Positions 1 to 64,000 are shown, numbered from the stretch's first letter. The stretch is 64,000 nucleotides of DNA from Candidatus Latescibacterota bacterium (GCA_965116885.1 OZ220741.1:1184001-1248000), one strand, 5' to 3'. A program made the numbers and translations. Notes: generated from the sequence alone by a model not told the origin.

Positions 1-21
1 AGGGACGGCCCCTACGATGAC
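1..21. repeat. Partial GTAG-family REP element cut by the window edge
   Basis: AGGGACGGCCCCTACGATGAC resembles the left half of the REP doublet at 57949-58016. Confidence 0.6.
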
Positions 22-94
22 ATTGATCGTCCCCTGACCGCCGCCCCGCCTCATTTTCCAAAAAATAATATTTTTGTATGGTACAGATTTTTTC

Positions 95-123
95 TTGCAC
101 AAAAAAACAGAACGGGCTATATT
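95..123 (+). promoter_or_regulatory. Sigma70-like promoter upstream of the ECF sigma leader
   Basis: TTGCAC-N17-TATATT with an AT-rich upstream region. Confidence 0.5.
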
Positions 124-199
124 GTCCAGTCCCAAAAACAAAAGCCCTCTGCTTGTAGGAGACAACTACCTGAAATTACATACATTTAGGTAAAATCAA

Positions 200-259
200 A
201 TGGTCTATTCACACTGCCATTATCCCTCCAGGAGGCGGCGATTATGCCCTGGAGACTAA
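200..259 (+). CDS. Putative leader peptide MVYSHCHYPSRRRRLCPGD
   Basis: 19-codon ORF with AGG AGG CGG CGA and a weak AGGT RBS, lying before an intrinsic terminator. Confidence 0.35.
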   Translation: MVYSHCHYPSRRRRLCPGD

Positions 260-307
260 AATTTTGCCAACCCCTGAGTGGGGTTTTTGGTGCCTACACC
301 CTACGTG

Positions 308-342
308 CCCGACATCGAGATAGATTCGATGTCGGGTTTTTT
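308..342 (+). terminator. Intrinsic terminator in the 5' leader of the ECF sigma gene
   Basis: Perfect 11-bp stem CCCGACATCGA/TCGATGTCGGG, 7-nt loop, then T6. Confidence 0.75.
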
Positions 343-436
343 GTTGCCCTTCGCGGACCACCCCAAACACCCATGGGTGCAGAACACAGTAGATGAGCAA
401 AAAAACAACATGACCTCACGACACAAGAGGAGTATC

Positions 437-1069
437 ATGGCACCGAACGAAGAACAAACAATGGTACTAAAAGCGCGGATGGGTGATGGGATTGCATTTG
501 GCAAACTGTACAAAGCAAACGTAGCTCGAATTTATGCAATCGTAGCCAGCCACACAAAAAACAAGGACGACATCGACGACCTGGTTCAAATCGCATTTAT
601 AAAAGCATACCAGGGACTCAATCGCTTTCGCGGTGACGCGGCATTCTCAACCTGGCTGACCCGCATAGCCATGAACGTATGCCTCTCGCACTGCGAATCG
701 CAATCCGTGCGGCGCAAATGGACAACCTATTTTCAGACGCCAGAAGGCATAGAAAAAATCGCCCCATCCTGCACACAAGACCCGGAAACCACCCTGCACA
801 CACGAGAAAGCCAACACCTCGTACGCAAAAGCATACAAACACTGCCACAACAATATCGCGAAGCCATGCGCCTGCGTTATATCGAGGACTATTCTTATGC
901 CGAAATCGAAAAAACCATGCAAGTGCCCATAGGCACAGTAAAAACCTGGCTATATCGCGGAAGAGTCCTGCTTCGGAAAACCATTGAAGAGAACGAATCA
1001 ACGAACCCCACCCAACCACCCAACGGGCGGGCACAGGGGCACCGCCCCTACATTGATGAGCTGGCCTGA
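437..1069 (+). CDS. ECF (RpoE-like) RNA polymerase sigma-70 factor
   Basis: Region 2 DDLVQIAFIKAYQGLNRFRGDAAFSTWLTRIAMN and region 4 SYAEI..MQVPIGTVKTWLYRGR. Start moved to ATG 437 after GAGGAG. Confidence 0.9.
   Translation: MAPNEEQTMVLKARMGDGIAFGKLYKANVARIYAIVASHTKNKDDIDDLVQIAFIKAYQGLNRFRGDAAFSTWLTRIAMNVCLSHCESQSVRRKWTTYFQTPEGIEKIAPSCTQDPETTLHTRESQHLVRKSIQTLPQQYREAMRLRYIEDYSYAEIEKTMQVPIGTVKTWLYRGRVLLRKTIEENESTNPTQPPNGRAQGHRPYIDELA
1025..1051. repeat. GTAG-family REP palindrome inside the 3' end of the sigma ORF
   Basis: GGGCGGGCACAGGGGCACCGCCCCTAC, similar to the copy at about 1575-1600. Confidence 0.7.
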
Positions 1070-1105
1070 ACCAGTTGCACACCGTCCCGTTTTTCGGAGA
1101 ACACC

Positions 1106-1498
1106 ATGACCAACTTCAGCACAAAACGCCTGCCCCAAAAACCCGACATCACCGCACCCGATGGATCTGACGTCCGCATACTCCTCGAACTCAAAAGCGG
1201 CGGCATGGCCCACTTTGAACTCTCCCCGGGAAAAACATCCATCGCCGTCGCCCACCGCACCGTCGAAGAAATCTGGTACATCATCAGCGGACAGGGCGAA
1301 ATGTGGCGCAAACAGGACAACCGAGAAGAAATCGCCTCCCTCGCCCCCGGCGTAACCCTCACCATACCGCAAGGCACACACTTCCAATTTCGCACCCACA
1401 ACAGCGAACCTCTCTGCGCCATCGCCATCACCATGCCCCTGTGGCCGGGTCCTGATGAAGCCTACCGCGTAGAGGGAAAATGGAAACCGACTAAATAA
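1106..1498 (+). CDS. Cupin domain protein
   Basis: HRTVEEIWYIISGQG and IPQGTHFQFR cupin motifs; GGAG RBS. Confidence 0.85.
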   Translation: MTNFSTKRLPQKPDITAPDGSDVRILLELKSGGMAHFELSPGKTSIAVAHRTVEEIWYIISGQGEMWRKQDNREEIASLAPGVTLTIPQGTHFQFRTHNSEPLCAIAITMPLWPGPDEAYRVEGKWKPTK

Positions 1499-1499
1499 A

Positions 1500-1533
1500 C
1501 AAAAGCCTATACCGTTTGTGGTACAGGCTTTTG
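1500..1533. terminator. Bidirectional terminator between the convergent cupin and Rieske genes
   Basis: CAAAAGCCTATACC-N6-GGTACAGGCTTTTG. Confidence 0.7.
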
Positions 1534-1574
1534 TAATACCTGTCTGTGTGATCTGGAATCATCTATCCCGCCAC

Positions 1575-1657
1575 GGGCGGGCACGGGGGCCCGCCCCTAC
1601 AACACGCTCAAAATCATAGCCTGCCCCTGCATGCTTGAAGCAGGGGCCGTCCCCTAC
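1575..1657. repeat. Two GTAG-family REP palindromes
   Basis: GGGCGGGCACGGGGGCCCGCCCCTAC and CAGGGGCCGTCCCCTAC. Confidence 0.65.
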
Positions 1658-1658
1658 A

Positions 1659-3425
1659 TCAAACCTCCTCATCCGGATCCTCTGCCGAAAGATCCTCTCC
1701 CCGATGGAGTCGAAGCGCCAAATTCGCCGTCTGTCCCAACGCCCGCGCCGTTGGTGCATGCGCTGCCAGATAGCGCGCCGCGCCCACCAGCGTAATCCAT
1801 GCGCGCTCCTCATCCAACTCCTCTGCCTGGCTAAACGCCGACTCCAGCATCTGAAACGAATGAAACTCCGCATCTTCTCGCAGCAACACATGGCCCAACC
1901 GCTCGCACAAAGCACCGCGCGGATGCCCCAGCGACAAATACCGATACGCAATCCGCCCTGCCTCATCCACCTGTGCCTGTGTATCGAGCAACGCCACAAA
2001 AGAATCCAGCAACTCATCCGCATCCTCTGGCAACTGCTGGGTCGCGCGCTGATCCTGCGGCAATCGGGCTGCCGGCTTATTAAACCACCGATCAAAATAC
2101 AGCGCCATCGCACCGTGAAAAATCCCCCGCGCCAGATCCAGAGACGGCGCGCGCTTTGCACATTGATGCAGCGCATTTGCCGCCGAATGCGTATGCAACA
2201 CCGCAATCCAATCGGCAAACTCATTCTTAACGTGAAACCGCGCAATCCGCAAAGCCGCTGCATAAGTCAGCGTCTGAGTCAACTGCGTCAGCGTCGCCCC
2301 TCCGGCAAATGCCGCCTTCAACCCATCCACAATCGCGTGCGGATCATCACCTGACAAAACCGCCGTCAAAGCATCCGCATCGTCCCACGTCTTCCCCTCG
2401 CCCTCTCGCACCAGATCCTCAAGCTCATCAAACGCGCCGTGTAACAACGCCACCAGATCAACGGGACTGCGCCACCGATTCAACTCCTCACTTCGCTGAG
2501 AACCCGAAAGCACACCCACCAGAGAAGGCAAAATCTCATCGGCCTTGTCCCATCCAATGCGCTCGAGCACCTCAAAACCCTTATTGATAAAATCCAGCAC
2601 ATGCCCGCCATCGCGATAAAAGTGATCTGTCGCTGCAGCCACCAGCATATCGCACATCTCCGAAGGCGTTGCCCCCATCTGGATCGCCGTCAACAGCGCG
2701 CGTTCTGCACCATCGGCATTCCGCACCTCAATCAAATAGCGGAACCACTCCTTGATCCGCGCCAGCGTCAGATCCTCCGTCTCCAGAGGCGTAAAAACAA
2801 TCCTCGGCGCTGCATTGCTCGTCTCGCTCGCCACATGCAACAACCCCTGATACAGCGCCAAAACCTGATCCTCGGGCGCCAGCTTCGGCACCACATTGGC
2901 CATACACGTCAAAATCGTCAACCCCGGACCCCATCCCTGGCGCCGCCTCAACGCACCATACCGCGCGCCAATCTCTGCAATCTCATCCCCATCGATCCGC
3001 TGACCCCGAAGCGCGATCACCGACTTGGCAATCACCAGATTGATATTCTGCTCCAAACTCTCGCTCAACCGCCGCTTCCAATGTCCCACCGGATCGGGAT
3101 GCGTGGCATGCACATTGACATAAATCTCCCCATCCTGCACATCCACCGGATAACTGCGAACATCATCCGCAAATGGATCAAACGTACACCCACTCACCAG
3201 ATCAAACCGCGCGTGATGCCAGTGGCAAATAATCAACCCATTGTGAATCGACCCCTCACTCAGCGGATACCCCATATGCGGGCACCGGTTATCCACCGCC
3301 CGAATCTCGCCATCCGACTTTGCCAGCGCAATCGCATGACCCTCCACATTCACCGCCATAATCCCACCCTCGGGAATATCTTCCACACGCGCGCAGGGCA
3401 CATAATCAAGTGTCGTCACAGCCAT
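1659..3425 (-). CDS. Rieske [2Fe-2S] ferredoxin domain fused to a long helical domain of unknown function
   Basis: N-terminal CPHMG and CHWHH Rieske ligands, followed by about 470 aa with an apparent internal repeat; GGAGG RBS. Confidence 0.85.
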   Translation of the reverse strand: MAVTTLDYVPCARVEDIPEGGIMAVNVEGHAIALAKSDGEIRAVDNRCPHMGYPLSEGSIHNGLIICHWHHARFDLVSGCTFDPFADDVRSYPVDVQDGEIYVNVHATHPDPVGHWKRRLSESLEQNINLVIAKSVIALRGQRIDGDEIAEIGARYGALRRRQGWGPGLTILTCMANVVPKLAPEDQVLALYQGLLHVASETSNAAPRIVFTPLETEDLTLARIKEWFRYLIEVRNADGAERALLTAIQMGATPSEMCDMLVAAATDHFYRDGGHVLDFINKGFEVLERIGWDKADEILPSLVGVLSGSQRSEELNRWRSPVDLVALLHGAFDELEDLVREGEGKTWDDADALTAVLSGDDPHAIVDGLKAAFAGGATLTQLTQTLTYAAALRIARFHVKNEFADWIAVLHTHSAANALHQCAKRAPSLDLARGIFHGAMALYFDRWFNKPAARLPQDQRATQQLPEDADELLDSFVALLDTQAQVDEAGRIAYRYLSLGHPRGALCERLGHVLLREDAEFHSFQMLESAFSQAEELDEERAWITLVGAARYLAAHAPTARALGQTANLALRLHRGEDLSAEDPDEEV

Positions 3426-3492
3426 GGTATGCCTCCTATTAATTGGAATGATCGTTTACACCCCAAAAATACGCCATCCGAAATCCCGAAAC

Positions 3493-3534
3493 ACCGTCCC
3501 CAGGGACAAAAACAACCTGTCCTTTTGGACAGGT
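3493..3534. promoter_or_regulatory. LuxR/NarL-type operator (one perfect and one degenerate palindrome)
   Basis: ACCTGTCC-TTTT-GGACAGGT at 3515-3534 and CCGTCC-CCAG-GGACAA at about 3494-3509, upstream of the Rieske gene. Confidence 0.6.
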
Positions 3535-3563
3535 CGCGTTGCATGGTAGCGTTATGCTGATTG

Positions 3564-4178
3564 TTATATCAACCCCTTCTGCGTCGCAACAGCCACTGCC
3601 TCTGTGCGATTGCCCGCGCCGAGTTTGGCCAGTATTTCGCTCACATGAAATTTCACTGTGCGTTCGGCAATATCGAGTTGATCGGCAATTTCTTTATTCA
3701 ACAAACCCGTTGCCAGCAGTTTGAGCACTTCCTTTTGTCGCGCGGTCAACGCATCCGGATTGTTTACACTGTCCAGCAACTTGGAAGCAACAAGAGGTTC
3801 GAGCAATGACCCGCCCTCATTGACCACGCGCACAGCGCGAAACACCTCGTCTCTGGGCGCGCCCTTGAGCAAATACCCTTTTGCTCCGGCCTGCATAGCC
3901 GATACAATGCGCTCATCCGTATCAAAAACTGTAAACACAATGACCCGCACCTGCACCTTTTCCTCTTGCAATCGCCGAAGCGTTTCAACGCCATCTACAC
4001 CCGGCATCTCCAGATCGAGCAATAGCACATCGGGATTGCGTTCTTCAACTTTCTGCAATGCTTCTGCTCCATCGCCTGCTTCTCCCACCACCTCAAAATC
4101 GGACTGCGTATTCAACATTGCAATAAGGCCATCGCGCACAACCGGATGATCATCTACAACCACAATGCGAATTTTCAT
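3564..4178 (-). CDS. NarL/LuxR family response regulator
   Basis: REC domain (VVDDH, LLDLEMP, GYLLK) plus LuxR HTH (LTARQKEVL..NKEIA..TVKFHV). Confidence 0.95.
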   Translation of the reverse strand: MKIRIVVVDDHPVVRDGLIAMLNTQSDFEVVGEAGDGAEALQKVEERNPDVLLLDLEMPGVDGVETLRRLQEEKVQVRVIVFTVFDTDERIVSAMQAGAKGYLLKGAPRDEVFRAVRVVNEGGSLLEPLVASKLLDSVNNPDALTARQKEVLKLLATGLLNKEIADQLDIAERTVKFHVSEILAKLGAGNRTEAVAVATQKGLI

Positions 4179-5335
4179 ATTTTGCGCTCCAAAGGAATGC
4201 GGATATCCAAACGCGTACCGCGCTCAGGCGCGCTTTCAATTGCAAATGCCCCCCCGAGCAAATGCGCCCGCTCATTCAGCCCAACCAGGCCATATCGGCC
4301 TTCTGACACGTTTTCGGGATCAAATCCGCACCCGTCGTCTTTAACCACGAGTTCTACGTATTCGGACGTTGAGATCAGTTCAACCAGGACCTCTCTGGCT
4401 TTTGCGTGCTGCACAACATTATTCAACGCCTCCTGAGCCATGCGATACAAACCCGCTTCGATCCGCACGGACAAAGGGTGTCCGCCAATACGCTTTACGC
4501 GTATATCCAGATTTGTCTCGTCTCCTATTTCGCGCCCCAGATCTTGCAAGGCTTCGACCAATGTGCGATTTTCGAGCGGTGCAGCGCGCAAATCCAGCAC
4601 CGTGCGACGCGCTTCTTCCAGATTAGCGCGCGCCAGGGCCATGGCATCGCGCACTGTTTCAGACAGCTTCTTGCGATCCGTATTATCTTCGAGCAACGCA
4701 TCCAGGGTTTCCAACCGCATTAAGATCGCCGCGAGATTCTGACCCAGTGTATCGTGTATTTCTCGGGCGACGCGGAGACGCTCATCTGCAGCGCCAATTT
4801 CAACGCTTTTTTCGTACAAACGCGCCCGTTCAATAGCAATACTCATCAAATCACCCACCGTATTGAGCAAACGCAAATCCTCATCCGAAAGCTCGCGCCA
4901 TTCGACACTGCCCACATTCAACACCCCCACCTTTTTTTTCTGGGCATACAGTGGAATGCTCGCATGGTACTGCACCCCATCTGTTCCTTCTACGAGTCCT
5001 TTCAATCGGCTGCACGTCACGACATTCACATTTGCAGCCCCCTTCAAATCGCCTTTCTGATAGGTATCCAGGCAATAGCACCAGCCGCCCATTCTGTCTG
5101 GATTGTCGCGCAATACAGGGGGTAAGTTTTGTGCTGCAGCCAGATAGGGTTCGCCCGTCTCTTCGTGCATAAGCCATATCCAGCTGGTGTTCAAATCGAG
5201 CAGTGCAGCTACTTTTTTAAGTGCTGTCTCCAGGGCTTGATCGAGATCCACAGACTGGTTGAGTGCATGGGCGATCGCGTTGAGGATAGAGAGTTCGCGA
5301 TTGCGTTGTTTGAGCTGATCGGTCTGCATTGGCAT
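4175..5335 (-). CDS. Soluble GAF-domain HisKA_3 sensor kinase, YhcY/AirS-like
   Basis: GAF domain with CYC and TCSR cysteines, ERLRVAREIHD H-box, EALNNVVQHA, DDGCGF; no transmembrane segment. Confidence 0.9.
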   Translation of the reverse strand: MPMQTDQLKQRNRELSILNAIAHALNQSVDLDQALETALKKVAALLDLNTSWIWLMHEETGEPYLAAAQNLPPVLRDNPDRMGGWCYCLDTYQKGDLKGAANVNVVTCSRLKGLVEGTDGVQYHASIPLYAQKKKVGVLNVGSVEWRELSDEDLRLLNTVGDLMSIAIERARLYEKSVEIGAADERLRVAREIHDTLGQNLAAILMRLETLDALLEDNTDRKKLSETVRDAMALARANLEEARRTVLDLRAAPLENRTLVEALQDLGREIGDETNLDIRVKRIGGHPLSVRIEAGLYRMAQEALNNVVQHAKAREVLVELISTSEYVELVVKDDGCGFDPENVSEGRYGLVGLNERAHLLGGAFAIESAPERGTRLDIRIPLERKI

Positions 5336-5343
5336 AACTGCTC

Positions 5344-5775
5344 CTACACCGGCGTCACACCTTTTTTTAAAATAACATTGCCATATTTTGCCGTCTCCCC
5401 AGTCATAACAACCGCAAAAGCATCTCTTGCCTGTTCGTAAAACGCAAAGCGTTCAACGCGCGCGATAGGGGGCGTATCTGGCCATACCCTGTCAATAGCC
5501 GCTCGATAAGACGCCTCAACTGTGGGATCGAGCGTATCGCCCGGCACAGCATCCATCATAAAAACCGGGCTATCCACATACGTATCCAGAACAAACAGCG
5601 GCAAAATTGCTTCCAGCAACTCCGCAACCCCCAGACCATCTGCCCGCAGCGTATTGGCATTCACCGAATGCCCGGGAAAATGTGCATCTGCCAGAACAAT
5701 CTCATCTCCGTGTCCCATGCGATAAATCGCAGCCAACAACTCGGGACTGAACAGCGGGGATATACCAACGAGCAT
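5344..5775 (-). CDS. fucU: RbsD/FucU family L-fucose mutarotase
   Basis: [37 protein letters not shown]. Start at ATG 5775 after AGGAG. Confidence 0.85.
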
Positions 5776-5794
5776 AGTGATCTCCTGTCTCCAA

Positions 5795-6535
5795 TTACCT
5801 GAAATGCGCATCCGCCGCATGGGCTGATTTAAGCCCCTTGCTCATCCGCATCAATTGCTTTTGTCTTTCCGTAAGCCCGTCAAACCACTCAGGCGGAAAA
5901 CCATCGTGGGGATCCACCTGAAACATACACATCCGTTTGCGATAGTGCCCAAACAACGCATGGCGATTCGTCGTCCCTGTATTCGCGCCGCCAGCATGCC
6001 ATATTTGACCGTTAATAACAATAACACTACCTGCAGATCCCTCGGGTTGTGCAATATGCTTAACAGACACACCCTCTGGCGGGATAGCCAATCCGCTCTT
6101 ATGCGACCCCGGCACCACGCGCGTACCGCCATTTACCGGCGAAAAATCATCCAGCATCCAAATCGTATTCATCATAACTGGCGAACTAAAATTGAGCATC
6201 TCCAATGGAATATCACTATGCAAACCTTGATCTGGATCCCCCGGACGCACAATGCGGGCATTGAGACTACCCAGAATAAGCGACTTATCGAGATAATGCT
6301 CCAGCAACGGAAGTATCCGCGGATGGTCAATAGTCTTGTGAAAAACGCGATCCTTCACCGGCAAATTGGCGACATGCCGAGCGGTTCCCCGATTTCTGGC
6401 CTCCGTGCCAAATTCCTTCTCACAGCGCATAAGCGCCTCGCGCATCTCCTTTGCTTCTTCAGTCGTCAAAACATCTTCAACAACCGTAAAGCCATAAACA
6501 TCGAGTTCAAACAAATGCTGTTGATTATTCTCCAT
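5795..6535 (-). CDS. Phytanoyl-CoA dioxygenase (PhyH) family Fe(II)/2OG dioxygenase
   Basis: [19 protein letters not shown] motifs. Confidence 0.9.
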
Positions 6536-6544
6536 ATTGTCCTC

Positions 6545-7732
6545 CTACCAATTCGCATTCCCCTTATCCCAGGGATGCGCTTTGAGTACCTCTTCAACCA
6601 TCTCAATACCCCATCCCGGACCTGAGGGAATCGTCAAATATCCGTTCTCAATTTCTGGCAAATTAGTAACCATATCTTCGCGCCAGGGCACATCGTCAAC
6701 ATCAATCTCCATAATACGCACATTGGGCAAAACCGCGCACAGACTCGCACTAATACACGTCGAAAGATGGCTATAATAATTGTGCGGCGCAACATTGAGT
6801 TGATACGCCTCGGCCAAATCCCCCACCTTTTTCGACTGCGCAAACCCATTCCACGGCACATCGATCATAAATACATCCGCAGACCGCGCCTGGAAATAAG
6901 GAATAAACTCGCGCATATAAAACAAATTTTCACCCGTACAAATTTTAGTACGCGTCGCATCCTTAATCTGCCGAATCGCATCTGGCTCGTACATATCGAT
7001 CTCCAGCCATAGCAAATCAAATTGTTCCAGCACCTGAGCAATACGCATACACGACTCGGGCTTAAAATTAAAATTCAAATCCAGATTGATATCGACATCC
7101 GGACCCACAGCATCTCGAAACGTCCCAATAAGCGTCTCAATATGTCGGAGAATCTGCCGCGAAACCACGCCATCCGTCGTCCCCGGTTCGCCGCCAAAAC
7201 CCCCAAAATACACACTGGCCGGATCCCCCGGTACCACAATATTCGTCTTCAGCGCCGTATAGCCCTTCTCCACAACCTCCCGCCCCAGCGCGGCAATATC
7301 ATCCATCGTGCGAAGCGGTGGCGTATTGAGCAAATCGCTATTGCGCGCACGCGAAGTACCGCAATGCGACCAGTAAACCCGAACCCGCTCGCGCGTTGGA
7401 CCCCCAAAAAGCTCCACAACAGAAATACCGAGCGCACGCGCCTTAATATCAATAAGCGCGAGCTCAACACCCGCAATCGCCTTCGCCGCAATACCTCCCG
7501 GACTCTGCCGCGTCCCCCGCAACATATCCCAAAAACGCATCTCATAAGCGCGGGGATCCTTGCCGAGGAGCAAAGGCGTCAAATCGCGCACCGTACCCGT
7601 AACCCCATAGGGACTGCGACCATCGCTACACTCCCCCCAGCCGCTAATACCCTCATCTGTATCCACCCGAACAAATATCCACGGGCGCCAACCCGCATCC
7701 ACAATAAACGTCTCAATATTGGTAATCTTCAT
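6545..7732 (-). CDS. Mandelate racemase/muconate lactonizing enzyme family protein (DgoD-like acid-sugar dehydratase)
   Basis: MKITNIETF, TDEGISGWGE, LDLN, WLE, TGEN, APHN, PGWGIE. Start moved to 7732. Confidence 0.9.
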   Translation of the reverse strand: MKITNIETFIVDAGWRPWIFVRVDTDEGISGWGECSDGRSPYGVTGTVRDLTPLLLGKDPRAYEMRFWDMLRGTRQSPGGIAAKAIAGVELALIDIKARALGISVVELFGGPTRERVRVYWSHCGTSRARNSDLLNTPPLRTMDDIAALGREVVEKGYTALKTNIVVPGDPASVYFGGFGGEPGTTDGVVSRQILRHIETLIGTFRDAVGPDVDINLDLNFNFKPESCMRIAQVLEQFDLLWLEIDMYEPDAIRQIKDATRTKICTGENLFYMREFIPYFQARSADVFMIDVPWNGFAQSKKVGDLAEAYQLNVAPHNYYSHLSTCISASLCAVLPNVRIMEIDVDDVPWREDMVTNLPEIENGYLTIPSGPGWGIEMVEEVLKAHPWDKGNANW

Positions 7733-7755
7733 ATAATAGTTTCCTCTGTTATATA

Positions 7756-7886
7756 GACCTACCCCCAACCCCTTCCTAAGAGGAAGGGGAGCCAAGCAGA
7801 TTGGCATAATGGCCTGTTTAAATGTTAAATCTGATCGTGCTACACTCCCCCTTTCCTTTCAGGAGAGGGGGCCGGGGAGAGAGGTC
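7756..7886. repeat. Palindromic intergenic element of a second, CCCC-hairpin type
   Basis: Ends GACC...GGTC; hairpins CCCCTTCCT-AAG-AGGAAGGGG and CCCCCTTTCCT-TTC-AGGAGAGGGGG. Confidence 0.55.
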
Positions 7887-7892
7887 GCTCCC

Positions 7893-8636
7893 TTATACCG
7901 GCGGTTGTGTAACGCGATTAAACCCCATCGGATCCTCACCGTGAATAACCGGAAGCGCGTGATCTTCGGAATCGTACCTGAGAACATGGACAATCGGAGG
8001 AATCGCCCGCACCGCCAGACCAATGCGCCGCAAATCCGAGAAATTGGCTTTCGAATGATGCAACGTGCGCTCATTAAACAAAATAAACTCGCCGGGCTGC
8101 ATCTCCAGATCGACCAACTCATCCGGATCGTAATACCCCGCATCGGCCATCTCCTTGAACTGCACATCTGGCGTGGCTTTGATATGGGGAATAATTTTGC
8201 GATGTGAACCGGGAATAAGCTGCAAATTCCCATTCTCCTTTGTCGAAGCATCCACCGCAATCCACGCCGAAACAATAATCGGCGGCTCGAGCGGCCAATA
8301 GTTGAAATCCTGATGCCAGGGAATCGCCTTCGTACCCTTGTATTTGATAAAAAAATTCGTGCGCCACAACAACAAATCTTCGCCGTACAAAGCCACCATG
8401 CGACTGAGAATCTCCGGATGCGTTGACAAATCGTAAACCGCGCGACTATCCAGATGCCGGTTGTGAATGCGATTCTTACCATTCGGCGGATCTGTCTCCA
8501 GCACCTCTTCAATCGCCGGACGAAGCTCTGCCATCTCCGCCTCAGAACACAGCGAATACGGACCCAGATAGCCCTTCGTGCGAAAATGCAGCATCTCCTC
8601 TTCCGTCAGTACCGCAGGTACTTCAGCTATAGCCAT
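7893..8636 (-). CDS. PhyH family dioxygenase
   Basis: PWHQD, LIPGSH, LHHS..N....RR motifs. Confidence 0.9.
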   Translation of the reverse strand: MAIAEVPAVLTEEEMLHFRTKGYLGPYSLCSEAEMAELRPAIEEVLETDPPNGKNRIHNRHLDSRAVYDLSTHPEILSRMVALYGEDLLLWRTNFFIKYKGTKAIPWHQDFNYWPLEPPIIVSAWIAVDASTKENGNLQLIPGSHRKIIPHIKATPDVQFKEMADAGYYDPDELVDLEMQPGEFILFNERTLHHSKANFSDLRRIGLAVRAIPPIVHVLRYDSEDHALPVIHGEDPMGFNRVTQPPV

Positions 8637-8647
8637 CTCATATCTCC

Positions 8648-9808
8648 TTATACAATATCCCCAACCTCAATCCGATACATCTGCCGTCCATCGCCCATAT
8701 GTGGCGAATCAATCACCACAAACTGCCCATCGGGACTAAAGCGCGGATGCAAATCACAGCGCCACTCGCCCGTATAAGGCTCCGGCGACGGGAAAACGCC
8801 CAGATCGACGCGCTTGCCAGTCGCAACGTGATAAAGATACGGAACTTGATTCCGATCACCCTGTGAAGGATACGTATCATTGAGAATCCACTCACTGCCC
8901 GGCAAATACGTACAGTGCCCATTAACCGTCATAACCCCATCGCCAATCACCTCTGGCTCCGCATCGGACAGATCCCGATAGTGATAAAACTTATTCCCAT
9001 GCGACGGGTGATACGCCCACCCCAGAATCGTCTCTGGATCGCGCCAGATAAAATGCGACATCTTGCCGTAATCATCAACCACATGCAAACATGACCCATC
9101 GGCATTTGCCGTCATCATCCGCGTATCAAAACCGCCCTCGCCAAATCGCCAGCGATGCAAAAAAATGAACCGCGACCCATCCGTATTAAACAGCAAATGA
9201 TTAAAATAATGCCGCGCCCCGGAAATATCGCCATGCGGATAGGGAATCGCAGCAACCTCGGCAATCGCAACAACAAGCCTTGATTCGCCCGTCTCCAGAT
9301 CCACAGAATAAACACCCACATCATCCGGCGCACGCACATCGCGATTGGGATCGGGAATCCCCGCATACCCATACCCGGGCCGCATGTGATTAATCCGGCG
9401 AAAATCAGCACCAATCGCTGTCTTCCCATCCGGCGAAAGCGTATAAATCGCGTGCGGAAGCGTGCGAATCGCCCCCGTTCTCACATTGTATATCCGCGAG
9501 ACAAACGCATCCCCTTCGCGATCATTAAAAATAACATCCGTATCCGAATTGGGAATCCACTGCAACATACACCCCTGTTGCCAGCACCAGGCCCGCGTGC
9601 GCCCGAACTCATACCACGTATCCCCATCCGCCATATCAATAATACCCAGCGCAACTGTATCATCCGCCTCAGGCGACCGGTGTTCAAAATCCACCGCCAT
9701 ACCGAGCGCGTACCGACCCGAAGGATCTATTTGCCACTTGTCGTAATAACCAAACCAGTGGTACTCAGGTCCCCGAGTAATCGCGCGAATGGGGGGATAA
9801 TCAGACAT
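8648..9808 (-). CDS. Beta-propeller protein (oligogalacturonate lyase/TolB-like)
   Basis: HWFGYYD, WCWQQG, NHLLFN, SHFIW, RCDLHPRFSPDG. Start moved to 9808 because the longer start lies in a REP. Confidence 0.7.
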   Translation of the reverse strand: MSDYPPIRAITRGPEYHWFGYYDKWQIDPSGRYALGMAVDFEHRSPEADDTVALGIIDMADGDTWYEFGRTRAWCWQQGCMLQWIPNSDTDVIFNDREGDAFVSRIYNVRTGAIRTLPHAIYTLSPDGKTAIGADFRRINHMRPGYGYAGIPDPNRDVRAPDDVGVYSVDLETGESRLVVAIAEVAAIPYPHGDISGARHYFNHLLFNTDGSRFIFLHRWRFGEGGFDTRMMTANADGSCLHVVDDYGKMSHFIWRDPETILGWAYHPSHGNKFYHYRDLSDAEPEVIGDGVMTVNGHCTYLPGSEWILNDTYPSQGDRNQVPYLYHVATGKRVDLGVFPSPEPYTGEWRCDLHPRFSPDGQFVVIDSPHMGDGRQMYRIEVGDIV

Positions 9809-9840
9809 ATAATAATCCTTTATAATAATGGGCAACCCGC

Positions 9841-9907
9841 GGGCGACCACAGGGGGTCGCCCCTACAAACAAACCGTCATCGTAGGGGACGGCCCCTGTG
9901 CCGTCCC
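9841..9907. repeat. Inverted REP doublet (REPIN-like), GTAG family
   Basis: GGGCGACCACAGGGGGTCGCCCCTAC-N15-GTAGGGGACGGCCCCTGTGCCGTCCC; nearly the reverse complement of 57949-58016. Confidence 0.8.
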
Positions 9908-10071
9908 AGTCCCTAAATTATGTCCCCAAATGTATTCCCGCAACCCTAAGAAACAGTGCTGAACTTAGCCTATGGTGAAATAGTCGATAGACCATTGACT
10001 TTTTGCTGTGATAGCATATCTTGTTTATATGACTCCGCCCCCTCTCTCGAAAGAGAAACAGGAGATCTATC

Positions 10072-10269
10072 ATGGCCGAAACCACCGAATCTCAAGCGAC
10101 CACATCTGACGATAATACCCATTGGGGCATTGCGTATCTACGCGAAGACCTGCAAGACATACGCCTGCAGATAATCGAGACGAATAAGCGCATTGATTCC
10201 CGTTTCACCTATCTCATCACGACCATGGTCGCAATAGCGGGCATTCTCATCGCCGTCATCAAACTGTAA
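10072..10269 (+). CDS. Small coiled-coil protein with a C-terminal transmembrane anchor
   Basis: AGGAG RBS; heptad-like segment followed by YLITTMVAIAGILIAVIKL. Confidence 0.65.
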   Translation: MAETTESQATTSDDNTHWGIAYLREDLQDIRLQIIETNKRIDSRFTYLITTMVAIAGILIAVIKL

Positions 10270-10278
10270 GACCTGCCC

Positions 10279-11442
10279 TTGTCCTCAAATAGCAATAACA
10301 GCCGTTTTCAGACCCGCGACGTAATCACCCTCTCCGGTGGGCATGCAGTACACGATACATACAGCGGATTCTTACCGCCCTTACTCCCCATCTTTATACA
10401 AACCCTATCCCTATCCAAAACCGAAGCCAGCTTGTTAATGGTCGTCAGGCAGGCACCCTCGGTATTTCAACCCATCATCGGACATCAGGCAGACCGCTTG
10501 AACTTGCGATCTCTCGTAATCCTGGGACCTGCAATAACGGGCATCGCCATGAGCTTGCTCGGCATAGCGCACGGTTACCTCGCCCTCGTCGTCCTATTAT
10601 TAATCACGGGATTTAGCTCCGCGGCATTTCACGCCGTTGGACCCGCAATGGCCGGAACGCTCTCGGGTCCCAACCTGGGTCGCGGAATGGGCATCTGGAT
10701 GTTGTGCGGTGAACTCGGTCGCACCCTGGGACCTATCTTAATCGTAAGCGTCATCGGCCTGTGGGGAATCGTCGGAATGACCTATCTGATACCCGCCGGT
10801 ATATTGGCCTCACTGATACTCCTATTGCGGATGAGAAGCGTTGCAAGCCGCGTCATATCCGCATATAAAGCACTAACCTGGCAGGCCGCCTTAAAACGCA
10901 TGGCACCGGTCATGATACCTCTATCGGGCATTGTATTTGTCCGCGCATTCATGATGGCCTCTCTAACCGCATTCCTCCCCACCTTTTTGACCGAAGAAGG
11001 CGCCAGCTTGTGGCTATCGGGCGCATCTCTCTCCGTACTGGAAGGTGCGGGCATTGGCGGCGCGCTAATCGGCGGATGGGTAAGCGACCGATGGGGGCGC
11101 AAACAAATCCTCGGCTTCTCCATGATCGCAACCCCCCTCCTCCTATTTGTCTTTCTCGAAACCCAGGGCTGGGCCTTATTTCCCATTTTAATCATCCTGG
11201 GCTTTGTCGCCCTCTCCACCGGTCCCGTGGTCATGGCAATGGTACAGGAAAGCTGCCCAGAAAACCGGGCATTTGCCAATGGCCTTTACATGGGCGCGGG
11301 ATTCGCGCTTCGCGGTGTCGCAATGTTGCTCCTCGGCATCATGGCAGACGCGTATGGCCTGCGCCGGGCTTTTGAAATCAGCGCGATCTTGATGTTGCTC
11401 GGCGTTGTGCTGGTATTTCGAATACCGGGTAAAAGCACCTGA
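10279..11442 (+). CDS. MFS transporter (Fsr-like)
   Basis: About 12 hydrophobic segments; GHAVHDTY, GHQADR, GGWVSDRWGRK. Confidence 0.9.
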   Translation: MSSNSNNSRFQTRDVITLSGGHAVHDTYSGFLPPLLPIFIQTLSLSKTEASLLMVVRQAPSVFQPIIGHQADRLNLRSLVILGPAITGIAMSLLGIAHGYLALVVLLLITGFSSAAFHAVGPAMAGTLSGPNLGRGMGIWMLCGELGRTLGPILIVSVIGLWGIVGMTYLIPAGILASLILLLRMRSVASRVISAYKALTWQAALKRMAPVMIPLSGIVFVRAFMMASLTAFLPTFLTEEGASLWLSGASLSVLEGAGIGGALIGGWVSDRWGRKQILGFSMIATPLLLFVFLETQGWALFPILIILGFVALSTGPVVMAMVQESCPENRAFANGLYMGAGFALRGVAMLLLGIMADAYGLRRAFEISAILMLLGVVLVFRIPGKST

Positions 11443-11486
11443 TTTACGCAACAAACTCCCTCTCTCACCTCCCATCCCACCTTTCA

Positions 11487-11608
11487 TAAGTGTTCATTTT
11501 CGGACACTACTGTATCAAAATCGGACACTTTCTAAACTGCTAATTTCAAGCGATTTTTCATAACTTATTGTTATTTCATCATTTAAGTCTTTTGGCACGA
11601 TTATTGCA
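11487..11608 (+). promoter_or_regulatory. Sigma54 promoter cassette copy 1 (UAS 11487-11530, IHF-like 11559, -24/-12 at 11593-11608)
   Basis: 44-bp TAAGTGTTCATTTTCGGACACTACTGTATCAAAATCGGACACTT; TGGCACG-ATTA-TTGCA. Confidence 0.85.
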
Positions 11609-11715
11609 GTAAAATCGGGACAAAGAACACGCACCGCAAAGAGGCGTCGCCTAAAATTGTGTAGATTGGGGTATCCTCGCAGATCCTACAGCCGTAAAAT
11701 CCTCAGGAGGAAATC

Positions 11716-13140
11716 ATGATTTCCATCAGCCCGATTTTTCGAAAGAACAGTATTTTTGTTTGTCTGCTTATACTCTTCTCACTCTCTGTCCATTCCACAC
11801 TCTTCAGCCTTTCCAAGAACGCCCAGGATTCCTCTGTTGCGCGATTTGACTCAGCTAATATGGATGAAGTTGTGATCCCCCTGGAGCGTGTACCTTTAAG
11901 CTCACAAGCATTATCGAGATTCAGGTCATCATCAATTGACTTTCACGATCACGATTGGATAAGTCGAAAACCGCTCGAGGAGGGTCTGCGAGGATTTCCA
12001 CCGGGAATGACCATAGAATTCTATGGTGTATTCGAGTTGAGTGCCCTACAGTTGTGCATTCTTTATTATCAAGAAGAGACCGATCGAAAACTCTGGGAAC
12101 CGTATGACTTAGGAGTACCTGTAGATAGCAAAGTATCCTTTGTGAATGGCCGGGATCGGAATGGAAATGCTGTTTTCCTTTTTGATACCAACAACAATGA
12201 AGACTTCTCCGATGAACATGCGATATATCCAGAGAACTTCGGTACAGTATTTCGTCTGCTGAGCTACATTCTACCCTGGAGACTTACTTATGGGCAGAAG
12301 GCAAATGCCACCGTTGAATTTGAATATAACGATGGTAGAATCGCCAAAACCCAAAAGGTGGGCGTGGAGGTTCATAGATATACGCAATATGTGAAAAAGC
12401 AGAACGATCCAACCTTCCCAAAATTCAGGGGAAGCGTGACTGAATACAGAAAAGGACGAGTGAAAATAGATGGTCAATTATACGACCTGGCGATCTACAA
12501 CAAAGGACGTTTCGCGACCTACTCTACCAAAATTTATAACAGAATACTATGGGATCTCAATCACGATGGCATATTCGGGAATGAACGCGAATCAGCGGAA
12601 TATTACGACGCCGACAAACCCTTTAATATCGGTGGTACCACATTTGAAGTTAAAAGCATCTCAGCCTCTGGTGATGAAATTATCCTCAGAAAATCAGATG
12701 TCTCCGTCCCAACAAAGGCTGAGATCAAACGAGGTTCTGTGGCACCGGATTTTGCAGTTACCGATATAAATGGAAAGAATCTTCAACTTTCAAATTTCAG
12801 GGGTAAATACGTTTTGTTGGACTTCTGGTACACCGGGTGCGGGCCATGTATCAAAGATACCCCCAGATTGAAAGCACTATCTGAAAAATTCGACCGGGAT
12901 AATTTCGAGATTATCGGCGTTAGTGCCGATATTAGAAGAGACAAAGTCGAGAATTATGTGGAGAAGTCTCACATTGGATGGCCCCAAATCCTGGACACTA
13001 TAGACAACAATAACAAGGTGTCAAAAATGTATAACATTGGAGGCCATCCGCACTATGTCCTGATTGACCGGGAAGGGAAGGTTATGATGACGAATCGTTC
13101 TTTTCGAGTCACCCTCACTCTCATCTCTCCACTCCTTTAA
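11716..13140 (+). CDS. Exported TlpA/redoxin-family thiol-disulfide oxidoreductase with a large N-terminal domain
   Basis: Hydrophobic N-terminus; C-terminal APDF..GKYVLLDFWYTGCGPC..LIDREG; AGGAGG RBS. Confidence 0.85.
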   Translation: MISISPIFRKNSIFVCLLILFSLSVHSTLFSLSKNAQDSSVARFDSANMDEVVIPLERVPLSSQALSRFRSSSIDFHDHDWISRKPLEEGLRGFPPGMTIEFYGVFELSALQLCILYYQEETDRKLWEPYDLGVPVDSKVSFVNGRDRNGNAVFLFDTNNNEDFSDEHAIYPENFGTVFRLLSYILPWRLTYGQKANATVEFEYNDGRIAKTQKVGVEVHRYTQYVKKQNDPTFPKFRGSVTEYRKGRVKIDGQLYDLAIYNKGRFATYSTKIYNRILWDLNHDGIFGNERESAEYYDADKPFNIGGTTFEVKSISASGDEIILRKSDVSVPTKAEIKRGSVAPDFAVTDINGKNLQLSNFRGKYVLLDFWYTGCGPCIKDTPRLKALSEKFDRDNFEIIGVSADIRRDKVENYVEKSHIGWPQILDTIDNNNKVSKMYNIGGHPHYVLIDREGKVMMTNRSFRVTLTLISPLL

Positions 13141-13184
13141 GACAAGCTTCGTCATGACTGCCTGAGACAGCCAGAGAGAATAAA

Positions 13185-15641
13185 ATGCTCCGCAACTATC
13201 TGACAGTAGCATACCGAAATCTCGTCCGTTACAAAGTGTATTCTGCGATCAATATCACCGGCCTGGCAATCGGCATTGCGTTTTGCATCTTGACATTCCT
13301 GTACATACATCACGAGTGGACCTATGATGCGTTTCACAAGAATGCCGACCAAATTTATCGGGTATATACCGAATTCCGTGGACCAGATAACAAATTTTAT
13401 CGCACGCCTACGGTCCCAACCGCTTTGCGCAATGAATTAGTCCAAACTGTAACAGGCGTGGACCAGACTGTGCGATTGGTTGCCGGACGAGGAGACGATC
13501 CCGATGATCAAGAGATACAGGTTACGTACGGAAATCAGATCTTTAAGTTGCCTTTTCTGATCGTAGATCCCGAATTCTTAGACATGTTTTCGTTTCCTCT
13601 TCGCTCTGGCGATTCGGAAATTGCCCTCAAACATCCGCAATCTGTTGTATTGAGTGCTGAAACAGCAAAGAAAATTTTCGGAAATGAAAATCCAATCGGA
13701 AAACAACTGACACTGCGATCTCTATGGAGCCACGAACGCGCTGACTTCACAGTAACCGGCGTTGCCGAACCCATACCCGACAACTCATCGCTTCAGTTTG
13801 ATATGTTGCTACCATATCAGCATCTATGGTTCTTGCTTTACGAGGAAGCAGATGATTGGAACCTCTTTTCCAGATGTGGTACTTACGTCCAACTAAGTGA
13901 AAATACAAAATCCACAGATATAGAACCGGCGATGCACGCGATTGTAAAAGCGCATATGCTGCGACCAGAGATCTCAGCGGCCAACTTACAGTTGCGACTT
14001 CAGCCGCTGACAAATCTGCACCATCGAATAGATCTTATAGACTCCACTTACCGCAATATGAAGGCACCCCGGGATCCAATGAACGGGTATGGACTGATCT
14101 GTCTTTCGTTGTTGGTTCTGGTCATGGCTTCCATCAATTTTGTCAACCTTGCGGTGGGTCGGTTGGTCACCCGAACAAAAGAAGTGGGCATTCGCAAAGT
14201 TGTAGGCGCGGTGCGCCCTCAACTGATTCGGCAATTCTTAAGCGAGTCGATATTACTGAGCCTTGTGGCCGTAGTTTTAGGTCTGTCCCTTGCAGAACTG
14301 GTGCTACCGTTTTTCAATGAATTTATGCACCAGAACCTGTCCTTCGAAAATATTTTTACCTGGCCTACTCTTGTCTTTTTGATCGCTCTGGTCGCAGTCG
14401 TCGGTCTCCTGATTGGCAGCTATCCCGCATTTATGATCTCCGGGTTTAATCCGGTTCGCATTCTCACCGGGCGGTTTAAGCTGAGCCATCGCAATCTGTT
14501 TGGTCGCGGACTCGTCTTCGGACAGCTTGCCGTGTCGAGTGCTTTGATTACCTGCACGCTGATCATGGTTTATCAACTTCAATTTGTAAAAGAAAAAGAT
14601 CTTGGTTTTAACAAGGAATTTGTCATTGACATTAACACAGACAGTCTTCACGATTTTAGCGGGCAGCACGATTTGCTCAAGAACTATTATTTGCAACATC
14701 ACAAGGTGGTTGGAGGCACGACAGTGGGAAGACCACTGTTGGGTTGGCAAAGTAGATACGAAGGGACAGGAGAACAGGAGCAATCTCTGTGGGTAAGCCG
14801 TTTCTATGTGGATTACGATTTTGTAAAAACGCTCGAAATGAAGGTGCTATCGGGACGAGATTTTAACTCTAATGTGAATGATCAAGCACAGGGCAACATT
14901 CTCGTAAATGAAGAACTGGTCAAACAGATGGGATGGGACGACCCGATTGGACAGACCATCACATTTGAGGGCAGAGGAGGACGCTCCTTGAGAGAGTCAA
15001 AAGGGGTTACCCGGGTCATTGGCGTGGTGCAGGATTTCTATTTAATGCCGCTCCAGCAAAACGTTCAACCCGCGATGCTTTTACTGAGTCCTATAGGAAA
15101 TTCAAGAAATTTCTTAGTGCGAATCAAACCTGGCGATGTTGCCGAAACTTTGAAATACCTGGAAACAGGATGGAAAGAAATCGCGCCCGCTGGCGAGCCA
15201 TTTTACTTCACGTTTGTGGACGAGGATATTGAGAATTATTACCGGAACTTTTTAAGTTGGAGCAGAATCGTGGGCTATGCAACGATTCTGGCTGTTTTTA
15301 TCGCCTGTCTGGGTGCATTTGGGCTAACGGCATTGGCCGTGGCAAGGCGAACCAAAGAAATAGGCATTCGAAAAATTATGGGCGCTTCGGTTTTAAATAT
15401 CGTATCGCTGTTATCGCGTGAATTTGTAATACTGGTTATAGTCGCAAATCTATGCGCCTGGCCCCTGACTTATCTAATAATGATCTGGTGGTTACAGAGT
15501 TTTGCCTACCGCATTGGACTGACAGCCGGGGTATTTGCACTCGGCGCCTTGCTGACCCTATTGGTCGTAATCGGAACAGTGAGCCTACAAGCCGTGAAAG
15601 CAGCAAAAATGAATCCCGTGGAAGCGTTGCGGTATGAGTAA
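13185..15641 (+). CDS. MacB/FtsX-type double-domain ABC permease #1 (type D)
   Basis: RTKEVGIRKVVGA and RTKEIGIRKIMGA FtsX motifs, two periplasmic domains, NPVEALRYE end, no NBD. Confidence 0.95.
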   Translation: MLRNYLTVAYRNLVRYKVYSAINITGLAIGIAFCILTFLYIHHEWTYDAFHKNADQIYRVYTEFRGPDNKFYRTPTVPTALRNELVQTVTGVDQTVRLVAGRGDDPDDQEIQVTYGNQIFKLPFLIVDPEFLDMFSFPLRSGDSEIALKHPQSVVLSAETAKKIFGNENPIGKQLTLRSLWSHERADFTVTGVAEPIPDNSSLQFDMLLPYQHLWFLLYEEADDWNLFSRCGTYVQLSENTKSTDIEPAMHAIVKAHMLRPEISAANLQLRLQPLTNLHHRIDLIDSTYRNMKAPRDPMNGYGLICLSLLVLVMASINFVNLAVGRLVTRTKEVGIRKVVGAVRPQLIRQFLSESILLSLVAVVLGLSLAELVLPFFNEFMHQNLSFENIFTWPTLVFLIALVAVVGLLIGSYPAFMISGFNPVRILTGRFKLSHRNLFGRGLVFGQLAVSSALITCTLIMVYQLQFVKEKDLGFNKEFVIDINTDSLHDFSGQHDLLKNYYLQHHKVVGGTTVGRPLLGWQSRYEGTGEQEQSLWVSRFYVDYDFVKTLEMKVLSGRDFNSNVNDQAQGNILVNEELVKQMGWDDPIGQTITFEGRGGRSLRESKGVTRVIGVVQDFYLMPLQQNVQPAMLLLSPIGNSRNFLVRIKPGDVAETLKYLETGWKEIAPAGEPFYFTFVDEDIENYYRNFLSWSRIVGYATILAVFIACLGAFGLTALAVARRTKEIGIRKIMGASVLNIVSLLSREFVILVIVANLCAWPLTYLIMIWWLQSFAYRIGLTAGVFALGALLTLLVVIGTVSLQAVKAAKMNPVEALRYE

Positions 15642-15688
15642 GCTACAAGGTCGCCCGAATTCTCTCATTCTTTATGCAAGGAAATAAA

Positions 15689-18055
15689 ATGTTCCGCAAC
15701 TCGAATCTAACCGTAGCATACCGAAATCTTGTGCGCTACAAAGTGTATTCTGCGATCAACATTACTGGACTGGCAATCGGCATTGCGTTTTGCATCTTGA
15801 CCTTCTTGTATGTGCGACACGAATGGTCCTTTGACGCATTCCACGAAAAAGCAGATCGAATTTATCGCGTTTACAATAGAGGAGAAGTGGGAGAAGGCGG
15901 CGATGCCTCGGCTGCTATGCCGGGTCCTCTCGGTCCAAAGTTGGCAGAAGCATTCCCCACACAAATGCAACATGTCGTGAGAATTAACACCTCTTCTCGC
16001 ACACTCCAATACGGCGACCATGCATTTCAAGAGCGCGTAATTTACGTCGATCCGGGTTTCTGGGACATCTTTTCATTTCCCCTGATAAAAGGCGACCCCG
16101 CAACAGCACTGAATAGCAAAGACGCCATCATCATATCAGAAACATCCGCTCAAAAGTTCTTCGGCAACACCGACCCAATGGGGAAATCTTTCTCTTTCAC
16201 CCGAAACTCAAAAATCCATCAAGCTCTAATCACGGGCATAGCGAAAGACATCCCCGAAACATCCAGCATTCAATTCGACTGCATCCAGTCCTATGGGAAT
16301 GTCGAAGACGCGCTCAACTCGTGGAATTACACAGGCAACACCAGCACTTACGTCTTGCTCCACGATCAGATCCGCGCCGAAGACATAGAAAAATTACTTC
16401 CGCGTTTTATAAACTGGTCGTGGCCCATCACGGGGGAAAACCAGGAACTGAAATTGCAGCCCCTTGCCGATGTGCATTTCAGTCCAAATATCCGCGCACC
16501 CGAACCCGCCACTGACCCGGCATACAGCTACATCCTGTTGTGCATCACAGCCCTGGTACTCTTTGTCGCATGCGTGAACTTTATGACCCTCGCACTGGGA
16601 CGGTCAGCCTCTCGAGCGCGGGAAATCGGCATCCGCAAAGTCGTTGGCGCACACAAGCCCCAGGTCATCGTGCAATTCCTCACAGAATCCGTGCTCTTAA
16701 GCCTCGTAGCATTTGTAATCGGACTCGCACTATCAGAACTTTTAATGCCATTGTTCAACAACCTCATGGCGCAAAAACTATCCATAGTTGCACACCTGGA
16801 TGGTCCGGCATTTGCCTCGCTAATGGGTCTAACTCTAATTGTCGGCCTCCTCGCAGGGACCTATCCAGCCTTTGTCCTGTCCGGCTTTATGCCAATTCAC
16901 GTACTCAAAGGCAGATTGAAAATTGTCAGCGCGGGATTATTCAGCCAATTTCTCGTGGTCTTCCAGATCGCGATGTCTGCGGTCCTCGTCATCAGTGCCC
17001 TCATCATGACCTCTCAACTCGACTATTTGCGGACCAAACCCCTGGGATTTGACAGCGAACATCTGATAGCCGTCAGTCGCCTCAGCAAACTGCGAGGCCT
17101 GGGACCAAAAGGCATTGAAACCTATCGAGACGCCCTCTTATCCCATCACGCAATTCTCGGTGTAACCCAGATATACCACATGATGCGCAATGGATACCAG
17201 TCGCGCGGGGCTGTGGTACATGACGGAACAACCTTAAAAGGCGTGGAGATATTCTTTGTCGATTACGACTTTGTACCAACGCTCGACATCAAATTGATCG
17301 AAGGCCGAAATTATTCACGAGAACTTGCAACAGATCCCACCGCGTCTGTAATCATCAACCAAACCCTGGCCAAACAACTGGGACCGGGACCACCCCTCGG
17401 AAAAACACTGAAATTCTTTGATGATATGACAGTAATCGGCGTGGTAAACGATTTTCATTTTCGCTCTCTCCATCACAAAATTGGCCCCGCATTCCTGAAA
17501 TGCAATCCAGAACATCAATTTAGCCGATTGCTGGTTCGGGTGCGTGCCAACGATATCCCCGGCACACTGTCATTTATGAAAGCGCAATGGGAAGCCATAA
17601 CACAGTCCTCTGGATTCCGCTATTCGTTTCTCGACGAAGGCATCGATCGCCAATACCGAACCGAAGAGCGGTGGCATCGCATGATCGGATACGGAACCCT
17701 GTTTGCCATTTTTATCGCGTGCTTGGGCGCATTTGGATTGACAGCACTCGCCGTGACCCGGCGCACCAAAGAAATCGGCATTCGCAAAATATTGGGCGCC
17801 AGCGTCACAAACGTGGTGCGCTTACTATCGCGTGAATTCGTTCTGTTGGTCGGCATAGCAAATGTACTCGCCTGGCCAGTCGCCTATTGGGCAATGAGCA
17901 AATGGCTATCGGACTTCGCGTATCGAATTGAACTGGGCATCGGAGCATTCGCGCTAGGCGGTGTACTGACACTCTTAGTCGTAATCGGAACAGTGAGCCT
18001 GCAAGCCGTGAAAGCGGCAAAAATGAACCCCGTGGAGGCATTGCGATATGAATAA
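15689..18055 (+). CDS. MacB/FtsX-type double-domain ABC permease #2 (type D ends)
   Basis: Same architecture; termini near-identical to #1; start at ATG 15689 after AAGGA. Confidence 0.95.
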   Translation: MFRNSNLTVAYRNLVRYKVYSAINITGLAIGIAFCILTFLYVRHEWSFDAFHEKADRIYRVYNRGEVGEGGDASAAMPGPLGPKLAEAFPTQMQHVVRINTSSRTLQYGDHAFQERVIYVDPGFWDIFSFPLIKGDPATALNSKDAIIISETSAQKFFGNTDPMGKSFSFTRNSKIHQALITGIAKDIPETSSIQFDCIQSYGNVEDALNSWNYTGNTSTYVLLHDQIRAEDIEKLLPRFINWSWPITGENQELKLQPLADVHFSPNIRAPEPATDPAYSYILLCITALVLFVACVNFMTLALGRSASRAREIGIRKVVGAHKPQVIVQFLTESVLLSLVAFVIGLALSELLMPLFNNLMAQKLSIVAHLDGPAFASLMGLTLIVGLLAGTYPAFVLSGFMPIHVLKGRLKIVSAGLFSQFLVVFQIAMSAVLVISALIMTSQLDYLRTKPLGFDSEHLIAVSRLSKLRGLGPKGIETYRDALLSHHAILGVTQIYHMMRNGYQSRGAVVHDGTTLKGVEIFFVDYDFVPTLDIKLIEGRNYSRELATDPTASVIINQTLAKQLGPGPPLGKTLKFFDDMTVIGVVNDFHFRSLHHKIGPAFLKCNPEHQFSRLLVRVRANDIPGTLSFMKAQWEAITQSSGFRYSFLDEGIDRQYRTEERWHRMIGYGTLFAIFIACLGAFGLTALAVTRRTKEIGIRKILGASVTNVVRLLSREFVLLVGIANVLAWPVAYWAMSKWLSDFAYRIELGIGAFALGGVLTLLVVIGTVSLQAVKAAKMNPVEALRYE

Positions 18056-18629
18056 ACGATCAGAAATAGAAAACGACGTACAATTGATCCACATGATCAA
18101 AGCCGGCGACAAAAGCGCGTTTGGCAAACTCTACCATCTGCACCAGAATCGCGTACGCGCCATTGTCGGGCGATATGTGCAGGACCGCGACGAAACCGAA
18201 GACCTGATGCAGGTGGTATTCATGAAAGTCTTCCAGAGCCTGCGCCATTTTCGCGGCGAATCGGCATTCACAACCTATCTGACGCGCATTGCCATCAACG
18301 TCGGGCGGTCACACCTTCGGTCCCGGCTATCCCGAAAAAACGGCATGGAAACAGCAGCGCGAGACATGCCCGAACCCATTACCCTGACAACGCCAGAAGA
18401 TAGCATCATAAAAAAAGAACGCCATCAACTCTTAACACAGGGCCTGCGCACATTGCCTAAAGTGCAACAACGCGCAATGTGGCTTCGCTACATAAAAGAA
18501 CTGTCCTACCGCGAAATCGTATGGGAAATGCAAGCACCCCTCGGCTCCGTGAAAATCTGGCTCCACCGCGGGCGCCATCAGCTAAAACGCGCGCTGGAAA
18601 AACAAGAGGTCGGAGGTTGGGCGGGCTAA
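18048..18629 (+). CDS. ECF sigma factor embedded in the permease array
   Basis: EDLMQVVFMKVFQSLRHFRGESAFTTYLTRIAIN; SYREI..MQAPLGSVKIWLHRGR; overlaps the stop of permease #2. Confidence 0.9.
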   Translation: MNKRSEIENDVQLIHMIKAGDKSAFGKLYHLHQNRVRAIVGRYVQDRDETEDLMQVVFMKVFQSLRHFRGESAFTTYLTRIAINVGRSHLRSRLSRKNGMETAARDMPEPITLTTPEDSIIKKERHQLLTQGLRTLPKVQQRAMWLRYIKELSYREIVWEMQAPLGSVKIWLHRGRHQLKRALEKQEVGGWAG

Positions 18630-18657
18630 CTGCTGGGACGTCACAGGAGATAAGACC

Positions 18658-21159
18658 ATGATCAAAAATTATCTAACCGTTGCGATCCGCAATCTGATGC
18701 GGCACAAATTGTACACCTCCATCAATGTACTGGGACTCGCCATCGGGCTGGCATGTGGCATTTTGATCCTGTTGTACATCCAACAGGAATTTGCAGTAAA
18801 TCGCGCCCACACACTGGGCGACCGCATTTACAAAGTGATTCGAGAAGAGCGCAGCACACAAACAACTTACAGCAGCGGCACATCAGGCGCACTCGGTCCC
18901 GTATTAAAAGAAACATTTCCCGAAGTAGAAACAACTGTGCGTATCTGGCGATGGACTGTATCTGTACAATACGGCGAGCGCAAGGATCGATATCTCCTTG
19001 CGCTGGTAGATGACAACTTCCTGGACGTATTCGATTTTCCCCTCATAAAAGGCGACTTAGAAACCGCGTTTCGCACACCCTACTCTGTGGTCATTACCGA
19101 CGACATGGCGCAACACTTGTTTGGCGATATTGATCCGATGGGGCAAACACTTTCAATCGACAGTCGCAGTTTCCCAGGCGAGTACACAGTTACCGGCATC
19201 GTAAAAGCACCACACCTCTCATCTGGCTTTTATTTTCAAATACTCTCAACCACAATACCCTCCGTAGAAGAAACGCAAGAGGTGTGGACAATGTGGCGCC
19301 CCACGCAATCGTGGCGTCCGGTAAACACCTATGTGCTATTAAAAGTGGGACAAAACGCAGAAAGCCTACAAGCGAAAATGCAGTCGTTGATCGTGCAGTA
19401 TCTGGGGGATGAAGTCGCGGCTGAAAATAAGTCTCGTTGGCCTCATTATCCCCTTCAGCCATTGATCAAACAGCATATAGGGAATGACGTTGCCTCAAAA
19501 AACACCTACCATCTACAACCTCTGCATCGCGTGTACCTGTATGGCGAATCCGATTTTAACCCAACTGCCGACAGCCCCGTGCAACACATTTACATGCTGG
19601 CAGCTATTGGGCTGATCCTCGTGGTCATTGCCTGCGTGAACTTTACAAATCTGGCAACTGCACGCGCTGTCACCCGCAAGCGCGAAGTCGGCGTGCGAAA
19701 AGTCGTTGGCGCGCATCGTCCACAACTGATGGTCCAATTTTTGAGCGAATCCCTGCTTTTAACCTGTTCCGCCCTGCTGATTGCCCTCGCACTGGTCGAG
19801 CTATGCCTGCCCTTATTCAACCAATTCGTGCGCGGCGATCTACACCTCAACGCGGCTACAGTAATAATAGGTACACCGGCAGTACTGGCACTCACAGTGT
19901 TGGTCGGACTGCTGGCGGGATGGTATCCGGCGTTTTTCCTCTCATCCTTTCGCCCGGTAACAGCATTAAAAAGCAGTGCGTCTTCCTCCCCGGGTTCCAC
20001 AGGACTGAAGAAAGGACTCGTGGTTTTTCAGTTTGGCATGTCCATCTTACTGGTGATCTGTACCCTGGTGGTTTATCAGCAACTGAAATTTATAGAAACC
20101 AAAGACATGGGCTTTGCACGCGATCACATTGTGAGTTTACCCATTTTTGTCCCTGACTTTTCCGGAGAGCCAAACCCACAAAAACGCCTTTCAGCACGCC
20201 ACCAAATGGTCAAACAGGTCTTTCTCGAACACCCCAATATCCTCAGCGCATCGGCTCTGCGATACGAAATCACGGGATACAGCGGACGACTGCGACTCGC
20301 CTGGCCCGATGGGGACCGAACAAAAGAACAGACATTTCGCATAAACGAAGTTGATGATTCATTCTTTGAAACATTTGAAATCCCCGTGCTTCGCGGTCGT
20401 GCCTTTTCAGCCGATGTTGCCAGCGATACATCTCAGGCAATTATCTTAAACGAAACAGCCGTGCGACTCCTCGGCTGGGAGGACGACCCGATTGGCAAAC
20501 AGATTGTGTTACCAGCGTATGACAACCTATCCTTGACAGTAATAGGCGTCGTAAAAGATTACCACAATTTGACACTAAGAGAAGAAATCGCCCCCATGGG
20601 ATTTTTGGCCCGCTGGAAGATGTTTTATTCCCTGGCTTTACGCATCCGACCGGAAAACACCGCGCACACCCTGTCCTTTCTCGAAACCCAGTGGAAACAC
20701 TTTGTGCCAGACGCGCCCTTTGAGTATCACTTCCTGGACGAACTCATAGATTGGATCTATTTCAACGAACAACTCACCGGCAAAATGCTCGGGATATTCT
20801 CATTGCTGGCAATTTTTGTCGCGTGCCTGGGACTGTTCGGACTGGCCGCATTCATGGTTCAATCTCGCACCAAAGAAATTGGCGTGCGGAAAGTACTGGG
20901 CGCATCCACACCGCATCTGGTCATGCTGCTCTCCCGCGAATTTATATTCCTCGTTCTACTCGCCAATCTCATCGCCTGGCCAATCGCCTACTATCTCATG
21001 CGCGACTGGCTCTCCGGGTTTGCCTATCAGACAGATTTAAATGTCTTGCCATTTGTCGCAAGCGCGATAATGGCCCTGATCATCGCCTTTGGCACCGTGA
21101 GCATGCAAGCCATTCGCGCAGCGCGATCCAATCCAATTGATGCCTTGAGATATGAATGA
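18658..21159 (+). CDS. MacB/FtsX-type ABC permease #3 (type A)
   Basis: Double FtsX architecture; close paralogue of 31706-34135. Confidence 0.95.
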   Translation: MIKNYLTVAIRNLMRHKLYTSINVLGLAIGLACGILILLYIQQEFAVNRAHTLGDRIYKVIREERSTQTTYSSGTSGALGPVLKETFPEVETTVRIWRWTVSVQYGERKDRYLLALVDDNFLDVFDFPLIKGDLETAFRTPYSVVITDDMAQHLFGDIDPMGQTLSIDSRSFPGEYTVTGIVKAPHLSSGFYFQILSTTIPSVEETQEVWTMWRPTQSWRPVNTYVLLKVGQNAESLQAKMQSLIVQYLGDEVAAENKSRWPHYPLQPLIKQHIGNDVASKNTYHLQPLHRVYLYGESDFNPTADSPVQHIYMLAAIGLILVVIACVNFTNLATARAVTRKREVGVRKVVGAHRPQLMVQFLSESLLLTCSALLIALALVELCLPLFNQFVRGDLHLNAATVIIGTPAVLALTVLVGLLAGWYPAFFLSSFRPVTALKSSASSSPGSTGLKKGLVVFQFGMSILLVICTLVVYQQLKFIETKDMGFARDHIVSLPIFVPDFSGEPNPQKRLSARHQMVKQVFLEHPNILSASALRYEITGYSGRLRLAWPDGDRTKEQTFRINEVDDSFFETFEIPVLRGRAFSADVASDTSQAIILNETAVRLLGWEDDPIGKQIVLPAYDNLSLTVIGVVKDYHNLTLREEIAPMGFLARWKMFYSLALRIRPENTAHTLSFLETQWKHFVPDAPFEYHFLDELIDWIYFNEQLTGKMLGIFSLLAIFVACLGLFGLAAFMVQSRTKEIGVRKVLGASTPHLVMLLSREFIFLVLLANLIAWPIAYYLMRDWLSGFAYQTDLNVLPFVASAIMALIIAFGTVSMQAIRAARSNPIDALRYE

Positions 21160-21188
21160 TCAGTTCCCGTCCTGCAAAGGAGAAACCC

Positions 21189-23513
21189 ATGTTCGGTGAA
21201 ATATCTCTACTCAGCAGCTATCTGAAAACCGCGATCCGCAACCTCGCCAGGCACCGCATTTATTCGGTCATCAACATCATCGGCATTGCCATTGGCCTCG
21301 CTTTCTGCATCCTCACCTACCTCTTTGTCCAAAACGAATGGACCTACGACACCTTTCACGAAAACGCCGACCGCATCTATCGGGTTTCTGGTACGACACC
21401 AGAACCTCTCGGACCCGCAATAGCAGAAGCATTCCCAGACATGCAGACCGTTCGTTTCAGCAGTAGCGGGGGAAAAATTGGTACAGAAGACCGCGCTTTT
21501 CAAGCAACTTTGGGTTTTGTTGATCCCAAATTTCTCGACATTTTTTCTTTTCCAGTTATTCACGGCAATCCCGCTCAAGCACTCCAGGACAAGTATTCTG
21601 TAATCATAACAGAAAAAATCGCCCTGAAATATTTCAACAACGCCAACCCCGTCGGGGAACAGCTTCCCATTCAGTACTTTGGGAAAGAAATTCAAAACTA
21701 CACCATCACGGGCATTGTAGAAAACGTGCCCAAAAACTCCACACTTCAATTTGACATACTACTGCCTTTTGAACCAAATCCCATGATGCGTGCCCCGAGC
21801 CGATGGAATGTATATTACCTGGATACGTATATGATGCTCCCTCCGAATGTATCCCCAAATAGTGTCGAACAGCAATTTCCCAGATTGACCAAGATCTGGT
21901 GGGGCGACGAGAAAGAACTCGAACTCCTGCCGATCACCCAAATGCATTTTGCTCAAAACATGGGGGTACGCAATAGCAGTAATCCCATTTATTCATACAT
22001 CCTATCGGGCATTGCACTCCTCGTGCTATTTATCGCCTGTGTCAACTTCATCACCTTAACCCTCGGACGGCAGGCAACGCGGGCGCGAGAAGTCGGCTTG
22101 CGAAAAGTCGTCGGCGCGGGGCGCATGCAGATTGCTAAACAATTTATCGGCGAATCGCTCTTACTCATCACCATCGCGCTCATCGCTGGCATTGCCATCG
22201 CAGAACTCACCTTACCAACATTCAACAACCTGGCCGGAAAATCCCTATCCATGAACGACGGCCTTAACACCACAACACTCGCCTTTCTCATTCTCCTCGT
22301 CAGCCTCGTCGGCATCACAGCAGGGGGTTATCCCGCTTTTATCTTATCCCGATTGCAGCCGACCCAAATCATAACAAGCCGATTGCAAATCAAAACGAGC
22401 AATCGTTTCGGCAAGATATTAGTCATCTTTCAGTTTGCCCTATCCATATTCTTCATCATCACCACCTTAATGATGGCCCAACAACTCACATTCTTGAGAA
22501 CCAAACCCCTGGGGTATCAAACCGAACACGTTGTCGCTATTCAGACTCAGGCACTGCAAAGAGAAGGCAAAACCCTGCCAACCGTTTTTCGGGATGCCCT
22601 GCTGTCACATCCCTCAGTCATAAGCACGACCTGGCTTGGTCACAGATTAAACAACAATATGAGTTCCCGGTCTGGTGTAACTTATGAAGGAAGTCCTACG
22701 CAATACGTTGAACGCATCTCGATTGATTACGATTTGTTCAAAACGCTCGACATGAAACTCGTTGCAGGTCGAGAATACAACAGAGAATTCCCAACAGATG
22801 CCAAAGAATCAATCCTTGTCAACGAAGCACTCGTCCAAAAACTCGGTATAGAAGACCCTGTTGGCAAAACAATCGAACATGGACGAGACAAGACCATCAT
22901 CGGAGTTGTTCAAAATTTCCACTTTCGCTCCCTGCATCACAAAATCGAACCCGCCATTCTGCCCCTCTCTACGAGTCATTGGTCCTTGTGGGTTCGCATT
23001 CACCCCGAAAACGTGCCGGGCACCATGGCTTTTATAAAAGAAAAATGGGCAGAAGTTGCCCCCAATCAGACATTCAGATTTTCATTCATCGACGAAGACT
23101 TAGACAAACAATACAAAAAAGAAGAACGCTGGAATCAAATGATCCAATACGCCACAGGATTCGCCATCTTCATCGCCACACTCGGCGCATTCGGACTGGC
23201 TGCTCTCGCCACAACCAGACGCACCAAAGAAATCGGCATTCGCAAAGTATTGGGTGCATCCCAAACGCAAATCCTGTCTCTACTCTCACGGGAATTTGTC
23301 CTCTACATCGCCCTATCGAGCCTCATCGCATTCCCCATCGCCTATTACGCGACCAATCAATGGTTACAAACCTTCGCCTACCGCACCGAGTTAGGTATTG
23401 GCGCCTTCTTACTCGGCAGCGTAGCCATGTTCCTCGTCGTAATCACAACCGTCACGACCCAGACCCTCAAAGCAGCCCGCGCAAACCCGGCGGATGCTCT
23501 GCGGGATGAGTAA
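21189..23513 (+). CDS. MacB/FtsX-type ABC permease #4 (type B)
   Basis: Double FtsX architecture; MFGEISL start after AAGGAG; ends NPADALRDE. Confidence 0.95.
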   Translation: MFGEISLLSSYLKTAIRNLARHRIYSVINIIGIAIGLAFCILTYLFVQNEWTYDTFHENADRIYRVSGTTPEPLGPAIAEAFPDMQTVRFSSSGGKIGTEDRAFQATLGFVDPKFLDIFSFPVIHGNPAQALQDKYSVIITEKIALKYFNNANPVGEQLPIQYFGKEIQNYTITGIVENVPKNSTLQFDILLPFEPNPMMRAPSRWNVYYLDTYMMLPPNVSPNSVEQQFPRLTKIWWGDEKELELLPITQMHFAQNMGVRNSSNPIYSYILSGIALLVLFIACVNFITLTLGRQATRAREVGLRKVVGAGRMQIAKQFIGESLLLITIALIAGIAIAELTLPTFNNLAGKSLSMNDGLNTTTLAFLILLVSLVGITAGGYPAFILSRLQPTQIITSRLQIKTSNRFGKILVIFQFALSIFFIITTLMMAQQLTFLRTKPLGYQTEHVVAIQTQALQREGKTLPTVFRDALLSHPSVISTTWLGHRLNNNMSSRSGVTYEGSPTQYVERISIDYDLFKTLDMKLVAGREYNREFPTDAKESILVNEALVQKLGIEDPVGKTIEHGRDKTIIGVVQNFHFRSLHHKIEPAILPLSTSHWSLWVRIHPENVPGTMAFIKEKWAEVAPNQTFRFSFIDEDLDKQYKKEERWNQMIQYATGFAIFIATLGAFGLAALATTRRTKEIGIRKVLGASQTQILSLLSREFVLYIALSSLIAFPIAYYATNQWLQTFAYRTELGIGAFLLGSVAMFLVVITTVTTQTLKAARANPADALRDE

Positions 23514-23549
23514 GTCATATACTTGTTTTTTGCCCCTCGCCTGAGCATA

Positions 23550-23873
23550 CTAAACAGCAACAACTCGCTGTTGTCCCTGTCTATCCTTTGAGGGAATAAT
23601 GCGGATCTCAATATCGCGATTTAGTCGGTTGAGAAATGTCATTAATCGCGCAACGCTGTAATGATTAAAATTCCCGTTCTTTAGTCGAGATATTTCAGGT
23701 TGCTTCACGCCTAAAATATTCGCTGCCTCTGTCTGCGTCAGCTTCCGCTCTTCTATAATCTGAAACACTTCAAATCCAAGCGTTGCCTTGATAAATAATT
23801 CCTCCGCATCTGGCAAGTCCAAGTCCCTGAACACATTGCCCGAACTCTTCTCAAATTTAATTTTTCTGTTCAT
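23550..23873 (-). CDS. XRE/HigA-like HTH antitoxin
   Basis: SSGNVFRDLDL..KLTQTEAA.ILGVKQPEISRL; overlaps the upstream toxin. Confidence 0.9.
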   Translation of the reverse strand: MNRKIKFEKSSGNVFRDLDLPDAEELFIKATLGFEVFQIIEERKLTQTEAANILGVKQPEISRLKNGNFNHYSVARLMTFLNRLNRDIEIRIIPSKDRQGQQRVVAV

Positions 23874-24231
23874 AATTCGCCTCCAGTTCCAGAGCCAATC
23901 TCAAACGTCTCCTGATAAGGGCGACATCCCTCTTGGAAGTTTTAATTCCACGCCTTGATTTTTTTTGAAAACAATGCAGTATATAAACCCTCTCTCCAAT
24001 TTTCACCGCATACACGGCGCGATAAGTGTCCGTTCTATAATCCGCCCGTATTTCAAAAACCCCTGAACCAACGCCCTTGAATGGTTTGGCTGCCGGAGAC
24101 ATGCTTCCCGCTTGTGCAAAAAATAAAGCGTCTCCTATATCTTTTTGAACGGACTCCGGAAATTTCTTCAACTCTGTCTTAGAATCTCCGATCCATATAG
24201 CTTCTTTTAAGTTTAATCTGTTGTAATTCAT
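23857..24231 (-). CDS. RelE/HigB-like (Gp49/DUF891-type) toxin
   Basis: WIGDS, KPFKGVGSGVFEIR, YRAVY, ILHCFQKKS. Confidence 0.9.
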   Translation of the reverse strand: MNYNRLNLKEAIWIGDSKTELKKFPESVQKDIGDALFFAQAGSMSPAAKPFKGVGSGVFEIRADYRTDTYRAVYAVKIGERVYILHCFQKKSRRGIKTSKRDVALIRRRLRLALELEANYEQKN

Positions 24232-24236
24232 AAAGA

Positions 24237-24265
24237 ATTATAGCCAAATGGATATATATTGTCAA
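24237..24265 (-). promoter_or_regulatory. Perfect-consensus sigma70 promoter of the TA operon, probably leaderless
   Basis: Minus-strand TTGACA-N17-TATAAT, 5 nt before ATG 24231. Confidence 0.8.
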
Positions 24266-24338
24266 ATATCTTAACCTTTGTATGGAACACTAAGCATGTC
24301 CTGAAAAGGAGGTATTACAATGTGCCTGTTTTTGTTTT

Positions 24339-24460
24339 TAAGTGTTCATTTTCGGACACTACTGTATCAAAATCGGACACTTTTTGAACGGCGCTCATGG
24401 CTCAAATTTTCATAACTCCCTGTAAAACATAGAAAAGAAGTTTTTGGCACAAAAATTGCT
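24339..24460 (+). promoter_or_regulatory. Sigma54 promoter cassette copy 2 (UAS 24339-24382, -24/-12 at 24445-24460)
   Basis: Identical 44-mer; TGGCACA-AAAA-TTGCT. Confidence 0.85.
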
Positions 24461-24543
24461 TACTATTTTCATACGTCCACTCTACCTGAATGATGAATGG
24501 CTGACCGCTGACCAATAAAGGAGAGCGAACAGGAGATAACGTC

Positions 24544-26895
24544 ATGATCAAAAATTATCTAACCGTTGCGATCCGCAATCTGATGCGGCACAAATTGTAC
24601 ACATCCATCAATGTACTGGGACTCGCCATCGGCCTCGCCTTCTGCATCCTCACCTACCTCTTTGTCCACAATGAATGGACTTATGACACTTTTCACAAAA
24701 ACGCCGACCGCATCTATCGGGTTTGCGTAAAGGGGCAACAGGGGCAACAGGGGCTACACGAATGGATTACCGGTACGACATCAGACCCCCTCGGACCCGC
24801 AATAGCAGAAGCATTCCCTGACATGCAGACTGTTCGTTTCATATCTCGCAATGAGAAAATTGGTACAGAAGATCGCGCTTTTCGGGCACAGTTGGGTTAT
24901 GTTGATCCCAACTTCCTCGACATTTTTTCTTTTCCAGTTATTCACGGCGACGCTACGAATGCCCTTAAAGACAAATATTCCGCACTCATAACAGAAAAAA
25001 CCGCACAGAAATATTTCAACAAAGCCAACCCCGTCGGGGAACAGCTTCCAATTCAGCGCGGGAAGGAAATTCAAAACTACACCATCACGGGCATTGTGCA
25101 AAACGCGCCCAACAACTCCACACTTCAATTTGACATACTATTGCCATTTGAACAAAGCGAGTTCGAAGACAAATGGTATTCCTCTCTGGTTTCAACTTTT
25201 ATGATGCTCCCTCAAAACGTACATCCCAACAGTCTCGAACAACAATTTCTCAGATGGACCAAAATCTGGTGGGGTGAAAAGAGCGAGGAACAAATCAAAC
25301 TTCAACCACTCACCAAAATGCACTTTGATCAAAACGTGTGGGCAGACGGTCGTAGTAATCCAGTTTATTCATACATCTTATCGGGCATTGCAATCCTCGT
25401 CCTGTTTATCGCCTGTGTCAACTTCATCACCTTAACCCTCGGACGACAGGCAACGCGAGCGCGAGAAGTCGGCTTGCGAAAAGTCGTTGGTGCGAAACGC
25501 TTACAGATCGCAAATCAATTTATCGGCGAATCGCTCTTACTCATCACCATTGCACTCATCGCTGGCATTGCCATCGCAGAACTCGCCTTGCCAACATTCA
25601 ACAATCTCGCTGGGAAATCTCTGTCCATGGGCGATGGCCTCAATCTCACAACACTCGCCTTTCTCATTCTGCTGGTCAGCCTCGTTGGCTTCACAGCAGG
25701 GGGCTATCCCGCCCTGATCCTATCCCGATTGCAACCAACCCAAATCATCGCGAGCAGATTGCAAATCAAAACGGGCAATCGTTTCGGCAAGATACTGGTC
25801 ATCTTTCAGTTTGCCCTATCCATATTTTTAATCATCACCACCCTGATGATGGGCAAACAGCTTGATTTTTTGCGAACCAAACCCCCGGGATATCAAATCG
25901 AACACGTTATCGCCATTCAGACTAATGACCTGCGAAAAGAAAACAAAACCTTACCAACTGTTTTTCGGGATTTGCTGCTGTCTCATCCCTCAGTGATCAG
26001 CACGACATGGCTTGGTCACAGTTTAAACAGCAACATGGGCTCCCGAACTTATGTAAGTTATGGCGGAAGTCCAGAGCACCTCGTTGAAAACATTTCAATT
26101 GATTACAATCTGTTCAAAACACTCGACATAAAACTCGTCGCAGGTCGAGAATACAACAGAGAATTTCCAACCGATGCCAGAGAATCAATCCTTGTCAACG
26201 AAGCATTCATCGAAAAATTTGGCATAGAGGATCCCATTGGTAAAACAATCAAACGTGGAACATCATGGTCCCAGACCATCATTGGCGTTGTCCGCGATTT
26301 CCATTTTCGCTCCTTGCATCACAAAATTGCACCTGCCATTATGCCCCTCTATACAGGTCATTGGTCCTTGTGGGTTCGCATTCACCCCGAAAATGTACCC
26401 GGCACCATCGCATTCATCAAAGAACAGTGGGCTGAAGTCATCCCCAATCATGCATTCAACTTCTCATTCATCGATGAAGACCTGGACAAACAATACAAAA
26501 AAGAAGAACGCTGGAATCAAATGATCCAATACGCCACAGGATTCGCCATCTTCATCGCCACACTCGGCGCATTCGGACTGGCGGCACTCGCCACGACCAG
26601 ACGCACCAAAGAAATCGGCATTCGCAAAGTATTGGGTGCATCCCAAACGCAAATCCTGTCTCTACTCTCACGGGAATTTGTCCTCTACATCGCCCTATCG
26701 AGCCTCATCGCATTCCCCATCGCCTATTACGCGACCAATCAATGGTTACAAACCTTCGCCTACCGCACCGAGTTAGGTATTGGCGCCTTCTTACTCGGCA
26801 GCGTAGCCATGTTCCTCGTCGTACTCACAACCGTCACCACCCAGGTCCTCAAAGCAGCCCGCGCAAACCCGGCGGATGCCCTGCGAGATGAATAG
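24544..26895 (+). CDS. MacB/FtsX-type ABC permease #5 (chimera: type A head, type B body)
   Basis: First 30 codons match #3; the rest is paralogous to #4, #7 and #10. Confidence 0.95.
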   Translation: MIKNYLTVAIRNLMRHKLYTSINVLGLAIGLAFCILTYLFVHNEWTYDTFHKNADRIYRVCVKGQQGQQGLHEWITGTTSDPLGPAIAEAFPDMQTVRFISRNEKIGTEDRAFRAQLGYVDPNFLDIFSFPVIHGDATNALKDKYSALITEKTAQKYFNKANPVGEQLPIQRGKEIQNYTITGIVQNAPNNSTLQFDILLPFEQSEFEDKWYSSLVSTFMMLPQNVHPNSLEQQFLRWTKIWWGEKSEEQIKLQPLTKMHFDQNVWADGRSNPVYSYILSGIAILVLFIACVNFITLTLGRQATRAREVGLRKVVGAKRLQIANQFIGESLLLITIALIAGIAIAELALPTFNNLAGKSLSMGDGLNLTTLAFLILLVSLVGFTAGGYPALILSRLQPTQIIASRLQIKTGNRFGKILVIFQFALSIFLIITTLMMGKQLDFLRTKPPGYQIEHVIAIQTNDLRKENKTLPTVFRDLLLSHPSVISTTWLGHSLNSNMGSRTYVSYGGSPEHLVENISIDYNLFKTLDIKLVAGREYNREFPTDARESILVNEAFIEKFGIEDPIGKTIKRGTSWSQTIIGVVRDFHFRSLHHKIAPAIMPLYTGHWSLWVRIHPENVPGTIAFIKEQWAEVIPNHAFNFSFIDEDLDKQYKKEERWNQMIQYATGFAIFIATLGAFGLAALATTRRTKEIGIRKVLGASQTQILSLLSREFVLYIALSSLIAFPIAYYATNQWLQTFAYRTELGIGAFLLGSVAMFLVVLTTVTTQVLKAARANPADALRDE

Positions 26896-26917
26896 GGAAC
26901 AATGACAGGAGCTTCTC

Positions 26918-29293
26918 ATGATCAAAAATTATCTAACAGTTGCCATCCGCAACATCGCCAGAAACAAAACATTCTCTGCCATCAACATCCTCGGTCTCGC
27001 GATCGGCATGGCCTGTTGCATCCTCATCCTGCTCTATGTGCAAGATGAACTGAGCTATGACCAGCATCACGAACATGCACACCGAATCTATCGGCTCGCT
27101 GAAGAAGCACATATAGCAGGACAAACGCGTCGAATTGCAATTACATCATTCCCGATGGGACCGGCTCTCGTTCAAGATTATCCCAACGTTGTAGATGCCG
27201 TCCGATTTTACAAAAATGATGAAAAAACGCCTGTTGCAAACCAGCAGAATCAATTCTCTGAGAAAGGCGTCTTATTCACCGAGGCAAGTGTCTTTCAGGT
27301 CTTTGATTTTCCACTCAGTAAGGGAGACCCCAGGACAGCACTCCAGGAACCCTATTCTATTGTTCTGACAGAAGAGATGGCTCGGAAATATTTCGGTGAC
27401 CAGGATCCGATGGGACAGACACTTTTGGTGGGCGAGGCGGAGTGTAAAATTACGGGTATTTTAGAAAACCATGCCCACAATACCCATTTACAGTTCAATT
27501 TTCTGGTCTCATCCATGAGGCGTAGTGATTGGGTCGATCACAGCTATTATACCTATCTGCTCTTACAAAACACCCAGGCTGCGGACGAGTTAGAAACAGA
27601 GTTACCCAATTTTATCGAAAGACACATAGGGGAACAACTCAAAGCATCAGGGATCCAGCTCAAGCCTTTTCTACAGCCATTAACCGATATTCATTTGCGT
27701 TCCCACCTGGAATCTGAAATAAGTCCCAACGGCGATATTCGGTATGTCTATCTCTTCCTGATCATTGCCCTTTTCGTACTCATACTCGCCTGTATCAACT
27801 TTATGAACCTCTCAACGGCTCGCTCTGCGACGCGATCAAAAGAAGTCGGCATGCGAAAAGTCGTTGGCGCAAACCGATCACAGCTAATCTGTCAGTTTAT
27901 GGGCGAATCCATATTGCTGGCTTTGATGGCACTATTTCTGGCCGTTGTTGTAGCTGAAGTCTCACTCCCCGCGTTCAACGCCTTTATCCAGCGCGAATTG
28001 GTATTGGATTACGCGGGCAATTGGCAGGTCGTATTAGCCCTGCTCAGTGTTGCCTTATTTGCGGGGATGCTCTCGGGAATCTATCCCGCCTTTTTCCTCT
28101 CGGCGTTTCAGCCAGTAGAGGTCTTAAAAAGCACGCTACGGCGAGGATTGAAGACCTCCAGTTCCCGCAAAACGCTCGTCGTATTTCAGTTTGTCATTTC
28201 GATCATTCTCATCATTGGGACAGTTGTCGTTTACCATCAATCGGATTACATCAAAAACAAGAAACTGGGCTTCAATAAAGAACGGGTAGTGGTCATGCCG
28301 ATTGATAGACAATTGGCGAAGCGATATAAACCCACAGTATCAGCGCATACATCAGTATTAAATGTATCGGCGTCTTCCACCGTACCAGGCCGAGAACTTG
28401 CCGCCCATCTTTTCCGCCCTTCTCTGGATTCCGCACACAAAGATGCTTTACTGATAAACGTGATGTATGTAGATCACGAGTTTATTCAGACTTATGATAT
28501 TGGAGTTTTAGAGGGCCGCGCCTTTTCAGAGGATATTAGAAGTGATCGAAATGGCGCATTTATCCTCAATGAATCTGCTGTGCGAAAATTTGGATGGACT
28601 TCACATGCCAATAGAAAGCTTGAACGGGTTTATCCAAAAGGGAATATATTGAATGTGGAGATTCAGGGAGATGTGGTGGGCATTGTGAAGGACTTTCACT
28701 ATCAGTCCCTGCACCATGAAATTGAACCGCTTGTGCTCATGATGGGAGGAAGTTGGATAGAGTATCTTTCCATCCGGATCCGCTCAGACGATATTGCTGC
28801 CACACTGGACTTTCTTAAAACCCAGTGGCACGAGGTCGTATCGGACAGGCCATTCGACTATTTCTTCCTCGACGACGATTACGACAAACTCTATCGCACA
28901 GAAGAACAAATAGGCACACTCTTTGGCCTCTTCTCCATCCTCGCCATATTCGTCGCCAGCCTTGGACTGTTCGGACTCGCATCCTTCACTGCACAACGGC
29001 GCATCAAAGAAATCGGCATTCGCAAAGTCCTGGGCGCATCCGTTTCCAATCTCGTACTCATGTTGTCAAAAGAGTTCGCCATACTTGTCGGCATTGCCAA
29101 CCTCATCGCCTGGCCAATCGCCTATTACGCGATGAACAGGTGGCTACAGGATTTTGCCTATCGCATTGACCTGGAGATATGGGCGTTTGTATTGAGTGGT
29201 TTTCTGGCGTTGTTAATTGCCTTGGCCACAGTGAGTTATCAAGCGTGGAAAGTTGCCCGCACCAATCCCGTGGATGCCCTGCGGTATGAGTAA
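26918..29293 (+). CDS. MacB/FtsX-type ABC permease #6 (type C)
   Basis: ACINFMNLSTARSATRSKEVGMRKVVGA; ends NPVDALRYE. Confidence 0.95.
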   Translation: MIKNYLTVAIRNIARNKTFSAINILGLAIGMACCILILLYVQDELSYDQHHEHAHRIYRLAEEAHIAGQTRRIAITSFPMGPALVQDYPNVVDAVRFYKNDEKTPVANQQNQFSEKGVLFTEASVFQVFDFPLSKGDPRTALQEPYSIVLTEEMARKYFGDQDPMGQTLLVGEAECKITGILENHAHNTHLQFNFLVSSMRRSDWVDHSYYTYLLLQNTQAADELETELPNFIERHIGEQLKASGIQLKPFLQPLTDIHLRSHLESEISPNGDIRYVYLFLIIALFVLILACINFMNLSTARSATRSKEVGMRKVVGANRSQLICQFMGESILLALMALFLAVVVAEVSLPAFNAFIQRELVLDYAGNWQVVLALLSVALFAGMLSGIYPAFFLSAFQPVEVLKSTLRRGLKTSSSRKTLVVFQFVISIILIIGTVVVYHQSDYIKNKKLGFNKERVVVMPIDRQLAKRYKPTVSAHTSVLNVSASSTVPGRELAAHLFRPSLDSAHKDALLINVMYVDHEFIQTYDIGVLEGRAFSEDIRSDRNGAFILNESAVRKFGWTSHANRKLERVYPKGNILNVEIQGDVVGIVKDFHYQSLHHEIEPLVLMMGGSWIEYLSIRIRSDDIAATLDFLKTQWHEVVSDRPFDYFFLDDDYDKLYRTEEQIGTLFGLFSILAIFVASLGLFGLASFTAQRRIKEIGIRKVLGASVSNLVLMLSKEFAILVGIANLIAWPIAYYAMNRWLQDFAYRIDLEIWAFVLSGFLALLIALATVSYQAWKVARTNPVDALRYE

Positions 29294-29322
29294 TCAATTC
29301 CCATCCTGCAAAGGAGTAACCA

Positions 29323-31683
29323 ATGTTCGGTGAAATATCTTTATTCAGTAGCTACCTGAAAACAGCAATCCGCAACCTCGCCAGGCACCGCATCTACTCG
29401 GCCATCAACATCATCGGTATTGCCATCGGTCTCGCCTTTTGCATCCTCACCTACCTCTTCGTCCAAAACGAATGGACCTATGACACTTTTCACGAAAACG
29501 CCGACCGCATCTATCGGGTTTATATAAAACATATAAAAGGACGAAACGAGCGCGTTCACGGTGTAACACCCGGTCCTCTCGGACCCGCATTAACAGAAGC
29601 ATTTCCCGACATGCAAACGGTTCGCTTCACATCTCGCATGGGGAAAATTGGCACAGAAAATCGCGCTTTCCGGGCACAGTTGGGATTTACCGATCCCAAC
29701 TTTCTCGACGTTTTTTCTTTTCCAATCCTTCGAGGCGACCCAGCGAATACACTCCAGGACAAATACGCCGCACTCATAACAGAAAAAACTGCGCAGAAGT
29801 ATTTCAACAAAGCCAACCCCATCGGAGCAGTACTTCCAATTGAATACAAAAATGAAATCCAGGATTACACCATCGCGGGCATCGTGAAAAACGCGCCCAA
29901 AAACTCCACAATTCAATTTGACGTACTACTACCCTTTGAACAAAGCAAGGTCGAAGACAGATGGAACTCCTACAGCATATTTACTTTCATGATGCTCCCG
30001 CCGAATATATCTCCAAACAGTCTCGAACAACAATTTCCCAGATGGACCAAAAACTGGTGGGATGAAAAGAGCGAGAATCAAATCAAACTTCAGCCACTCA
30101 CCAAAATGCACTTCGATCAGACCATGTACGTAAGCCATCGCAGCAATCCAGTTTACTCATACATCTTATCGGGCATTGCACTACTCGTCCTATTTATCGC
30201 CTGCGTCAACTTCACAACCTTAACTCTCGGACGACAGGCAATGCGAGCGCGAGAAATCGGCTTGCGAAAAGTCGTTGGCGCAAAACGCTCACAAATCGCA
30301 AACCAATTTATCGGCGAATCGCTCTTACTCATCCTTATCGCGCTCACAGCCGGCATTGCCATAGCAGAACTCGCATTACCAACATTCAACGATCTGGCCG
30401 GGAAAGATCTGGCCTTGATCGACGGTCTCAACACCACAACACTCGCTTTTCTCATTCTGCTGGTCAGCCTCGTCGGCATCACAGCAGGAGGCTACCCCGC
30501 CCTGATCCTATCCCGATTGCAGCCAACCCAAATCATCGCGAGCAGGTTGCAAATCAGAACGGGCAATCGTTTCGGCAACGTATTGATCATTTTTCAGTTT
30601 GCCCTATCCATATTCTTCATCATCACCACCCTGATGGTAGGCAAACAACTCACCTTTTTGAGAACCCAATCCCTGGGGTATCAAACCGAACACGTTGTCG
30701 CCATTCAGACCCATGACCTGCGAAAAGAAAACAAAACCTTACCAACTGTTTTTCGGGATGCCTTGCTGTCTCACCATGCTGTGATCAGCACAACATGGCT
30801 TAACCATTCACTAAACAACGACATGCGTGTGTCAACCTATGTAACATACCGTGGAAGCCCGGAGCAACCCGTTGAAGGTATTGGTATTGACTACGACCTG
30901 TTCAAAACGCTCGACCTGAAACTCGTTGCAGGTCGAGAATACAACAGAGACTTTCCAACAGATGCCAAAGAATCAATCATTGTCAACGAAGCACTCGTCC
31001 AAAAATTCGGTATAGAAGACCCCGTTGGCAAAACAATCACATACAGCAACTCAAAAGAAAGAACCATCATCGGCATTGCTCAAAATTTCCATTTTCGCTC
31101 CCTGCATCACAAAATTGAACCCGCTGTTCTACCACTCAGCACATACACCGGACGCTTGTTGGTTCGTATTCACTCCGAAAATGTGCCCGGCACCATCGCA
31201 TTCATCAAAGAACAATGGGAAAAAGTCGCTCCCAATCAGACATTCAACTTCTCATTCATCAATGAAGACCTAGACAAACAATACAAAAAAGAAGAACGCT
31301 GGAATCTCATGATCCAATACGCTACAGGATTCGCCATCTTCATCGCTGCACTCGGCGCATTCGGACTGGCTGCTCTCGCCACAACCAGACGCACCAAAGA
31401 AATCGGCATCCGCAAAGTCCTGGGCGCATCCCAAACCCAGATTTTATCCCTGCTCTCACGAGAATTTGTCCTCTACATCGCCCTATCAAGCCTCATCGCA
31501 TTCCCCATCGCCTATTACGCGACCAATCAATGGTTACAAACCTTCGCCTACCGCACCGAATTGGGTATTGGTGCCTTCTTACTCGGCAGCGTGTTCATGT
31601 TCCTCGTCGTACTCACAACCGTCACCACTCAGACCCTCAAAGCCGCACGCGCAAACCCGGCGGATGCCCTGCGAGATGAATAG
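29323..31683 (+). CDS. MacB/FtsX-type ABC permease #7 (type B)
   Basis: Paralogue of #4 with the same upstream linker. Confidence 0.95.
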   Translation: MFGEISLFSSYLKTAIRNLARHRIYSAINIIGIAIGLAFCILTYLFVQNEWTYDTFHENADRIYRVYIKHIKGRNERVHGVTPGPLGPALTEAFPDMQTVRFTSRMGKIGTENRAFRAQLGFTDPNFLDVFSFPILRGDPANTLQDKYAALITEKTAQKYFNKANPIGAVLPIEYKNEIQDYTIAGIVKNAPKNSTIQFDVLLPFEQSKVEDRWNSYSIFTFMMLPPNISPNSLEQQFPRWTKNWWDEKSENQIKLQPLTKMHFDQTMYVSHRSNPVYSYILSGIALLVLFIACVNFTTLTLGRQAMRAREIGLRKVVGAKRSQIANQFIGESLLLILIALTAGIAIAELALPTFNDLAGKDLALIDGLNTTTLAFLILLVSLVGITAGGYPALILSRLQPTQIIASRLQIRTGNRFGNVLIIFQFALSIFFIITTLMVGKQLTFLRTQSLGYQTEHVVAIQTHDLRKENKTLPTVFRDALLSHHAVISTTWLNHSLNNDMRVSTYVTYRGSPEQPVEGIGIDYDLFKTLDLKLVAGREYNRDFPTDAKESIIVNEALVQKFGIEDPVGKTITYSNSKERTIIGIAQNFHFRSLHHKIEPAVLPLSTYTGRLLVRIHSENVPGTIAFIKEQWEKVAPNQTFNFSFINEDLDKQYKKEERWNLMIQYATGFAIFIAALGAFGLAALATTRRTKEIGIRKVLGASQTQILSLLSREFVLYIALSSLIAFPIAYYATNQWLQTFAYRTELGIGAFLLGSVFMFLVVLTTVTTQTLKAARANPADALRDE

Positions 31684-31705
31684 GGAACAATGACAGGAGC
31701 TTCTC

Positions 31706-34135
31706 ATGATTAAAAATTATCTGACCGTTGCGATTCGCAATCTGATGCGGCATAAACTATACACATCCATCAATATATTGGGACTTGCCATTGGATTGGC
31801 GTGTGGCATTCTGATCCTGTTGTACATCCAGCAGGAATTTGCAATAGATCGCTCCCATACTCTGGGCGACCGCATTTACAAAGTAATTCGGGAACAACGC
31901 GGCAGTACGCAAACAACGTACGAAGAAGGGACATCAGGCGCACTCGGTCCTGTATTGGAAGAAACATTTCCCGAAGTAGAAACAACCGTACGTATCTGGC
32001 AGTGGCTTGTGTCTGCACAATACGGCGAACACAAGAATCAATATACCCTTGCGTTGGTAGATGACAACTTTTTGGACGTATTCGATTTCCCCCTCATAAA
32101 AGGCGACCCAGAAACCGCGTTTCGCCTGCCCTACTCTGTGGTCATTACCGATGACATGGCGCAACACTTATTTGGCGAGACTGACCCGATGGGCCAAACA
32201 GTTTCAGTTGACAATCGCTATATGCCGGGCGAGTACACAGTTACCGGCATTGTAAAGGCACCACAACTCTCATCAGAGCTTTATTTTCAGTTGCTCACAA
32301 CCACAATACCCTCCGCGGGAAGAACACCAGAGCTGTGGAAAATGTGGCTACCCGGGCAATCCTGGCGTCCGGTAAACACATACGTACTATTAAAAGCGGG
32401 ACAAAACGCAGAAACTCTAAAAACAAAAATGCTGTCGCTGATCGTGCAATATCTGGGGGATGACGTTGCGGCAAAAAACACCTACCATCTACAGCCCCTG
32501 CACCGCGTGTATCTGTATGGCGAATCCGATTTTAATCCAACTGCCGACAGCCCCATGCAACAAATTTACATGCTAACGGCTATCGGGCTGATCGTGGTGG
32601 TCATTGCCTGCGTGAATTTTACAAACCTGGCAACTGCTCGCGCTGTCACCCGCAAACGCGAAGTCGGCGTGCGAAAAGTCGTTGGCGCGCATCGCCCACA
32701 ACTAATGGTTCAATTCTTGACTGAATCCCTGCTTTTAACCTCCGCTGCCCTGCTGATTGCCCTTGCACTGGTCGAGATATTCCTGCCCTTATTCAACCAA
32801 TTTGTGCGTGGCGATTTACACCTCAACATGGCTACAGTGATAGCAGGTACGCCAGCGGCACTGGCATTCACATTGTTGGTCGGATTGCTGGCGGGATGGT
32901 ATCCAGCGTTTTTCCTCTCATCCTTTCGCCCGGTAACAGCATTAAAAAGCAGTGCGTCTTCCTCCCCGGGTTCCACAGGACTGAAGAAAGGACTCGTGGT
33001 TTTTCAGTTTGGCATGTCCATCTTACTGGTGATCTGTACCCTGGTGGTTTATCAGCAACTGAAATTTATAGAAACCAAAGACATGGGTTTTGCACGCGAC
33101 CACATTGTGAGTTTACCCATCTTTGCTCACGGTCGCGATCACGAAGTCTTCCCCCATAAACGCCTTTCGGCACGCCATCAGATGGTCAAACAAGTCTTTC
33201 TCGAACACCCCAATATCCTCAGCGCATCGGCACTGCGTTTCGACATCACGGGATACAGCGGGCGACTGCGACTGGTCTGGCCCGATGGGGACCGCACAAA
33301 AGAACGGACATTTCGCATAAGCGAAGTTGACGACTCGTTCTTTGAAACATTTGAAATCCCCGTACTTCTCGGTCGCACCTTTTCAGCCGATGTTGCCAGC
33401 GATGCATTTCAAGCGATTATTTTGAACGAAACAGCCGTGCGCCTGCTCGGCTGGGAGGACGACCCGATTGGCAAGCAGATTGTGTTACCAGCATATGGAA
33501 ACCGCTCCCCGACAGTAATTGGGGTCGTAAAAGACTACCACAGCTTGACACTACGAGAAGAAATCGCACCCATGGGTTTTATAGGCGATTGGAGGCTGTT
33601 TGTTTCACTGGTCCTGCGCATCCGACCAGAAAACACCGCGCAAACCCTGTCCTTTCTCGAAACCCAGTGGAAACGCTTTGTCCCAGACGCACCCTTTGAA
33701 TATCACTTCCTGGATGAAATGATAGATTGGATCTATTTTAACGAGCAACTCACTGGCAAAATGCTCGGGGTATTTTCACTGCTGGCAATTTTTGTCGCGT
33801 GTTTGGGACTGTTCGGACTGGCCGCGTTCATGGTTCAATCGCGCACCAAAGAAATTGGTGTGCGAAAAGTACTGGGCGCCTCCACACCGCATCTGGTCAT
33901 GCTGCTCTCCCGCGAGTTTATATTTCTCATTCTACCTGCCAATCTCATCGCCTGGCCAATCGCTTACTACCTGATGCGCGACTGGCTCTCCGGATTTGCC
34001 TATCAGACAGATCTGAATGTCTTGCCATTTATCGTGAGCGCGATAATGGCCCTGATCATAGCCTTTGGAACCGTGAGCATGCAGGCCATTCGCGCAGCGC
34101 GATCCAATCCCATTGATGCGTTGCGATATGAGTGA
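31706..34135 (+). CDS. MacB/FtsX-type ABC permease #8 (type A)
   Basis: Paralogue of #3. Confidence 0.95.
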   Translation: MIKNYLTVAIRNLMRHKLYTSINILGLAIGLACGILILLYIQQEFAIDRSHTLGDRIYKVIREQRGSTQTTYEEGTSGALGPVLEETFPEVETTVRIWQWLVSAQYGEHKNQYTLALVDDNFLDVFDFPLIKGDPETAFRLPYSVVITDDMAQHLFGETDPMGQTVSVDNRYMPGEYTVTGIVKAPQLSSELYFQLLTTTIPSAGRTPELWKMWLPGQSWRPVNTYVLLKAGQNAETLKTKMLSLIVQYLGDDVAAKNTYHLQPLHRVYLYGESDFNPTADSPMQQIYMLTAIGLIVVVIACVNFTNLATARAVTRKREVGVRKVVGAHRPQLMVQFLTESLLLTSAALLIALALVEIFLPLFNQFVRGDLHLNMATVIAGTPAALAFTLLVGLLAGWYPAFFLSSFRPVTALKSSASSSPGSTGLKKGLVVFQFGMSILLVICTLVVYQQLKFIETKDMGFARDHIVSLPIFAHGRDHEVFPHKRLSARHQMVKQVFLEHPNILSASALRFDITGYSGRLRLVWPDGDRTKERTFRISEVDDSFFETFEIPVLLGRTFSADVASDAFQAIILNETAVRLLGWEDDPIGKQIVLPAYGNRSPTVIGVVKDYHSLTLREEIAPMGFIGDWRLFVSLVLRIRPENTAQTLSFLETQWKRFVPDAPFEYHFLDEMIDWIYFNEQLTGKMLGVFSLLAIFVACLGLFGLAAFMVQSRTKEIGVRKVLGASTPHLVMLLSREFIFLILPANLIAWPIAYYLMRDWLSGFAYQTDLNVLPFIVSAIMALIIAFGTVSMQAIRAARSNPIDALRYE

Positions 34136-34144
34136 GCTATTTCT

Positions 34145-36004
34145 ATGAATGTCTCCAATACGCACCACCCTTCCGCCCAGCCCAAGCCCATTCCAGTATT
34201 CAGGCCAGATCGCCTCGGAACCTTCAAACAATTCCTGAATCTGATCTGGTTATTGCGCCTCGTCCTGAAGGTGGCACCAGCGCCAGCCCTCTTATGGGCG
34301 TTCACATCCCTCATTCGCAGCCTCGTACTGCCCATCAACCTGTGGATTACCAAATATCTGGTCGATGCTGTAGTCGATGTGGTTCGGGCTGATGGATCTC
34401 TGAACCCGGTATTTACCTATCTAACTTTCCTTCTCGCGGGACTTTTTATTCAGCGATTGGTGGGGTGGATAGACCCATGGTTGAGTGGCAAATTCCAACA
34501 GACCGCGGGCAGGGAACTGACCCGCCTCGTCATCGTCAAAGCCCCTCGCCTCTCATTAGAACAATTCGAGCACACGGGCTATTACGACGAACTCACGCGC
34601 GCCATGTCTCAAACCGAACAAAAAGGACCTGATATTTTAGACCAGGTCATGAGCGTCGTTCGCAACCTCTCCAGCCTGATCGGATATGGTGCAGTCCTCT
34701 GGGTCATCCACCCATTTATCCTGATGGGCGTAGTGGGATTAACAGGCGTGTCTATCTGGATAGCCATGAAAGGCGGTCAAGATGTCTGGTCTGTCTTGAG
34801 CCGCCAAACATTTAAGCGGCGTTTGGCAGATTATTACGGCGCCATACTGGTTGACCGCAACACAGCCAAAGAGGCGCGCCTCTATGATTTGAAACAGTAT
34901 TTGATCGACAGATGGACAAAGCTCTATTGGGAATCCAGAAATGAATTGCGCCGTGAGGCCATCCGGGTAGATCTCAAACAATTTGGTACGTATGGCATCG
35001 CCATTCTGGCAAGTATCGGTGCCTTATACTATATTGCCGTCAGTCCGTCTGTAGATGCATCTCCCGGTCTCTATACGATCTTTTTTCAAGCGGTTTCGGG
35101 CATACTCGACCCCATGTATCTGATCGTTTTGGCACTTCGCCAACTGGGAGAATCATCGGGTTATGCATCAGACCTTCGCCATTTTCTCGACCTGCCCGAA
35201 TACAGTGCCCCATCTGCTGCTCCAACAAAAAATACCAGACCATTTCCAAAACCCTTGCGCCAGGGCATCATCGCAAAAAATGTAACCTATACCTACCCCG
35301 GAAGCGAAACCCCTGCGCTCCACAATCTGAACCTCGAAATCAACGCTGGCGAAAAAGTCGCCATTGTCGGTGAAAATGGATCGGGCAAAACCACCTTTGT
35401 GCGGCTGTTATTGGGCCTCTATCGCCCCGACTCAGGCGCAATTTTAGCCGATGGTATTGATTATCGGGACATAGAACCCCACCTGCTCTATCATTCATAC
35501 TCAGCCGTAATGCAATCTTATGTCCGCTACCACTTCTCCTTCGCCGAAAATATCGCTCTATCTGAGGTTCAAACCAAAGAACAGAAGCGCGCTGTGCATC
35601 GCGCCGCTGTTCAAGTGGGTGCGGATATAACCGATTCACTGTCTCAGGGATACGACACACTCATCGGTCCCGAAATGGGGGGTGTCGATCTATCGGGAGG
35701 GCAGTGGCAACGCGTGGCACTCGCAAGAGTCTTTTTCCGAAATTCTGAAGTACTCGTCCTCGACGAACCCACTGCCGCCCTGGACCCAATGGCTGAACTC
35801 GCAATTTTTGAACACTTTCGGGAACTCGCTGCCGGGCGCACCGCATTGATGATCGCCCACCGACTCGGCATGGCGCGTTTGGCAGACCGCATCCTCGTCT
35901 TTCGCGGGGGAACCGTTGTGGAAGAAGGCACACACGATCAGCTATTGCGCGAAGGCGGAGAATACGCAGAGATGTTTGAATCTCAAGCGAGGTGGTACCG
36001 ATGA
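34145..36004 (+). CDS. ABC exporter half-transporter (TMD+NBD), subunit 1
   Basis: N-terminal TMD, GENGSGKT, LSGGQWQR, LDEPT, AHRL. Confidence 0.95.
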   Translation: MNVSNTHHPSAQPKPIPVFRPDRLGTFKQFLNLIWLLRLVLKVAPAPALLWAFTSLIRSLVLPINLWITKYLVDAVVDVVRADGSLNPVFTYLTFLLAGLFIQRLVGWIDPWLSGKFQQTAGRELTRLVIVKAPRLSLEQFEHTGYYDELTRAMSQTEQKGPDILDQVMSVVRNLSSLIGYGAVLWVIHPFILMGVVGLTGVSIWIAMKGGQDVWSVLSRQTFKRRLADYYGAILVDRNTAKEARLYDLKQYLIDRWTKLYWESRNELRREAIRVDLKQFGTYGIAILASIGALYYIAVSPSVDASPGLYTIFFQAVSGILDPMYLIVLALRQLGESSGYASDLRHFLDLPEYSAPSAAPTKNTRPFPKPLRQGIIAKNVTYTYPGSETPALHNLNLEINAGEKVAIVGENGSGKTTFVRLLLGLYRPDSGAILADGIDYRDIEPHLLYHSYSAVMQSYVRYHFSFAENIALSEVQTKEQKRAVHRAAVQVGADITDSLSQGYDTLIGPEMGGVDLSGGQWQRVALARVFFRNSEVLVLDEPTAALDPMAELAIFEHFRELAAGRTALMIAHRLGMARLADRILVFRGGTVVEEGTHDQLLREGGEYAEMFESQARWYR

Positions 36005-37821
36005 GTCTGGAAAAATCATCCCAACGCACAAGCCTGTGGCGTCCTATTATCGCTATGGTATTCGAACTCTGGCGCGCCCATCCCATTGCTTTTATCGCTT
36101 TAATCGCCACCACAGTAATACCGGGATTTTCTTACAGCGTCTATGTCTTGGCCATGCGGGGACTGATCAATGCCCTCGTCGAATCCCCCACGTCCGATGC
36201 CTGGGATATCCCGACCTATATGCTCCTCTACATCGCAGCCATTTTGGTTGAAATGACCATGAATATGATGCGCCCGATCATCATGGTCTATCTCCGCGAC
36301 CACGCGACACATCACATACAATCGCGCATTTACGAACAAGCCGCCAACGCGCCACTCATCCGATTTGAAGACAGCGCGTTTTACGATTGCCTCCGACGAG
36401 CGAACAACAATTTGGGCGACCGCCTCACAGAATTGCTCAATGGCATCCTCCTTCCCCTCTGGCAGTTTTCCATTGCCGTTTCAATTGCTGGCACTTTGTT
36501 TGTCGTGCATCCGTGGATCATTCCAATCATGGCACTTGGCATCATCCCCTCTCTTCTCCTGCAATCAAAACGCGCCCGGATGGTGTACGATGTGCAAAGA
36601 AAACACACATTGACCGACAGGCTGCGACATTATTACCAGGAATTGCTCACAGATAGACAGGCTGCGGCTGAAGTGCGCCTCTTCGATTTGTCGAGATTTT
36701 TGCACAACCGTTGGACGCATGCATGGCGAACGCGCGAAAAGGACGTCTTGAATGTCTATAAACGAGACGCGGGCTATCATGCATTTGGAGGGTTTTGGGA
36801 ATGGCTGAGCTATGCCGGTGCGCTATCTCTAATCATCTATTCCGTTGTTATGGGACAAGCCACAATGGGCGATTTGGCCGTGGTGATCAGTTATGCAACG
36901 CGTTTCCAAAATTTTTTACAGGGCACTGTCCAGAGCGTGGGCAATATACTCGAACACTCGGAATTTCTGGGCGATGCATTCGAGTTCTTCGCGCTTGCGA
37001 AAGAGCACGAAAAAGAGCCAACCGAGAAGATCAGATCGTCCCACATTGAACAGGTATCCAACAGAAGACAGGGACTCGCCATCACAGCCCGGGATATTGC
37101 TTTCACCTATCCATCGCGAACTGATCCCGTAGTTAAAAATGTGAACTTACAAATTCAAGCCGGAGAGAAAATCGCAATCGTGGGAGAAAATGGAGCCGGC
37201 AAAACAACACTGGTGAAATTACTCATCGGATTATACACGCCCGACGCAGGCGAAATTTACATGGTAGATGGAGATATGGATAAACGTCTCCCTGAAGAAG
37301 TGCAAAGTCGCGTCGCAGCGGTTTTTCAGGACTATGCAAAATTCGACCTGAAACTCAGAGAAAATATCGGATTCGGACAGTTGGACGCCATGTCTGACGA
37401 CACCAGACTCTACGCTGCTGCACATCGAGCGGACATCCTCGACATTCACGCAGACCTGAGCGATGGATGGGATGGATATCTCGGAAGAAAATTTGGAGAC
37501 CGCGACCTCTCCGGCGGACAGTGGCAAAAAGTAGCACTGGGAAGAGCCTATCTCAAAGATGCGGATCTGGTCGTACTCGATGAACCGACATCGGCATTAG
37601 ACCCCAAAGCAGAACTCGCCCTGTTTGAGCGATTTGTAGATCTGACAGAGAACCGCACAGCGCTCATGATATCTCACCGTCTGGGGGCTGCCCGATTGGC
37701 CGACCGCGTCATAGTGATGAAGGATGGTCAAATCATCGAATCCGGCTCTCATCGAGAACTTCTGAAACTCAACGGCGAATATGCCAGACTATTCTCTGCC
37801 CAGGCACAATGGTATCAGTAA
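36001..37821 (+). CDS. ABC exporter half-transporter (TMD+NBD), subunit 2
   Basis: GENGAGKT, LSGGQWQK, LDEPT, SHRL; ATGA overlap with subunit 1. Confidence 0.95.
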   Translation: MSLEKSSQRTSLWRPIIAMVFELWRAHPIAFIALIATTVIPGFSYSVYVLAMRGLINALVESPTSDAWDIPTYMLLYIAAILVEMTMNMMRPIIMVYLRDHATHHIQSRIYEQAANAPLIRFEDSAFYDCLRRANNNLGDRLTELLNGILLPLWQFSIAVSIAGTLFVVHPWIIPIMALGIIPSLLLQSKRARMVYDVQRKHTLTDRLRHYYQELLTDRQAAAEVRLFDLSRFLHNRWTHAWRTREKDVLNVYKRDAGYHAFGGFWEWLSYAGALSLIIYSVVMGQATMGDLAVVISYATRFQNFLQGTVQSVGNILEHSEFLGDAFEFFALAKEHEKEPTEKIRSSHIEQVSNRRQGLAITARDIAFTYPSRTDPVVKNVNLQIQAGEKIAIVGENGAGKTTLVKLLIGLYTPDAGEIYMVDGDMDKRLPEEVQSRVAAVFQDYAKFDLKLRENIGFGQLDAMSDDTRLYAAAHRADILDIHADLSDGWDGYLGRKFGDRDLSGGQWQKVALGRAYLKDADLVVLDEPTSALDPKAELALFERFVDLTENRTALMISHRLGAARLADRVIVMKDGQIIESGSHRELLKLNGEYARLFSAQAQWYQ

Positions 37822-37840
37822 CTTTTTAAGAGTGCTATTC

Positions 37841-38236
37841 ATGATCAAAAATTATCTAACCGTTGCGATTCGCAACATCGCCAGAAACAAAACGTTCTCT
37901 GCGATCAACATCCTCGGACTCGCCTCCTTCACCGCACAACAGCGCATCAAAGAAATCGGCATCCGAAAAGTATTGGGCGCATCCGTTTCCAATCTCGTAC
38001 TCATGTTGTCAAAAGAGTTTGCCCTGCTTGTCGGCATTGCCAACCTCATTGCCTGGCCAATCGCCTATTACGCGATGAACAGGTGGCTACAGGACTTCGC
38101 CTATCGCATTGATCTAGGTATATGGGCGTTTGTTCTGAGCGGTTTTCTGGCGTTGTTCATCGCCTTGACCACGGTAAGTTATCAGGCGTGGAAAGTCGCT
38201 CGCACCAATCCCGTGGATGCCCTGCGATATGAGTGA
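37841..38236 (+). pseudogene. In-frame internally deleted type C permease (131 aa)
   Basis: MIKNY...AINILGLA joined directly to SFTAQQRIKEIG...NPVDALRYE; 660 codons shorter than #6. Confidence 0.85.
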
Positions 38237-38275
38237 GCTATCATGTCGCCCACCTTCTTCCAAAACAATACATTC

Positions 38276-38304
38276 TTGACATTTGATAGCATATATACTA
38301 CCAT
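38276..38304 (+). promoter_or_regulatory. Sigma70 promoter of the PIN TA operon, probably leaderless
   Basis: TTGACA-N17-TACCAT, 6 nt before ATG 38311, no RBS. Confidence 0.7.
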
Positions 38305-38310
38305 TTTAGC

Positions 38311-38742
38311 ATGAGAATTGTAATGGATACCAATGTACTCTATCAAGCACTGCGAAATACTGCAGGCGCGTCAAATTATATTTTACAACTCATTCGTGCT
38401 TATCGCCTTGATCTGGCCCTATCAATCCCTGTCTTTTTAGAATATTCAGATGTCCTGCTGCGCCCAAACACACTTCAGGACCTCAAACGAACGCGCGAGG
38501 AGATAGAATCGGTTCTTCGATTTATTGCGTATATTGGTAAGCCTATCCACTTTCTCATGCGACCAAATCTTCGCGATGAGAACGATAATATGTTTATCGA
38601 TCTGGCATTCGCAGGCAATGCGCGATATATCATCACTCAAAATGTCAATGATTTTACAAAAGGGACGGAATTGAAATTTGACCAGTTCGACATCATTACG
38701 CCCGCTCAATTTGTTCGATATTGGAGACAACGTTATGAATAA
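38311..38742 (+). CDS. PIN-domain toxin (PIN_3-like)
   Basis: IVMDTNV, EY..V, LRDENDNMFIDLA, IITQN..DF. Confidence 0.9.
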   Translation: MRIVMDTNVLYQALRNTAGASNYILQLIRAYRLDLALSIPVFLEYSDVLLRPNTLQDLKRTREEIESVLRFIAYIGKPIHFLMRPNLRDENDNMFIDLAFAGNARYIITQNVNDFTKGTELKFDQFDIITPAQFVRYWRQRYE

Positions 38743-39004
38743 AAAGAATCACGTACTGACCATCCGAGTGCCGAAGGACCTGAAAGAGAGAATAGAAAAG
38801 ACCGCAGAAAAACAGGGTGTGTCTATGAATCAGTTTGCGATTTATGCTTTTGCACGTGAAATTGCCGAGCTTGAAACCACAGCCTTTTTTCAAAATCAAT
38901 ATGCGGGCAAAAACAAACGAGAAATTCTGGAGGCATTTGACGCTGTGATGAGCAAACAAACCCCCGCCCAAACACCTCCTGATTGGGACCAATTGGATAT
39001 ATGA
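38735..39004 (+). CDS. Ribbon-helix-helix (HicB-like) antitoxin
   Basis: LTIRVPKDLKERIEKTAEKQGVSMNQF; overlaps the toxin stop; start moved to 38735. Confidence 0.8.
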   Translation: MNKKNHVLTIRVPKDLKERIEKTAEKQGVSMNQFAIYAFAREIAELETTAFFQNQYAGKNKREILEAFDAVMSKQTPAQTPPDWDQLDI

Positions 39005-39032
39005 GTGAGCCAATTTTGAATCCACCCATCAG

Positions 39033-39824
39033 CTATGTCTCGGAAACCGCACCGGGATACCGATTTTGAATCCACCAATCCGTGTGTGGCATTCCACTCT
39101 CTCGCGTCTTTTTCACCAGCAAATCGATATCTATTGGCACGCGGCGTAACTCGATCCGAAGGCTCTTACTCTCCCAGGCAATAACGCCATATTCTGCCCA
39201 GGGAGGATATCCCCTATCGTCCGAATTATCCAATGGATCTCGAACAACCCGGCGTATCCGATCCTGTGCGGGAACAGGCGCACCAACACTTCCGGGATTA
39301 ACGATCGTGCAATCTCCATAATAACGAACCATCTGTGTATGCGTATGTCCCCCAGCCAATACCATCGCGTGATAACCAGACAGCATGCGCCCCATCTCCT
39401 CATCTGGCGTGTGAGAAGCGATTCCATCTTCATTAGATCGTGGAGAACCGTGATAGCAAAGAAGATTAGTAGTCGCATCCAGAGGTATCTCGACCGTTGC
39501 CTGGAACGTTCGCATATAGTCGAGATCGTCAGGTAAAAGCTTCCGAACATCCCAGAATCGAACTTCATTTCCTCGCCTGGCGTTCTCGCTCTTTCCCGTA
39601 CCAGGACGTGGATCAAGACACCACACGTCCATATTCCCCATGACAACAGGACCATTCAGAGATTTCAACTGAGCAATAACCTCACATGGTTGGGGACCAT
39701 CAGAGACGGTATCACCCAGGCACACAATGTGATCAATGGATTCTGTTTTGAGATCGTTCAAGACAGCTTCCAGAGCCACTGCATTTCCATGAATATCAGA
39801 GATGATGGCGATTCGCATATTCAT
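39033..39824 (-). CDS. Calcineurin-like metallophosphoesterase (YfcE-like)
   Basis: SDIHGN, LGD, GNMD, HGSP, GHTH, NPGSVG. Confidence 0.95.
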   Translation of the reverse strand: MNMRIAIISDIHGNAVALEAVLNDLKTESIDHIVCLGDTVSDGPQPCEVIAQLKSLNGPVVMGNMDVWCLDPRPGTGKSENARRGNEVRFWDVRKLLPDDLDYMRTFQATVEIPLDATTNLLCYHGSPRSNEDGIASHTPDEEMGRMLSGYHAMVLAGGHTHTQMVRYYGDCTIVNPGSVGAPVPAQDRIRRVVRDPLDNSDDRGYPPWAEYGVIAWESKSLRIELRRVPIDIDLLVKKTRESGMPHTDWWIQNRYPGAVSET

Positions 39825-39875
39825 ACCTCCTTGTAGTGAAAAAGCTCAAAGGAATTTGTGTGCATCACTGGCCTT

Positions 39876-39941
39876 AAAAACAAAAAAGCGCGGAAAATCT
39901 ACTATAGGAGATGTATCTCTCCTACAGTAGCTCCCCCGCGC
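39876..39941 (-). terminator. Long hairpin with U-tract in the 5' leader of the metallophosphoesterase
   Basis: Minus strand GCGCGG..CTACTGTAGGAGA-GATACA-TCTCCTATAGTAG..CCGCGC-TTTTTTGTTTTT; TTGCTT-N17-TACCAT promoter at about 40011-39983. Confidence 0.65.
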
Positions 39942-40214
39942 CATTAATTCAGTTGACGCAAATCTGCTATTCATTTACACCAATGGTACACTATAGAGCA
40001 TCAGAAAGCAAGTCTTTTGGATTCGCACATTAAGACATTCTGAACAAGTGAATTTTTGAGTATAATATACTTATAGTCAAAATTCGCCATGTCCTCACAC
40101 GCAGAATACACCCGCCGCACGCGAAAAGGCACGTTGTAAAAAGGAGTACCTGATGGCTGACATACTCGACTTCACCAAACCTCATGTATTGAGAAACAAA
40201 GAGGATTTGGAATA

Positions 40215-40937
40215 ATGAAATATAAGGCGATAATTTTCGACTTGTTTGGGACTCTGGTTGATAACTTTAGCAAAAAAGAGCACGACAAAGTACATGCATT
40301 GATGGCCGAAACCTTGTCGGGGCCATATGAGACGTTCAGACAAGCATTCGGCTCTTCTTATTCTGACCGATGCATTGGGAAATTCAGGTCAATAGAAGAA
40401 ACTATCGCTGTGTGTTGCGCTCAAATTGGTCTATCTCCTGATGATTGCAAAATCAACACAGCCGCGCAATATCGATACGACTTCACAATGAGAACTCTCA
40501 AACCAACAGTTGAAGTCTTGCTTACGCTTCAAAAACTAAAAGATGATGGCTATAAAATTGGACTGATAACAAACTGTGGTCCAGATGTTCCCCTACTCTG
40601 GCACACTTCCCCTTTGTCAGAGCATATCGATTTACCGCTCTTTTCTTGCACAGAAAAAATACAAAAGCCCGCTATTGAAATCTACAAACGGGCGCATGAA
40701 CAGTTGGGACTTCCGTCAAATGTCTGTGTTTATGTAGGCGATGGTAGCAGCCGGGAAATGATAGGTGCGAAAGAAATAGGTTTCTTACCCGTGCTAAAGC
40801 AAGTCGATTTAGAAGATGTATATGATGACGCAAGACCAGACATAATTGGGTGGCGTGGATTATCAATTACTGAAATTGAGGAACTGCCTGAATTACTCGC
40901 GCACATCAATAGTCCAGATCAGAAGCAAAGGAACTAA
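40215..40937 (+). CDS. HAD-superfamily hydrolase
   Basis: FDLFGTL, ITN, KP, YVGDG motifs. Confidence 0.9.
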   Translation: MKYKAIIFDLFGTLVDNFSKKEHDKVHALMAETLSGPYETFRQAFGSSYSDRCIGKFRSIEETIAVCCAQIGLSPDDCKINTAAQYRYDFTMRTLKPTVEVLLTLQKLKDDGYKIGLITNCGPDVPLLWHTSPLSEHIDLPLFSCTEKIQKPAIEIYKRAHEQLGLPSNVCVYVGDGSSREMIGAKEIGFLPVLKQVDLEDVYDDARPDIIGWRGLSITEIEELPELLAHINSPDQKQRN

Positions 40938-41263
40938 ACAGCAACGACCCGCTGATGGCCGCCTCTATCTTCCGAATGCGTAATGCGAATTTCGATATTG
41001 CGGTTCAGCCGATTCAGAAACCCAAACAGTCTCTCTACACTAAAACGGCTAAAATCGCCGTTCTTCAGCCGAGACACATCGGACTGATTGATCCCAAGAA
41101 TTTCCCCCGCTTTTGCCTGTGTCAGCTTTCGCCCTTCAAGAATACTATAGATTTCAAATGCCAGATCTGCCTTCAGCAACTCACGTTCAGCCTCTGATTC
41201 TGAGAAACCGATGTCCCGAAATACATTTCCAGAGCTTTGCTCAAATTTGACCTTTTCATTCAT
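40934..41263 (-). CDS. XRE/HigA-like antitoxin (orphan paralogue of 23550-23873)
   Basis: SSGNVFRDIG..KLTQAKAGEILGINQSDVSRLKNG..FLNRLNRNIEIRI..QRVVAV. Confidence 0.9.
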   Translation of the reverse strand: MNEKVKFEQSSGNVFRDIGFSESEAERELLKADLAFEIYSILEGRKLTQAKAGEILGINQSDVSRLKNGDFSRFSVERLFGFLNRLNRNIEIRITHSEDRGGHQRVVAV

Positions 41264-41328
41264 TTTTTCCCTCCATCTTGCTCACGAGAATCCCCGACCC
41301 ATGTCACTTCTCTTATCGTTTCATTCAA
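41260..41328 (-). pseudogene. Internally deleted RelE/HigB toxin remnant
   Basis: 22-codon MNETIREVTWVGDSREQDGGKK (TTG start); WVGDS matches WIGDS of the intact toxin; ATGA overlap with the antitoxin. Confidence 0.7.
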
Positions 41329-41384
41329 AATTGTACCTTCCTTCAATTTATGGCAAATTTACCATATTTATATGAAAAATTCAA

Positions 41385-41480
41385 GGTTTTTTAGCATTGT
41401 TAATCGCATTGACCACAGTGAGTTATCAGGCGAGGAAAATTGCCCGCACCAATCCCGTGGATGCCCTGAGATATGAGTGA
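41385..41480 (+). pseudogene. 3'-terminal relic of a type C permease
   Basis: Reads GFLALLIALTTVSYQARKIARTNPVDALRYE*; direct repeat of 38141-38236. Confidence 0.85.
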
Positions 41481-41596
41481 GCTATATAACCCCTTGTTTT
41501 TTCGCTTAAATTGAGACTCTGTTTACAGGCCGTCCCTTAAAAGAAAAACAGAAATCCGACAAGACCAGATCGCCGGTCCTGGACGAGTCTGCACTG

Positions 41597-41956
41597 GTGG
41601 AAGGGCGACTGATGGAAGCGAACTGGGCTTGTGGGACAGCAGAACTGCACTACATTCCACAAAGGGTCGTGCTGTTGCGTTTTGATCCGTCTCTGAACGA
41701 CGACATGCGTCGGCTGGCGACACAATATGTGGAGATCAGAGGCCGTGGTCGCTTCAACGACAATGACGAATGGGATGTTATTTACGTAGAGCAGATAACC
41801 GACACGCGATCATGGTCAGAGCCATTTGACCTCGACGCATTTCGCAACGATCCCAATCCGAAAATTTTCGATCCCGATAAAGTAGTCGCCATTGACTTGA
41901 CAGAAGAAGAGTGGGAGGCTTTCCAGCGTGCGATATGTGAAGGACGGGATGTTTGA
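41597..41956 (+). pseudogene. Probably 5'-truncated hypothetical protein with an antitoxin-like acidic C-terminus
   Basis: No clear RBS; ends DLTEEEWEAFQRAICEGRDV, overlapping a PIN N-terminus. Confidence 0.45.
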
Positions 41957-42011
41957 TGCTTTCCTGATTGTTGATACCGATACCATCATCGACTTCTTAA
42001 GACATCAGTAG
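41949..42011 (+). pseudogene. Truncated VapC/PIN toxin N-terminus
   Basis: MFDAFLIVDTDTIIDFLRHQ* carries the first PIN motif (hhDTDhhhDhLR). Confidence 0.6.
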
Positions 42012-42022
42012 GACTCGGACAC

Positions 42023-42547
42023 TTACTTTTTTAACTTTACAAATTCTGCAAAACCCATCCTCTTTCCAGTGAGCGAAAAGATGACCATTTCATGACATAC
42101 AACAACAACACGCTGAAAGGTCCGGTATCGTTCCAATACGCGACCAACACGACTACGCACACTGGACATCGGCTCCCAATCTCTCGTCTCTCCTATAGGC
42201 CACTCACCTCCCAACTCACGCATTTCTGCTTCTGTTTCTTCGACAAGCGCCATTGAATCGCGCCATCCGCAAATCCATTCGTGCAGATCAAACTCGACTC
42301 GAAGTGGAAGATTGAGTATCCGGCTGAGTATAGCAGCCGATTGGAGCGCCCGTGACATTGGAGACGAGATAATAATCTGAGGATCTTCCGTTGACAGGGA
42401 CTTTGAAGCATTCTCAATCTGGCTGATCCCCTTATCGGTCAACGGAATAATATGGGCTGCCCAACCCTCCTCTGCGCCTTTGAGATTCCCACCAGCAGCT
42501 AAATCCCAAATGGGTTCTCCATGCCGAATAAGATAGAAAGTCGTCAT
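42023..42547 (-). CDS. Histidine phosphatase (phosphoglycerate mutase-like) family protein
   Basis: LIRHGE, LT.KG..Q, SSPMSRALQSA, VVCH. Confidence 0.9.
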   Translation of the reverse strand: MTTFYLIRHGEPIWDLAAGGNLKGAEEGWAAHIIPLTDKGISQIENASKSLSTEDPQIIISSPMSRALQSAAILSRILNLPLRVEFDLHEWICGWRDSMALVEETEAEMRELGGEWPIGETRDWEPMSSVRSRVGRVLERYRTFQRVVVVCHEMVIFSLTGKRMGFAEFVKLKK

Positions 42548-42607
42548 TCCTCAATCTCCATTGATATGTGTGAAACGGAAAGAATCTCAACAGCACACGC
42601 CATCGTA

Positions 42608-42644
42608 CCTGTTGACCGTTCATCAGCCTGTTAAACCGCTTATC
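42608..42644 (+). promoter_or_regulatory. LytTR-type direct-repeat binding site
   Basis: ACCGTTCAT (42615) and ACCGCTTAT (42635), upstream of the hydrolase-LytS-LytTR operon. Confidence 0.55.
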
Positions 42645-42728
42645 ATGTTTTGCTTCTTAAAACGCGATTCCTGCCTACCTTTTGATCGATCACAACAGAG
42701 AAGTACTCACTATCAAAAGGAGGATGGC

Positions 42729-43646
42729 ATGCCAAAATGGAAACACATCATATTGCAAATCAATGCACTCTTCATCGCGCTTTTAACACCGGATCCTACA
42801 TCTGCACAGACAGATAATGCACAACCTTTCAAAGTACAAATAACGGGATCCGGGCATCCGATGATCTTAATTCCCGGTCTAAGCAGCTCTGGAGACGTTT
42901 GGTGCGAAACAGTCAGCCGATACCAGAACAGCTTTGAATGCCACGTCTTTACACTCGCGGGATTTGCCGGACAGCCCCCTGTGCAAACAGACCACTATTT
43001 GCAAACCATGAGAGACGCGCTTATTGCATATATTCAGGAAAACGACCTGAAAAAACCAATCCTTGCAGGACACAGTTTGGGCGGTTTTCTATCATTGTGG
43101 GTTGCTGCAAGCATACCCGAAAGCGTGGGATCGCTTATTATAGTCGATGCAGTACCCTTTTTACCCGCACTACAAAATCCAGCGGCAACAGTTGAATTTA
43201 TGCGTGTGCCAGCAGAACAAACACGCGCCTATATACTTTCCCAAACACCTGAACAAAGAGAAAAAGCAACACCATCTATGCTCAAAATGATGATCACAGA
43301 CCCTGCAAAAGTAGATACGGCTGTCGTATGGAGTCTATCTTCGGACCCAAACACAGTTGCACAAGCAATGTACGAAATGTTTTTAACCGACTTGCGAACC
43401 GAAATAAAAAAAATACAAACACCTGTTTTGGTACTGGGAGCCTGGATTTCGGGGCAATCTCATGGCGCAACGCGAGAAAGTTCACTGGCCGCATATCAAA
43501 AACAGTATGATCAAGTTAAGAATTGCGAAATATGGATGACGGACACCGGCAAACATTTTATTATGTGGGACGACCCAGAGGGCTACTTTACGACCATTGA
43601 TGCGTTCCTCTCTCTCAAGACAACCACGCCCCAGACTCCCAGGTGA
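42729..43646 (+). CDS. Secreted alpha/beta hydrolase
   Basis: Signal-like N-terminus, LIPGL, GHSLGG nucleophile elbow, KHFIMWD. Start moved to 42729 after AAGGAGG. Confidence 0.9.
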   Translation: MPKWKHIILQINALFIALLTPDPTSAQTDNAQPFKVQITGSGHPMILIPGLSSSGDVWCETVSRYQNSFECHVFTLAGFAGQPPVQTDHYLQTMRDALIAYIQENDLKKPILAGHSLGGFLSLWVAASIPESVGSLIIVDAVPFLPALQNPAATVEFMRVPAEQTRAYILSQTPEQREKATPSMLKMMITDPAKVDTAVVWSLSSDPNTVAQAMYEMFLTDLRTEIKKIQTPVLVLGAWISGQSHGATRESSLAAYQKQYDQVKNCEIWMTDTGKHFIMWDDPEGYFTTIDAFLSLKTTTPQTPR

Positions 43647-43653
43647 GCACAAT

Positions 43654-44709
43654 ATGTCCGAGATCAAAAACCACAGCAAAGCGTATTGGACCTGTCAGAT
43701 TTTGGGATGGGGAATTTACGGCCTGCTCAACACATTTTTTTTATCCGCTTTTCAGACCATTACCGCACAAAATCTGGGCATCACCGTTTTTGGATCTATC
43801 CAACTTTTATTGTGGACACACCTGCTCAGAACCATATTCAAAAAACGGCATTGGGTCACACTGCCTTTGTGGAAACTCTTTATCAGAGTATTGATAGCCG
43901 ACCTTGTCATTGCGATTATCAGCCAGAGCATTCAAATCTTTGGTTATCTTTATATAGACGAGACGCTTACGATTGAACAATTCCGTTGGAAATTGTATGG
44001 CATCCAAATACTCAACACGAACTTTATCCTCTGGATATGGTCGCTGTTATATGTCGTGTTCCACATGTTTGACATAACCAAACGCGGAGAACGCGAAAAA
44101 TGGGAATTACAAACAGCGGTTAAAGAAGCCGAATTGATGGCACTAAAAGCCCAGATAAATCCTCATTTTCTTTTTAACAGCCTCAACAATATCCGCGCTC
44201 TGGTCATTGAAAATCCTGCACGAGCACGCGACATGATCTCAAAACTGTCTGAGCTATTCCGATACGCGCTGCAGGTCAGCAGCACCAGAAGTGTGTCGTT
44301 AAAAGAGGAATTGGCAATTGTGAAAAACTATCTCCAACTCGAAGCCGTCCAGTTGGAAGACAGGTTGCGTTATCGGTTTGACATCGCGCCGGAAACACAA
44401 CAAGTCGAAATTCCCCCGATGACCATACAAACCCTGGTCGAAAATGCCATTCGACACGGCATTGCACAGCATCCCGATGGTGGCGAAATCTCAATTCGGA
44501 CAACCCTTCAGCAAACTGTTATGGAGGTCTGCATTGTAAACACCGGCCAAATGAAAAACAACGCAACACATGACGGCATTGGCCTGCAAAACACCAGAGA
44601 ACGTCTGCGCCTTTTATTTGGAGAAACCGCGCAATTAACGGTTGAAAATACGTCTCAAAATCAGGTCTGTGCAAAATTTCAAGTGCCGCTCACTGGACAA
44701 CAAATATGA
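43654..44709 (+). CDS. LytS/YehU family membrane sensor histidine kinase
   Basis: About 4 TM segments; LKAQINPHFLFNSLN; QTLVENAIRHG; GIGLQN. Confidence 0.95.
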   Translation: MSEIKNHSKAYWTCQILGWGIYGLLNTFFLSAFQTITAQNLGITVFGSIQLLLWTHLLRTIFKKRHWVTLPLWKLFIRVLIADLVIAIISQSIQIFGYLYIDETLTIEQFRWKLYGIQILNTNFILWIWSLLYVVFHMFDITKRGEREKWELQTAVKEAELMALKAQINPHFLFNSLNNIRALVIENPARARDMISKLSELFRYALQVSSTRSVSLKEELAIVKNYLQLEAVQLEDRLRYRFDIAPETQQVEIPPMTIQTLVENAIRHGIAQHPDGGEISIRTTLQQTVMEVCIVNTGQMKNNATHDGIGLQNTRERLRLLFGETAQLTVENTSQNQVCAKFQVPLTGQQI

Positions 44710-45419
44710 ATGCATTGATTGTCGATGATTCCCGACTTGCCCGTCAGGAATTAAAACACTTACTCAAAGCTTTTGAGGCCATCACTGTCGCAGGTGAAGC
44801 CGCAAATGCAGATGCAGCACGGCAACAACTCAAAAGACTATCTGTCGATGTGATCTTCCTCGACATTCAGATGCCCGGACAAGACGGTTTTGAATTGCTT
44901 GAAACCCTCGACCAGGTACCACAGGTGATCTTTACAACCGCCTACGACGAATATGCCATTCGGGCGTTTGAAGTAAACGCGCTCGACTACTTGCTAAAAC
45001 CCATTCAGCCTGAACGCCTTGCAAGCGCGATTGAAAAATTACAAGCCCAAACGCTTTCTCCCGATGAAACTGTTGCACCGGCATTGACAGATTCGAGTCG
45101 CGTCTTTGTAAAAGACGGGGACCAGTGCTGGTTTATCACACTCTCAGACATTCAATTGTTCGAAGTCTCTGGCAACTACACGCGGGTCTATTTTCAAAAA
45201 TTCAAACCCCTTATTCCGCGCACCCTCAACCACCTTGAAGAGCGTTTGGACAAACGCATATTTTTCCGTGTCAATCGCCAACAAATTATCAATTTACAGT
45301 ATATTGAAAAAATTGAGCCCTATTTTCAAGGCAGCCTGAAAGTATTTTTGAAAGGGGGCTATGAAATAGAAATTTCCCGACGTCAGACACAAAAATTCCG
45401 AGAGCGCCTGAGTCTTTAA
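44706..45419 (+). CDS. LytTR family response regulator
   Basis: IVDD, FLDIQMP, TTAYDEYA, DYLLKP; LytTR FFRVNRQQIIN..ISRR. Confidence 0.95.
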   Translation: MNALIVDDSRLARQELKHLLKAFEAITVAGEAANADAARQQLKRLSVDVIFLDIQMPGQDGFELLETLDQVPQVIFTTAYDEYAIRAFEVNALDYLLKPIQPERLASAIEKLQAQTLSPDETVAPALTDSSRVFVKDGDQCWFITLSDIQLFEVSGNYTRVYFQKFKPLIPRTLNHLEERLDKRIFFRVNRQQIINLQYIEKIEPYFQGSLKVFLKGGYEIEISRRQTQKFRERLSL

Positions 45420-45467
45420 TCTGTGCGATCCAGCCATTGTGAAATAATGGTTCTACAGCTAATATAG

Positions 45468-45503
45468 CAGGCACATTGAAATTAAAACAATGTGCCTGTT
45501 TTT
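45468..45503 (+). terminator. Intrinsic terminator directly upstream of cassette copy 3
   Basis: CAGGCACATTG-N9-CAATGTGCCTG-TTTTT. Confidence 0.75.
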
Positions 45504-45507
45504 ATTA

Positions 45508-45629
45508 TAAGTGTTCATTTTCGGACACTACTGTATCAAAATCGGACACTTATTGAACGACGTTCATGACACAAATTTCCATAACTACTTGTAAAACATA
45601 GAGAAGATGTTTTTGGCACGGGAATTGCT
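45508..45629 (+). promoter_or_regulatory. Sigma54 promoter cassette copy 3 (UAS 45508-45551, -24/-12 at 45614-45629)
   Basis: Identical 44-mer; TGGCACG-GGAA-TTGCT. Confidence 0.85.
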
Positions 45630-45737
45630 TAGTATTTTGATACATTCACGCTTTCGCGTATCGCATTGTATCGGACATCGGTATTTTTTACGTCGAGGAA
45701 TATCAGTCTGCATTGAAAACGACATCCGGAGGTCAAC

Positions 45738-48218
45738 ATGTTTCGCGGTTATCTCATAGCCACCATTCGCACCTTGCTAAAAAACAGGGGCTTGACAGCG
45801 ATTAATATCCTGGGTCTGGCAATTGGAATGGCATCTGTAATTTTGATCATCCTCTACATTCAGTACGAACTGAGCTATGACCGACACCATGCCCATGCGA
45901 ACCGCATCTACGGCGTTTTTCGCGTCATGTCAATGGAAAATACCACATCGGTCAATCCGCGTGCATCTGGCGCACTGGCACCGGCATTAAAGCGCGATTT
46001 CCCCGAAGTACAGGAAGCCATCCGCGTACAACGGCTCGACGCTTGGGTGCAAACCCAAACCCGCTTTTTTCAGCAAGACATGTGTGTGGCAGACCCAGAG
46101 ATTTTCAATGTGTTCACCATTCCATTTATAAGCGGCGATCCGAACACGGCATTGACGCAGTCGGGCTCAATGGTGCTAACAGAGTCAATGGCGCGCAAAT
46201 TCTTTCAGAACCAGAATCCAATAGGAAAAGCCCTGCAAGTAGATCACCAGGAACTGAGCGGCACCTACTTTGTAACGGGTATTGTGCGCGACTTTCCACC
46301 CAATTCGACCTTTTATTTTGATTGCCTGACCGCCACGCCAAAGGGCGCAATGGCGGACATGTGGGCGATATGGCAGCCCACGGGTGTTTTTCGTCCCTTT
46401 TTCACATATATTCTATTGCCCGAAGGATACGACCACCGCGCACTACAGCAAAAACTGCCCGATTTGATAACGCGATACATGGGTGATGAGGTGCGCCAAA
46501 CAACCCGGTACATCTTGCAACCCCTCACCCGCAGGCACCTTTATAGCACTGCGGATTTGGGACTTACGACTGCCGAATATGGCGATATCAAGCAGGTATA
46601 TGCTTTTGGGCTGGTGGCGGGCTTTATTCTCTTATTAGCCTGTGTCAATTTTATGAATCTCTCAACAGCGCGCTCATCCACCAGAGCACGCGAGGTGGGA
46701 TTGCGAAAAGTGGTGGGCGCATCTCGCCGGCAATTGATCGGACAATTTTTGGGCGAATCCGTGCTCGTGTCACTGGCTGCAATGGTGGTGGCTGTCGCAC
46801 TATTTGAACTGGTCCTGCCGTGGTTTAACAGCTTTATCCAGCGGGATCTGACATTGTACAGCACTGAAAATCTGTGGTGGCTGATCGGGTTGATCGGATT
46901 TGGACTGGGCGTAGGTGTACTCGCGGGAAGTTATCCCGCATTTGTACTCTCATCCTTCCTGCCCACGCAGGTGATGAAGGGGGATTGGATACCCGGATCG
47001 AAACACATTGGGCTGCGAAAAGCACTCGTGGTCTTCCAATTTGCAATTTCAATTGCTTTTATCACAGGCACTGTTGTCGTACAAGAGCAACTGGCGTATA
47101 TCCGAAACAAAGACCTCGGATTCGACAAAGAACTCGTCGTCGGCATACCGCTTTTCATCTATTCTCGGCAACTACATCACGGGAATCGAGACGATCTGAG
47201 ATGGCGTATTCCCACGGTAAAAGAGGTGTTCATGGAACACCCAAATATCTTAAAAGCCACAGCCACGCGTTTTCATCAAGGTGGATATCATACGACAGAT
47301 ACTTTTCGAGCTGAAGGCAGTGACGCAGATTGGCAGATGGGCCTGTTTGATATCGACCGCGATTTTCTGGACTTCTTCAACATCGAACTCGTGGCAGGCC
47401 GTCTGGCACCAGAACCACCAAGGCCGCCAGGCAAAATAATAACTCTTGAAGAGTGGCAAGAATACAACAAAAAACTGCAAGCATATCAGGAAAAAGGCCG
47501 GCCATTTATCTTAAATGAAACAGCCGTAAGGCATCTCGGATGGGATGATCCAATAGGCAAACGTTTTAAAGAAAAAAAAGAGCCAGAGGGATATGTGGTA
47601 GGCGTAATAAAAGATTTTCATGCTCAGACATTGCACAATGCCATTCGACCCGTTGTATTCAGAGTTTTTACGGGAGGTGCCAAACATCTCTACCTCAAAC
47701 TGGGCACACAGAACATACCGGAAACACTCGCTTTTATAGAAAAAACATGGCATGAATTTTTACCTCAAATCCCCTTCACTTTCTGGTTTTTGAATGATGA
47801 CCTGACACATGTGCGTTATGAAAATGAAATCCGCACGGGAAATGCACTAACGGTGTTTTCCGGACTGACAATCTTCGTAGCATGCCTGGGACTACTCGGC
47901 CTTATCTCGTTTCGCGCAGAACAAAAAACAAAAGAAATTGGCATTCGGAAAGTCCTGGGCGCATCAATATTCAGTATCTTCAATCTGTTATCCAAAGAAT
48001 TTGTCAAGCTCGTAATCATCGCCTGTGTAATCGCCAGTCCAATAGCCTATCTGTTTGCAGGCAGATGGTTGCAGGACTTCGCCTATCGCATCGACCTTCA
48101 CCTTATGTATTTTCTCATAGGCGGTGTCCTCGCGCTCTTACTTGCACTTGCAACCATGACCTATCAAGCCCTCAAAGCCGCACGGACAAATCCAGTAGAT
48201 GCTTTGCGGACGGAGTAA
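45738..48218 (+). CDS. MacB/FtsX-type ABC permease #9
   Basis: Double FtsX architecture; GGAGG RBS; ends NPVDALRTE. Confidence 0.95.
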   Translation: MFRGYLIATIRTLLKNRGLTAINILGLAIGMASVILIILYIQYELSYDRHHAHANRIYGVFRVMSMENTTSVNPRASGALAPALKRDFPEVQEAIRVQRLDAWVQTQTRFFQQDMCVADPEIFNVFTIPFISGDPNTALTQSGSMVLTESMARKFFQNQNPIGKALQVDHQELSGTYFVTGIVRDFPPNSTFYFDCLTATPKGAMADMWAIWQPTGVFRPFFTYILLPEGYDHRALQQKLPDLITRYMGDEVRQTTRYILQPLTRRHLYSTADLGLTTAEYGDIKQVYAFGLVAGFILLLACVNFMNLSTARSSTRAREVGLRKVVGASRRQLIGQFLGESVLVSLAAMVVAVALFELVLPWFNSFIQRDLTLYSTENLWWLIGLIGFGLGVGVLAGSYPAFVLSSFLPTQVMKGDWIPGSKHIGLRKALVVFQFAISIAFITGTVVVQEQLAYIRNKDLGFDKELVVGIPLFIYSRQLHHGNRDDLRWRIPTVKEVFMEHPNILKATATRFHQGGYHTTDTFRAEGSDADWQMGLFDIDRDFLDFFNIELVAGRLAPEPPRPPGKIITLEEWQEYNKKLQAYQEKGRPFILNETAVRHLGWDDPIGKRFKEKKEPEGYVVGVIKDFHAQTLHNAIRPVVFRVFTGGAKHLYLKLGTQNIPETLAFIEKTWHEFLPQIPFTFWFLNDDLTHVRYENEIRTGNALTVFSGLTIFVACLGLLGLISFRAEQKTKEIGIRKVLGASIFSIFNLLSKEFVKLVIIACVIASPIAYLFAGRWLQDFAYRIDLHLMYFLIGGVLALLLALATMTYQALKAARTNPVDALRTE

Positions 48219-48281
48219 AAACAGAAGCTGTGGGGCAGCGTCTCATGCTTTTACATATTCACAATAGATAATGAGGAAAAC

Positions 48282-50522
48282 ATGAAAGTGGGGTCAGTGA
48301 TTTATACAGGTTTTATACTCCTGTTTTGCATATTTAGTGCTGGCTCATCCAGAGGAGAAGCCACAATAGACACACTGTTTCAAAATGCAATGGAACAAGT
48401 CGGACAGGTGAGTCCTGAAGAAAGCATCAAGGCGTTCGAGGCGATTATTTCCAAAGACAGAAATTATGCGCCTGCATACAACGAATTGGCCAAACTGCAT
48501 TTGCTGGATTATAGCGTAAATGGCCGACAACGGGCGAGACAGATAATTCAGAAAGCAATCGAACAGGATCACAAGAATCCAACCTATCAACTGACACGAG
48601 CAAAAATTATGTGGTCGCAGGGCTTTTGGGAGGAGGCGTTAAATCAGTATAAGAAGGTTCATCCGAAAAATACAGAAGCCCTTGATGGTATTGGTATGGC
48701 TCTGGTGTACGAATATCTGTCGATGCGGGACGAAGTCAAAGCCAGAGACAGGGACTTTAGCGGCTTTGCTGCAAAGGCTAACAAAGAAGCCGAGCAAGTA
48801 TTGCTCAAAAGCATCCAATTGAACCCGGAGAATCAGACACCTTATTATTTGCTGGGGATGCTCTATTTTGAAAGCCAGCGTTTTGCAGACTTTCAAGCCT
48901 TGATGAAAAACCTGAAAATGCACTATCCAACAGATAAGAATGTGCTGTTGTTCTGCGGTCTTGCTGAATATGAGGTGGGCGAATTTAACAGCGCACATCA
49001 ATTCTACGCACAGGCACTGGAGCAAATGAGCTTGGGTGAACGCGAGTTGATGGAGTCCATTGATTTGCTTGTGCCACAAGAAGATCCGGATATTCCCGTC
49101 TTGCAATTGTCGCAGGATAAAATTAGCCAGTCTGACGAACTGCTGAGCCGCAACAATTTTTGGAAAAGCCAGGACCCACTCTATTTGTCAGAATTTAACG
49201 AAAGAAAAATGGAACATTTTGGACGCATGGCGTATGCGAATTTGCGGTTCAGACAATTTTCAGATGATATGGAAGGCTGGCAGACAGATATGGGCAAAAC
49301 CTATATCAAATTTGGAAAATTTCGATATCGAAAATCGAGTTCAGTGAGGCGGGTGGAAACCTGGTTTTACGAACAGTTCAAAATTTTTTTTACAGGAAAT
49401 GGCGCTGATCGGTGGCGTTTTGGCGGTGGATTCGAGATCGCTGGTAAACGCTTAAGCCCATCCAGAGCGGCAAGTGCATTTGATGATACCAATGCCGTAG
49501 CTAATTTATTCAGAAGAGAGCCAGGACGAAATGTATATCCCACCAGATTTGAGGAGCGTTCAGACCTTATTTTTTTTAAGACTGAACAGCGTTATGTTGA
49601 TCCGTATCTAAATCGAAAATACACCTTACCCTATCTGGTCGCCGTCTTTCAAGAACGAGACAGCGTGCGGGTTGAACTCAGTTATATGATTCCAAAAGAC
49701 CGCTTAAAAGAGAACCCTGAAACCGGCAAGGTGAGCTTCTGGGATGGCGTGTTCTTATTTGATGAGCATTGGGATGAGATATATAACTATCGCAAATCCG
49801 TGAACTTCGCATTGCCACCACCTGTACCTGCCGAAAACGCAGCCGCAAGACATCGGAACAATCACTTACTGATCTCGCGCAATCTGTATGCGTCCCAAGG
49901 TACTTATCATTTCTCTGTTGAATTATTGGATCAAACATCGGGTGCAATTGGTATAGCACGCAATGAAGAGCAATTTTTGTATAACCAGGAGACCTTTCAT
50001 TTGAGCGATCTATTGGTGGCGAGTAATATTCAAACAAGAAATGCGTTTCCAGAACACCGTGATGACGTGATCATCACACCCAATCCCGTTCGCACCTTTT
50101 CACGATCAGAATCGATCTTCATTTATCTGGAACTCTATGATTTGCAACGCGATAAGTTCGGAAGAACACACTATCAAATCTCCTATACCATTAGCAAGCC
50201 AGAGGTGGATACAGTATCTCCTGCGTTATTTATGTCTCAAAAATTACTCGATACTCTGGGAAAAACAGAGATTGATATAAGTGTCAGGAGCCAGGTGCAT
50301 CATACAGAGGCGCAAGATTTGAATATCGAACGCTCACAGGACAGTGATGTGATCCGCACAGTAACAGCCAATTACGAAGGCAATCGAGAAGATGACTTCA
50401 CCTACTTGCAGATCAATGTGAACCAGATACCCGAAGGGATTTATCAATTAACCGTATTCGCGAAAGACGAACAGACCGAGCAGACGGATATGCAACACAT
50501 CTATTTCCGTATCGTAGAATAA
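48282..50522 (+). CDS. Exported TPR + GWxTD domain protein
   Basis: Signal-like N-terminus, TPR-like repeats, FWKSQDP..NE..EH..R..YAN..F..GWQTDMGKTYIKFG. Confidence 0.85.
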   Translation: MKVGSVIYTGFILLFCIFSAGSSRGEATIDTLFQNAMEQVGQVSPEESIKAFEAIISKDRNYAPAYNELAKLHLLDYSVNGRQRARQIIQKAIEQDHKNPTYQLTRAKIMWSQGFWEEALNQYKKVHPKNTEALDGIGMALVYEYLSMRDEVKARDRDFSGFAAKANKEAEQVLLKSIQLNPENQTPYYLLGMLYFESQRFADFQALMKNLKMHYPTDKNVLLFCGLAEYEVGEFNSAHQFYAQALEQMSLGERELMESIDLLVPQEDPDIPVLQLSQDKISQSDELLSRNNFWKSQDPLYLSEFNERKMEHFGRMAYANLRFRQFSDDMEGWQTDMGKTYIKFGKFRYRKSSSVRRVETWFYEQFKIFFTGNGADRWRFGGGFEIAGKRLSPSRAASAFDDTNAVANLFRREPGRNVYPTRFEERSDLIFFKTEQRYVDPYLNRKYTLPYLVAVFQERDSVRVELSYMIPKDRLKENPETGKVSFWDGVFLFDEHWDEIYNYRKSVNFALPPPVPAENAAARHRNNHLLISRNLYASQGTYHFSVELLDQTSGAIGIARNEEQFLYNQETFHLSDLLVASNIQTRNAFPEHRDDVIITPNPVRTFSRSESIFIYLELYDLQRDKFGRTHYQISYTISKPEVDTVSPALFMSQKLLDTLGKTEIDISVRSQVHHTEAQDLNIERSQDSDVIRTVTANYEGNREDDFTYLQINVNQIPEGIYQLTVFAKDEQTEQTDMQHIYFRIVE

Positions 50523-50701
50523 ATATTGGATACCAATTCATGGTTAGCTATATTTTTTAAATTGAAGACTTGGGTGGTATTAAAATTTACGATCCTGTAC
50601 AAGAAATAGCCGTTGAACACTGACCGAAGTAGAATAAACCCCTTGCACACAATAAAGCGTTGTACTCATTGTGATAAATAATAGTTCTACAGATGATACA
50701 G

Positions 50702-50738
50702 CAGGCATATTGAAATCAAAACAATGTGCCTGTTTTTT
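50702..50738 (+). terminator. Intrinsic terminator directly upstream of cassette copy 4
   Basis: CAGGCATATTG-N9-CAATGTGCCTG-TTTTTT. Confidence 0.7.
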
Positions 50739-50742
50739 ATTA

Positions 50743-50864
50743 TAAGTGTTCATTTTCGGACACTACTGTATCAAAATCGGACACTTATGGAACGGCGTTC
50801 ATGACACAAATTTTCATAACTATTTGTAAAACATAGAAAAGAGTCTTTTGGCACGGAAATTGCT
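50743..50864 (+). promoter_or_regulatory. Sigma54 promoter cassette copy 4 (UAS 50743-50786, -24/-12 at 50849-50864)
   Basis: Identical 44-mer; TGGCACG-GAAA-TTGCT. Confidence 0.85.
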
Positions 50865-50928
50865 TAGTATTTTGATACACTCACTTTACCTGTATGGTGC
50901 AAATCCTATCCCTGCACAGGAAAAACCA

Positions 50929-53328
50929 ATGTTGTCTCTATTTATCAGCTATCTGAAAACAGCGATCCGCAACCTCGCCAGGCATCGCATCTACTCGGCC
51001 ATCAACACCATCGGCCTCGCTATCGGCCTTGCCTTCTGCATTATCACCTACCTCTTTGTCCATCACGAATGGACCTACGACATCTTTCACGAAAACGCCG
51101 ACCGCATCTATCGGGTTTATGTACAAACGCCATCCGGAATTGGAGAAGACCCCCGAGCCACTGACGGCGCGGCACTGAGGGAGGCCTTCCCCGAGATGCA
51201 AACGGCTCGTTCAGGGGGGGGATTCGGAAAAATTGGCACAGACGACCGCGCTTTTCGAGCCTTGTGGCGTTATGTCGATTCCAGCTTCCTCGAAATATTT
51301 TCATTTCCAGTCATTCGTGGCGAGGCCACTCTTCAAGACAAGTATTCGGCGCTTATAACGGAAAGAACTGCGCAAAAGTATTTCAAGGATGCCAATGCGA
51401 TTGGCGAGGCACTTCCCATCCAGCATTTCAATCCCGTGCTGCGCAAAGACGAAATTAAAAATTACACCGTCACGGGCATACTGAAAAATGTGCCCAAAAA
51501 TTCTACGCTTCAATTTGACATGCTATTGCCTTTTGAAGGAAGCGCGTACGCAGAGAGTAAATACGCCAAGGCGGACGCGTATATGCTGCTTCCGCCAAAT
51601 GTAAATCCCAATAGCCTTGAACAACAATTTCCCAAATGGACCAAAATCTGGTGGGGCGAAAAGAGCGAAAACCAGCTCAAACTTCAGCCACTCGCGCAAA
51701 TGCACTTCAATCCAATTGCCCAGACCTCGGATGCCAGCAATCCCATTTACACGTACATCTTATCGGGCATAGCCCTACTCGTGCTATTTATCGCCTGTGT
51801 CAACTTCACAACCCTGACACTCGGACGACAGGCAACGCGGGCGCGAGAAGTCGGCTTGCGAAAAGTCGTAGGCGCAAAACGCATGCAAATCGCAAACCAA
51901 TTTATCGGCGAATCCCTCTTACTCATCTTCATAGCACTCATCGCCGGCATTGCCAGCGCAGAACTCGCCCTGCCAACATTCAACACCCTATCTCACCAAT
52001 CCCTATCTATGAGCGACGGCCTCAATCTCACAACACTCGCCTTTCTCATTCTGTTGATCAGCCTCGTCGGCATCACAGCAGGGGGTTATCCCGCCTTTGT
52101 GCTATCCCGATTGCAGCCAACCCAGATTATAACGAGCCGATTGAGAGTCAAAACGGGCAATCGCTTTGGTAGTATATTGGTCATTTTTCAGTTTGCCCTA
52201 TCCATATTCTTCATCATCACCACCTTAATGATGGGCAAACAACTCGCTTATTTGCGAACCAAACCCCTGGGATTCCAGGCCGAACACCTCGTCTCCATCT
52301 CGACCATGGAAATGGTCTTTAGAAGAGGAGAATACAGAACCCTGCCCACTGTTTTTCGGGACGCACTACAGTCCTATCCGGGGGTGATCAGCACAACCTG
52401 GTTTAATGGTGGCGATTTATACAGCAATATGTTCGCGCATCCGCGCCCTCCCAGTATTTTTGTGAGCTATGAAGACAGTCAAGAACAACCGGTTGAAATG
52501 ATGTCTATTAACTACGATGTGTTCAAGACGCTCGACATAAAACTTCTTGCAGGTCGGGAATACTCAGAGGAATTTCCAACCGATCAAAGAAAATCGATTA
52601 TCGTCAACGAAGCGTTGGTCAAAAAACTCGGTATAGAAGACCCGATTGGTAAAACGATCAGAGAGGTCCGAAAAATAAGACCCCGCACTATCTCACGCTC
52701 CAAAACCATCATTGGCGTCGTTGGCGACTTCCATTTTCGCTCTATGCATCACGAAATTGGGCCTGTTATTATGACCCTCTTTACAACTGACCATTCCAGC
52801 TTGCTGGTTCGCATCCATCCCGAAAATGTGCCGGGCACCATCGCATTCATGAAAGAAAAATGGGAAGAAATCGCACCCGCTCTGGAATTCAGATTTTCGT
52901 TTGTCGATGAAAACATAGACAGACAATACCACAAAGAAGAACGCTGGAATCTTATGATCCAATACGCCACTGGATTCGCCATCTTCATCGCTGCACTCGG
53001 CGCATTCGGACTGGCGGCACTCGCCACAGCGCGACGCACCAAAGAAATAGGCATTCGCAAAGTACTGGGCGCATCTCAGGCGCAAATTTTATCCCTACTC
53101 TCACGAGAATTTGTCCTCTACATCGCCCTATCGAGCCTCATCGCATTCCCCATCGCCTATTACGCGACCAATCAATGGTTACAAACCTTCGCCTACCGCA
53201 CCGAATTGGGTATCGGTATATTCTTACTCGGCAGCGTCGCCCTATTCCTCGTCGTATTCACAACCGTCACCACCCAGACCCTCAAAGCCTCACGCGCAAA
53301 CCCGGCGGACGCCTTGAGAGATGAGTGA
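50929..53328 (+). CDS. MacB/FtsX-type ABC permease #10 (type B)
   Basis: Paralogue of #4 and #7. Start at ATG 50929; the ORF-track start at 50848 lies in the sigma54 promoter. Confidence 0.95.
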   Translation: MLSLFISYLKTAIRNLARHRIYSAINTIGLAIGLAFCIITYLFVHHEWTYDIFHENADRIYRVYVQTPSGIGEDPRATDGAALREAFPEMQTARSGGGFGKIGTDDRAFRALWRYVDSSFLEIFSFPVIRGEATLQDKYSALITERTAQKYFKDANAIGEALPIQHFNPVLRKDEIKNYTVTGILKNVPKNSTLQFDMLLPFEGSAYAESKYAKADAYMLLPPNVNPNSLEQQFPKWTKIWWGEKSENQLKLQPLAQMHFNPIAQTSDASNPIYTYILSGIALLVLFIACVNFTTLTLGRQATRAREVGLRKVVGAKRMQIANQFIGESLLLIFIALIAGIASAELALPTFNTLSHQSLSMSDGLNLTTLAFLILLISLVGITAGGYPAFVLSRLQPTQIITSRLRVKTGNRFGSILVIFQFALSIFFIITTLMMGKQLAYLRTKPLGFQAEHLVSISTMEMVFRRGEYRTLPTVFRDALQSYPGVISTTWFNGGDLYSNMFAHPRPPSIFVSYEDSQEQPVEMMSINYDVFKTLDIKLLAGREYSEEFPTDQRKSIIVNEALVKKLGIEDPIGKTIREVRKIRPRTISRSKTIIGVVGDFHFRSMHHEIGPVIMTLFTTDHSSLLVRIHPENVPGTIAFMKEKWEEIAPALEFRFSFVDENIDRQYHKEERWNLMIQYATGFAIFIAALGAFGLAALATARRTKEIGIRKVLGASQAQILSLLSREFVLYIALSSLIAFPIAYYATNQWLQTFAYRTELGIGIFLLGSVALFLVVFTTVTTQTLKASRANPADALRDE

Positions 53329-53431
53329 AAATAAGAGTCCCATTGACGCAAAACAAAGTTGAATATTGTTCAAAGTATGATTATTTTTCCCATTCAGCAT
53401 TCATACCAAACTCTGGAAAGAGGGTACAAAC

Positions 53432-54790
53432 GTGTCAACACCCGAACGAGATGATTCACAAAAAAAGAAAGCCGTACCCAGCTTTGTAGGCAGGGGGTCT
53501 TCCTCGCCCGAACCGTCACCAGAAGCCACGAGCCAGGACGGCATGGACCGCAGGGTCGAAAAGAAAGTATGGACGCCAAAACGCATTGCCAGCATCAGCG
53601 GGATCGCCGTATTTGTGTGTGCCGTGATCTACATGGCTGTCTTTGGCGACCACAGCGCCAGACTCAATGTACAGGTCGATCGAATTACCATCTCAGAAGT
53701 CACGCGCGGACCCTTCCAGGAATTTACCGTCCAGCGCGGCACTGTATTGCCAATTCAAACCTATTATATCGACGCACTGGAAGGCGGACAAATAGAGGAA
53801 ATCTTCCTGGAAGAAGGAACAATGGTCGAAAAAGGCAGGCCCATTTTGAAATTGTCAAACCCCACCCTGGAGCAAAATATTTTAACCCAGGAAGCCCGTC
53901 TGTTTGAACAGATCAACAACATGGAAAACACCCGGTTGAACCTGGAAAATCGGGCCATCCGCAACCGCCAGGAACTGATGCGCGTTGAATTGAACTTGCG
54001 GGAGACAGAACGACAATACGAAAAGCAGAAAGTTTTGTTCGAACGCGGATTGACTTCCCAAGACCTGTTTGAAAGTGCGCGGGATCGATATCAAAACGAT
54101 CAAAAACGCAGGTCATTTGCATTGGAAACAGTACGCCAGGACTCGCTGTATCGCATCAACCAACTCGCTGCACTGGACACGAGCGCCAGGAGTTTGCAAC
54201 GGCAATTGGAGCATGTGCGCCGTCCGTTAGAGAACCTGACCGTGCGCGCGCCCATTGCCGGACAATTGTCCCAATTAAATGCGGAAATCGGCCAGTTGAT
54301 GAACAGGGGAAGGCGCATTGGTCAAGTCGATGTACTCGACGCCTATAAAATGCGGGTGGGCATCGATGAATTTTACATCACCAGAATCACAAAAGGACTC
54401 AAAGGCACCATTGAGATCGACGATGAAACTTATGAACTCACAATCCGCCGGGTCTTTCCCGAAGTCTTAGAAGGACAATTTGAAGTCGATATGGATTTTG
54501 TAGATGCGACACCGCAAAGCATTCGGCGCGGTCAAACAGAACAGATACGATTGGAACTCGACGCACCCGAAGAAGCCCTCTTGCTCCCCCGCGGTGGATT
54601 TTATCAAACAACAGGCGGCAACTGGGTATTTGTCGTCGAAGGCGACGAAGCCATACGCCGCGAAGTGCGCATAGGCCGCCAAAGCCCCGAATACTTCGAA
54701 GTCCTCGCTGGCCTCTCTCCCAGCGAGCGCGTGGTCACATCGTCTTATGACAATTACGAAGAAATCGATAAGTTAGTTTTAAAAAGGTAA
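53432..54790 (+). CDS. HlyD/MacA-family periplasmic adaptor (membrane fusion protein)
   Basis: Single N-terminal TM, EGGQIEEI..EEG lipoyl half, coiled coil, VRAPIAG, EVLAGL. Alternative start at ATG 53543. Confidence 0.92.
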   Translation: MSTPERDDSQKKKAVPSFVGRGSSSPEPSPEATSQDGMDRRVEKKVWTPKRIASISGIAVFVCAVIYMAVFGDHSARLNVQVDRITISEVTRGPFQEFTVQRGTVLPIQTYYIDALEGGQIEEIFLEEGTMVEKGRPILKLSNPTLEQNILTQEARLFEQINNMENTRLNLENRAIRNRQELMRVELNLRETERQYEKQKVLFERGLTSQDLFESARDRYQNDQKRRSFALETVRQDSLYRINQLAALDTSARSLQRQLEHVRRPLENLTVRAPIAGQLSQLNAEIGQLMNRGRRIGQVDVLDAYKMRVGIDEFYITRITKGLKGTIEIDDETYELTIRRVFPEVLEGQFEVDMDFVDATPQSIRRGQTEQIRLELDAPEEALLLPRGGFYQTTGGNWVFVVEGDEAIRREVRIGRQSPEYFEVLAGLSPSERVVTSSYDNYEEIDKLVLKR

Positions 54791-54821
54791 GCTGATTGCT
54801 TTTTACAAAAGGAGTCTCACA

Positions 54822-55499
54822 ATGATCAAAACCGTCAACCTCGAGAAAGTCTATACCACAGAAGAAGTGGAAACAACCGCCCTGAACAATGTCAACATAG
54901 ATATTGAAGAAGGCGAATTTGTCGCCGTAATGGGACCATCGGGATGCGGCAAATCCACACTCTTGAACGTCCTCGGTCTGCTGGACAACCCGAGCGGTGG
55001 AGAATACTTTCTGAACGAAGAAGAAGTCTCCAAACACACCGAGCGGCAAAGAGCCAACACCCGCAAGTCAAACATCGGCTTTGTATTTCAAAGTTTCAAT
55101 CTCATCGACGAACTGACCGTCGCCGAAAACGTGGAACTGCCCCTGTTATATCTCGGCTTACCAGCCAGCGAGCGCAAACAGCGCCTGGACGAATCCCTCG
55201 AATACATGGGCATCAAACACCGCGAAAAGCATTTCCCGCAGCAATTATCGGGCGGTCAGCAGCAGCGCGTAGCCGTGGCCAGAGCCGTCATAGCAAACCC
55301 CAACATCATCCTCGCAGACGAGCCAACGGGTAATCTCGACTCGTCAAACGGCAACGAAGTCATGGATCTGTTGACCGAACTAAACAAAAACGGCACCACA
55401 ATCGTGATGGTGACCCACAACTCGCACGACGCGGGATACGCGCATCGCATCATCCACTTATTCGACGGCCATGTCGTGACAGAGAACATCAAAGGATAG
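54822..55499 (+). CDS. MacB/LolD-type ABC ATP-binding protein 1
   Basis: [39 protein letters not shown]. Confidence 0.97.
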   Translation: MIKTVNLEKVYTTEEVETTALNNVNIDIEEGEFVAVMGPSGCGKSTLLNVLGLLDNPSGGEYFLNEEEVSKHTERQRANTRKSNIGFVFQSFNLIDELTVAENVELPLLYLGLPASERKQRLDESLEYMGIKHREKHFPQQLSGGQQQRVAVARAVIANPNIILADEPTGNLDSSNGNEVMDLLTELNKNGTTIVMVTHNSHDAGYAHRIIHLFDGHVVTENIKG

Positions 55500-55510
55500 C
55501 GGAAAACCGC

Positions 55511-57946
55511 ATGCTCAAAAACTATCTCAAAATCGCCATTCGCAACATCGCCAGAAATAAGACATTCTCAGCAATCAACATCCTGGGACTCGCGATTGGG
55601 ATGGCGTGCTGTGTGCTGATTTTTTCGATGATACATCAGCAATGGTCTTTTGATCGGTTTCACAAAAACAGAGATGTGATCTTTCGGGTATTAACGCGGG
55701 AAATCACCAAAGAAGGCGAAATCGCATTTATAGTATTACAGCCGAAGGATCTCGCAGGCGCATTGAAGGACGCGTTTCCAGAAATCGTTCACACAACGCG
55801 ATTTGCCAATTCGCATGTAATTGTCGGGCGAGAGGACAAGCTGTTTCAAGAACGCATTTCACTAACAGATCCCGCGTATCTACAGATGTTCACCTATCCG
55901 CTATTAGCCGGAGATGCAAATACAGCACTTGACGATTTGCACAGCGTGGTCATCAGCGAGCGCGTGGCGAAAAAATACTTTGGTGAGACAGAAAATTACG
56001 CCCATGTGATCGGCCAATCACTGCGTATTAAAGGCACTCGAGATCCGCAAGATTTTGTGGTGACAGGCATTATGAAAGCCTTGCCGTTGACCTCCAGTAT
56101 GCGTGGAAATGATATTCTAATACCCTTTGAGAATGCATATCGAGATGAGACATGGTATTTTAGGATGTCGCAGTCCTGGAGTGGGAATGTTGTATCGACC
56201 TATATTCAAATCCAGGACGCGAGTCAGGCAACAGCATTAAATGAAAAACTCGCTTCTTTTACCAGCGAACTTCTGGACAAGCAGCGAAGCAGAAGGATCA
56301 AGAGCGGACGTATTCAAGATCGCGCCGATGCGTTTCGATTGCAATTGCAAGCACTCGTAGATATTCATTTTGAAAATGAAATGCGCGGAGGATACGCACA
56401 AAAGATCAGCCCGATGTTTGCCTATGTCTTATCAGCCATTGGTATGGCGGTGTTGCTGATCGCCTGTATCAATTTTACAACTCTGTCACTGGGACAATCG
56501 ACGCAGCGGTCACTGGAAGTGGGCATGCGCAAGGTGTTAGGCGCACATCGCGGTAATTTGATGCGGCAGTTTTGGGGTGAAACGCTACTGATGAGCGTCC
56601 TCGCTCTGATTCTGGGATCGATACTTGCCAGGTTGTTCTTGCCAGTATTCAACGACATGAGTGCCGGGCAAGTGACAATCGCCCTCAGTTGGGAATTGAT
56701 TGTCGCGCTCACAGGTGTACTCGTATTTGTCGGACTCGCCGCTGGCAGTTATCCAGCACTAATACTGTCAAAATTTCAACCCATATCTGTATTCAAGGGC
56801 AACACGCGGACAAAACGTCGCAAACCCTTCACAAGTGCCCTCGTGGTAGTGCAATATACCTTGTCGATCGTATTGATGATCGGCACGGGCATTATGGCGC
56901 AACAATTGGATTATTTGCAGTCGAAAAATTTGGGATATACCAGCGAACAGGTGGTGGTCCTGGACAAAGCAACGCCGGAAACGCCCCAACGCTTGCGCGA
57001 TGCCTTACGCGGTCATGATCGCATCGTAAATATTGCTGGCGGTGGCTATTCATTTGTAAATAGCCAAGAACAAAGAGGTCATAGATTGCCCAATGGCAAG
57101 TCGATCACGATCTGGACCATGTGGATTGATGAAGCCTATCTAAAAACACTGGGCATTGACCTGAAGATGGGGCGAAACTTTTCTCCAGAATTTCCGAGCG
57201 ATCCTCAGCGGGCTGTAATTGTGAACGAGAGGCTGGTAGATATCTTTGGATGGGATAACCCCATTGGACAGCCAGTCCCCGTACTGAACAAAAAAGAGCC
57301 GCATCAAGTGATTGGGGTGGTGAAAAATTTTCATTTTCAATCACTTCACAACGAAATCAAGCCGATTGTATTCTATAACTCAATAGGCGACTCGCCAGGC
57401 GATCGTGGCCCGAGCGTAATTCTCGTGCGTATTCGTCCAGAAGACATAAACGGCAGTATTGAATTGCTGCGAGAAACCTGGAAAAAAATAGAACCCGCAC
57501 GTCCATTTTCTTTCGCATTTCTGGACCAACAGGTCAACCAGCAATACCGCAGGGAACAGCACTGGCTCCAGATCGTCTGGTACGCATCGGGATTTGGCAT
57601 CTTAATCGCATGTCTGGGTTTATTCGGCCTCGCATCCCTATCTGTTTCGCAACGCACGAAAGAAATAGGCATCCGCAAAGTATTGGGCGCATCGGTAAGT
57701 GAAATCACCGCACTCCTATCCCGGGAATTTGTGCTCCTGCTCACCATCGCCAATCTCATCGCCTGGCCCATAGCCTACTGGGCAATGGGACAATGGCTCA
57801 ACGGCTTTGCATATCGCATTGAACCCGGCATAAAAATATATCTTCTATGTAGCCTATTAGCCGTAGTCATCGCCCTGTGTACCATAAGCCTTCAAGCCAT
57901 CCGCGCCGCGCGTTCCAATCCCGTTGACGCCCTGCGGTATGAGTAG
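55511..57946 (+). CDS. MacB/FtsX-type ABC permease #11
   Basis: Double FtsX architecture; N-terminus resembles type C. Confidence 0.95.
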   Translation: MLKNYLKIAIRNIARNKTFSAINILGLAIGMACCVLIFSMIHQQWSFDRFHKNRDVIFRVLTREITKEGEIAFIVLQPKDLAGALKDAFPEIVHTTRFANSHVIVGREDKLFQERISLTDPAYLQMFTYPLLAGDANTALDDLHSVVISERVAKKYFGETENYAHVIGQSLRIKGTRDPQDFVVTGIMKALPLTSSMRGNDILIPFENAYRDETWYFRMSQSWSGNVVSTYIQIQDASQATALNEKLASFTSELLDKQRSRRIKSGRIQDRADAFRLQLQALVDIHFENEMRGGYAQKISPMFAYVLSAIGMAVLLIACINFTTLSLGQSTQRSLEVGMRKVLGAHRGNLMRQFWGETLLMSVLALILGSILARLFLPVFNDMSAGQVTIALSWELIVALTGVLVFVGLAAGSYPALILSKFQPISVFKGNTRTKRRKPFTSALVVVQYTLSIVLMIGTGIMAQQLDYLQSKNLGYTSEQVVVLDKATPETPQRLRDALRGHDRIVNIAGGGYSFVNSQEQRGHRLPNGKSITIWTMWIDEAYLKTLGIDLKMGRNFSPEFPSDPQRAVIVNERLVDIFGWDNPIGQPVPVLNKKEPHQVIGVVKNFHFQSLHNEIKPIVFYNSIGDSPGDRGPSVILVRIRPEDINGSIELLRETWKKIEPARPFSFAFLDQQVNQQYRREQHWLQIVWYASGFGILIACLGLFGLASLSVSQRTKEIGIRKVLGASVSEITALLSREFVLLLTIANLIAWPIAYWAMGQWLNGFAYRIEPGIKIYLLCSLLAVVIALCTISLQAIRAARSNPVDALRYE

Positions 57947-57948
57947 TC

Positions 57949-58016
57949 GGGACGGCACAGGGACCGTCCCCTACGATGATACTGTGGTTTGTAGGGGCGA
58001 CCCCCTGTGGTCGCCC
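57949..58016. repeat. Inverted REP doublet (REPIN-like), GTAG family
   Basis: GGGACGGCACAGGGACCGTCCCCTAC-N16-GTAGGGGCGACCCCCTGTGGTCGCCC. Confidence 0.8.
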
Positions 58017-58042
58017 GTTGACCGTTGTTCCGGAGAATCACC

Positions 58043-58300
58043 ATGCCCAAAATCTCGATCAAATTGCCGCCTTTAGACGCCGAAGACACCGTAGAAGTAA
58101 CCGTAGTGGTAAACGGCAAAAGCAGAAAATACGATTACCGCATGGAACTATTCGCCTGGGAGGAACACGCCGAACCCCACGAACAGAGAGTCATGTGTTT
58201 GAAACGGATTGTGGAAAACTACGACCAGGACTGGTCGCTCGTAGAAATTGGCGAACCATCCGAACACGAGGTATCTATCCTATTCGAACGCCGCGCATGA
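58043..58300 (+). CDS. Small hypothetical protein (85 aa) directly upstream of ATPase 2
   Basis: GGAG RBS, protein-like composition, stop adjacent to the RBS of the next gene. Confidence 0.65.
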   Translation: MPKISIKLPPLDAEDTVEVTVVVNGKSRKYDYRMELFAWEEHAEPHEQRVMCLKRIVENYDQDWSLVEIGEPSEHEVSILFERRA

Positions 58301-58310
58301 GGAGATAGAC

Positions 58311-58985
58311 ATGATCGAACTAAAAAACATCGAAAAATACTACGAAAACGGCATCGTAAAAACATTCGTACTCCGGCGCATTGACCTGCAAATCCGCGAA
58401 GGAGAATTTGTATCCATCATGGGACCCTCTGGTGCCGGCAAATCAACGCTCTTGCACATCCTGGGCATGCTGGACACCGCCTCGAATGGAGCGTATCATT
58501 TTTACAACCGCGCAGTTCACAAACTGGACGAACGCGCATTGACCGAACTGCACCGCGACCACATCGGCTTTGTATTCCAAAGCTACCATCTAATCGACGA
58601 ACTAACAGTGGGCGAAAATTTGGAAACCCCCCTCCTGTATCAAAAAGTAAAAGGCGCCGAACGCAAAGGCCGCATCGCCGAAATGCTCGACCGCTTCAAC
58701 ATCGTGGCAAAAAAGCGACTATTCCCCAACCAGTTATCCGGCGGACAACAACAACTGGTAGGCATAGCCCGGGCATTGATCACGCAACCAAAACTGATCC
58801 TGGCCGACGAACCAACCGGCAACTTAAACTCGGCAGAAGGCGAGCGGATCATGACCCTGTTCAAACACCTGAATGCCGAAGGCGTAACCATTGTCCAATG
58901 CACACACTCGGAGAAAAACGCCGCTTACGGAGACCGCATCGTACATCTATCGGACGGATGGTTAGACCGGGATGAGCAGTTGTAA
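58311..58985 (+). CDS. MacB/LolD-type ABC ATP-binding protein 2
   Basis: [30 protein letters not shown]. Start at 58311 after GAGGAG. Confidence 0.95.
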
Positions 58986-59038
58986 TCCCTCCCATTAAAT
59001 TTATCACTCGAACATTTTTAGAGAAAGATGGTGCCAAA

Positions 59039-59653
59039 ATGAAGGAACACGTCGATCCAACACTCGCGAACGAATTGGCCGAAGGCACGTCAGACAAAAA
59101 AATAGATGCCCTGTTCGCCTACATGGAAGCGAGGGGCCAGTCCCACTACGACGAAGTCGTAACGCAACTCGAACACGCGCTCCAGTGCGCCAATCTGGCT
59201 CAGCTCGCCAATGGAGACGCGATTCAGATAACTGCCGCACTATTGCACGATATCGGCCATTTTCTGATGGACGAACACGCAGAAAACGCAGATTTCCACA
59301 CCCAGGACTTTCTCCACGAAGAAGTGGGCGCCGCGTACATAGCACCCTTTTTTATCGAGGCGGTGACCGAACCGGTGAAACTTCACGTTCCGGCCAAGCG
59401 ATACATCTGCACCACGGATTCGACCTACTACAACACCCTTTCCGAAGCCTCTAAGCATAGTTTCCAACTGCAAGGAGGCCTCATGTCAGATCGGGAAAGG
59501 ACCGAGTTCGAAAGCAATCCTTACTACCAGAATGCCGTACACCTCAGGAAATGGGATGATCTGGCCAAGGTGAAGAACCTGAAAACCCCAGAGCTCGAAA
59601 CGTACAGGGACGCAGTGGCGCATTGTCTGAAGCCGACCAATGCACGCACTTAG
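59039..59653 (+). CDS. HD-domain protein, PhnZ/TmpB-like di-iron oxygenase family
   Basis: E.VTQLEHALQCA, AALLHDIGH, HEEVGA, LHVPAKRY, LQGG.M, LRKWDD.AK. Confidence 0.85.
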   Translation: MKEHVDPTLANELAEGTSDKKIDALFAYMEARGQSHYDEVVTQLEHALQCANLAQLANGDAIQITAALLHDIGHFLMDEHAENADFHTQDFLHEEVGAAYIAPFFIEAVTEPVKLHVPAKRYICTTDSTYYNTLSEASKHSFQLQGGLMSDRERTEFESNPYYQNAVHLRKWDDLAKVKNLKTPELETYRDAVAHCLKPTNART

Positions 59654-59720
59654 AGAAAAACGCCGCTTACGGAGACCGCATCGTACATCTATCGGACGGA
59701 TGGTTAATGAACAGCTATAA
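59637..59720 (+). repeat. Direct-repeat copy of the ATPase 2 3' end (58895-58985)
   Basis: 54 identical bp (58911-58964 = 59653-59706) with degenerate extensions on both sides. Confidence 0.9.
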
Positions 59721-59785
59721 CCCCGTTTTTACAGTACGCGACAAAACAACAAAATCAATACTTACACCCTGAACAGGAGAATCCC

Positions 59786-62167
59786 GTGTTTAAGAATTAT
59801 ATCACAATCGCGATCCGCAATTTTTTGGGGCAAAAAACCCATTCCATCATCAATATCGCGGGTCTTTCCGTGGGCCTGACCTGTAGTTTTTTAATTTTTA
59901 TGTGGATTGCCCACGAACTCAGCTACGATCAATTCCACGTGGAAGGCGACCGAATCTACCGCCTCATGCGGCATCATCACGGCATGAATAAGATCTCTAC
60001 GCTGTCTTCTATCCCGCAGCCGAGTGCCAAATTGCTGGAAGAGCAATATCCCGAAGTGACCGAGACCGTGCTTGTGACCTGGACTCAGCCCATGCTTTTG
60101 ACGCATGGAGAGCAGACTTTTCGGGACCGCGGATATCACGCGGGACCGGCCTTTTTTAAAATTTTTACCTTTCCCCTCATCCTGGGCGATCCCGAAACAG
60201 TACTTTCGGAACCGGATAATATCGCCATCTCTGAACGACTGGCCGAGAAGTATTTCGGAGAGGATTGGCGAAGTACCGCGATGGGGCAGATTTTTGTGGT
60301 GAATAACACGCACGCGCTGGTGCAATACGATAACAAAAGTTTTAAGGTGACCGGGGTTTTTGAAAACATGCCCGTAAATTCGACGCAGAGATATGACTGT
60401 ATTTTGCCGATGGCATCTTATCTGGCTAATAAACGCGGTTTTTATCAGTGGACGGTAAATCACCTTCGGCTATACGTTCAGTTGCAAAAGGATGTCAATA
60501 TCGATCAATTCAATGCCAAGATTAAAAATATTATTAAGGAGAATGATAACACGGTTACAAGCGATGCTTTTTTACAACCCTATCAGGATATGCATCTGTA
60601 TTCCGACTACAGGAATGGCAAGCTGGTTGGTGGTCGGATTGACTATGTGCGGATGTTTATTATCGTGGCCGTGTTCATCATCCTGATCGCGAGTATCAAC
60701 TTTATGAATCTATCGACTGCGCGTTCTACGCAACGCGCCCGGGAAATTGGGATTCGCAAGGCTGTTGGAGCGCATAAAACCATTCTGATTGGGCAGTTTA
60801 TGGGAGAATCTCTCCTGATGACCATGTTCGCTGCAATTCTGGCGTTGGTCATGGTCATTTTGATTTTGCCGGCGTTTAGCGATTTGGTTAATCAGACGCT
60901 CACGACCGATCTTTTCAGTATCGAGATTCTTCTCATCTTTTTTGGCATTGCGATTGTAACAGGGTTGCTCGCGGGAAGCTATCCCGCTTTTTATCTTTCC
61001 AATTTTAATCCAGTCATTGTTTTGCGCGGTACTTTTACACCGGGGTCGGGTTCGAGTCAGTTGCGCCGGGTGCTGGTGGTGTTCCAATTCGGTCTTTCTA
61101 TTTTGCTCATTATCGGCACGCTGACGGTTTATGAGCAGATTGCGTATATGCGAAATAAAGATCTGGGCATTGACCGCGATAATCTGGTGTATATGCGGTT
61201 GGAGGGGTCAGCGAAGAGACAGTATGAGGCTTTCCGACGCGAACTTTTGCAACAGCCGGGCATTGTCGGCGTGACCAGTACCGCACACAACCCACTCAGG
61301 GTAACGAGTACAGGAACAAATGCCATGTGGGCGGGTAGAGATCCCAATTCAGAACATATTTTTCACAGGTTTCAGGCCAATTACGATGTGGTCAATACCC
61401 TGCAAATGGAGCTTGTTCACGGGCGCGAATTTTCCAGAGATTTTCCCGGCGATCTCAGAAGTTTTATCGTGAATGAAGAAATGGCCCGGGCTATGGGCAT
61501 GGAAAACCCGGTTGGCACCCGTCTGCGATTTGGTCGCGAAGGTCCAATTATTGGTGTGGTTAAAAATTTTCATTTTCAATCATTGTACACCGCCATCGAA
61601 CCGCTGATTATTCTTCTGAGTCCCACCCGGACGGAGTATTTGTTTGTTCGTATTGCCGCGGGACAAACGGCTGAGGCCATTGCAGGTATTGAGCGGGCAT
61701 TTAAGAAATTCAATGCGGACAGTGCTTTTGAATTTTCTTTTCAGGACGAACAGTTTGAAAGCATGTATCGCACCGAAAGCACGATGGGTACTCTGGCCAC
61801 TTTTTTCGCCATTTTCGCCATTTTTATTTCTTGCCTGGGTCTGTTTGGCCTGGCGTCCTATACCGCCGAGCAACGCACCAAGGAAATCGGCATTAGAAAA
61901 GTTCTCGGTGCGTCTATTCCCCATCTCGTCATTCTGCTTTCCAAAGAGTTCATCAGGCTGGTTGTCATCTCCTTTGCGCTGGCCGCTCCGCTGGCCTATC
62001 ACTTTATGACCGAGTGGTTAAATGATTTTGCGTACCACACATCTCTGGGCTGGCGCGTCTTTGTTTTCGCTGGCATCCTGTCTCTGATTATAGCCTGCCT
62101 TACCGTGAGCTTTCAAGCGATCAAAGTCGCCATGGCCAATCCCGTTGAGTCGCTGCGGTATGAATGA
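59786..62167 (+). CDS. MacB/FtsX-type ABC permease #12
   Basis: GTG start after AGGAG; double FtsX architecture; ends NPVESLRYE. Confidence 0.95.
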   Translation: MFKNYITIAIRNFLGQKTHSIINIAGLSVGLTCSFLIFMWIAHELSYDQFHVEGDRIYRLMRHHHGMNKISTLSSIPQPSAKLLEEQYPEVTETVLVTWTQPMLLTHGEQTFRDRGYHAGPAFFKIFTFPLILGDPETVLSEPDNIAISERLAEKYFGEDWRSTAMGQIFVVNNTHALVQYDNKSFKVTGVFENMPVNSTQRYDCILPMASYLANKRGFYQWTVNHLRLYVQLQKDVNIDQFNAKIKNIIKENDNTVTSDAFLQPYQDMHLYSDYRNGKLVGGRIDYVRMFIIVAVFIILIASINFMNLSTARSTQRAREIGIRKAVGAHKTILIGQFMGESLLMTMFAAILALVMVILILPAFSDLVNQTLTTDLFSIEILLIFFGIAIVTGLLAGSYPAFYLSNFNPVIVLRGTFTPGSGSSQLRRVLVVFQFGLSILLIIGTLTVYEQIAYMRNKDLGIDRDNLVYMRLEGSAKRQYEAFRRELLQQPGIVGVTSTAHNPLRVTSTGTNAMWAGRDPNSEHIFHRFQANYDVVNTLQMELVHGREFSRDFPGDLRSFIVNEEMARAMGMENPVGTRLRFGREGPIIGVVKNFHFQSLYTAIEPLIILLSPTRTEYLFVRIAAGQTAEAIAGIERAFKKFNADSAFEFSFQDEQFESMYRTESTMGTLATFFAIFAIFISCLGLFGLASYTAEQRTKEIGIRKVLGASIPHLVILLSKEFIRLVVISFALAAPLAYHFMTEWLNDFAYHTSLGWRVFVFAGILSLIIACLTVSFQAIKVAMANPVESLRYE

Positions 62168-62189
62168 AACTTAATTTCTGACGTTAAAC

Positions 62190-64000
62190 ATGTTCCAAAA
62201 CTATCTGAAAATCGCCCTGCGAAATTTGATGCGCCACAAGGGATACTCGCTGATCAATGTACTGGGACTATCGGTGGGCGTGGCTTGTTGTGTCCTCATC
62301 GGATTATTCATTCACGATGAATTTCGCGTCAATCGGTTTCACACAAAGAGCGATCGGATCTACAAATTGCTCCGCGAGATGCGCAACGATGACGGCACCC
62401 GTGACATGGGTTTTGGCACATCGGGCGCAGCGGGACCCGCGCTAAAAAAAGACTATTCAGAAATCGAAACAGTCGTGCGATACCTGTCGTGGGGCTATAT
62501 CTGGACCACGTATAAAGACCGCAAATTTAATCAGCGGTTCTGTTTGACAGATCCCGATTTTCTGGATGTCTTCGATTTTGAACTGGTGAGGGGAGATCGC
62601 GCAACAGTACTCAAAGAACCGCTTTCCATCCTGGTGACAGAGGCAACCGCGCGGCGATTTTTTGGGGATGACGACCCAATAGGAAAAGTGCTTACCGTCG
62701 ATGATCGGTATATGGGCGGGGTATATACGATTACCGGGGTACTAAAAAACGTGCCTCGGCAATCAACCATGCAATTTGATATCGTATGTGCAACCGTAAA
62801 CACCTATTGGACGCGGAACGTATTTGAAAACTGGGCGGTAGATTCAACCTGGCGACCGGCACACAATTACATCTTATTGCGAGAAGGCGCAGATGCGAAA
62901 GCACTCGAAGCAAAATTGCCCGAATTCATGGCGCGATACATGGGCGATGAAATCGTCAAAAAGAGCACCTATTTTTTGCAACCCTTAGAGCGAATCTATC
63001 TGTATTCCAAAGTGGATTATGGCATCTCATTTCACAGCGATATTACGTATGTGTACCTGTTTGCAATCATCGGACTTTTCATTTTACTGATTGCGTGCAT
63101 CAACTTTATGAACCTGTCAACAGCGCGCTCTGCGCGACGGGCACGCGAAGTCGGATTGCGAAAAGTAGTGGGAGCCTATCGCGCCCAATTGATTCGACAG
63201 TTCCTGGGAGAGACATTTTTAACCGCACTGCTGGCCGGGCTATTGTCGCTAATTATTGTGAAAATTTCACTACCCCTCCTGAATAACTTTGCCCAAAAAA
63301 CAATAGCACTTGAAGGACAGACCCTGTGGTACGCGATTGCTGGCCTATTTGTTTTAACCGTACTGGTAAGCCTCCTCTCCGGAGGATATCCCGCGCTATT
63401 TCTATCCAGTTTTCGGCCCGTAACAGTACTGAAAGGCACGCTTATTTCGGGTACCAAAAGCGGTCGATTGCGACAGATCCTCGTGATATTTCAATTTGCG
63501 ATCTCGACATTTTTAATCGTGGGCACATACACGGTATATCAGCAATTGAATTATGTACAGAACAAAAACTTGGGATTCGATAAAGATCTCATAGTTCTAA
63601 CCTATCTATTTTCTACAGACCGACGATTGACGGATGATTATTTGAATATCAAAAATGAATATCTGAAGCACCCAAACATCTTGAAAGCATCGGCATCGCA
63701 TTCTTCGATGGGATATGGGGGACAACTGGACAGGGTATTTCCCGAGGGAAGAGGAGGGGAAGACTGGCGGATGCGCGTCCTGGGCGTGGATGAAGCCTTT
63801 TTAGACACCTATAATCTGGAACTCACAGCGGGTCGCAATTTTTCGCTATCAGTAACAACCGATACATCTCAGGCATTTATCCTGAACGAAACTGCCGTGA
63901 AGCGATTGGGATGGACCGAGCCGCTTGGAAAGGAATTTGGATGGGCTGCGCACAATCGAGAGAAAGGCGTTGTGATCGGCGTAGTAAAAGATTTTCACAA
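62190..64000 (+). CDS. MacB/FtsX-type ABC permease #13 (partial, runs off the window)
   Basis: MFQNYLKIALRNLMRHKGYSLINVLGL...ACINFMNLSTARSARRAREVGLRKVVGA; missing from the ORF track because it has no stop in the window. Confidence 0.92.
   Translation, partial: MFQNYLKIALRNLMRHKGYSLINVLGLSVGVACCVLIGLFIHDEFRVNRFHTKSDRIYKLLREMRNDDGTRDMGFGTSGAAGPALKKDYSEIETVVRYLSWGYIWTTYKDRKFNQRFCLTDPDFLDVFDFELVRGDRATVLKEPLSILVTEATARRFFGDDDPIGKVLTVDDRYMGGVYTITGVLKNVPRQSTMQFDIVCATVNTYWTRNVFENWAVDSTWRPAHNYILLREGADAKALEAKLPEFMARYMGDEIVKKSTYFLQPLERIYLYSKVDYGISFHSDITYVYLFAIIGLFILLIACINFMNLSTARSARRAREVGLRKVVGAYRAQLIRQFLGETFLTALLAGLLSLIIVKISLPLLNNFAQKTIALEGQTLWYAIAGLFVLTVLVSLLSGGYPALFLSSFRPVTVLKGTLISGTKSGRLRQILVIFQFAISTFLIVGTYTVYQQLNYVQNKNLGFDKDLIVLTYLFSTDRRLTDDYLNIKNEYLKHPNILKASASHSSMGYGGQLDRVFPEGRGGEDWRMRVLGVDEAFLDTYNLELTAGRNFSLSVTTDTSQAFILNETAVKRLGWTEPLGKEFGWAAHNREKGVVIGVVKDFH

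Follow-up and report, generated by a model that had tools for sequence, protein, structure and literature searches.

Within a 64,000-nt stretch of the genome of an uncultured Latescibacterota bacterium (the whole stretch that was analysed, hereafter the window), arrays of genes encode FtsX-family permeases of ~800 aa with two MacB_PCD/FtsX modules apiece, and one 44-bp sequence recurs unchanged ahead of four of the operons. The locus raises the question of what reads this sequence and whether its identity reflects function. The explanation that we regard as best and highly probable, judged from sequence comparison, is that each cassette would pair a sigma-54 -24/-12 promoter with a paired-dyad enhancer, most likely activated by a 460-aa response regulator of the bacterial enhancer-binding protein (bEBP) class.

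Cassette architecture in the window

The four cassettes and their surroundings are arranged as follows.

11487..11530, + strand: enhancer (UAS) copy 1, two tandem dyads; exact 44-mer, block conserved in 111 unique sites
11561..11570, + strand: central core TAA-N4-TTG, copy 1 (minus strand CAA-N4-TTA, IHF-like core)
11593..11607, + strand: putative sigma-54 -24/-12 promoter copy 1, TGGCAC-N5-TTGC; predicted start ~11619
11716..23513, + strand: operon 1, redoxin-like protein, two FtsX/MacB_PCD permeases, ECF sigma, two further permeases
24339..24382, + strand: enhancer copy 2, exact 44-mer
24413..24422, + strand: central core copy 2, degenerate (TAA-N4-CTG)
24445..24459, + strand: putative sigma-54 promoter copy 2; predicted start ~24471
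24544..38236, + strand: operon 2, four FtsX/MacB_PCD permeases, two ABC exporter proteins, one FtsX fragment
43597..45419, + strand: His_kinase (LytS-type) and LytTR response regulator, just upstream of copy 3
45466..45500, + strand: terminator-like hairpin and U-run directly upstream of enhancer copy 3; dG -19.2 kcal/mol, z -5.6
45508..45551, + strand: enhancer copy 3, exact 44-mer
45582..45591, + strand: central core TAA-N4-TTG, copy 3
45614..45628, + strand: putative sigma-54 promoter copy 3; predicted start ~45640
45738..50522, + strand: operon 3, FtsX/MacB_PCD permease and TPR/GWxTD protein
50700..50734, + strand: terminator-like hairpin and U-run directly upstream of enhancer copy 4; dG -17.4 kcal/mol, z -4.9
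50743..50786, + strand: enhancer copy 4, exact 44-mer
50817..50826, + strand: central core TAA-N4-TTG, copy 4
50849..50863, + strand: putative sigma-54 promoter copy 4; predicted start ~50875
50929..63998, + strand: operon 4, continuing beyond the window edge

Operon 4 runs in the order permease, HlyD-type adaptor, ABC ATPase, permease, 110-aa ORF, ABC ATPase, HD protein and two permeases. Its first gene probably starts at the ATG at 50929 rather than at the mechanically listed TTG at 50848.

The architecture and spacing are directly observed. The 44-mer occurs without mismatch at 11487, 24339, 45508 and 50743, always on the + strand; a fifth match is absent from the window at up to 3 mismatches, and 100 shuffled sequences gave none. 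The initial annotation had described it as two tandem imperfect palindromes, which exact matching bears out: TGT at 5-7 pairs with ACA at 18-20 (N10), TGT at 25-27 pairs with ACA at 39-41 (N11), and CGGACAC closes each dyad (15-21 and 36-42). The invariant geometry described there also holds in all four copies, with CATAACT at +72 (11559, 24411, 45580, 50815) and an exact TGGCAC-N5-TTGC at +106 (11593, 24445, 45614, 50849), as does the divergence of the copy 1 spacer, whose identity to copies 2 to 4 is 0.63-0.66 vs 0.84-0.90 among those three. The promoter pattern by itself, with 1 mismatch allowed, is no commoner in the window than expected (5 vs 5.4); the signal is that four exact matches share one fixed offset. 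Relative to the predicted start, the dyad centres lie at about -120 and -100, inside the UAS range of 80-150 bp. They are 20.5 bp apart, which places both dyads on the same helix face. Dyad 1 becomes a perfect palindrome in some variants, namely GTGTCCG-N4-CGGACAC at site 3147814 of the same genome and in a g3 genome, and GTGTCCGC-TG-GCGGACAC in the more distant L159.

A probable regulon of twelve promoters

The genome holds a single rpoN (one Sigma54_DBD match at 203.8 bits, 497-aa open frame) and 12 such enhancer sites, each with a -24/-12 promoter downstream. At 11 of these TGGCA[CT]-N5-TTGC stands at +105/+106, and the twelfth has TGGCAC-N5-TCGC at +195. Every site faces an ORF that starts 106-256 nt downstream in a mechanical ORF listing. 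The 44-mer is 89-100% identical in nearly all site pairs despite first genes that are 18-40% identical or unrelated; the exceptions are pairs with site 3147814 (75-82%) and copies 2 and 4, whose first genes are 73% identical. Most of the 12 operons encode MacB/FtsX-type exporter parts, and the remainder include an ECF sigma factor, repeat proteins (LRR, ankyrin, TPR), sulfatases and one giant kinase-fused bEBP. The 44-mer is thus not scattered regardless of genes, since all 12 copies face one and carry a promoter, and the downstream genes are non-random. The initial annotation proposed that one bEBP co-induces four permease sub-operons; comparative evidence favours the co-regulation, but the genome contains 12 promoters rather than four. 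The RNA data are assembled library contigs, from which start sites are not resolvable; one contig bears the 44-mer of another cassette copy, upstream of the predicted start, and reflects DNA carry-over or read-through.

Conservation and helical phasing across the family

We searched a family sample of 31 genomes for CGGACAC-N14-CGGACAC, with the reversed motif as control. The motif occurs in 24 of them, comprising G000, all 20 of its genus g1 and all three of g3, and in none of the seven genomes of four other genera. This tandem-dyad core gave 174 sites vs 23 for the control. With a gap of 50-80 allowed, a perfect promoter follows 138 of the 174 sites and none of the control sites; it is missing from the other 36 within the scanned gap. 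Enhancer-promoter offsets fall into two clusters, 104-107 (134 sites: three at 104, 46 at 105, 84 at 106, one at 107) and 115-117 (four sites: one, two and one), and none of the 138 lies at 92-103, 108-114 or 118-122. The spacing is, by this distribution, helically phased, as a bEBP enhancer bound on one face of the helix predicts. Longer offsets of 170, 180, 195, 205 and 206 also occur, some of them out of phase.

Across diverged spacer classes and genera, the fixed blocks in 111 unique sites are the dyads, the bipartite core and the -24/-12 element, and cassette positions at orthologous loci are kept between species. The first ORF downstream of 99 sites in other genomes was FtsX/MacB_PCD in 60 cases, ABC ATPase in nine, ECF sigma in five and HlyD in four, so the listing of downstream genes in relatives again returns mostly MacB/FtsX-type exporter parts.

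The initial annotation placed an IHF site between enhancer and promoter. The conserved CAA-N4-TTR core stands: read on the plus strand, YAA-N4-TTG begins 31-32 nt ahead of TGGCA in 73 of 91 sites and 41-42 nt ahead in four more (77 of 91 at a fixed place), with a chance of ~0.001 per fixed position, while its N4 varies freely. Copy 2 has TAA-N4-CTG instead of TAA-N4-TTG. The full IHF consensus, WATCAANNNNTTR, does not stand, as it is present in only one of the 91 sites. Four HU/IHF-family genes are encoded in the genome; three of the products match NCBIfam IHF alpha/beta models best, at 60-92 bits, below the cut-offs of 111-120.

Hairpins and copying of the cassette

A stable GC-containing hairpin with a U-run, as in intrinsic terminators, precedes copies 3 and 4; the upstream hairpin is weak at copy 2 and absent at copy 1. 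A simple terminator scanner missed it because its loop is 9 nt. The same hairpin family occurs at 55 of 111 sites family-wide. The suggestion that cassettes restart transcription after interruptions is only partly apt, since a terminator hairpin stands immediately before each of copies 3 and 4. Six genomic copies that precede unrelated genes have ~200 bp in common, beginning with the hairpin and ending shortly past the -12 element, so the proposed copying as a unit applies to copies 2, 3 and 4 and to three others. It does not extend to copy 1, whose spacer is of another class that is conserved in its own right.

The candidate activator

The most likely activator, as suggested by comparative genomics, is a 460-aa response-regulator bEBP at genome position 1422601-1423983 with the domains Response_reg, Sigma54_activat (E 3e-64) and HTH_8. 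Its partner is a ~445-aa histidine kinase that has two membrane helices at its N-terminus and next to no outside loop. We infer this identity from observed co-occurrence and adjacency. An ortholog at ≥80% identity is present in all 24 site-bearing genomes and in none of the seven site-free ones (E<=1e-105), a co-occurrence that follows two clades and is therefore not independent evidence. The candidate gene adjoins the enhancer, in divergent orientation, in six genomes, which represent at least four lineages: all three g3 genomes and the more distant L159, L100 and L132 (63-66% amino acid identity). It adjoins no site in this genome or its genus. The recognition helix, LGLTRSALYRRLEK, is unchanged between G000 and g3. 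The alignment of the G026 ortholog spans residues 4-363 only, so that it lacks the HTH, although that genome retains one intact site.

Walker A of the candidate reads GENGTGKD, and in place of GAFTGA the candidate and all orthologs carry GAFTDA or GAYTDA. PMC4641369 counts GAFTDA and GAYTDA as variants that are tolerated and attributes a regulon to a protein with GAFTDA; PMC10714721 leaves the effect of the variant open. The best NCBIfam matches are the PEP-CTERM-box regulator PrsR (TIGR02915, 377 bits) and AtoC (367 bits), both below the curated cut-offs (502.6 and 714), so the candidate belongs to neither family. Four other bEBP orthogroups common to all small site-bearing genomes also occur in site-free genera with a conserved HTH, and two additional ones fit the site distribution more poorly.

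Alternative readers and origins of the 44-mer

Three giant bEBPs of 1590-1683 aa (Pkinase-AAA_16-TPR-GAF-Sigma54_activat-HTH_8) may also use the enhancer, either replacing the response regulator or working alongside it, with one of them autoregulated through site 268458; we consider this improbable. One giant is encoded second in a cassette-driven operon, and all three have a canonical GAFTGA. In its GAF-AAA+ part this group most resembles NifA (TIGR01817, 391.7 bits, short of the 528.85 cut-off), and the TGT-N10-ACA form of dyad 1 is that of a NifA site. Moreover, their C-terminal DNA-binding ends are the nearest in the genome to that of the candidate (20-23 identical residues over 36-46 aligned), and genomes with giants have 6-13 sites vs 1-6 in those without. 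However, eight site-bearing genomes (G020, G023, G026, G029, G030 and all three g3) lack a giant, their best matches reaching 38-50% identity. Among the matches listed, no giant lies within ~9 kb of a site in other genomes of the genus, and the three are not alike in their recognition helices.

It is very unlikely that the 44-mer is bound by the LytTR response regulator whose gene lies shortly before copy 3. LytTR sites are direct repeats of ~9 bp with a period of ~21 bp, and the 44-mer can indeed be read as two copies of TCGGACACT at 21-bp spacing; the LytTR pair is also the sole one in the genome and recurs upstream of the copy-3 ortholog in four distinct loci of other species. Sigma-54 promoters, however, require an AAA+ activator, which LytTR proteins lack, and a LytTR gene is adjacent at only four distinct loci of the 110 examined. 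The drift of variant sites to perfect palindromes further indicates a dimeric HTH reader. Still harder to credit is a dispersed, MITE-like repeat whose identity would stem from recent spread instead of function. The ~200 bp shared by six copies ahead of unrelated genes would suit such an element, but terminal inverted repeats or target duplications are not visible at the cassette copies. All copies are also gene-proximal and co-oriented, the blocks fixed across spacer classes and genera coincide exactly with dyads, bipartite core and -24/-12 element, and orthologous positions are conserved between species.

Proposed mechanism and comparison with known systems

The core of the initial annotation, namely a sigma-54 promoter, bEBP dyads ~100-120 bp upstream and co-regulated permease sub-operons, is supported by rpoN, the 12 gene-facing promoters, two-genus conservation, phased spacing, non-random targets and a co-occurring, often adjacent bEBP. 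We infer binding, looping, signal and start sites from this framework. RpoN-RNA polymerase would be held closed on TGGCAC-N5-TTGC, with transcription expected to begin ~12 nt past the GC, near 11619, 24471, 45640 and 50875. Two dimers of a Fis-type HTH bEBP would occupy the dyads ~100 and ~120 bp upstream and build an AAA+ ring that contacts polymerase through DNA looping. Looping may be aided by the bipartite TAA-N4-TTG element (centre ~-53) and phased A-tracts, the bend coming from an IHF/HU-type protein, intrinsic curvature, or both. The histidine kinase would pass a membrane-level signal to the 460-aa regulator.

NtrC-type enhancers such as that of glnAp2 have tandem dyads on one helix face ~100-140 bp upstream and act by looping. 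The proposed system shares the response-regulator bEBP, this dyad arrangement, the -24/-12 promoter and, presumably, looping. It differs in its half-site (GTGTCCG / CGGACAC), in a 44-bp site nearly invariant over 12 promoters and two genera, in the GAFTDA of the candidate, and in targeting exporter operons, not nitrogen genes. NifA systems use a TGT-N10-ACA UAS with IHF between enhancer and promoter; dyad 1 and the conserved CAA-N4-TTR core at ~-53 are similar, whereas here nif context is absent, the second dyad is N11, the full IHF consensus is lacking, and a response regulator controlled by phosphorylation, rather than a GAF-domain NifA, is the likely activator. In the Bce modules of Firmicutes (BceRS-BceAB), genes for FtsX-family ABC permeases are controlled by a two-helix kinase that has next to no outside loop. 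Kinase type and targets are alike, but Bce modules rely on ordinary promoters and a regulator of the OmpR type instead of a sigma-54 bEBP, and the permeases here are the ~800-aa, two-module proteins in arrays.

Sigma-54 promoters have been predicted upstream of ABC-type 'antimicrobial peptide' FtsX-like permease genes, with enrichment in gamma-Proteobacteria, Opitutia and Bacteroidia (PLoS One 2025, PMC12316311). The promoters described here resemble that set in preceding FtsX-like permease genes. Unlike the present case, the accessible portion of that paper names no enhancer or activator, and the word Latescibacter does not appear in it.

Taken together, the cassettes would work in textbook sigma-54 manner, in the setting of exporter-gene arrays of an uncultured Latescibacterota bacterium. 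The new element is the candidate activator, a 460-aa response-regulator bEBP paired with an intramembrane-type histidine kinase. As a single kinase-regulator pair would serve 12 sites, one membrane-level signal would switch on 12 operons. More tentatively, and in our view less likely than not, the ~200-bp unit of terminator hairpin, 44-bp enhancer, bending element and sigma-54 promoter might be a portable module repeatedly placed before unrelated genes, among them genes for sulfatases, for a giant kinase-fused bEBP and for repeat proteins of eukaryote-like type (LRR, ankyrin, TPR, Sel1). Through it, one intramembrane-sensing two-component system could command a whole envelope-export and host-interaction programme of these symbionts, with the giant bEBPs feeding further signals into the same enhancer.

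Cassette anatomy in the window

The 44-mer enhancer recurs exactly at four positions in the window, and each copy opens a co-directional run of genes:

11487, + strand: 44-mer of copy 1 (c1), ahead of operon 1 (11716..23513, + strand)
24339, + strand: 44-mer of copy 2 (c2), ahead of operon 2 (24544..38236, + strand)
45508, + strand: 44-mer of copy 3 (c3), ahead of operon 3 (45738..50522, + strand)
50743, + strand: 44-mer of copy 4 (c4), ahead of operon 4 (50929..63998, + strand)

No near-match of the 44-mer was found elsewhere in the window, and none arose in 100 shuffles. As the initial annotation had stated, CATAACT begins at +72 and TGGCAC-N5-TTGC at +106 in all four copies, and the 44-mer itself reads as two dyads, TGT-N10-ACA and TGT-N11-ACA, each closed by CGGACAC. 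Alignment of the copies leaves three invariant blocks, namely the 44-mer, the sequence around CATAAC..TTGT, and TTTTGGCAC..ATTGC. Between these blocks c2-c4 are alike and c1 is unlike them, which bears out the divergence claimed for the c1 spacer. A stable hairpin with a T-run precedes the 44-mer in c3 and c4 but not in c1 and c2. A simple terminator scan did not pick it up because its loop spans 9 nt, and an Rfam scan of the window matched no family.

The genes behind the cassettes mostly encode ~800-aa proteins with two MacB_PCD/FtsX modules, accompanied by an ECF sigma factor, a HlyD-type adaptor, ABC ATPases, ABC exporters, a redoxin-like protein, and a TPR/GWxTD protein. Operon 2 ends in a 151-aa FtsX-only fragment (37781-38236), probably a permease remnant, and the next gene (38311-38742) encodes a PIN_3 domain.

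Genome-wide sites and target genes

The window forms part of a 5.56-Mb single contig with 51% G+C. A genome scan of the kind suggested by the initial annotation recovered the tandem core GGACAC-N15-GGACAC at 12 sites, every one of which faces an ORF. TGGCA[CT]-N5-TTGC follows at +105 or +106 in 11 of them, and TGGCAC-N5-TCGC at +195 in the twelfth. Beyond permeases, the cassette-driven genes, first or later in their operons, encode two LRR proteins, TPR proteins, sulfatases, and purple acid phosphatases, as well as an ankyrin protein behind an ABC ATPase in the operon driven from genome position 23958. A RES-domain protein comes after that pair (L050:11024-11617:-, genome near 21000). Another genomic cassette also precedes the gene of a 1683-aa Pkinase-AAA_16-TPR-GAF-Sigma54_activat-HTH_8 protein. 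Just upstream of cassette 2025880 lies an IS605 OrfB/TnpB-like gene with OrfB_IS605 and Cas12f1-like TNB domains (L047:14586-15707:+, genome near 2026400).

One rpoN is present, which removes the objection, anticipated in the initial annotation, that the factor might be missing. The genome further encodes about 25 full-length Sigma54_activat proteins plus one truncated copy, and four HU/IHF-family proteins. Perfect TGGCAY-N5-TTGC elements number 87 against roughly 21 expected by our own estimate from uniform base composition. A different sigma-54 promoter, at about 82260-82405 and downstream of a giant enhancer-binding protein (bEBP) gene, follows the perfect dyad AGGTGCATCC-N4-GGATGCACCT, and the last gene of the operon it drives encodes a 345-aa bEBP. 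The stretch TTCTTAAATTTTATCTCTTTGTTTTTCAA in the spacer of this promoter recurs in the +170-type promoters of two relatives (G023, G030).

Distribution in relatives

Of the 31 family genomes, this one, all 20 others of its genus, and all three of a second genus contain CGGACAC-N14-CGGACAC; it was found in none of the seven genomes from four other genera. The pattern has 174 sites, at least one of which is plainly a chance match, against 23 for its reversal. Relatives carry up to 13 sites, and where only one or two exist, they serve an ECF sigma-HlyD-ABC-FtsX operon or a Sel1-repeat operon. Two loci of the second genus, L281 (G002:C317) and L282 (G004:C24), hold two complete 44-mers in tandem, 122 or 356 bp apart, between the gene of the candidate regulator described below and the ECF sigma gene, so that four dyads stand before one promoter.

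Almost all site-bearing records are filed as Candidatus Latescibacterota, and some contigs are labelled Poribacteria, Gemmatimonadetes, or Rhodothermales. L135, L143, L150, and L158, filed as Poribacteria or "uncultured bacterium", carry the site and share 81-94% nucleotide identity with this genome; they may therefore be mis-binned Latescibacterota DNA. L104 and L159 share only 66-68%.

Enhancer-promoter spacing and the central core

Adding a perfect promoter at a gap of 50-80 to the search retained 138 of the 174 sites and none of the controls. The offset of TGGCA from the 44-mer start is tightly confined:

Offsets of TGGCA from the 44-mer start among 138 sites
Offset: sites
104: 3
105: 46
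106: 84
107: 1
115: 1
116: 2
117: 1

No other offset within the allowed 92-122 occurs among these sites. Enhancer and promoter thus stand at a set distance that varies by no more than a base or two, or at that distance plus one helical turn, the hallmark of an activator obliged to face the polymerase. In the four longer cases among the 91 promoters examined for the central core, the core keeps its distance from the enhancer, and the extra turn therefore lies between core and promoter. Longer offsets of 170, 180, 195, 205, and 206 were found too, and not all of them are in phase.

Over 111 unique sites, information content peaks at the 44-mer, at TTTTC-TAAC..TTGTAA, and at TTTTGGCAC-N5-TTGC. 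The central block reduces to YAA-N4-TTG, whose N4 is free to vary. In 73 of 91 promoters its first base is 31-32 nt ahead of TGGCA, and in four more 41-42 nt (chance about 0.001 per fixed position); the centre of the element lies at about -53 from the predicted start. On the other strand it reads CAA-N4-TTR, the core of the IHF consensus. The bend by IHF proposed in the initial annotation thus finds its core motif conserved, but the flanking WAT is not kept and the full consensus is present in only 1 of 91 promoters. We regard an IHF-type protein at the central core as a tentative assignment, somewhat short of an even chance. Upstream, a stable hairpin with a T-run ends no more than 16 nt from the 44-mer at 55 of 111 sites, and one copy carries a paired stem change, CAGGC..GCCTG to TAGGC..GCCTA, that keeps the base pair.

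The sigma-54 enhancer-promoter reading of the initial annotation is borne out by the presence of rpoN, the 12 genomic sites, and the fixed spacing over relatives, and we hold it to be very probably correct. The cassette is standard sigma-54 enhancer-promoter architecture with a textbook mechanism, and as such will not surprise a specialist. Only the invariance of the 44-bp operator, the strict natural phasing, and the partly copied cassettes are unusual.

Copying and constraint

Among the 12 genomic sites the 44-mer is 89-100% identical for nearly all pairs, and 75-82% for pairs with site 3147814. Their first genes match at 18-40% identity or are unrelated, with the exception of c2/c4 (73%). 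Six copies (c2, c3, c4, 581138, 4854617, and 268458) share 77-90% of the spacer, some of them also the hairpin, ahead of genes for a permease, an LRR protein, or a TPR protein. Their similarity stops about 15-20 nt beyond the predicted start, and they show no visible terminal repeats. The remaining spacer classes, that of c1 among them, differ in sequence and are each conserved between species. To judge from these comparisons, the shared spacer of the six copies reflects history (copying or gene conversion) and the three blocks reflect function. The earlier proposal that the cassette was copied as a unit therefore stands for c2-c4 and three further copies, but does not extend to c1, which belongs to a separate conserved class.

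The candidate activator

The bEBP set of this genome was compared with those of three small site-bearing and three site-free genomes. Seven orthogroups are common to all site-bearing genomes compared, and four of these also occur in site-free genomes with a conserved HTH. Among the remaining three, only a 460-aa Response_reg-Sigma54_activat-HTH_8 regulator (genome 1422601-1423983) fits. Its orthologs (80-99% identity) occur in 24 of 24 site-bearing genomes and, at E<=1e-105, in none of the seven site-free family genomes, a co-occurrence that follows taxonomy. Two orthologs are partial, one ending at a contig edge and one covering residues 4-363 only. In the latter (G026:C1:302022-303101) the reading frame ends differently, which would be either a frameshift or an assembly error; G026 keeps one intact site.

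In each of the three second-genus genomes the regulator gene and the enhancer are divergent neighbours, and a promoter at +105/+106 lets this enhancer drive an ECF sigma gene. When the regulator was run by tblastn against 110 site loci, this divergent arrangement also turned up in three records that are more distant (63-66% amino acid identity). One of these is rich in G+C; its first dyad is a perfect palindrome, and its promoter lies at exactly +106. The G023 ortholog sits 11.5 kb downstream of a site, within one gene cluster. Between the two genera the recognition helix does not vary. The partner kinase carries an H box and HATPase_c, and near its N-terminus are two hydrophobic helices separated by almost no loop. 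The L1 loop, normally GAFTGA, reads GAFTDA throughout the orthogroup. A Desulfovibrio study counts GAFTDA as a tolerated variant and attributes a regulon to a protein of this kind (PMC4641369), and a Dickeya study leaves its effect open (PMC10714721). Taken together, these features make the regulator the probable activator at the 44-mer, and the two-component system that it would form with its kinase is a new and specific candidate for the switch.

Other proteins have some claim to the enhancer. Three Ser/Thr-kinase-fused giants may be additional users, as their DNA-binding ends are the genome's most similar to that of the regulator and they carry GAFTGA. As a general, conserved, autoregulated activator, the giant type was rejected because it is missing from eight site-bearing genomes and follows a site only in this genome among the matches listed. 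Proteins at least 79% identical to the giant behind one of the genomic cassettes are missing from G020, G023, G026, G029, G030, and all three second-genus genomes, each of which keeps the site. A LytS-type kinase and LytTR regulator pair, the genome's only one, lies directly upstream of cassette 3 (window 43597-45419), a place kept in four other species at 93-95% identity. Binding of the 44-mer by this LytTR protein is nevertheless highly improbable, since variant sites lean to palindromes rather than direct repeats and, to our knowledge, LytTR proteins cannot open sigma-54 complexes. The 460-aa regulator remains the preferred activator.

Further bEBPs of the genome

The giants (Pkinase-AAA_16-TPR-GAF-Sigma54_activat-HTH_8, 1590-1683 aa, 81-82% mutual identity) lie at:

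260703-265754, L049:6303-11354:-
77154-82148 and 1919801-1924573 (loci L206, L208)

Most genomes of the genus have several copies and eight relatives have none; in some relatives, copies are fragmented or interrupted by internal stops. Three other bEBPs were set aside: b1450632, whose HTH resembles that of the giants, yet which has no ortholog in site-bearing G029, and b821385 and b84162, whose homologs in the second genus are only 50-61% identical and which have similar homologs in a site-free genus. A scan for TGT-N6-7-CGGACA half-sites near bEBP genes gave 81 matches, about chance level, and nothing informative.

Nine proteins of ~1060-1073 aa were also listed, including those at 4416839-4420054, 5508999-5512178, 5371205-5374426, and 1099115-1102324 (loci L214, L217, L221, L222). 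The four that were scanned with Pfam fuse a Sigma54_activat AAA+ domain and an HTH directly to a Reg_prop/Y_Y_Y beta-propeller sensor like those of hybrid two-component systems. Several of these proteins replace GAFTGA with GAFTSA or GSFTSA. A 554-aa protein (643976-645640, L220) fuses a CRISPR-associated Cas_NE0113 (CARF-like) domain to Sigma54_activat.

RNA data, literature and significance

A run search returned metatranscriptome contigs with small shares only (0.06-0.19). Four metatranscriptome runs cover parts of operons 3 and 4 within window 44000-58000, and 13 of 34 pieces from the X1 run are at least 99% alike. Such assembled RNA contigs carry no start, end, or strand information. One RNA-library contig holds the 44-mer of another cassette copy.

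An in silico study has described sigma-54 promoters ahead of FtsX-like permease genes in other phyla (PMC12316311). A study of sponge-associated Latescibacterota genomes lists ankyrin, LRR, Sel1, and TPR proteins, and a term search of its text returned none of the words sigma, FtsX, MacB, or permease (PMC12993501). Our literature search of main article texts found no paper on sigma-54 regulation in Latescibacterota and none joining sigma-54, FtsX, and Bacteroidetes.

The 104-107 and 115-117 spacings across 138 natural promoters offer clean, naturally occurring data on how sigma-54 enhancers are phased along the helix. For Candidatus Latescibacterota, an uncultured phylum, the analysis supplies a fully specified and testable regulatory circuit, comprising a candidate sensor kinase and regulator, a 44-bp operator, a fixed looping geometry, and 12 target operons in this genome. 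The targets are large arrays of ~800-aa MacB/FtsX permeases, and their common switch offers a practical route to finding their inducers.

Follow-up and report, generated by a model that had tools for sequence, protein, structure and literature searches.

Diverged MacB/FtsX-type double permeases, stand-alone ATPases and a common sigma-54-type promoter module in a Latescibacterota genome

An array of orphan double permeases

How does a bacterium power dozens of ABC-type permeases that carry no NBD of their own? This question is raised by a 64,000-nt stretch of DNA from Candidatus Latescibacterota bacterium (GCA_965116885.1 OZ220741.1:1184001-1248000). The whole stretch is called here the window, and coordinates are those of the window unless the genome is named. 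The first-pass annotation had listed 12 complete permeases and one partial permease on the + strand, all without an NBD, and the ORF listing, Pfam and NCBIfam bore this out. The complete permeases are 783-833 aa long in the ORF listing. On the + strand there follow P1 (13185..15641, 818 aa), P2 (15674..18055, 793 aa), P3 (18658..21159, 833 aa), P4 (21156..23513, 785 aa), P5 (24544..26895, 783 aa), P6 (26918..29293, 791 aa), P7 (29323..31683, 786 aa), P8 (31706..34135, 809 aa), P9 (45738..48218, 826 aa), P10, P11 (55511..57946, 811 aa) and P12 (59786..62167, 793 aa). The start of P10 was reassigned from TTG 50848 to the likely ATG 50929 (50929..53328), because the TTG falls inside a promoter. 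P13 (62190..64000) is cut at the window end; in the genome it has 800 aa and extends to window-equivalent 64592. P3 and P8 share 88% identity, and P4 belongs to a recent group P4/P5/P7/P10. Using Pfam, we found MacB_PCD and two FtsX stretches in each complete permease. For 10 of these 12, including P1, two separate MacB_PCD stretches passed, and ABC_tran was found in none of the 13 window permeases.

The alignment profile of the permeases has eight hydrophobic peaks family-wide. In the AlphaFold model of P11 (pLDDT 77.5, pTM 0.71), a helix at residues 17-45 is followed by a domain at 57-281 and by helices at 301-332, 334-342, 347-384 and 394-420, and this order is then repeated; the coupling helices lie at 334-342 and 716-724. 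As modelled, the repeated unit is that of a type VII (MacB superfamily) permease: it has four helices, with a large periplasmic domain inserted after TM1 and a coupling helix connecting TM2 to TM3. Each permease is predicted to cross the membrane with eight helices and to have a pair of MacB-like domains in the periplasm and a pair of coupling helices in the cytoplasm. A Foldseek search with the P11 model gave YbbP as the best match, over the full length, and then MacB, LolCDE and BceAB, all with a probability of 1.00.

The genome contains 37 full-length array-type permeases, and the median pairwise identity among the copies is 36%. Conservation across the 37 copies is lowest in the periplasmic domains, with a column identity of 0.14-0.41, and peaks in the cytoplasmic loops (0.60); the two coupling helices and the cytoplasmic ends are the best-kept parts of the whole set. 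The coupling-helix motif EIGIRKxxGA is shared with non-array MacB-type permeases of the genome that have their own ATPase. Since the motif is family-wide, its conservation singles out no particular motor. In pairs of recent paralogues dN/dS was 0.18-0.29, dN was highest in the periplasmic domains, and dN/dS exceeded 1 in no segment along these paralogues. Thus, the recent permease copies are under purifying selection.

The recombination scars reported in the first pass are present in the array. A 151-aa permease remnant (37781..38236, + strand) with an FtsX match, absent from the first-pass listing, carries an in-frame internal deletion. Its translation consists of the N-terminal ~28 residues fused in frame to the final ~110 residues, and its ends match the two ends of P6 with 78% and 91% DNA identity (repeat families D3 and D1). 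Repeat analysis of the window gave a 101-nt relic at 41385-41485, and pairwise dN/dS comparison gave near-zero-dS patches between paralogues.

Stand-alone ATPases and a single adaptor

The window holds a single complete adaptor-ATPase-permease cassette, made up of a HlyD-family periplasmic adaptor (53432..54790, + strand), the ATPase A1 (54822..55499, + strand) and P11. The adaptor was assigned by Pfam, has DarC as its closest NCBIfam model, below the cut-off, and is 89-98% identical in syntenic arrays. A1 is of the MacB/LolD/DarD type with all motifs intact, and a second ATPase, A2 (58248..58985, + strand, likely ATG 58311), is MacB/LolD/DarD-like (both by Pfam and NCBIfam). A type VII permease works with a dimer of MacB/LolD-type NBDs; the NBDs of this type in the array are intact and are putative partners of the permeases. 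A1 directly precedes P11, A2 and one further gene precede P12, and the adaptor gene alone separates P10 from A1. For 10 of the 13 window permeases, there is no ATPase gene within two genes. The intergenic gap between P11 and A2 is 302 nt, and therefore a separate promoter may serve A2, P12 and P13.

The earlier count of two MacB/LolD ATPases stood, but it had left out a type-I (MsbA/HlyB-like) ABC exporter with fused NBDs, encoded by two overlapping genes (34145..37821, + strand; Pfam, NCBIfam). Pfam placed ABC_tran in both genes and ABC_membrane in the second, and the pair belongs to the P5-P8 gene string. One HlyD adaptor and no TolC had also been noted for the window, and this proved correct: Pfam found no OEP/TolC domain in the window, and the search of the genome gave 7 OEP genes, all outside it. 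The array thus has one HlyD adaptor, set against 37 permeases in the genome.

A third stand-alone ATPase, A3, is located elsewhere in the genome, alone and 56 nt behind its own promoter module. In a genome search A1, A2 and A3 were mutual best matches (225-298 bits, 50-51% identity). There are about a dozen MacB-class NBD genes in the genome, and most of them adjoin their own non-array FtsX-type permease. Comparing permeases with ATPases genome-wide, as had been suggested, gave 37 against this dozen or so, a count that excludes a dedicated ATPase for each permease. Two further MacB-class ATPases of the genome, at 4434150 and 5134553, have neither an FtsX neighbour nor a promoter module; they could be additional motors for the array permeases.

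A comparison of array content between strains had likewise been proposed, and the number of permeases does differ between genomes. Permease matches numbered 9, 12, 37, 42 and 37 in five congeners, a range of 9-42 copies. The orthologues of A1, A2 and A3 remain at about one each per genome, while the permease number varies fourfold. A1 orthologues are 92-99% identical in 20 of 20 congeners, and in all three compared genomes the array still contains A1 and A2, which are 95-98% identical there.

A promoter module common to permeases and ATPases

The exact sigma-54 consensus element TGGCAC-N5-TTGC, with GG at -24 and GC at -12, occurs four times in the window (0.16 expected), always on the + strand and upstream of gene starts, at a distance of 66-124 nt. 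These exact -24/-12 cores are embedded in a 150-nt repeat, according to the repeat analysis of the window and the alignment, so the repeated promoter of the first-pass annotation was found again. The ~150-nt module consists of two TGT-N10/11-ACA sites, a third conserved block and TTTTGGCAC-N5-TTGC. All four copies lie on the + strand and were placed by exact core, alignment and nhmmer: module 1 at 11471..11618 (core 11593-11607; genome 1195471-1195618), module 2 at 24321..24468 (core 24445-24459), module 3 at 45491..45638 (core 45614-45628) and module 4 at 50725..50873 (core 50849-50863). The dyads TGT-N10-ACA and TGT-N11-ACA do not vary among the four window copies and hardly vary among 32 unique copies, and an upstream block of ~45 nt is invariant among the window modules. 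The footprint across the 32 unique copies has four near-invariant blocks. The TGT-N10/11-ACA sites, which we take to resemble the NifA-type consensus, are putative activator sites that lie some 100-120 nt ahead of the start.

Using nhmmer, we found 13 module copies genome-wide, each pointing the same way as a gene that starts no more than about 210 nt downstream. It turned out that 26 of the 37 permeases are downstream of modules (24 of them in tight strings), and 11 have no recognisable module. All three related stand-alone ATPases are behind modules: A1 and A2 behind module 4, and A3 behind its own. All 20 sampled congeners have the module, and so do all 13 genomes examined from a genus of another family. 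Between the congeners and this genus, the activator sites are 95-100% identical where the remainder of the module has diverged. The genome has one rpoN gene (Sigma54_DBD, 203.8 bits) and about 25 candidate enhancer-binding proteins. Among the genes headed by a module in this genome is one for a giant kinase-GAF-sigma-54 activator, an arrangement that was not found at the related loci in 3 of 3 congeners.

Other genes are found beside the permeases. The first gene behind module 1, 98 nt downstream of it, encodes a 474-aa protein with a C-terminal AhpC/TSA-redoxin domain (11716..13140, + strand; Pfam). The ECF element of the earlier description corresponds to an ECF sigma factor gene inside the first operon (18048..18629, + strand; Sigma70_r2/r4_2 in Pfam). 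It is 89-97% identical in 3 of 3 syntenic arrays, and no anti-sigma gene was recognised beside it. A LytS-type histidine kinase and a LytTR response regulator (43597..45419, + strand; Pfam) are located directly upstream of module 3. This pair is syntenic in all three compared genomes, with the response regulator at 95-98%. The window also encodes a 746-aa TPR and GWxTD-domain protein (48282..50522, + strand; Pfam, NCBIfam TIGR04514) and an HD-domain PhnZ-like oxygenase (59039..59653, + strand; NF052439, 271.3 bits with a cut-off of 300), which is 94-98% identical in syntenic arrays. Module-headed operons also encode secreted-type redoxins, TPR/GWxTD and LRR proteins, a sulfatase and purple acid phosphatases.

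Known relatives and possible modes of action

ADOP proteins, too, are double MacB_PCD/FtsX permeases of about 800 aa that lack an NBD. Against the ADOP model (NCBIfam TIGR03434, curated cut-off 622.3 bits), the 13 window permeases scored 206.9-333.4 bits, with P1 at 285.6 bits. Judged by these scores, the array permeases are related to the ADOP family but fall below its cut-off; of the domains proposed for confirmation, MacB_PCD and FtsX were recovered, and ADOP was not reached. As in ADOP, the permeases are orphans, here 37 against 3 close ATPases genome-wide. The ADOP family has a companion PadR-type regulator. In contrast, there is no PadR match over the cut-off in the present genome (PF03551, best 23.1 bits against 27, not near any permease), and the array operons carry the conserved sigma-54 module, which also stands ahead of the stand-alone ATPases. 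The four exact elements and the single rpoN gene agree with the earlier suggestion of sigma-54 rather than PadR control. Expanded arrays of this type are already in print: a 42-kb ADOP cluster of about ten paralogues in genomic island 43 of Psychroflexus torquis, with ATP-binding proteins and an addiction module (PMC3914696), and 28-33 ADOP copies in Dyadobacter (PMC11573002). The published arrays share with the present one many diverged co-directional paralogues, among which lie a toxin-antitoxin module and a few ATP-binding proteins. The earlier proposal of an undescribed system is therefore not supported; what differs here is the sigma-54 module with stand-alone ATPases.

MacAB-TolC has in common with the array the four-helix unit with a Porter/Sabre-type periplasmic domain and a coupling helix after TM2, the MacB/LolD-type NBD and the HlyD-family adaptor. 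In the array, however, the NBD is encoded apart from the permease, each chain joins two permease units, one adaptor is present for many permeases, and the locus has no TolC. The DarBCD darobactin exporter (NCBIfam NF038008, NF038010, NF038007) likewise combines an adaptor, an ATPase and a ~780-aa double permease in one cassette, and its models were the best or second-best NCBIfam matches for the HlyD adaptor, A1, A2 and the permeases. The scores differ: 277.8 against a cut-off of 375 for A1, 192.4 against 450 for the adaptor, and at most 165.8 against 700 for the permeases. The Pfam scan of window ORFs of 150 aa or more gave no radical-SAM family. By these scores, the array is not an equivalog-level DarBCD darobactin exporter. 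To our knowledge, no full-length double permease whose ATPase is a separate protein has been solved other than that of E. coli YbbAP-TesA (PDB 9ge6/9ge7). YbbP was the best whole-chain Foldseek match to the P11 model (E 6e-20, TM 0.46), but with 13% identity, and the permease sequence profile search did not reach it at E <= 0.001.

We consider it probable that the array is a sigma-54-co-induced bank of double permeases that share a few motors and have diverse substrates. One enhancer-binding protein would switch on the whole module-headed set together. Each permease, as a built-in pseudo-dimer, would recruit two copies of a shared ATPase via its conserved cytoplasmic face, and ATP-driven mechanotransmission would move the diverged periplasmic domains. 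Each copy may handle a different periplasmic or membrane-embedded substrate, and export across the outer membrane may proceed via the adaptor and a TolC encoded elsewhere. From the sequences we infer that the permeases share ATPases and the adaptor, that the module drives induction of the set, and that the copies differ in substrate. The earlier idea of interchangeable permeases on shared ATPases gains indirect support from the common module and from the constant ATPase number as against the fourfold-varying permease number. A module common to the permeases and only three matching stand-alone motors suggests how orphan permeases are powered. A broader reading is possible, though we hold it only tentatively: a combinatorial ABC system in which one sigma-54 switch co-induces interchangeable permeases, shared motors, an adaptor and eukaryote-like proteins as a host-interface regulon. 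If so, a single NBD pool would serve dozens of transmembrane partners (up to about 40 double permeases with three ATPases and one adaptor), the regulon would include eukaryote-like LRR, ankyrin and TPR proteins, the repertoire would change from species to species through the birth and loss of genes and through gene conversion, and the switch would be common to no fewer than two families of these bacteria.

The permeases may instead work like FtsEX, LolCDE or YbbAP-TesA, extracting membrane-embedded molecules for operon-encoded periplasmic partners or activating these partners, with the adaptor serving only P11. The full-length match to YbbP, the secreted-type proteins of the module operons, and one adaptor for 37 permeases with no TolC in the window agree with this. 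The partner of YbbP is a periplasmic hydrolase (PMC12646458), and the Pfam scan of window ORFs of 150 aa or more gave no TesA-like (SGNH/GDSL) family. Candidate partners here are the redoxins, TPR/GWxTD proteins, phosphatases and the HD oxygenase. However, no partner gene is kept beside each permease, the adaptor-ATPase-permease cassette resembles export systems in its best NCBIfam matches (DarBCD and MacAB models), and the profile misses YbbP, which has 10 helices, including two extra linking helices (PMC5985334), and not the 8 of the array permeases. We regard this explanation as unlikely.

It is rather improbable that the permeases are powered by ATPases elsewhere, or by any MacB-class NBD, with the co-location of A1 and A2 incidental. 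Two further MacB-class NBD genes do lack an adjacent FtsX permease, and the coupling motif is family-wide, but the promoter module of the permeases is common to A1-A3 and missing at the other NBD genes, and A1 and A2 have stayed within the array in all three genomes. BceAB-type relatives signal to kinases. With BceAB-S entries among the Foldseek matches, and with the LytS/LytTR pair and the ECF sigma factor conserved in the array, ATPase-free permeases could signal to either of these neighbours. The coupling helices and cytoplasmic ends are, however, the most conserved parts of every copy, which is expected if an NBD docks there and is hard to explain otherwise, and so a sensor role is very improbable. 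It is scarcely credible that misassembly produced the array or that it consists of redundant duplicates in decay. The remnant, the relic and the permease fragments found in congeners point to some decay, but all 13 copies are open and their recent pairs are under purifying selection. With a median identity of 36%, the copies are too diverged to stem from repeat collapse or expansion. An artefact is also unlikely because the copies are old, three further genomes of the genus carry the array in synteny, and the DNA recurs in public runs: at least half of the sampled words of a 9.9-kb stretch were present in 14 of 24 listed runs, and some part of it in 20 of the listed runs, from 11 studies. One of these runs may be the source sample, and those holding the stretch include independent sponge metagenome runs. 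Thus, the array is real, old and still evolving.

Permeases and candidate motors

Of the unexplained paralogue families of Acidobacteriota, Bacteroidota and their relatives, orphan double MacB-type permeases form some of the largest. In the window, the ORF listing and Pfam gave 12 complete permeases of 783-833 aa on the + strand. Each of them contains MacB_PCD and two FtsX stretches, and ABC_tran is present in none of the 12; MacB_PCD exceeded the threshold as two stretches in 10. A 13th copy (P13, +) starts at 62190, runs beyond the window end and is 800 aa long in the genome. These data bear out the count, the common strand and the lack of an NBD in the first-pass annotation. Its single HlyD adaptor (53432-54790, +), two MacB/LolD-type ATPases and absence of TolC also agree with Pfam, NCBIfam and an OEP search. 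By Pfam and NCBIfam, both ATPases, A1 (54822-55499, +) and A2 (58248-58985, +), are MacB/LolD/DarD-like. No OEP/TolC domain was found within the window, and 7 such genes lie elsewhere in the genome. The annotation had left out a type-I ABC exporter pair with fused NBDs (34145-37821, +; Pfam).

The genome is a single contig of 5.56 Mb. A profile built from the window copies found 37 full-length permeases in it, against about a dozen MacB-class NBD genes, most of which adjoin their own non-array FtsX-type permease. This excludes one dedicated ATPase per permease. The search for MacB-class NBDs also revealed a third paralogue, A3 (genome 23119-23793, -). Within the genome, A1, A2 and A3 are mutual best matches (225-298 bits, 50-51% identity), and no dedicated permease outside the array goes with any of them. 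All three keep the Walker A, Q-loop, signature, Walker B and H-loop motifs, and the solved structures closest to A1 are 5xu1_A, MJ0796, MacB and LolD. Two further NBD genes, at genome positions 4434150 and 5134553, have no FtsX neighbour. Two double-FtsX permeases (858-aa and 1104-aa frames; G000:C1:3118117-3121438 (-) and 3778796-3782703 (+)) fall outside the array profile, and each adjoins a MacB-class ATPase of its own.

Conservation of the coupling helix was considered as a sign of a shared motor and rejected. The cytoplasmic-loop motif is family-wide, occurring also in non-array MacB-type permeases, and therefore singles out no motor.

A promoter module common to permease operons and ATPases

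The exact sequence TGGCAC-N5-TTGC occurs four times in the window when 0.16 are expected, always on the + strand and 66-124 nt ahead of a gene start. All four sigma-54 elements are embedded in a repeat of ~150 nt (the module), whose invariant part is TAAGTGTTCATTTTCGGACACTACTGTATCAAAATCGGACACTT. The module carries TGT-N10-ACA and TGT-N11-ACA dyads, 21 nt apart and centred ~100-120 nt ahead of the probable start, which we take to resemble NifA-type activator sites. Across 32 unique full-length modules, four blocks are nearly invariant: both dyads, the TTTTCATAACT...TTGTAA block and TTTTGGCAC-N5-TTGC.

A profile search found 13 modules in the genome, and each faces a gene start on its own strand no more than about 210 nt downstream. 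The first gene is a permease behind nine of them. Of the other four, one lies directly ahead of a redoxin-domain protein leading permeases P1-P4, one ahead of A3 with an ankyrin-repeat gene next in line, and one ahead of an operon encoding an LRR protein, a redoxin and a TPR/GWxTD protein. The last precedes the gene of a TPR protein, behind which a 1683-aa sigma-54 activator is encoded. Downstream of a module lie 26 of the 37 permeases, 24 in tight co-directional strings and two further behind other genes; the remaining 11 have no module. A1 and A2 are located behind module 4, the last in the window, and the 302-nt gap ahead of A2 leaves room for another promoter. The permease operons and the only three stand-alone ATPases that are closely related to one another are marked by one promoter module. 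In a limited literature search, we did not find a sigma-54 module common to such genes in print.

Operons with LRR and ankyrin genes start behind the module, and module-driven operons also encode TPR proteins, a hint that the permease set belongs to the programme by which a sponge symbiont interacts with its host. Eukaryote-like repeat proteins of module-driven operons are encoded, in locus coordinates, at L001:6357-8405 (-), L039:3800-5602 (+) and L003:5199-6116 (-). The gene of a second LRR protein comes after the permease at genome position 581298.

Control by sigma-54 and not by PadR, as the first-pass annotation supposed, is supported by the four exact elements, the single rpoN gene and the absence from the genome of any PadR over the cut-off. 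About 25 sigma-54 activators are encoded. Three of them are giant proteins of 1590-1683 aa, ~81% identical to one another (L002:704-5755 (-), that is G000:C1:260703-265754; 77154-82148 (+); 1919801-1924573 (+)). Pfam scanning of one revealed a Ser/Thr kinase, an AAA_16/STAND-like NTPase, TPR, GAF, a sigma-54 activator domain and HTH_8. The 1683-aa kinase-AAA16-TPR-GAF-sigma-54 protein was considered as an autoregulated regulator of the modules and stays a candidate only. Its two ~81% paralogues carry different HTH helices, and in congeners the giant activators are split or truncated. The arrangement of module, TPR gene and activator was not found at the related loci of three congeners (G006, G009, G014). 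The phyletic match is imperfect too: the activator is present in genus g8, where the module was not found. Elsewhere, a module-less permease (G000:C1:5506288-5508714 (-)) is divergent from the adjoining gene of a 1059-aa sigma-54 activator (5508999-5512178 (+)), one of eight paralogues of 1059-1073 aa.

Conservation and divergence

BLAST detected the module in all 20 congeners and in all 13 genomes of one genus from another family of the same order, and in none of five sampled genomes of genera g2, g3, g5, g7 and g8. Many matches retain only the activator block, at 95-100% identity. In G033, a genome of the other family, a fragment of the module is located 438 nt ahead of a permease gene.

Three other genomes carry the array in synteny. 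The HlyD adaptor, A1, A2 and the HD-domain protein are 89-98% identical there, and the permeases were gained, lost, moved or broken; for some, the closest window counterpart is only 28-38% identical. Five congeners gave 9, 12, 37, 42 and 37 permease matches per genome, a few of the 42 being fragments. Orthologues of A1, A2 and A3 number about one each per genome across congeners. Comparing array content between genomes, a check proposed with the first annotation, gave a variable permease number, differing fourfold, and a fixed ATPase number. We did not find this pattern in print in a limited search. In the phylum sample, at least one permease match (E <= 1e-30) was present in 63 of 121 genomes; with 8 candidates scored per genome, this search gives presence and no copy numbers.

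Pairwise identity of the 37 permeases ranges from 23% to 90% (median 36%). Conservation is lowest in the periplasmic domains (column identity 0.14-0.41) and highest in the two cytoplasmic loops (0.60) and at the N- and C-termini. The recent groups P4/P5/P7/P10 (72-82%) and P3/P8 (88%) have whole-gene dN/dS of 0.18-0.29, with dN peaking in the periplasmic domains. Positive selection on these domains was rejected: no 60-codon window has dN/dS >1.

Patches in which dS between recent paralogues falls to 0.02-0.07 indicate gene conversion. A 151-aa ORF (37781-38236, +), identified by Pfam, translation and DNA identity, is a permease remnant with an in-frame deletion. Its first ~28 residues are fused to the last ~110 residues of a permease, and DNA identity to the two ends of P6 is 78% and 91%. 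A 101-nt relic (41385-41485), which matches the 3' end of the remnant (38141-38241) at 88% identity, adjoins the second of two HigA-like genes and, judged from its sequence, is an additional rearrangement scar. The remnant, the relic and the low-dS patches confirm the recombination scars noticed earlier.

Family, proposed operation and a hint of expression

The best NCBIfam match of all 13 window permeases is the orphan duplicated-permease family ADOP (TIGR03434), at 207-333 bits against a curated cut-off of 622.3 bits. By this profile comparison they are relatives of ADOPs and not members. The array, with its repeated promoter and recombination scars, was initially put forward as a candidate for an undescribed system. 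This was not borne out: the array type is already known, and PMC3914696 and PMC11573002 describe expanded orphan double permeases. ADOPs were first noticed in genomes of acidobacteria (Ward et al. 2009, cited in PMC3914696), and Dyadobacter genomes carry 28-33 copies (PMC11573002). Psychroflexus torquis has an abundantly translated 42-kb cluster with about ten paralogues, ATP-binding proteins and an addiction module (PMC3914696); toxin-antitoxin-like pairs likewise occur in the window array. A limited search on COG0577/sponge, Latescibacteria/sponge, ECF/FtsX, FtsX/MacB/sigma-54 and GWxTD returned nothing on these arrays.

The family alignment of the genome's permease copies has eight hydrophobic peaks. 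An AlphaFold model of P11 (55511-57946, +) from 27 sequences (pLDDT 77.5, pTM 0.71) contains two MacB-like units per chain, each with a short helix after the second transmembrane helix (residues 334-342 and 716-724). Over the full chain, the top Foldseek match is E. coli YbbP (E 6e-20, TM 0.46, 13% identity), described in a MacB review as two fused units plus two linking helices (PMC5985334). An alternative that we consider unlikely, by analogy with YbbAP and TesA, is that the permease copies serve periplasmic partner proteins instead of efflux. The next Foldseek matches are MacB, a pneumococcal MacB-like transporter, LolCDE and BceAB; the permease sequence profile did not reach YbbP and matched a Porphyromonas permease domain (3is6, 3e-26) and MacB.

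Our preferred scheme, which includes efflux, adds induction, docking and substrates to the observed anatomy, counts, conservation and selection. An activator would bind the two dyads and induce the operons behind the modules jointly. Two copies of A1, A2 or A3 would dock on each double permease, and ATP binding and hydrolysis would move the periplasmic domains, by analogy with MacB, LolCDE and YbbAP. Diverged periplasmic domains may confer differing specificities, and those permeases that can bind the one adaptor could export substrates via TolC encoded elsewhere. The shared module and the fixed ATPase number name candidate motors and a candidate regulatory site for a large transporter family, which is the chief, moderate significance of the array. 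The question of who powers orphan permeases becomes a testable pairing experiment.

Sponge metagenome runs contain the array stretch. Part of a 9.9-kb stretch is present in 20 of the 24 runs listed, six of the 20 being recorded as RNA (sponge metatranscriptomes). Contigs of four RNA libraries from two studies (95-100% identity) cover parts of 45-64 kb, most continuously 53.3-64 kb, over the adaptor, A1, P11 and A2; window parts outside this cover are uninformative. These are contigs, with DNA carry-over possible and no silent control stretch, so they give only a hint that the array is transcribed in sponge samples. In the P11-A2 spacer (57949-58024), contigs of all four libraries stop or switch to unlike sequence, which suggests that the spacer is strain-variable.

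Several other genes lie within the array. Judged by the appearance of their translations, the toxin-antitoxin-like genes are a HigB/HigA-like pair (23550-24231, -) between P4 and module 2, a PIN-like ORF overlapping a ribbon-helix-helix-like ORF (38311-39004, +), and a second HigA-like gene (40934-41263, -) similar to the first. An ECF sigma factor gene (18048-18629, +), with no anti-sigma gene recognised adjoining it, shares 8 nt with the end of P2 and stops 28 nt short of P3; it is retained at 89-97% in all three syntenic arrays. A PhnZ-type HD-domain oxygenase (59039-59653, +; NF052439, 271 bits against a cut-off of 300) lies between A2 and P12 and is retained at 94-98% in the same three arrays.
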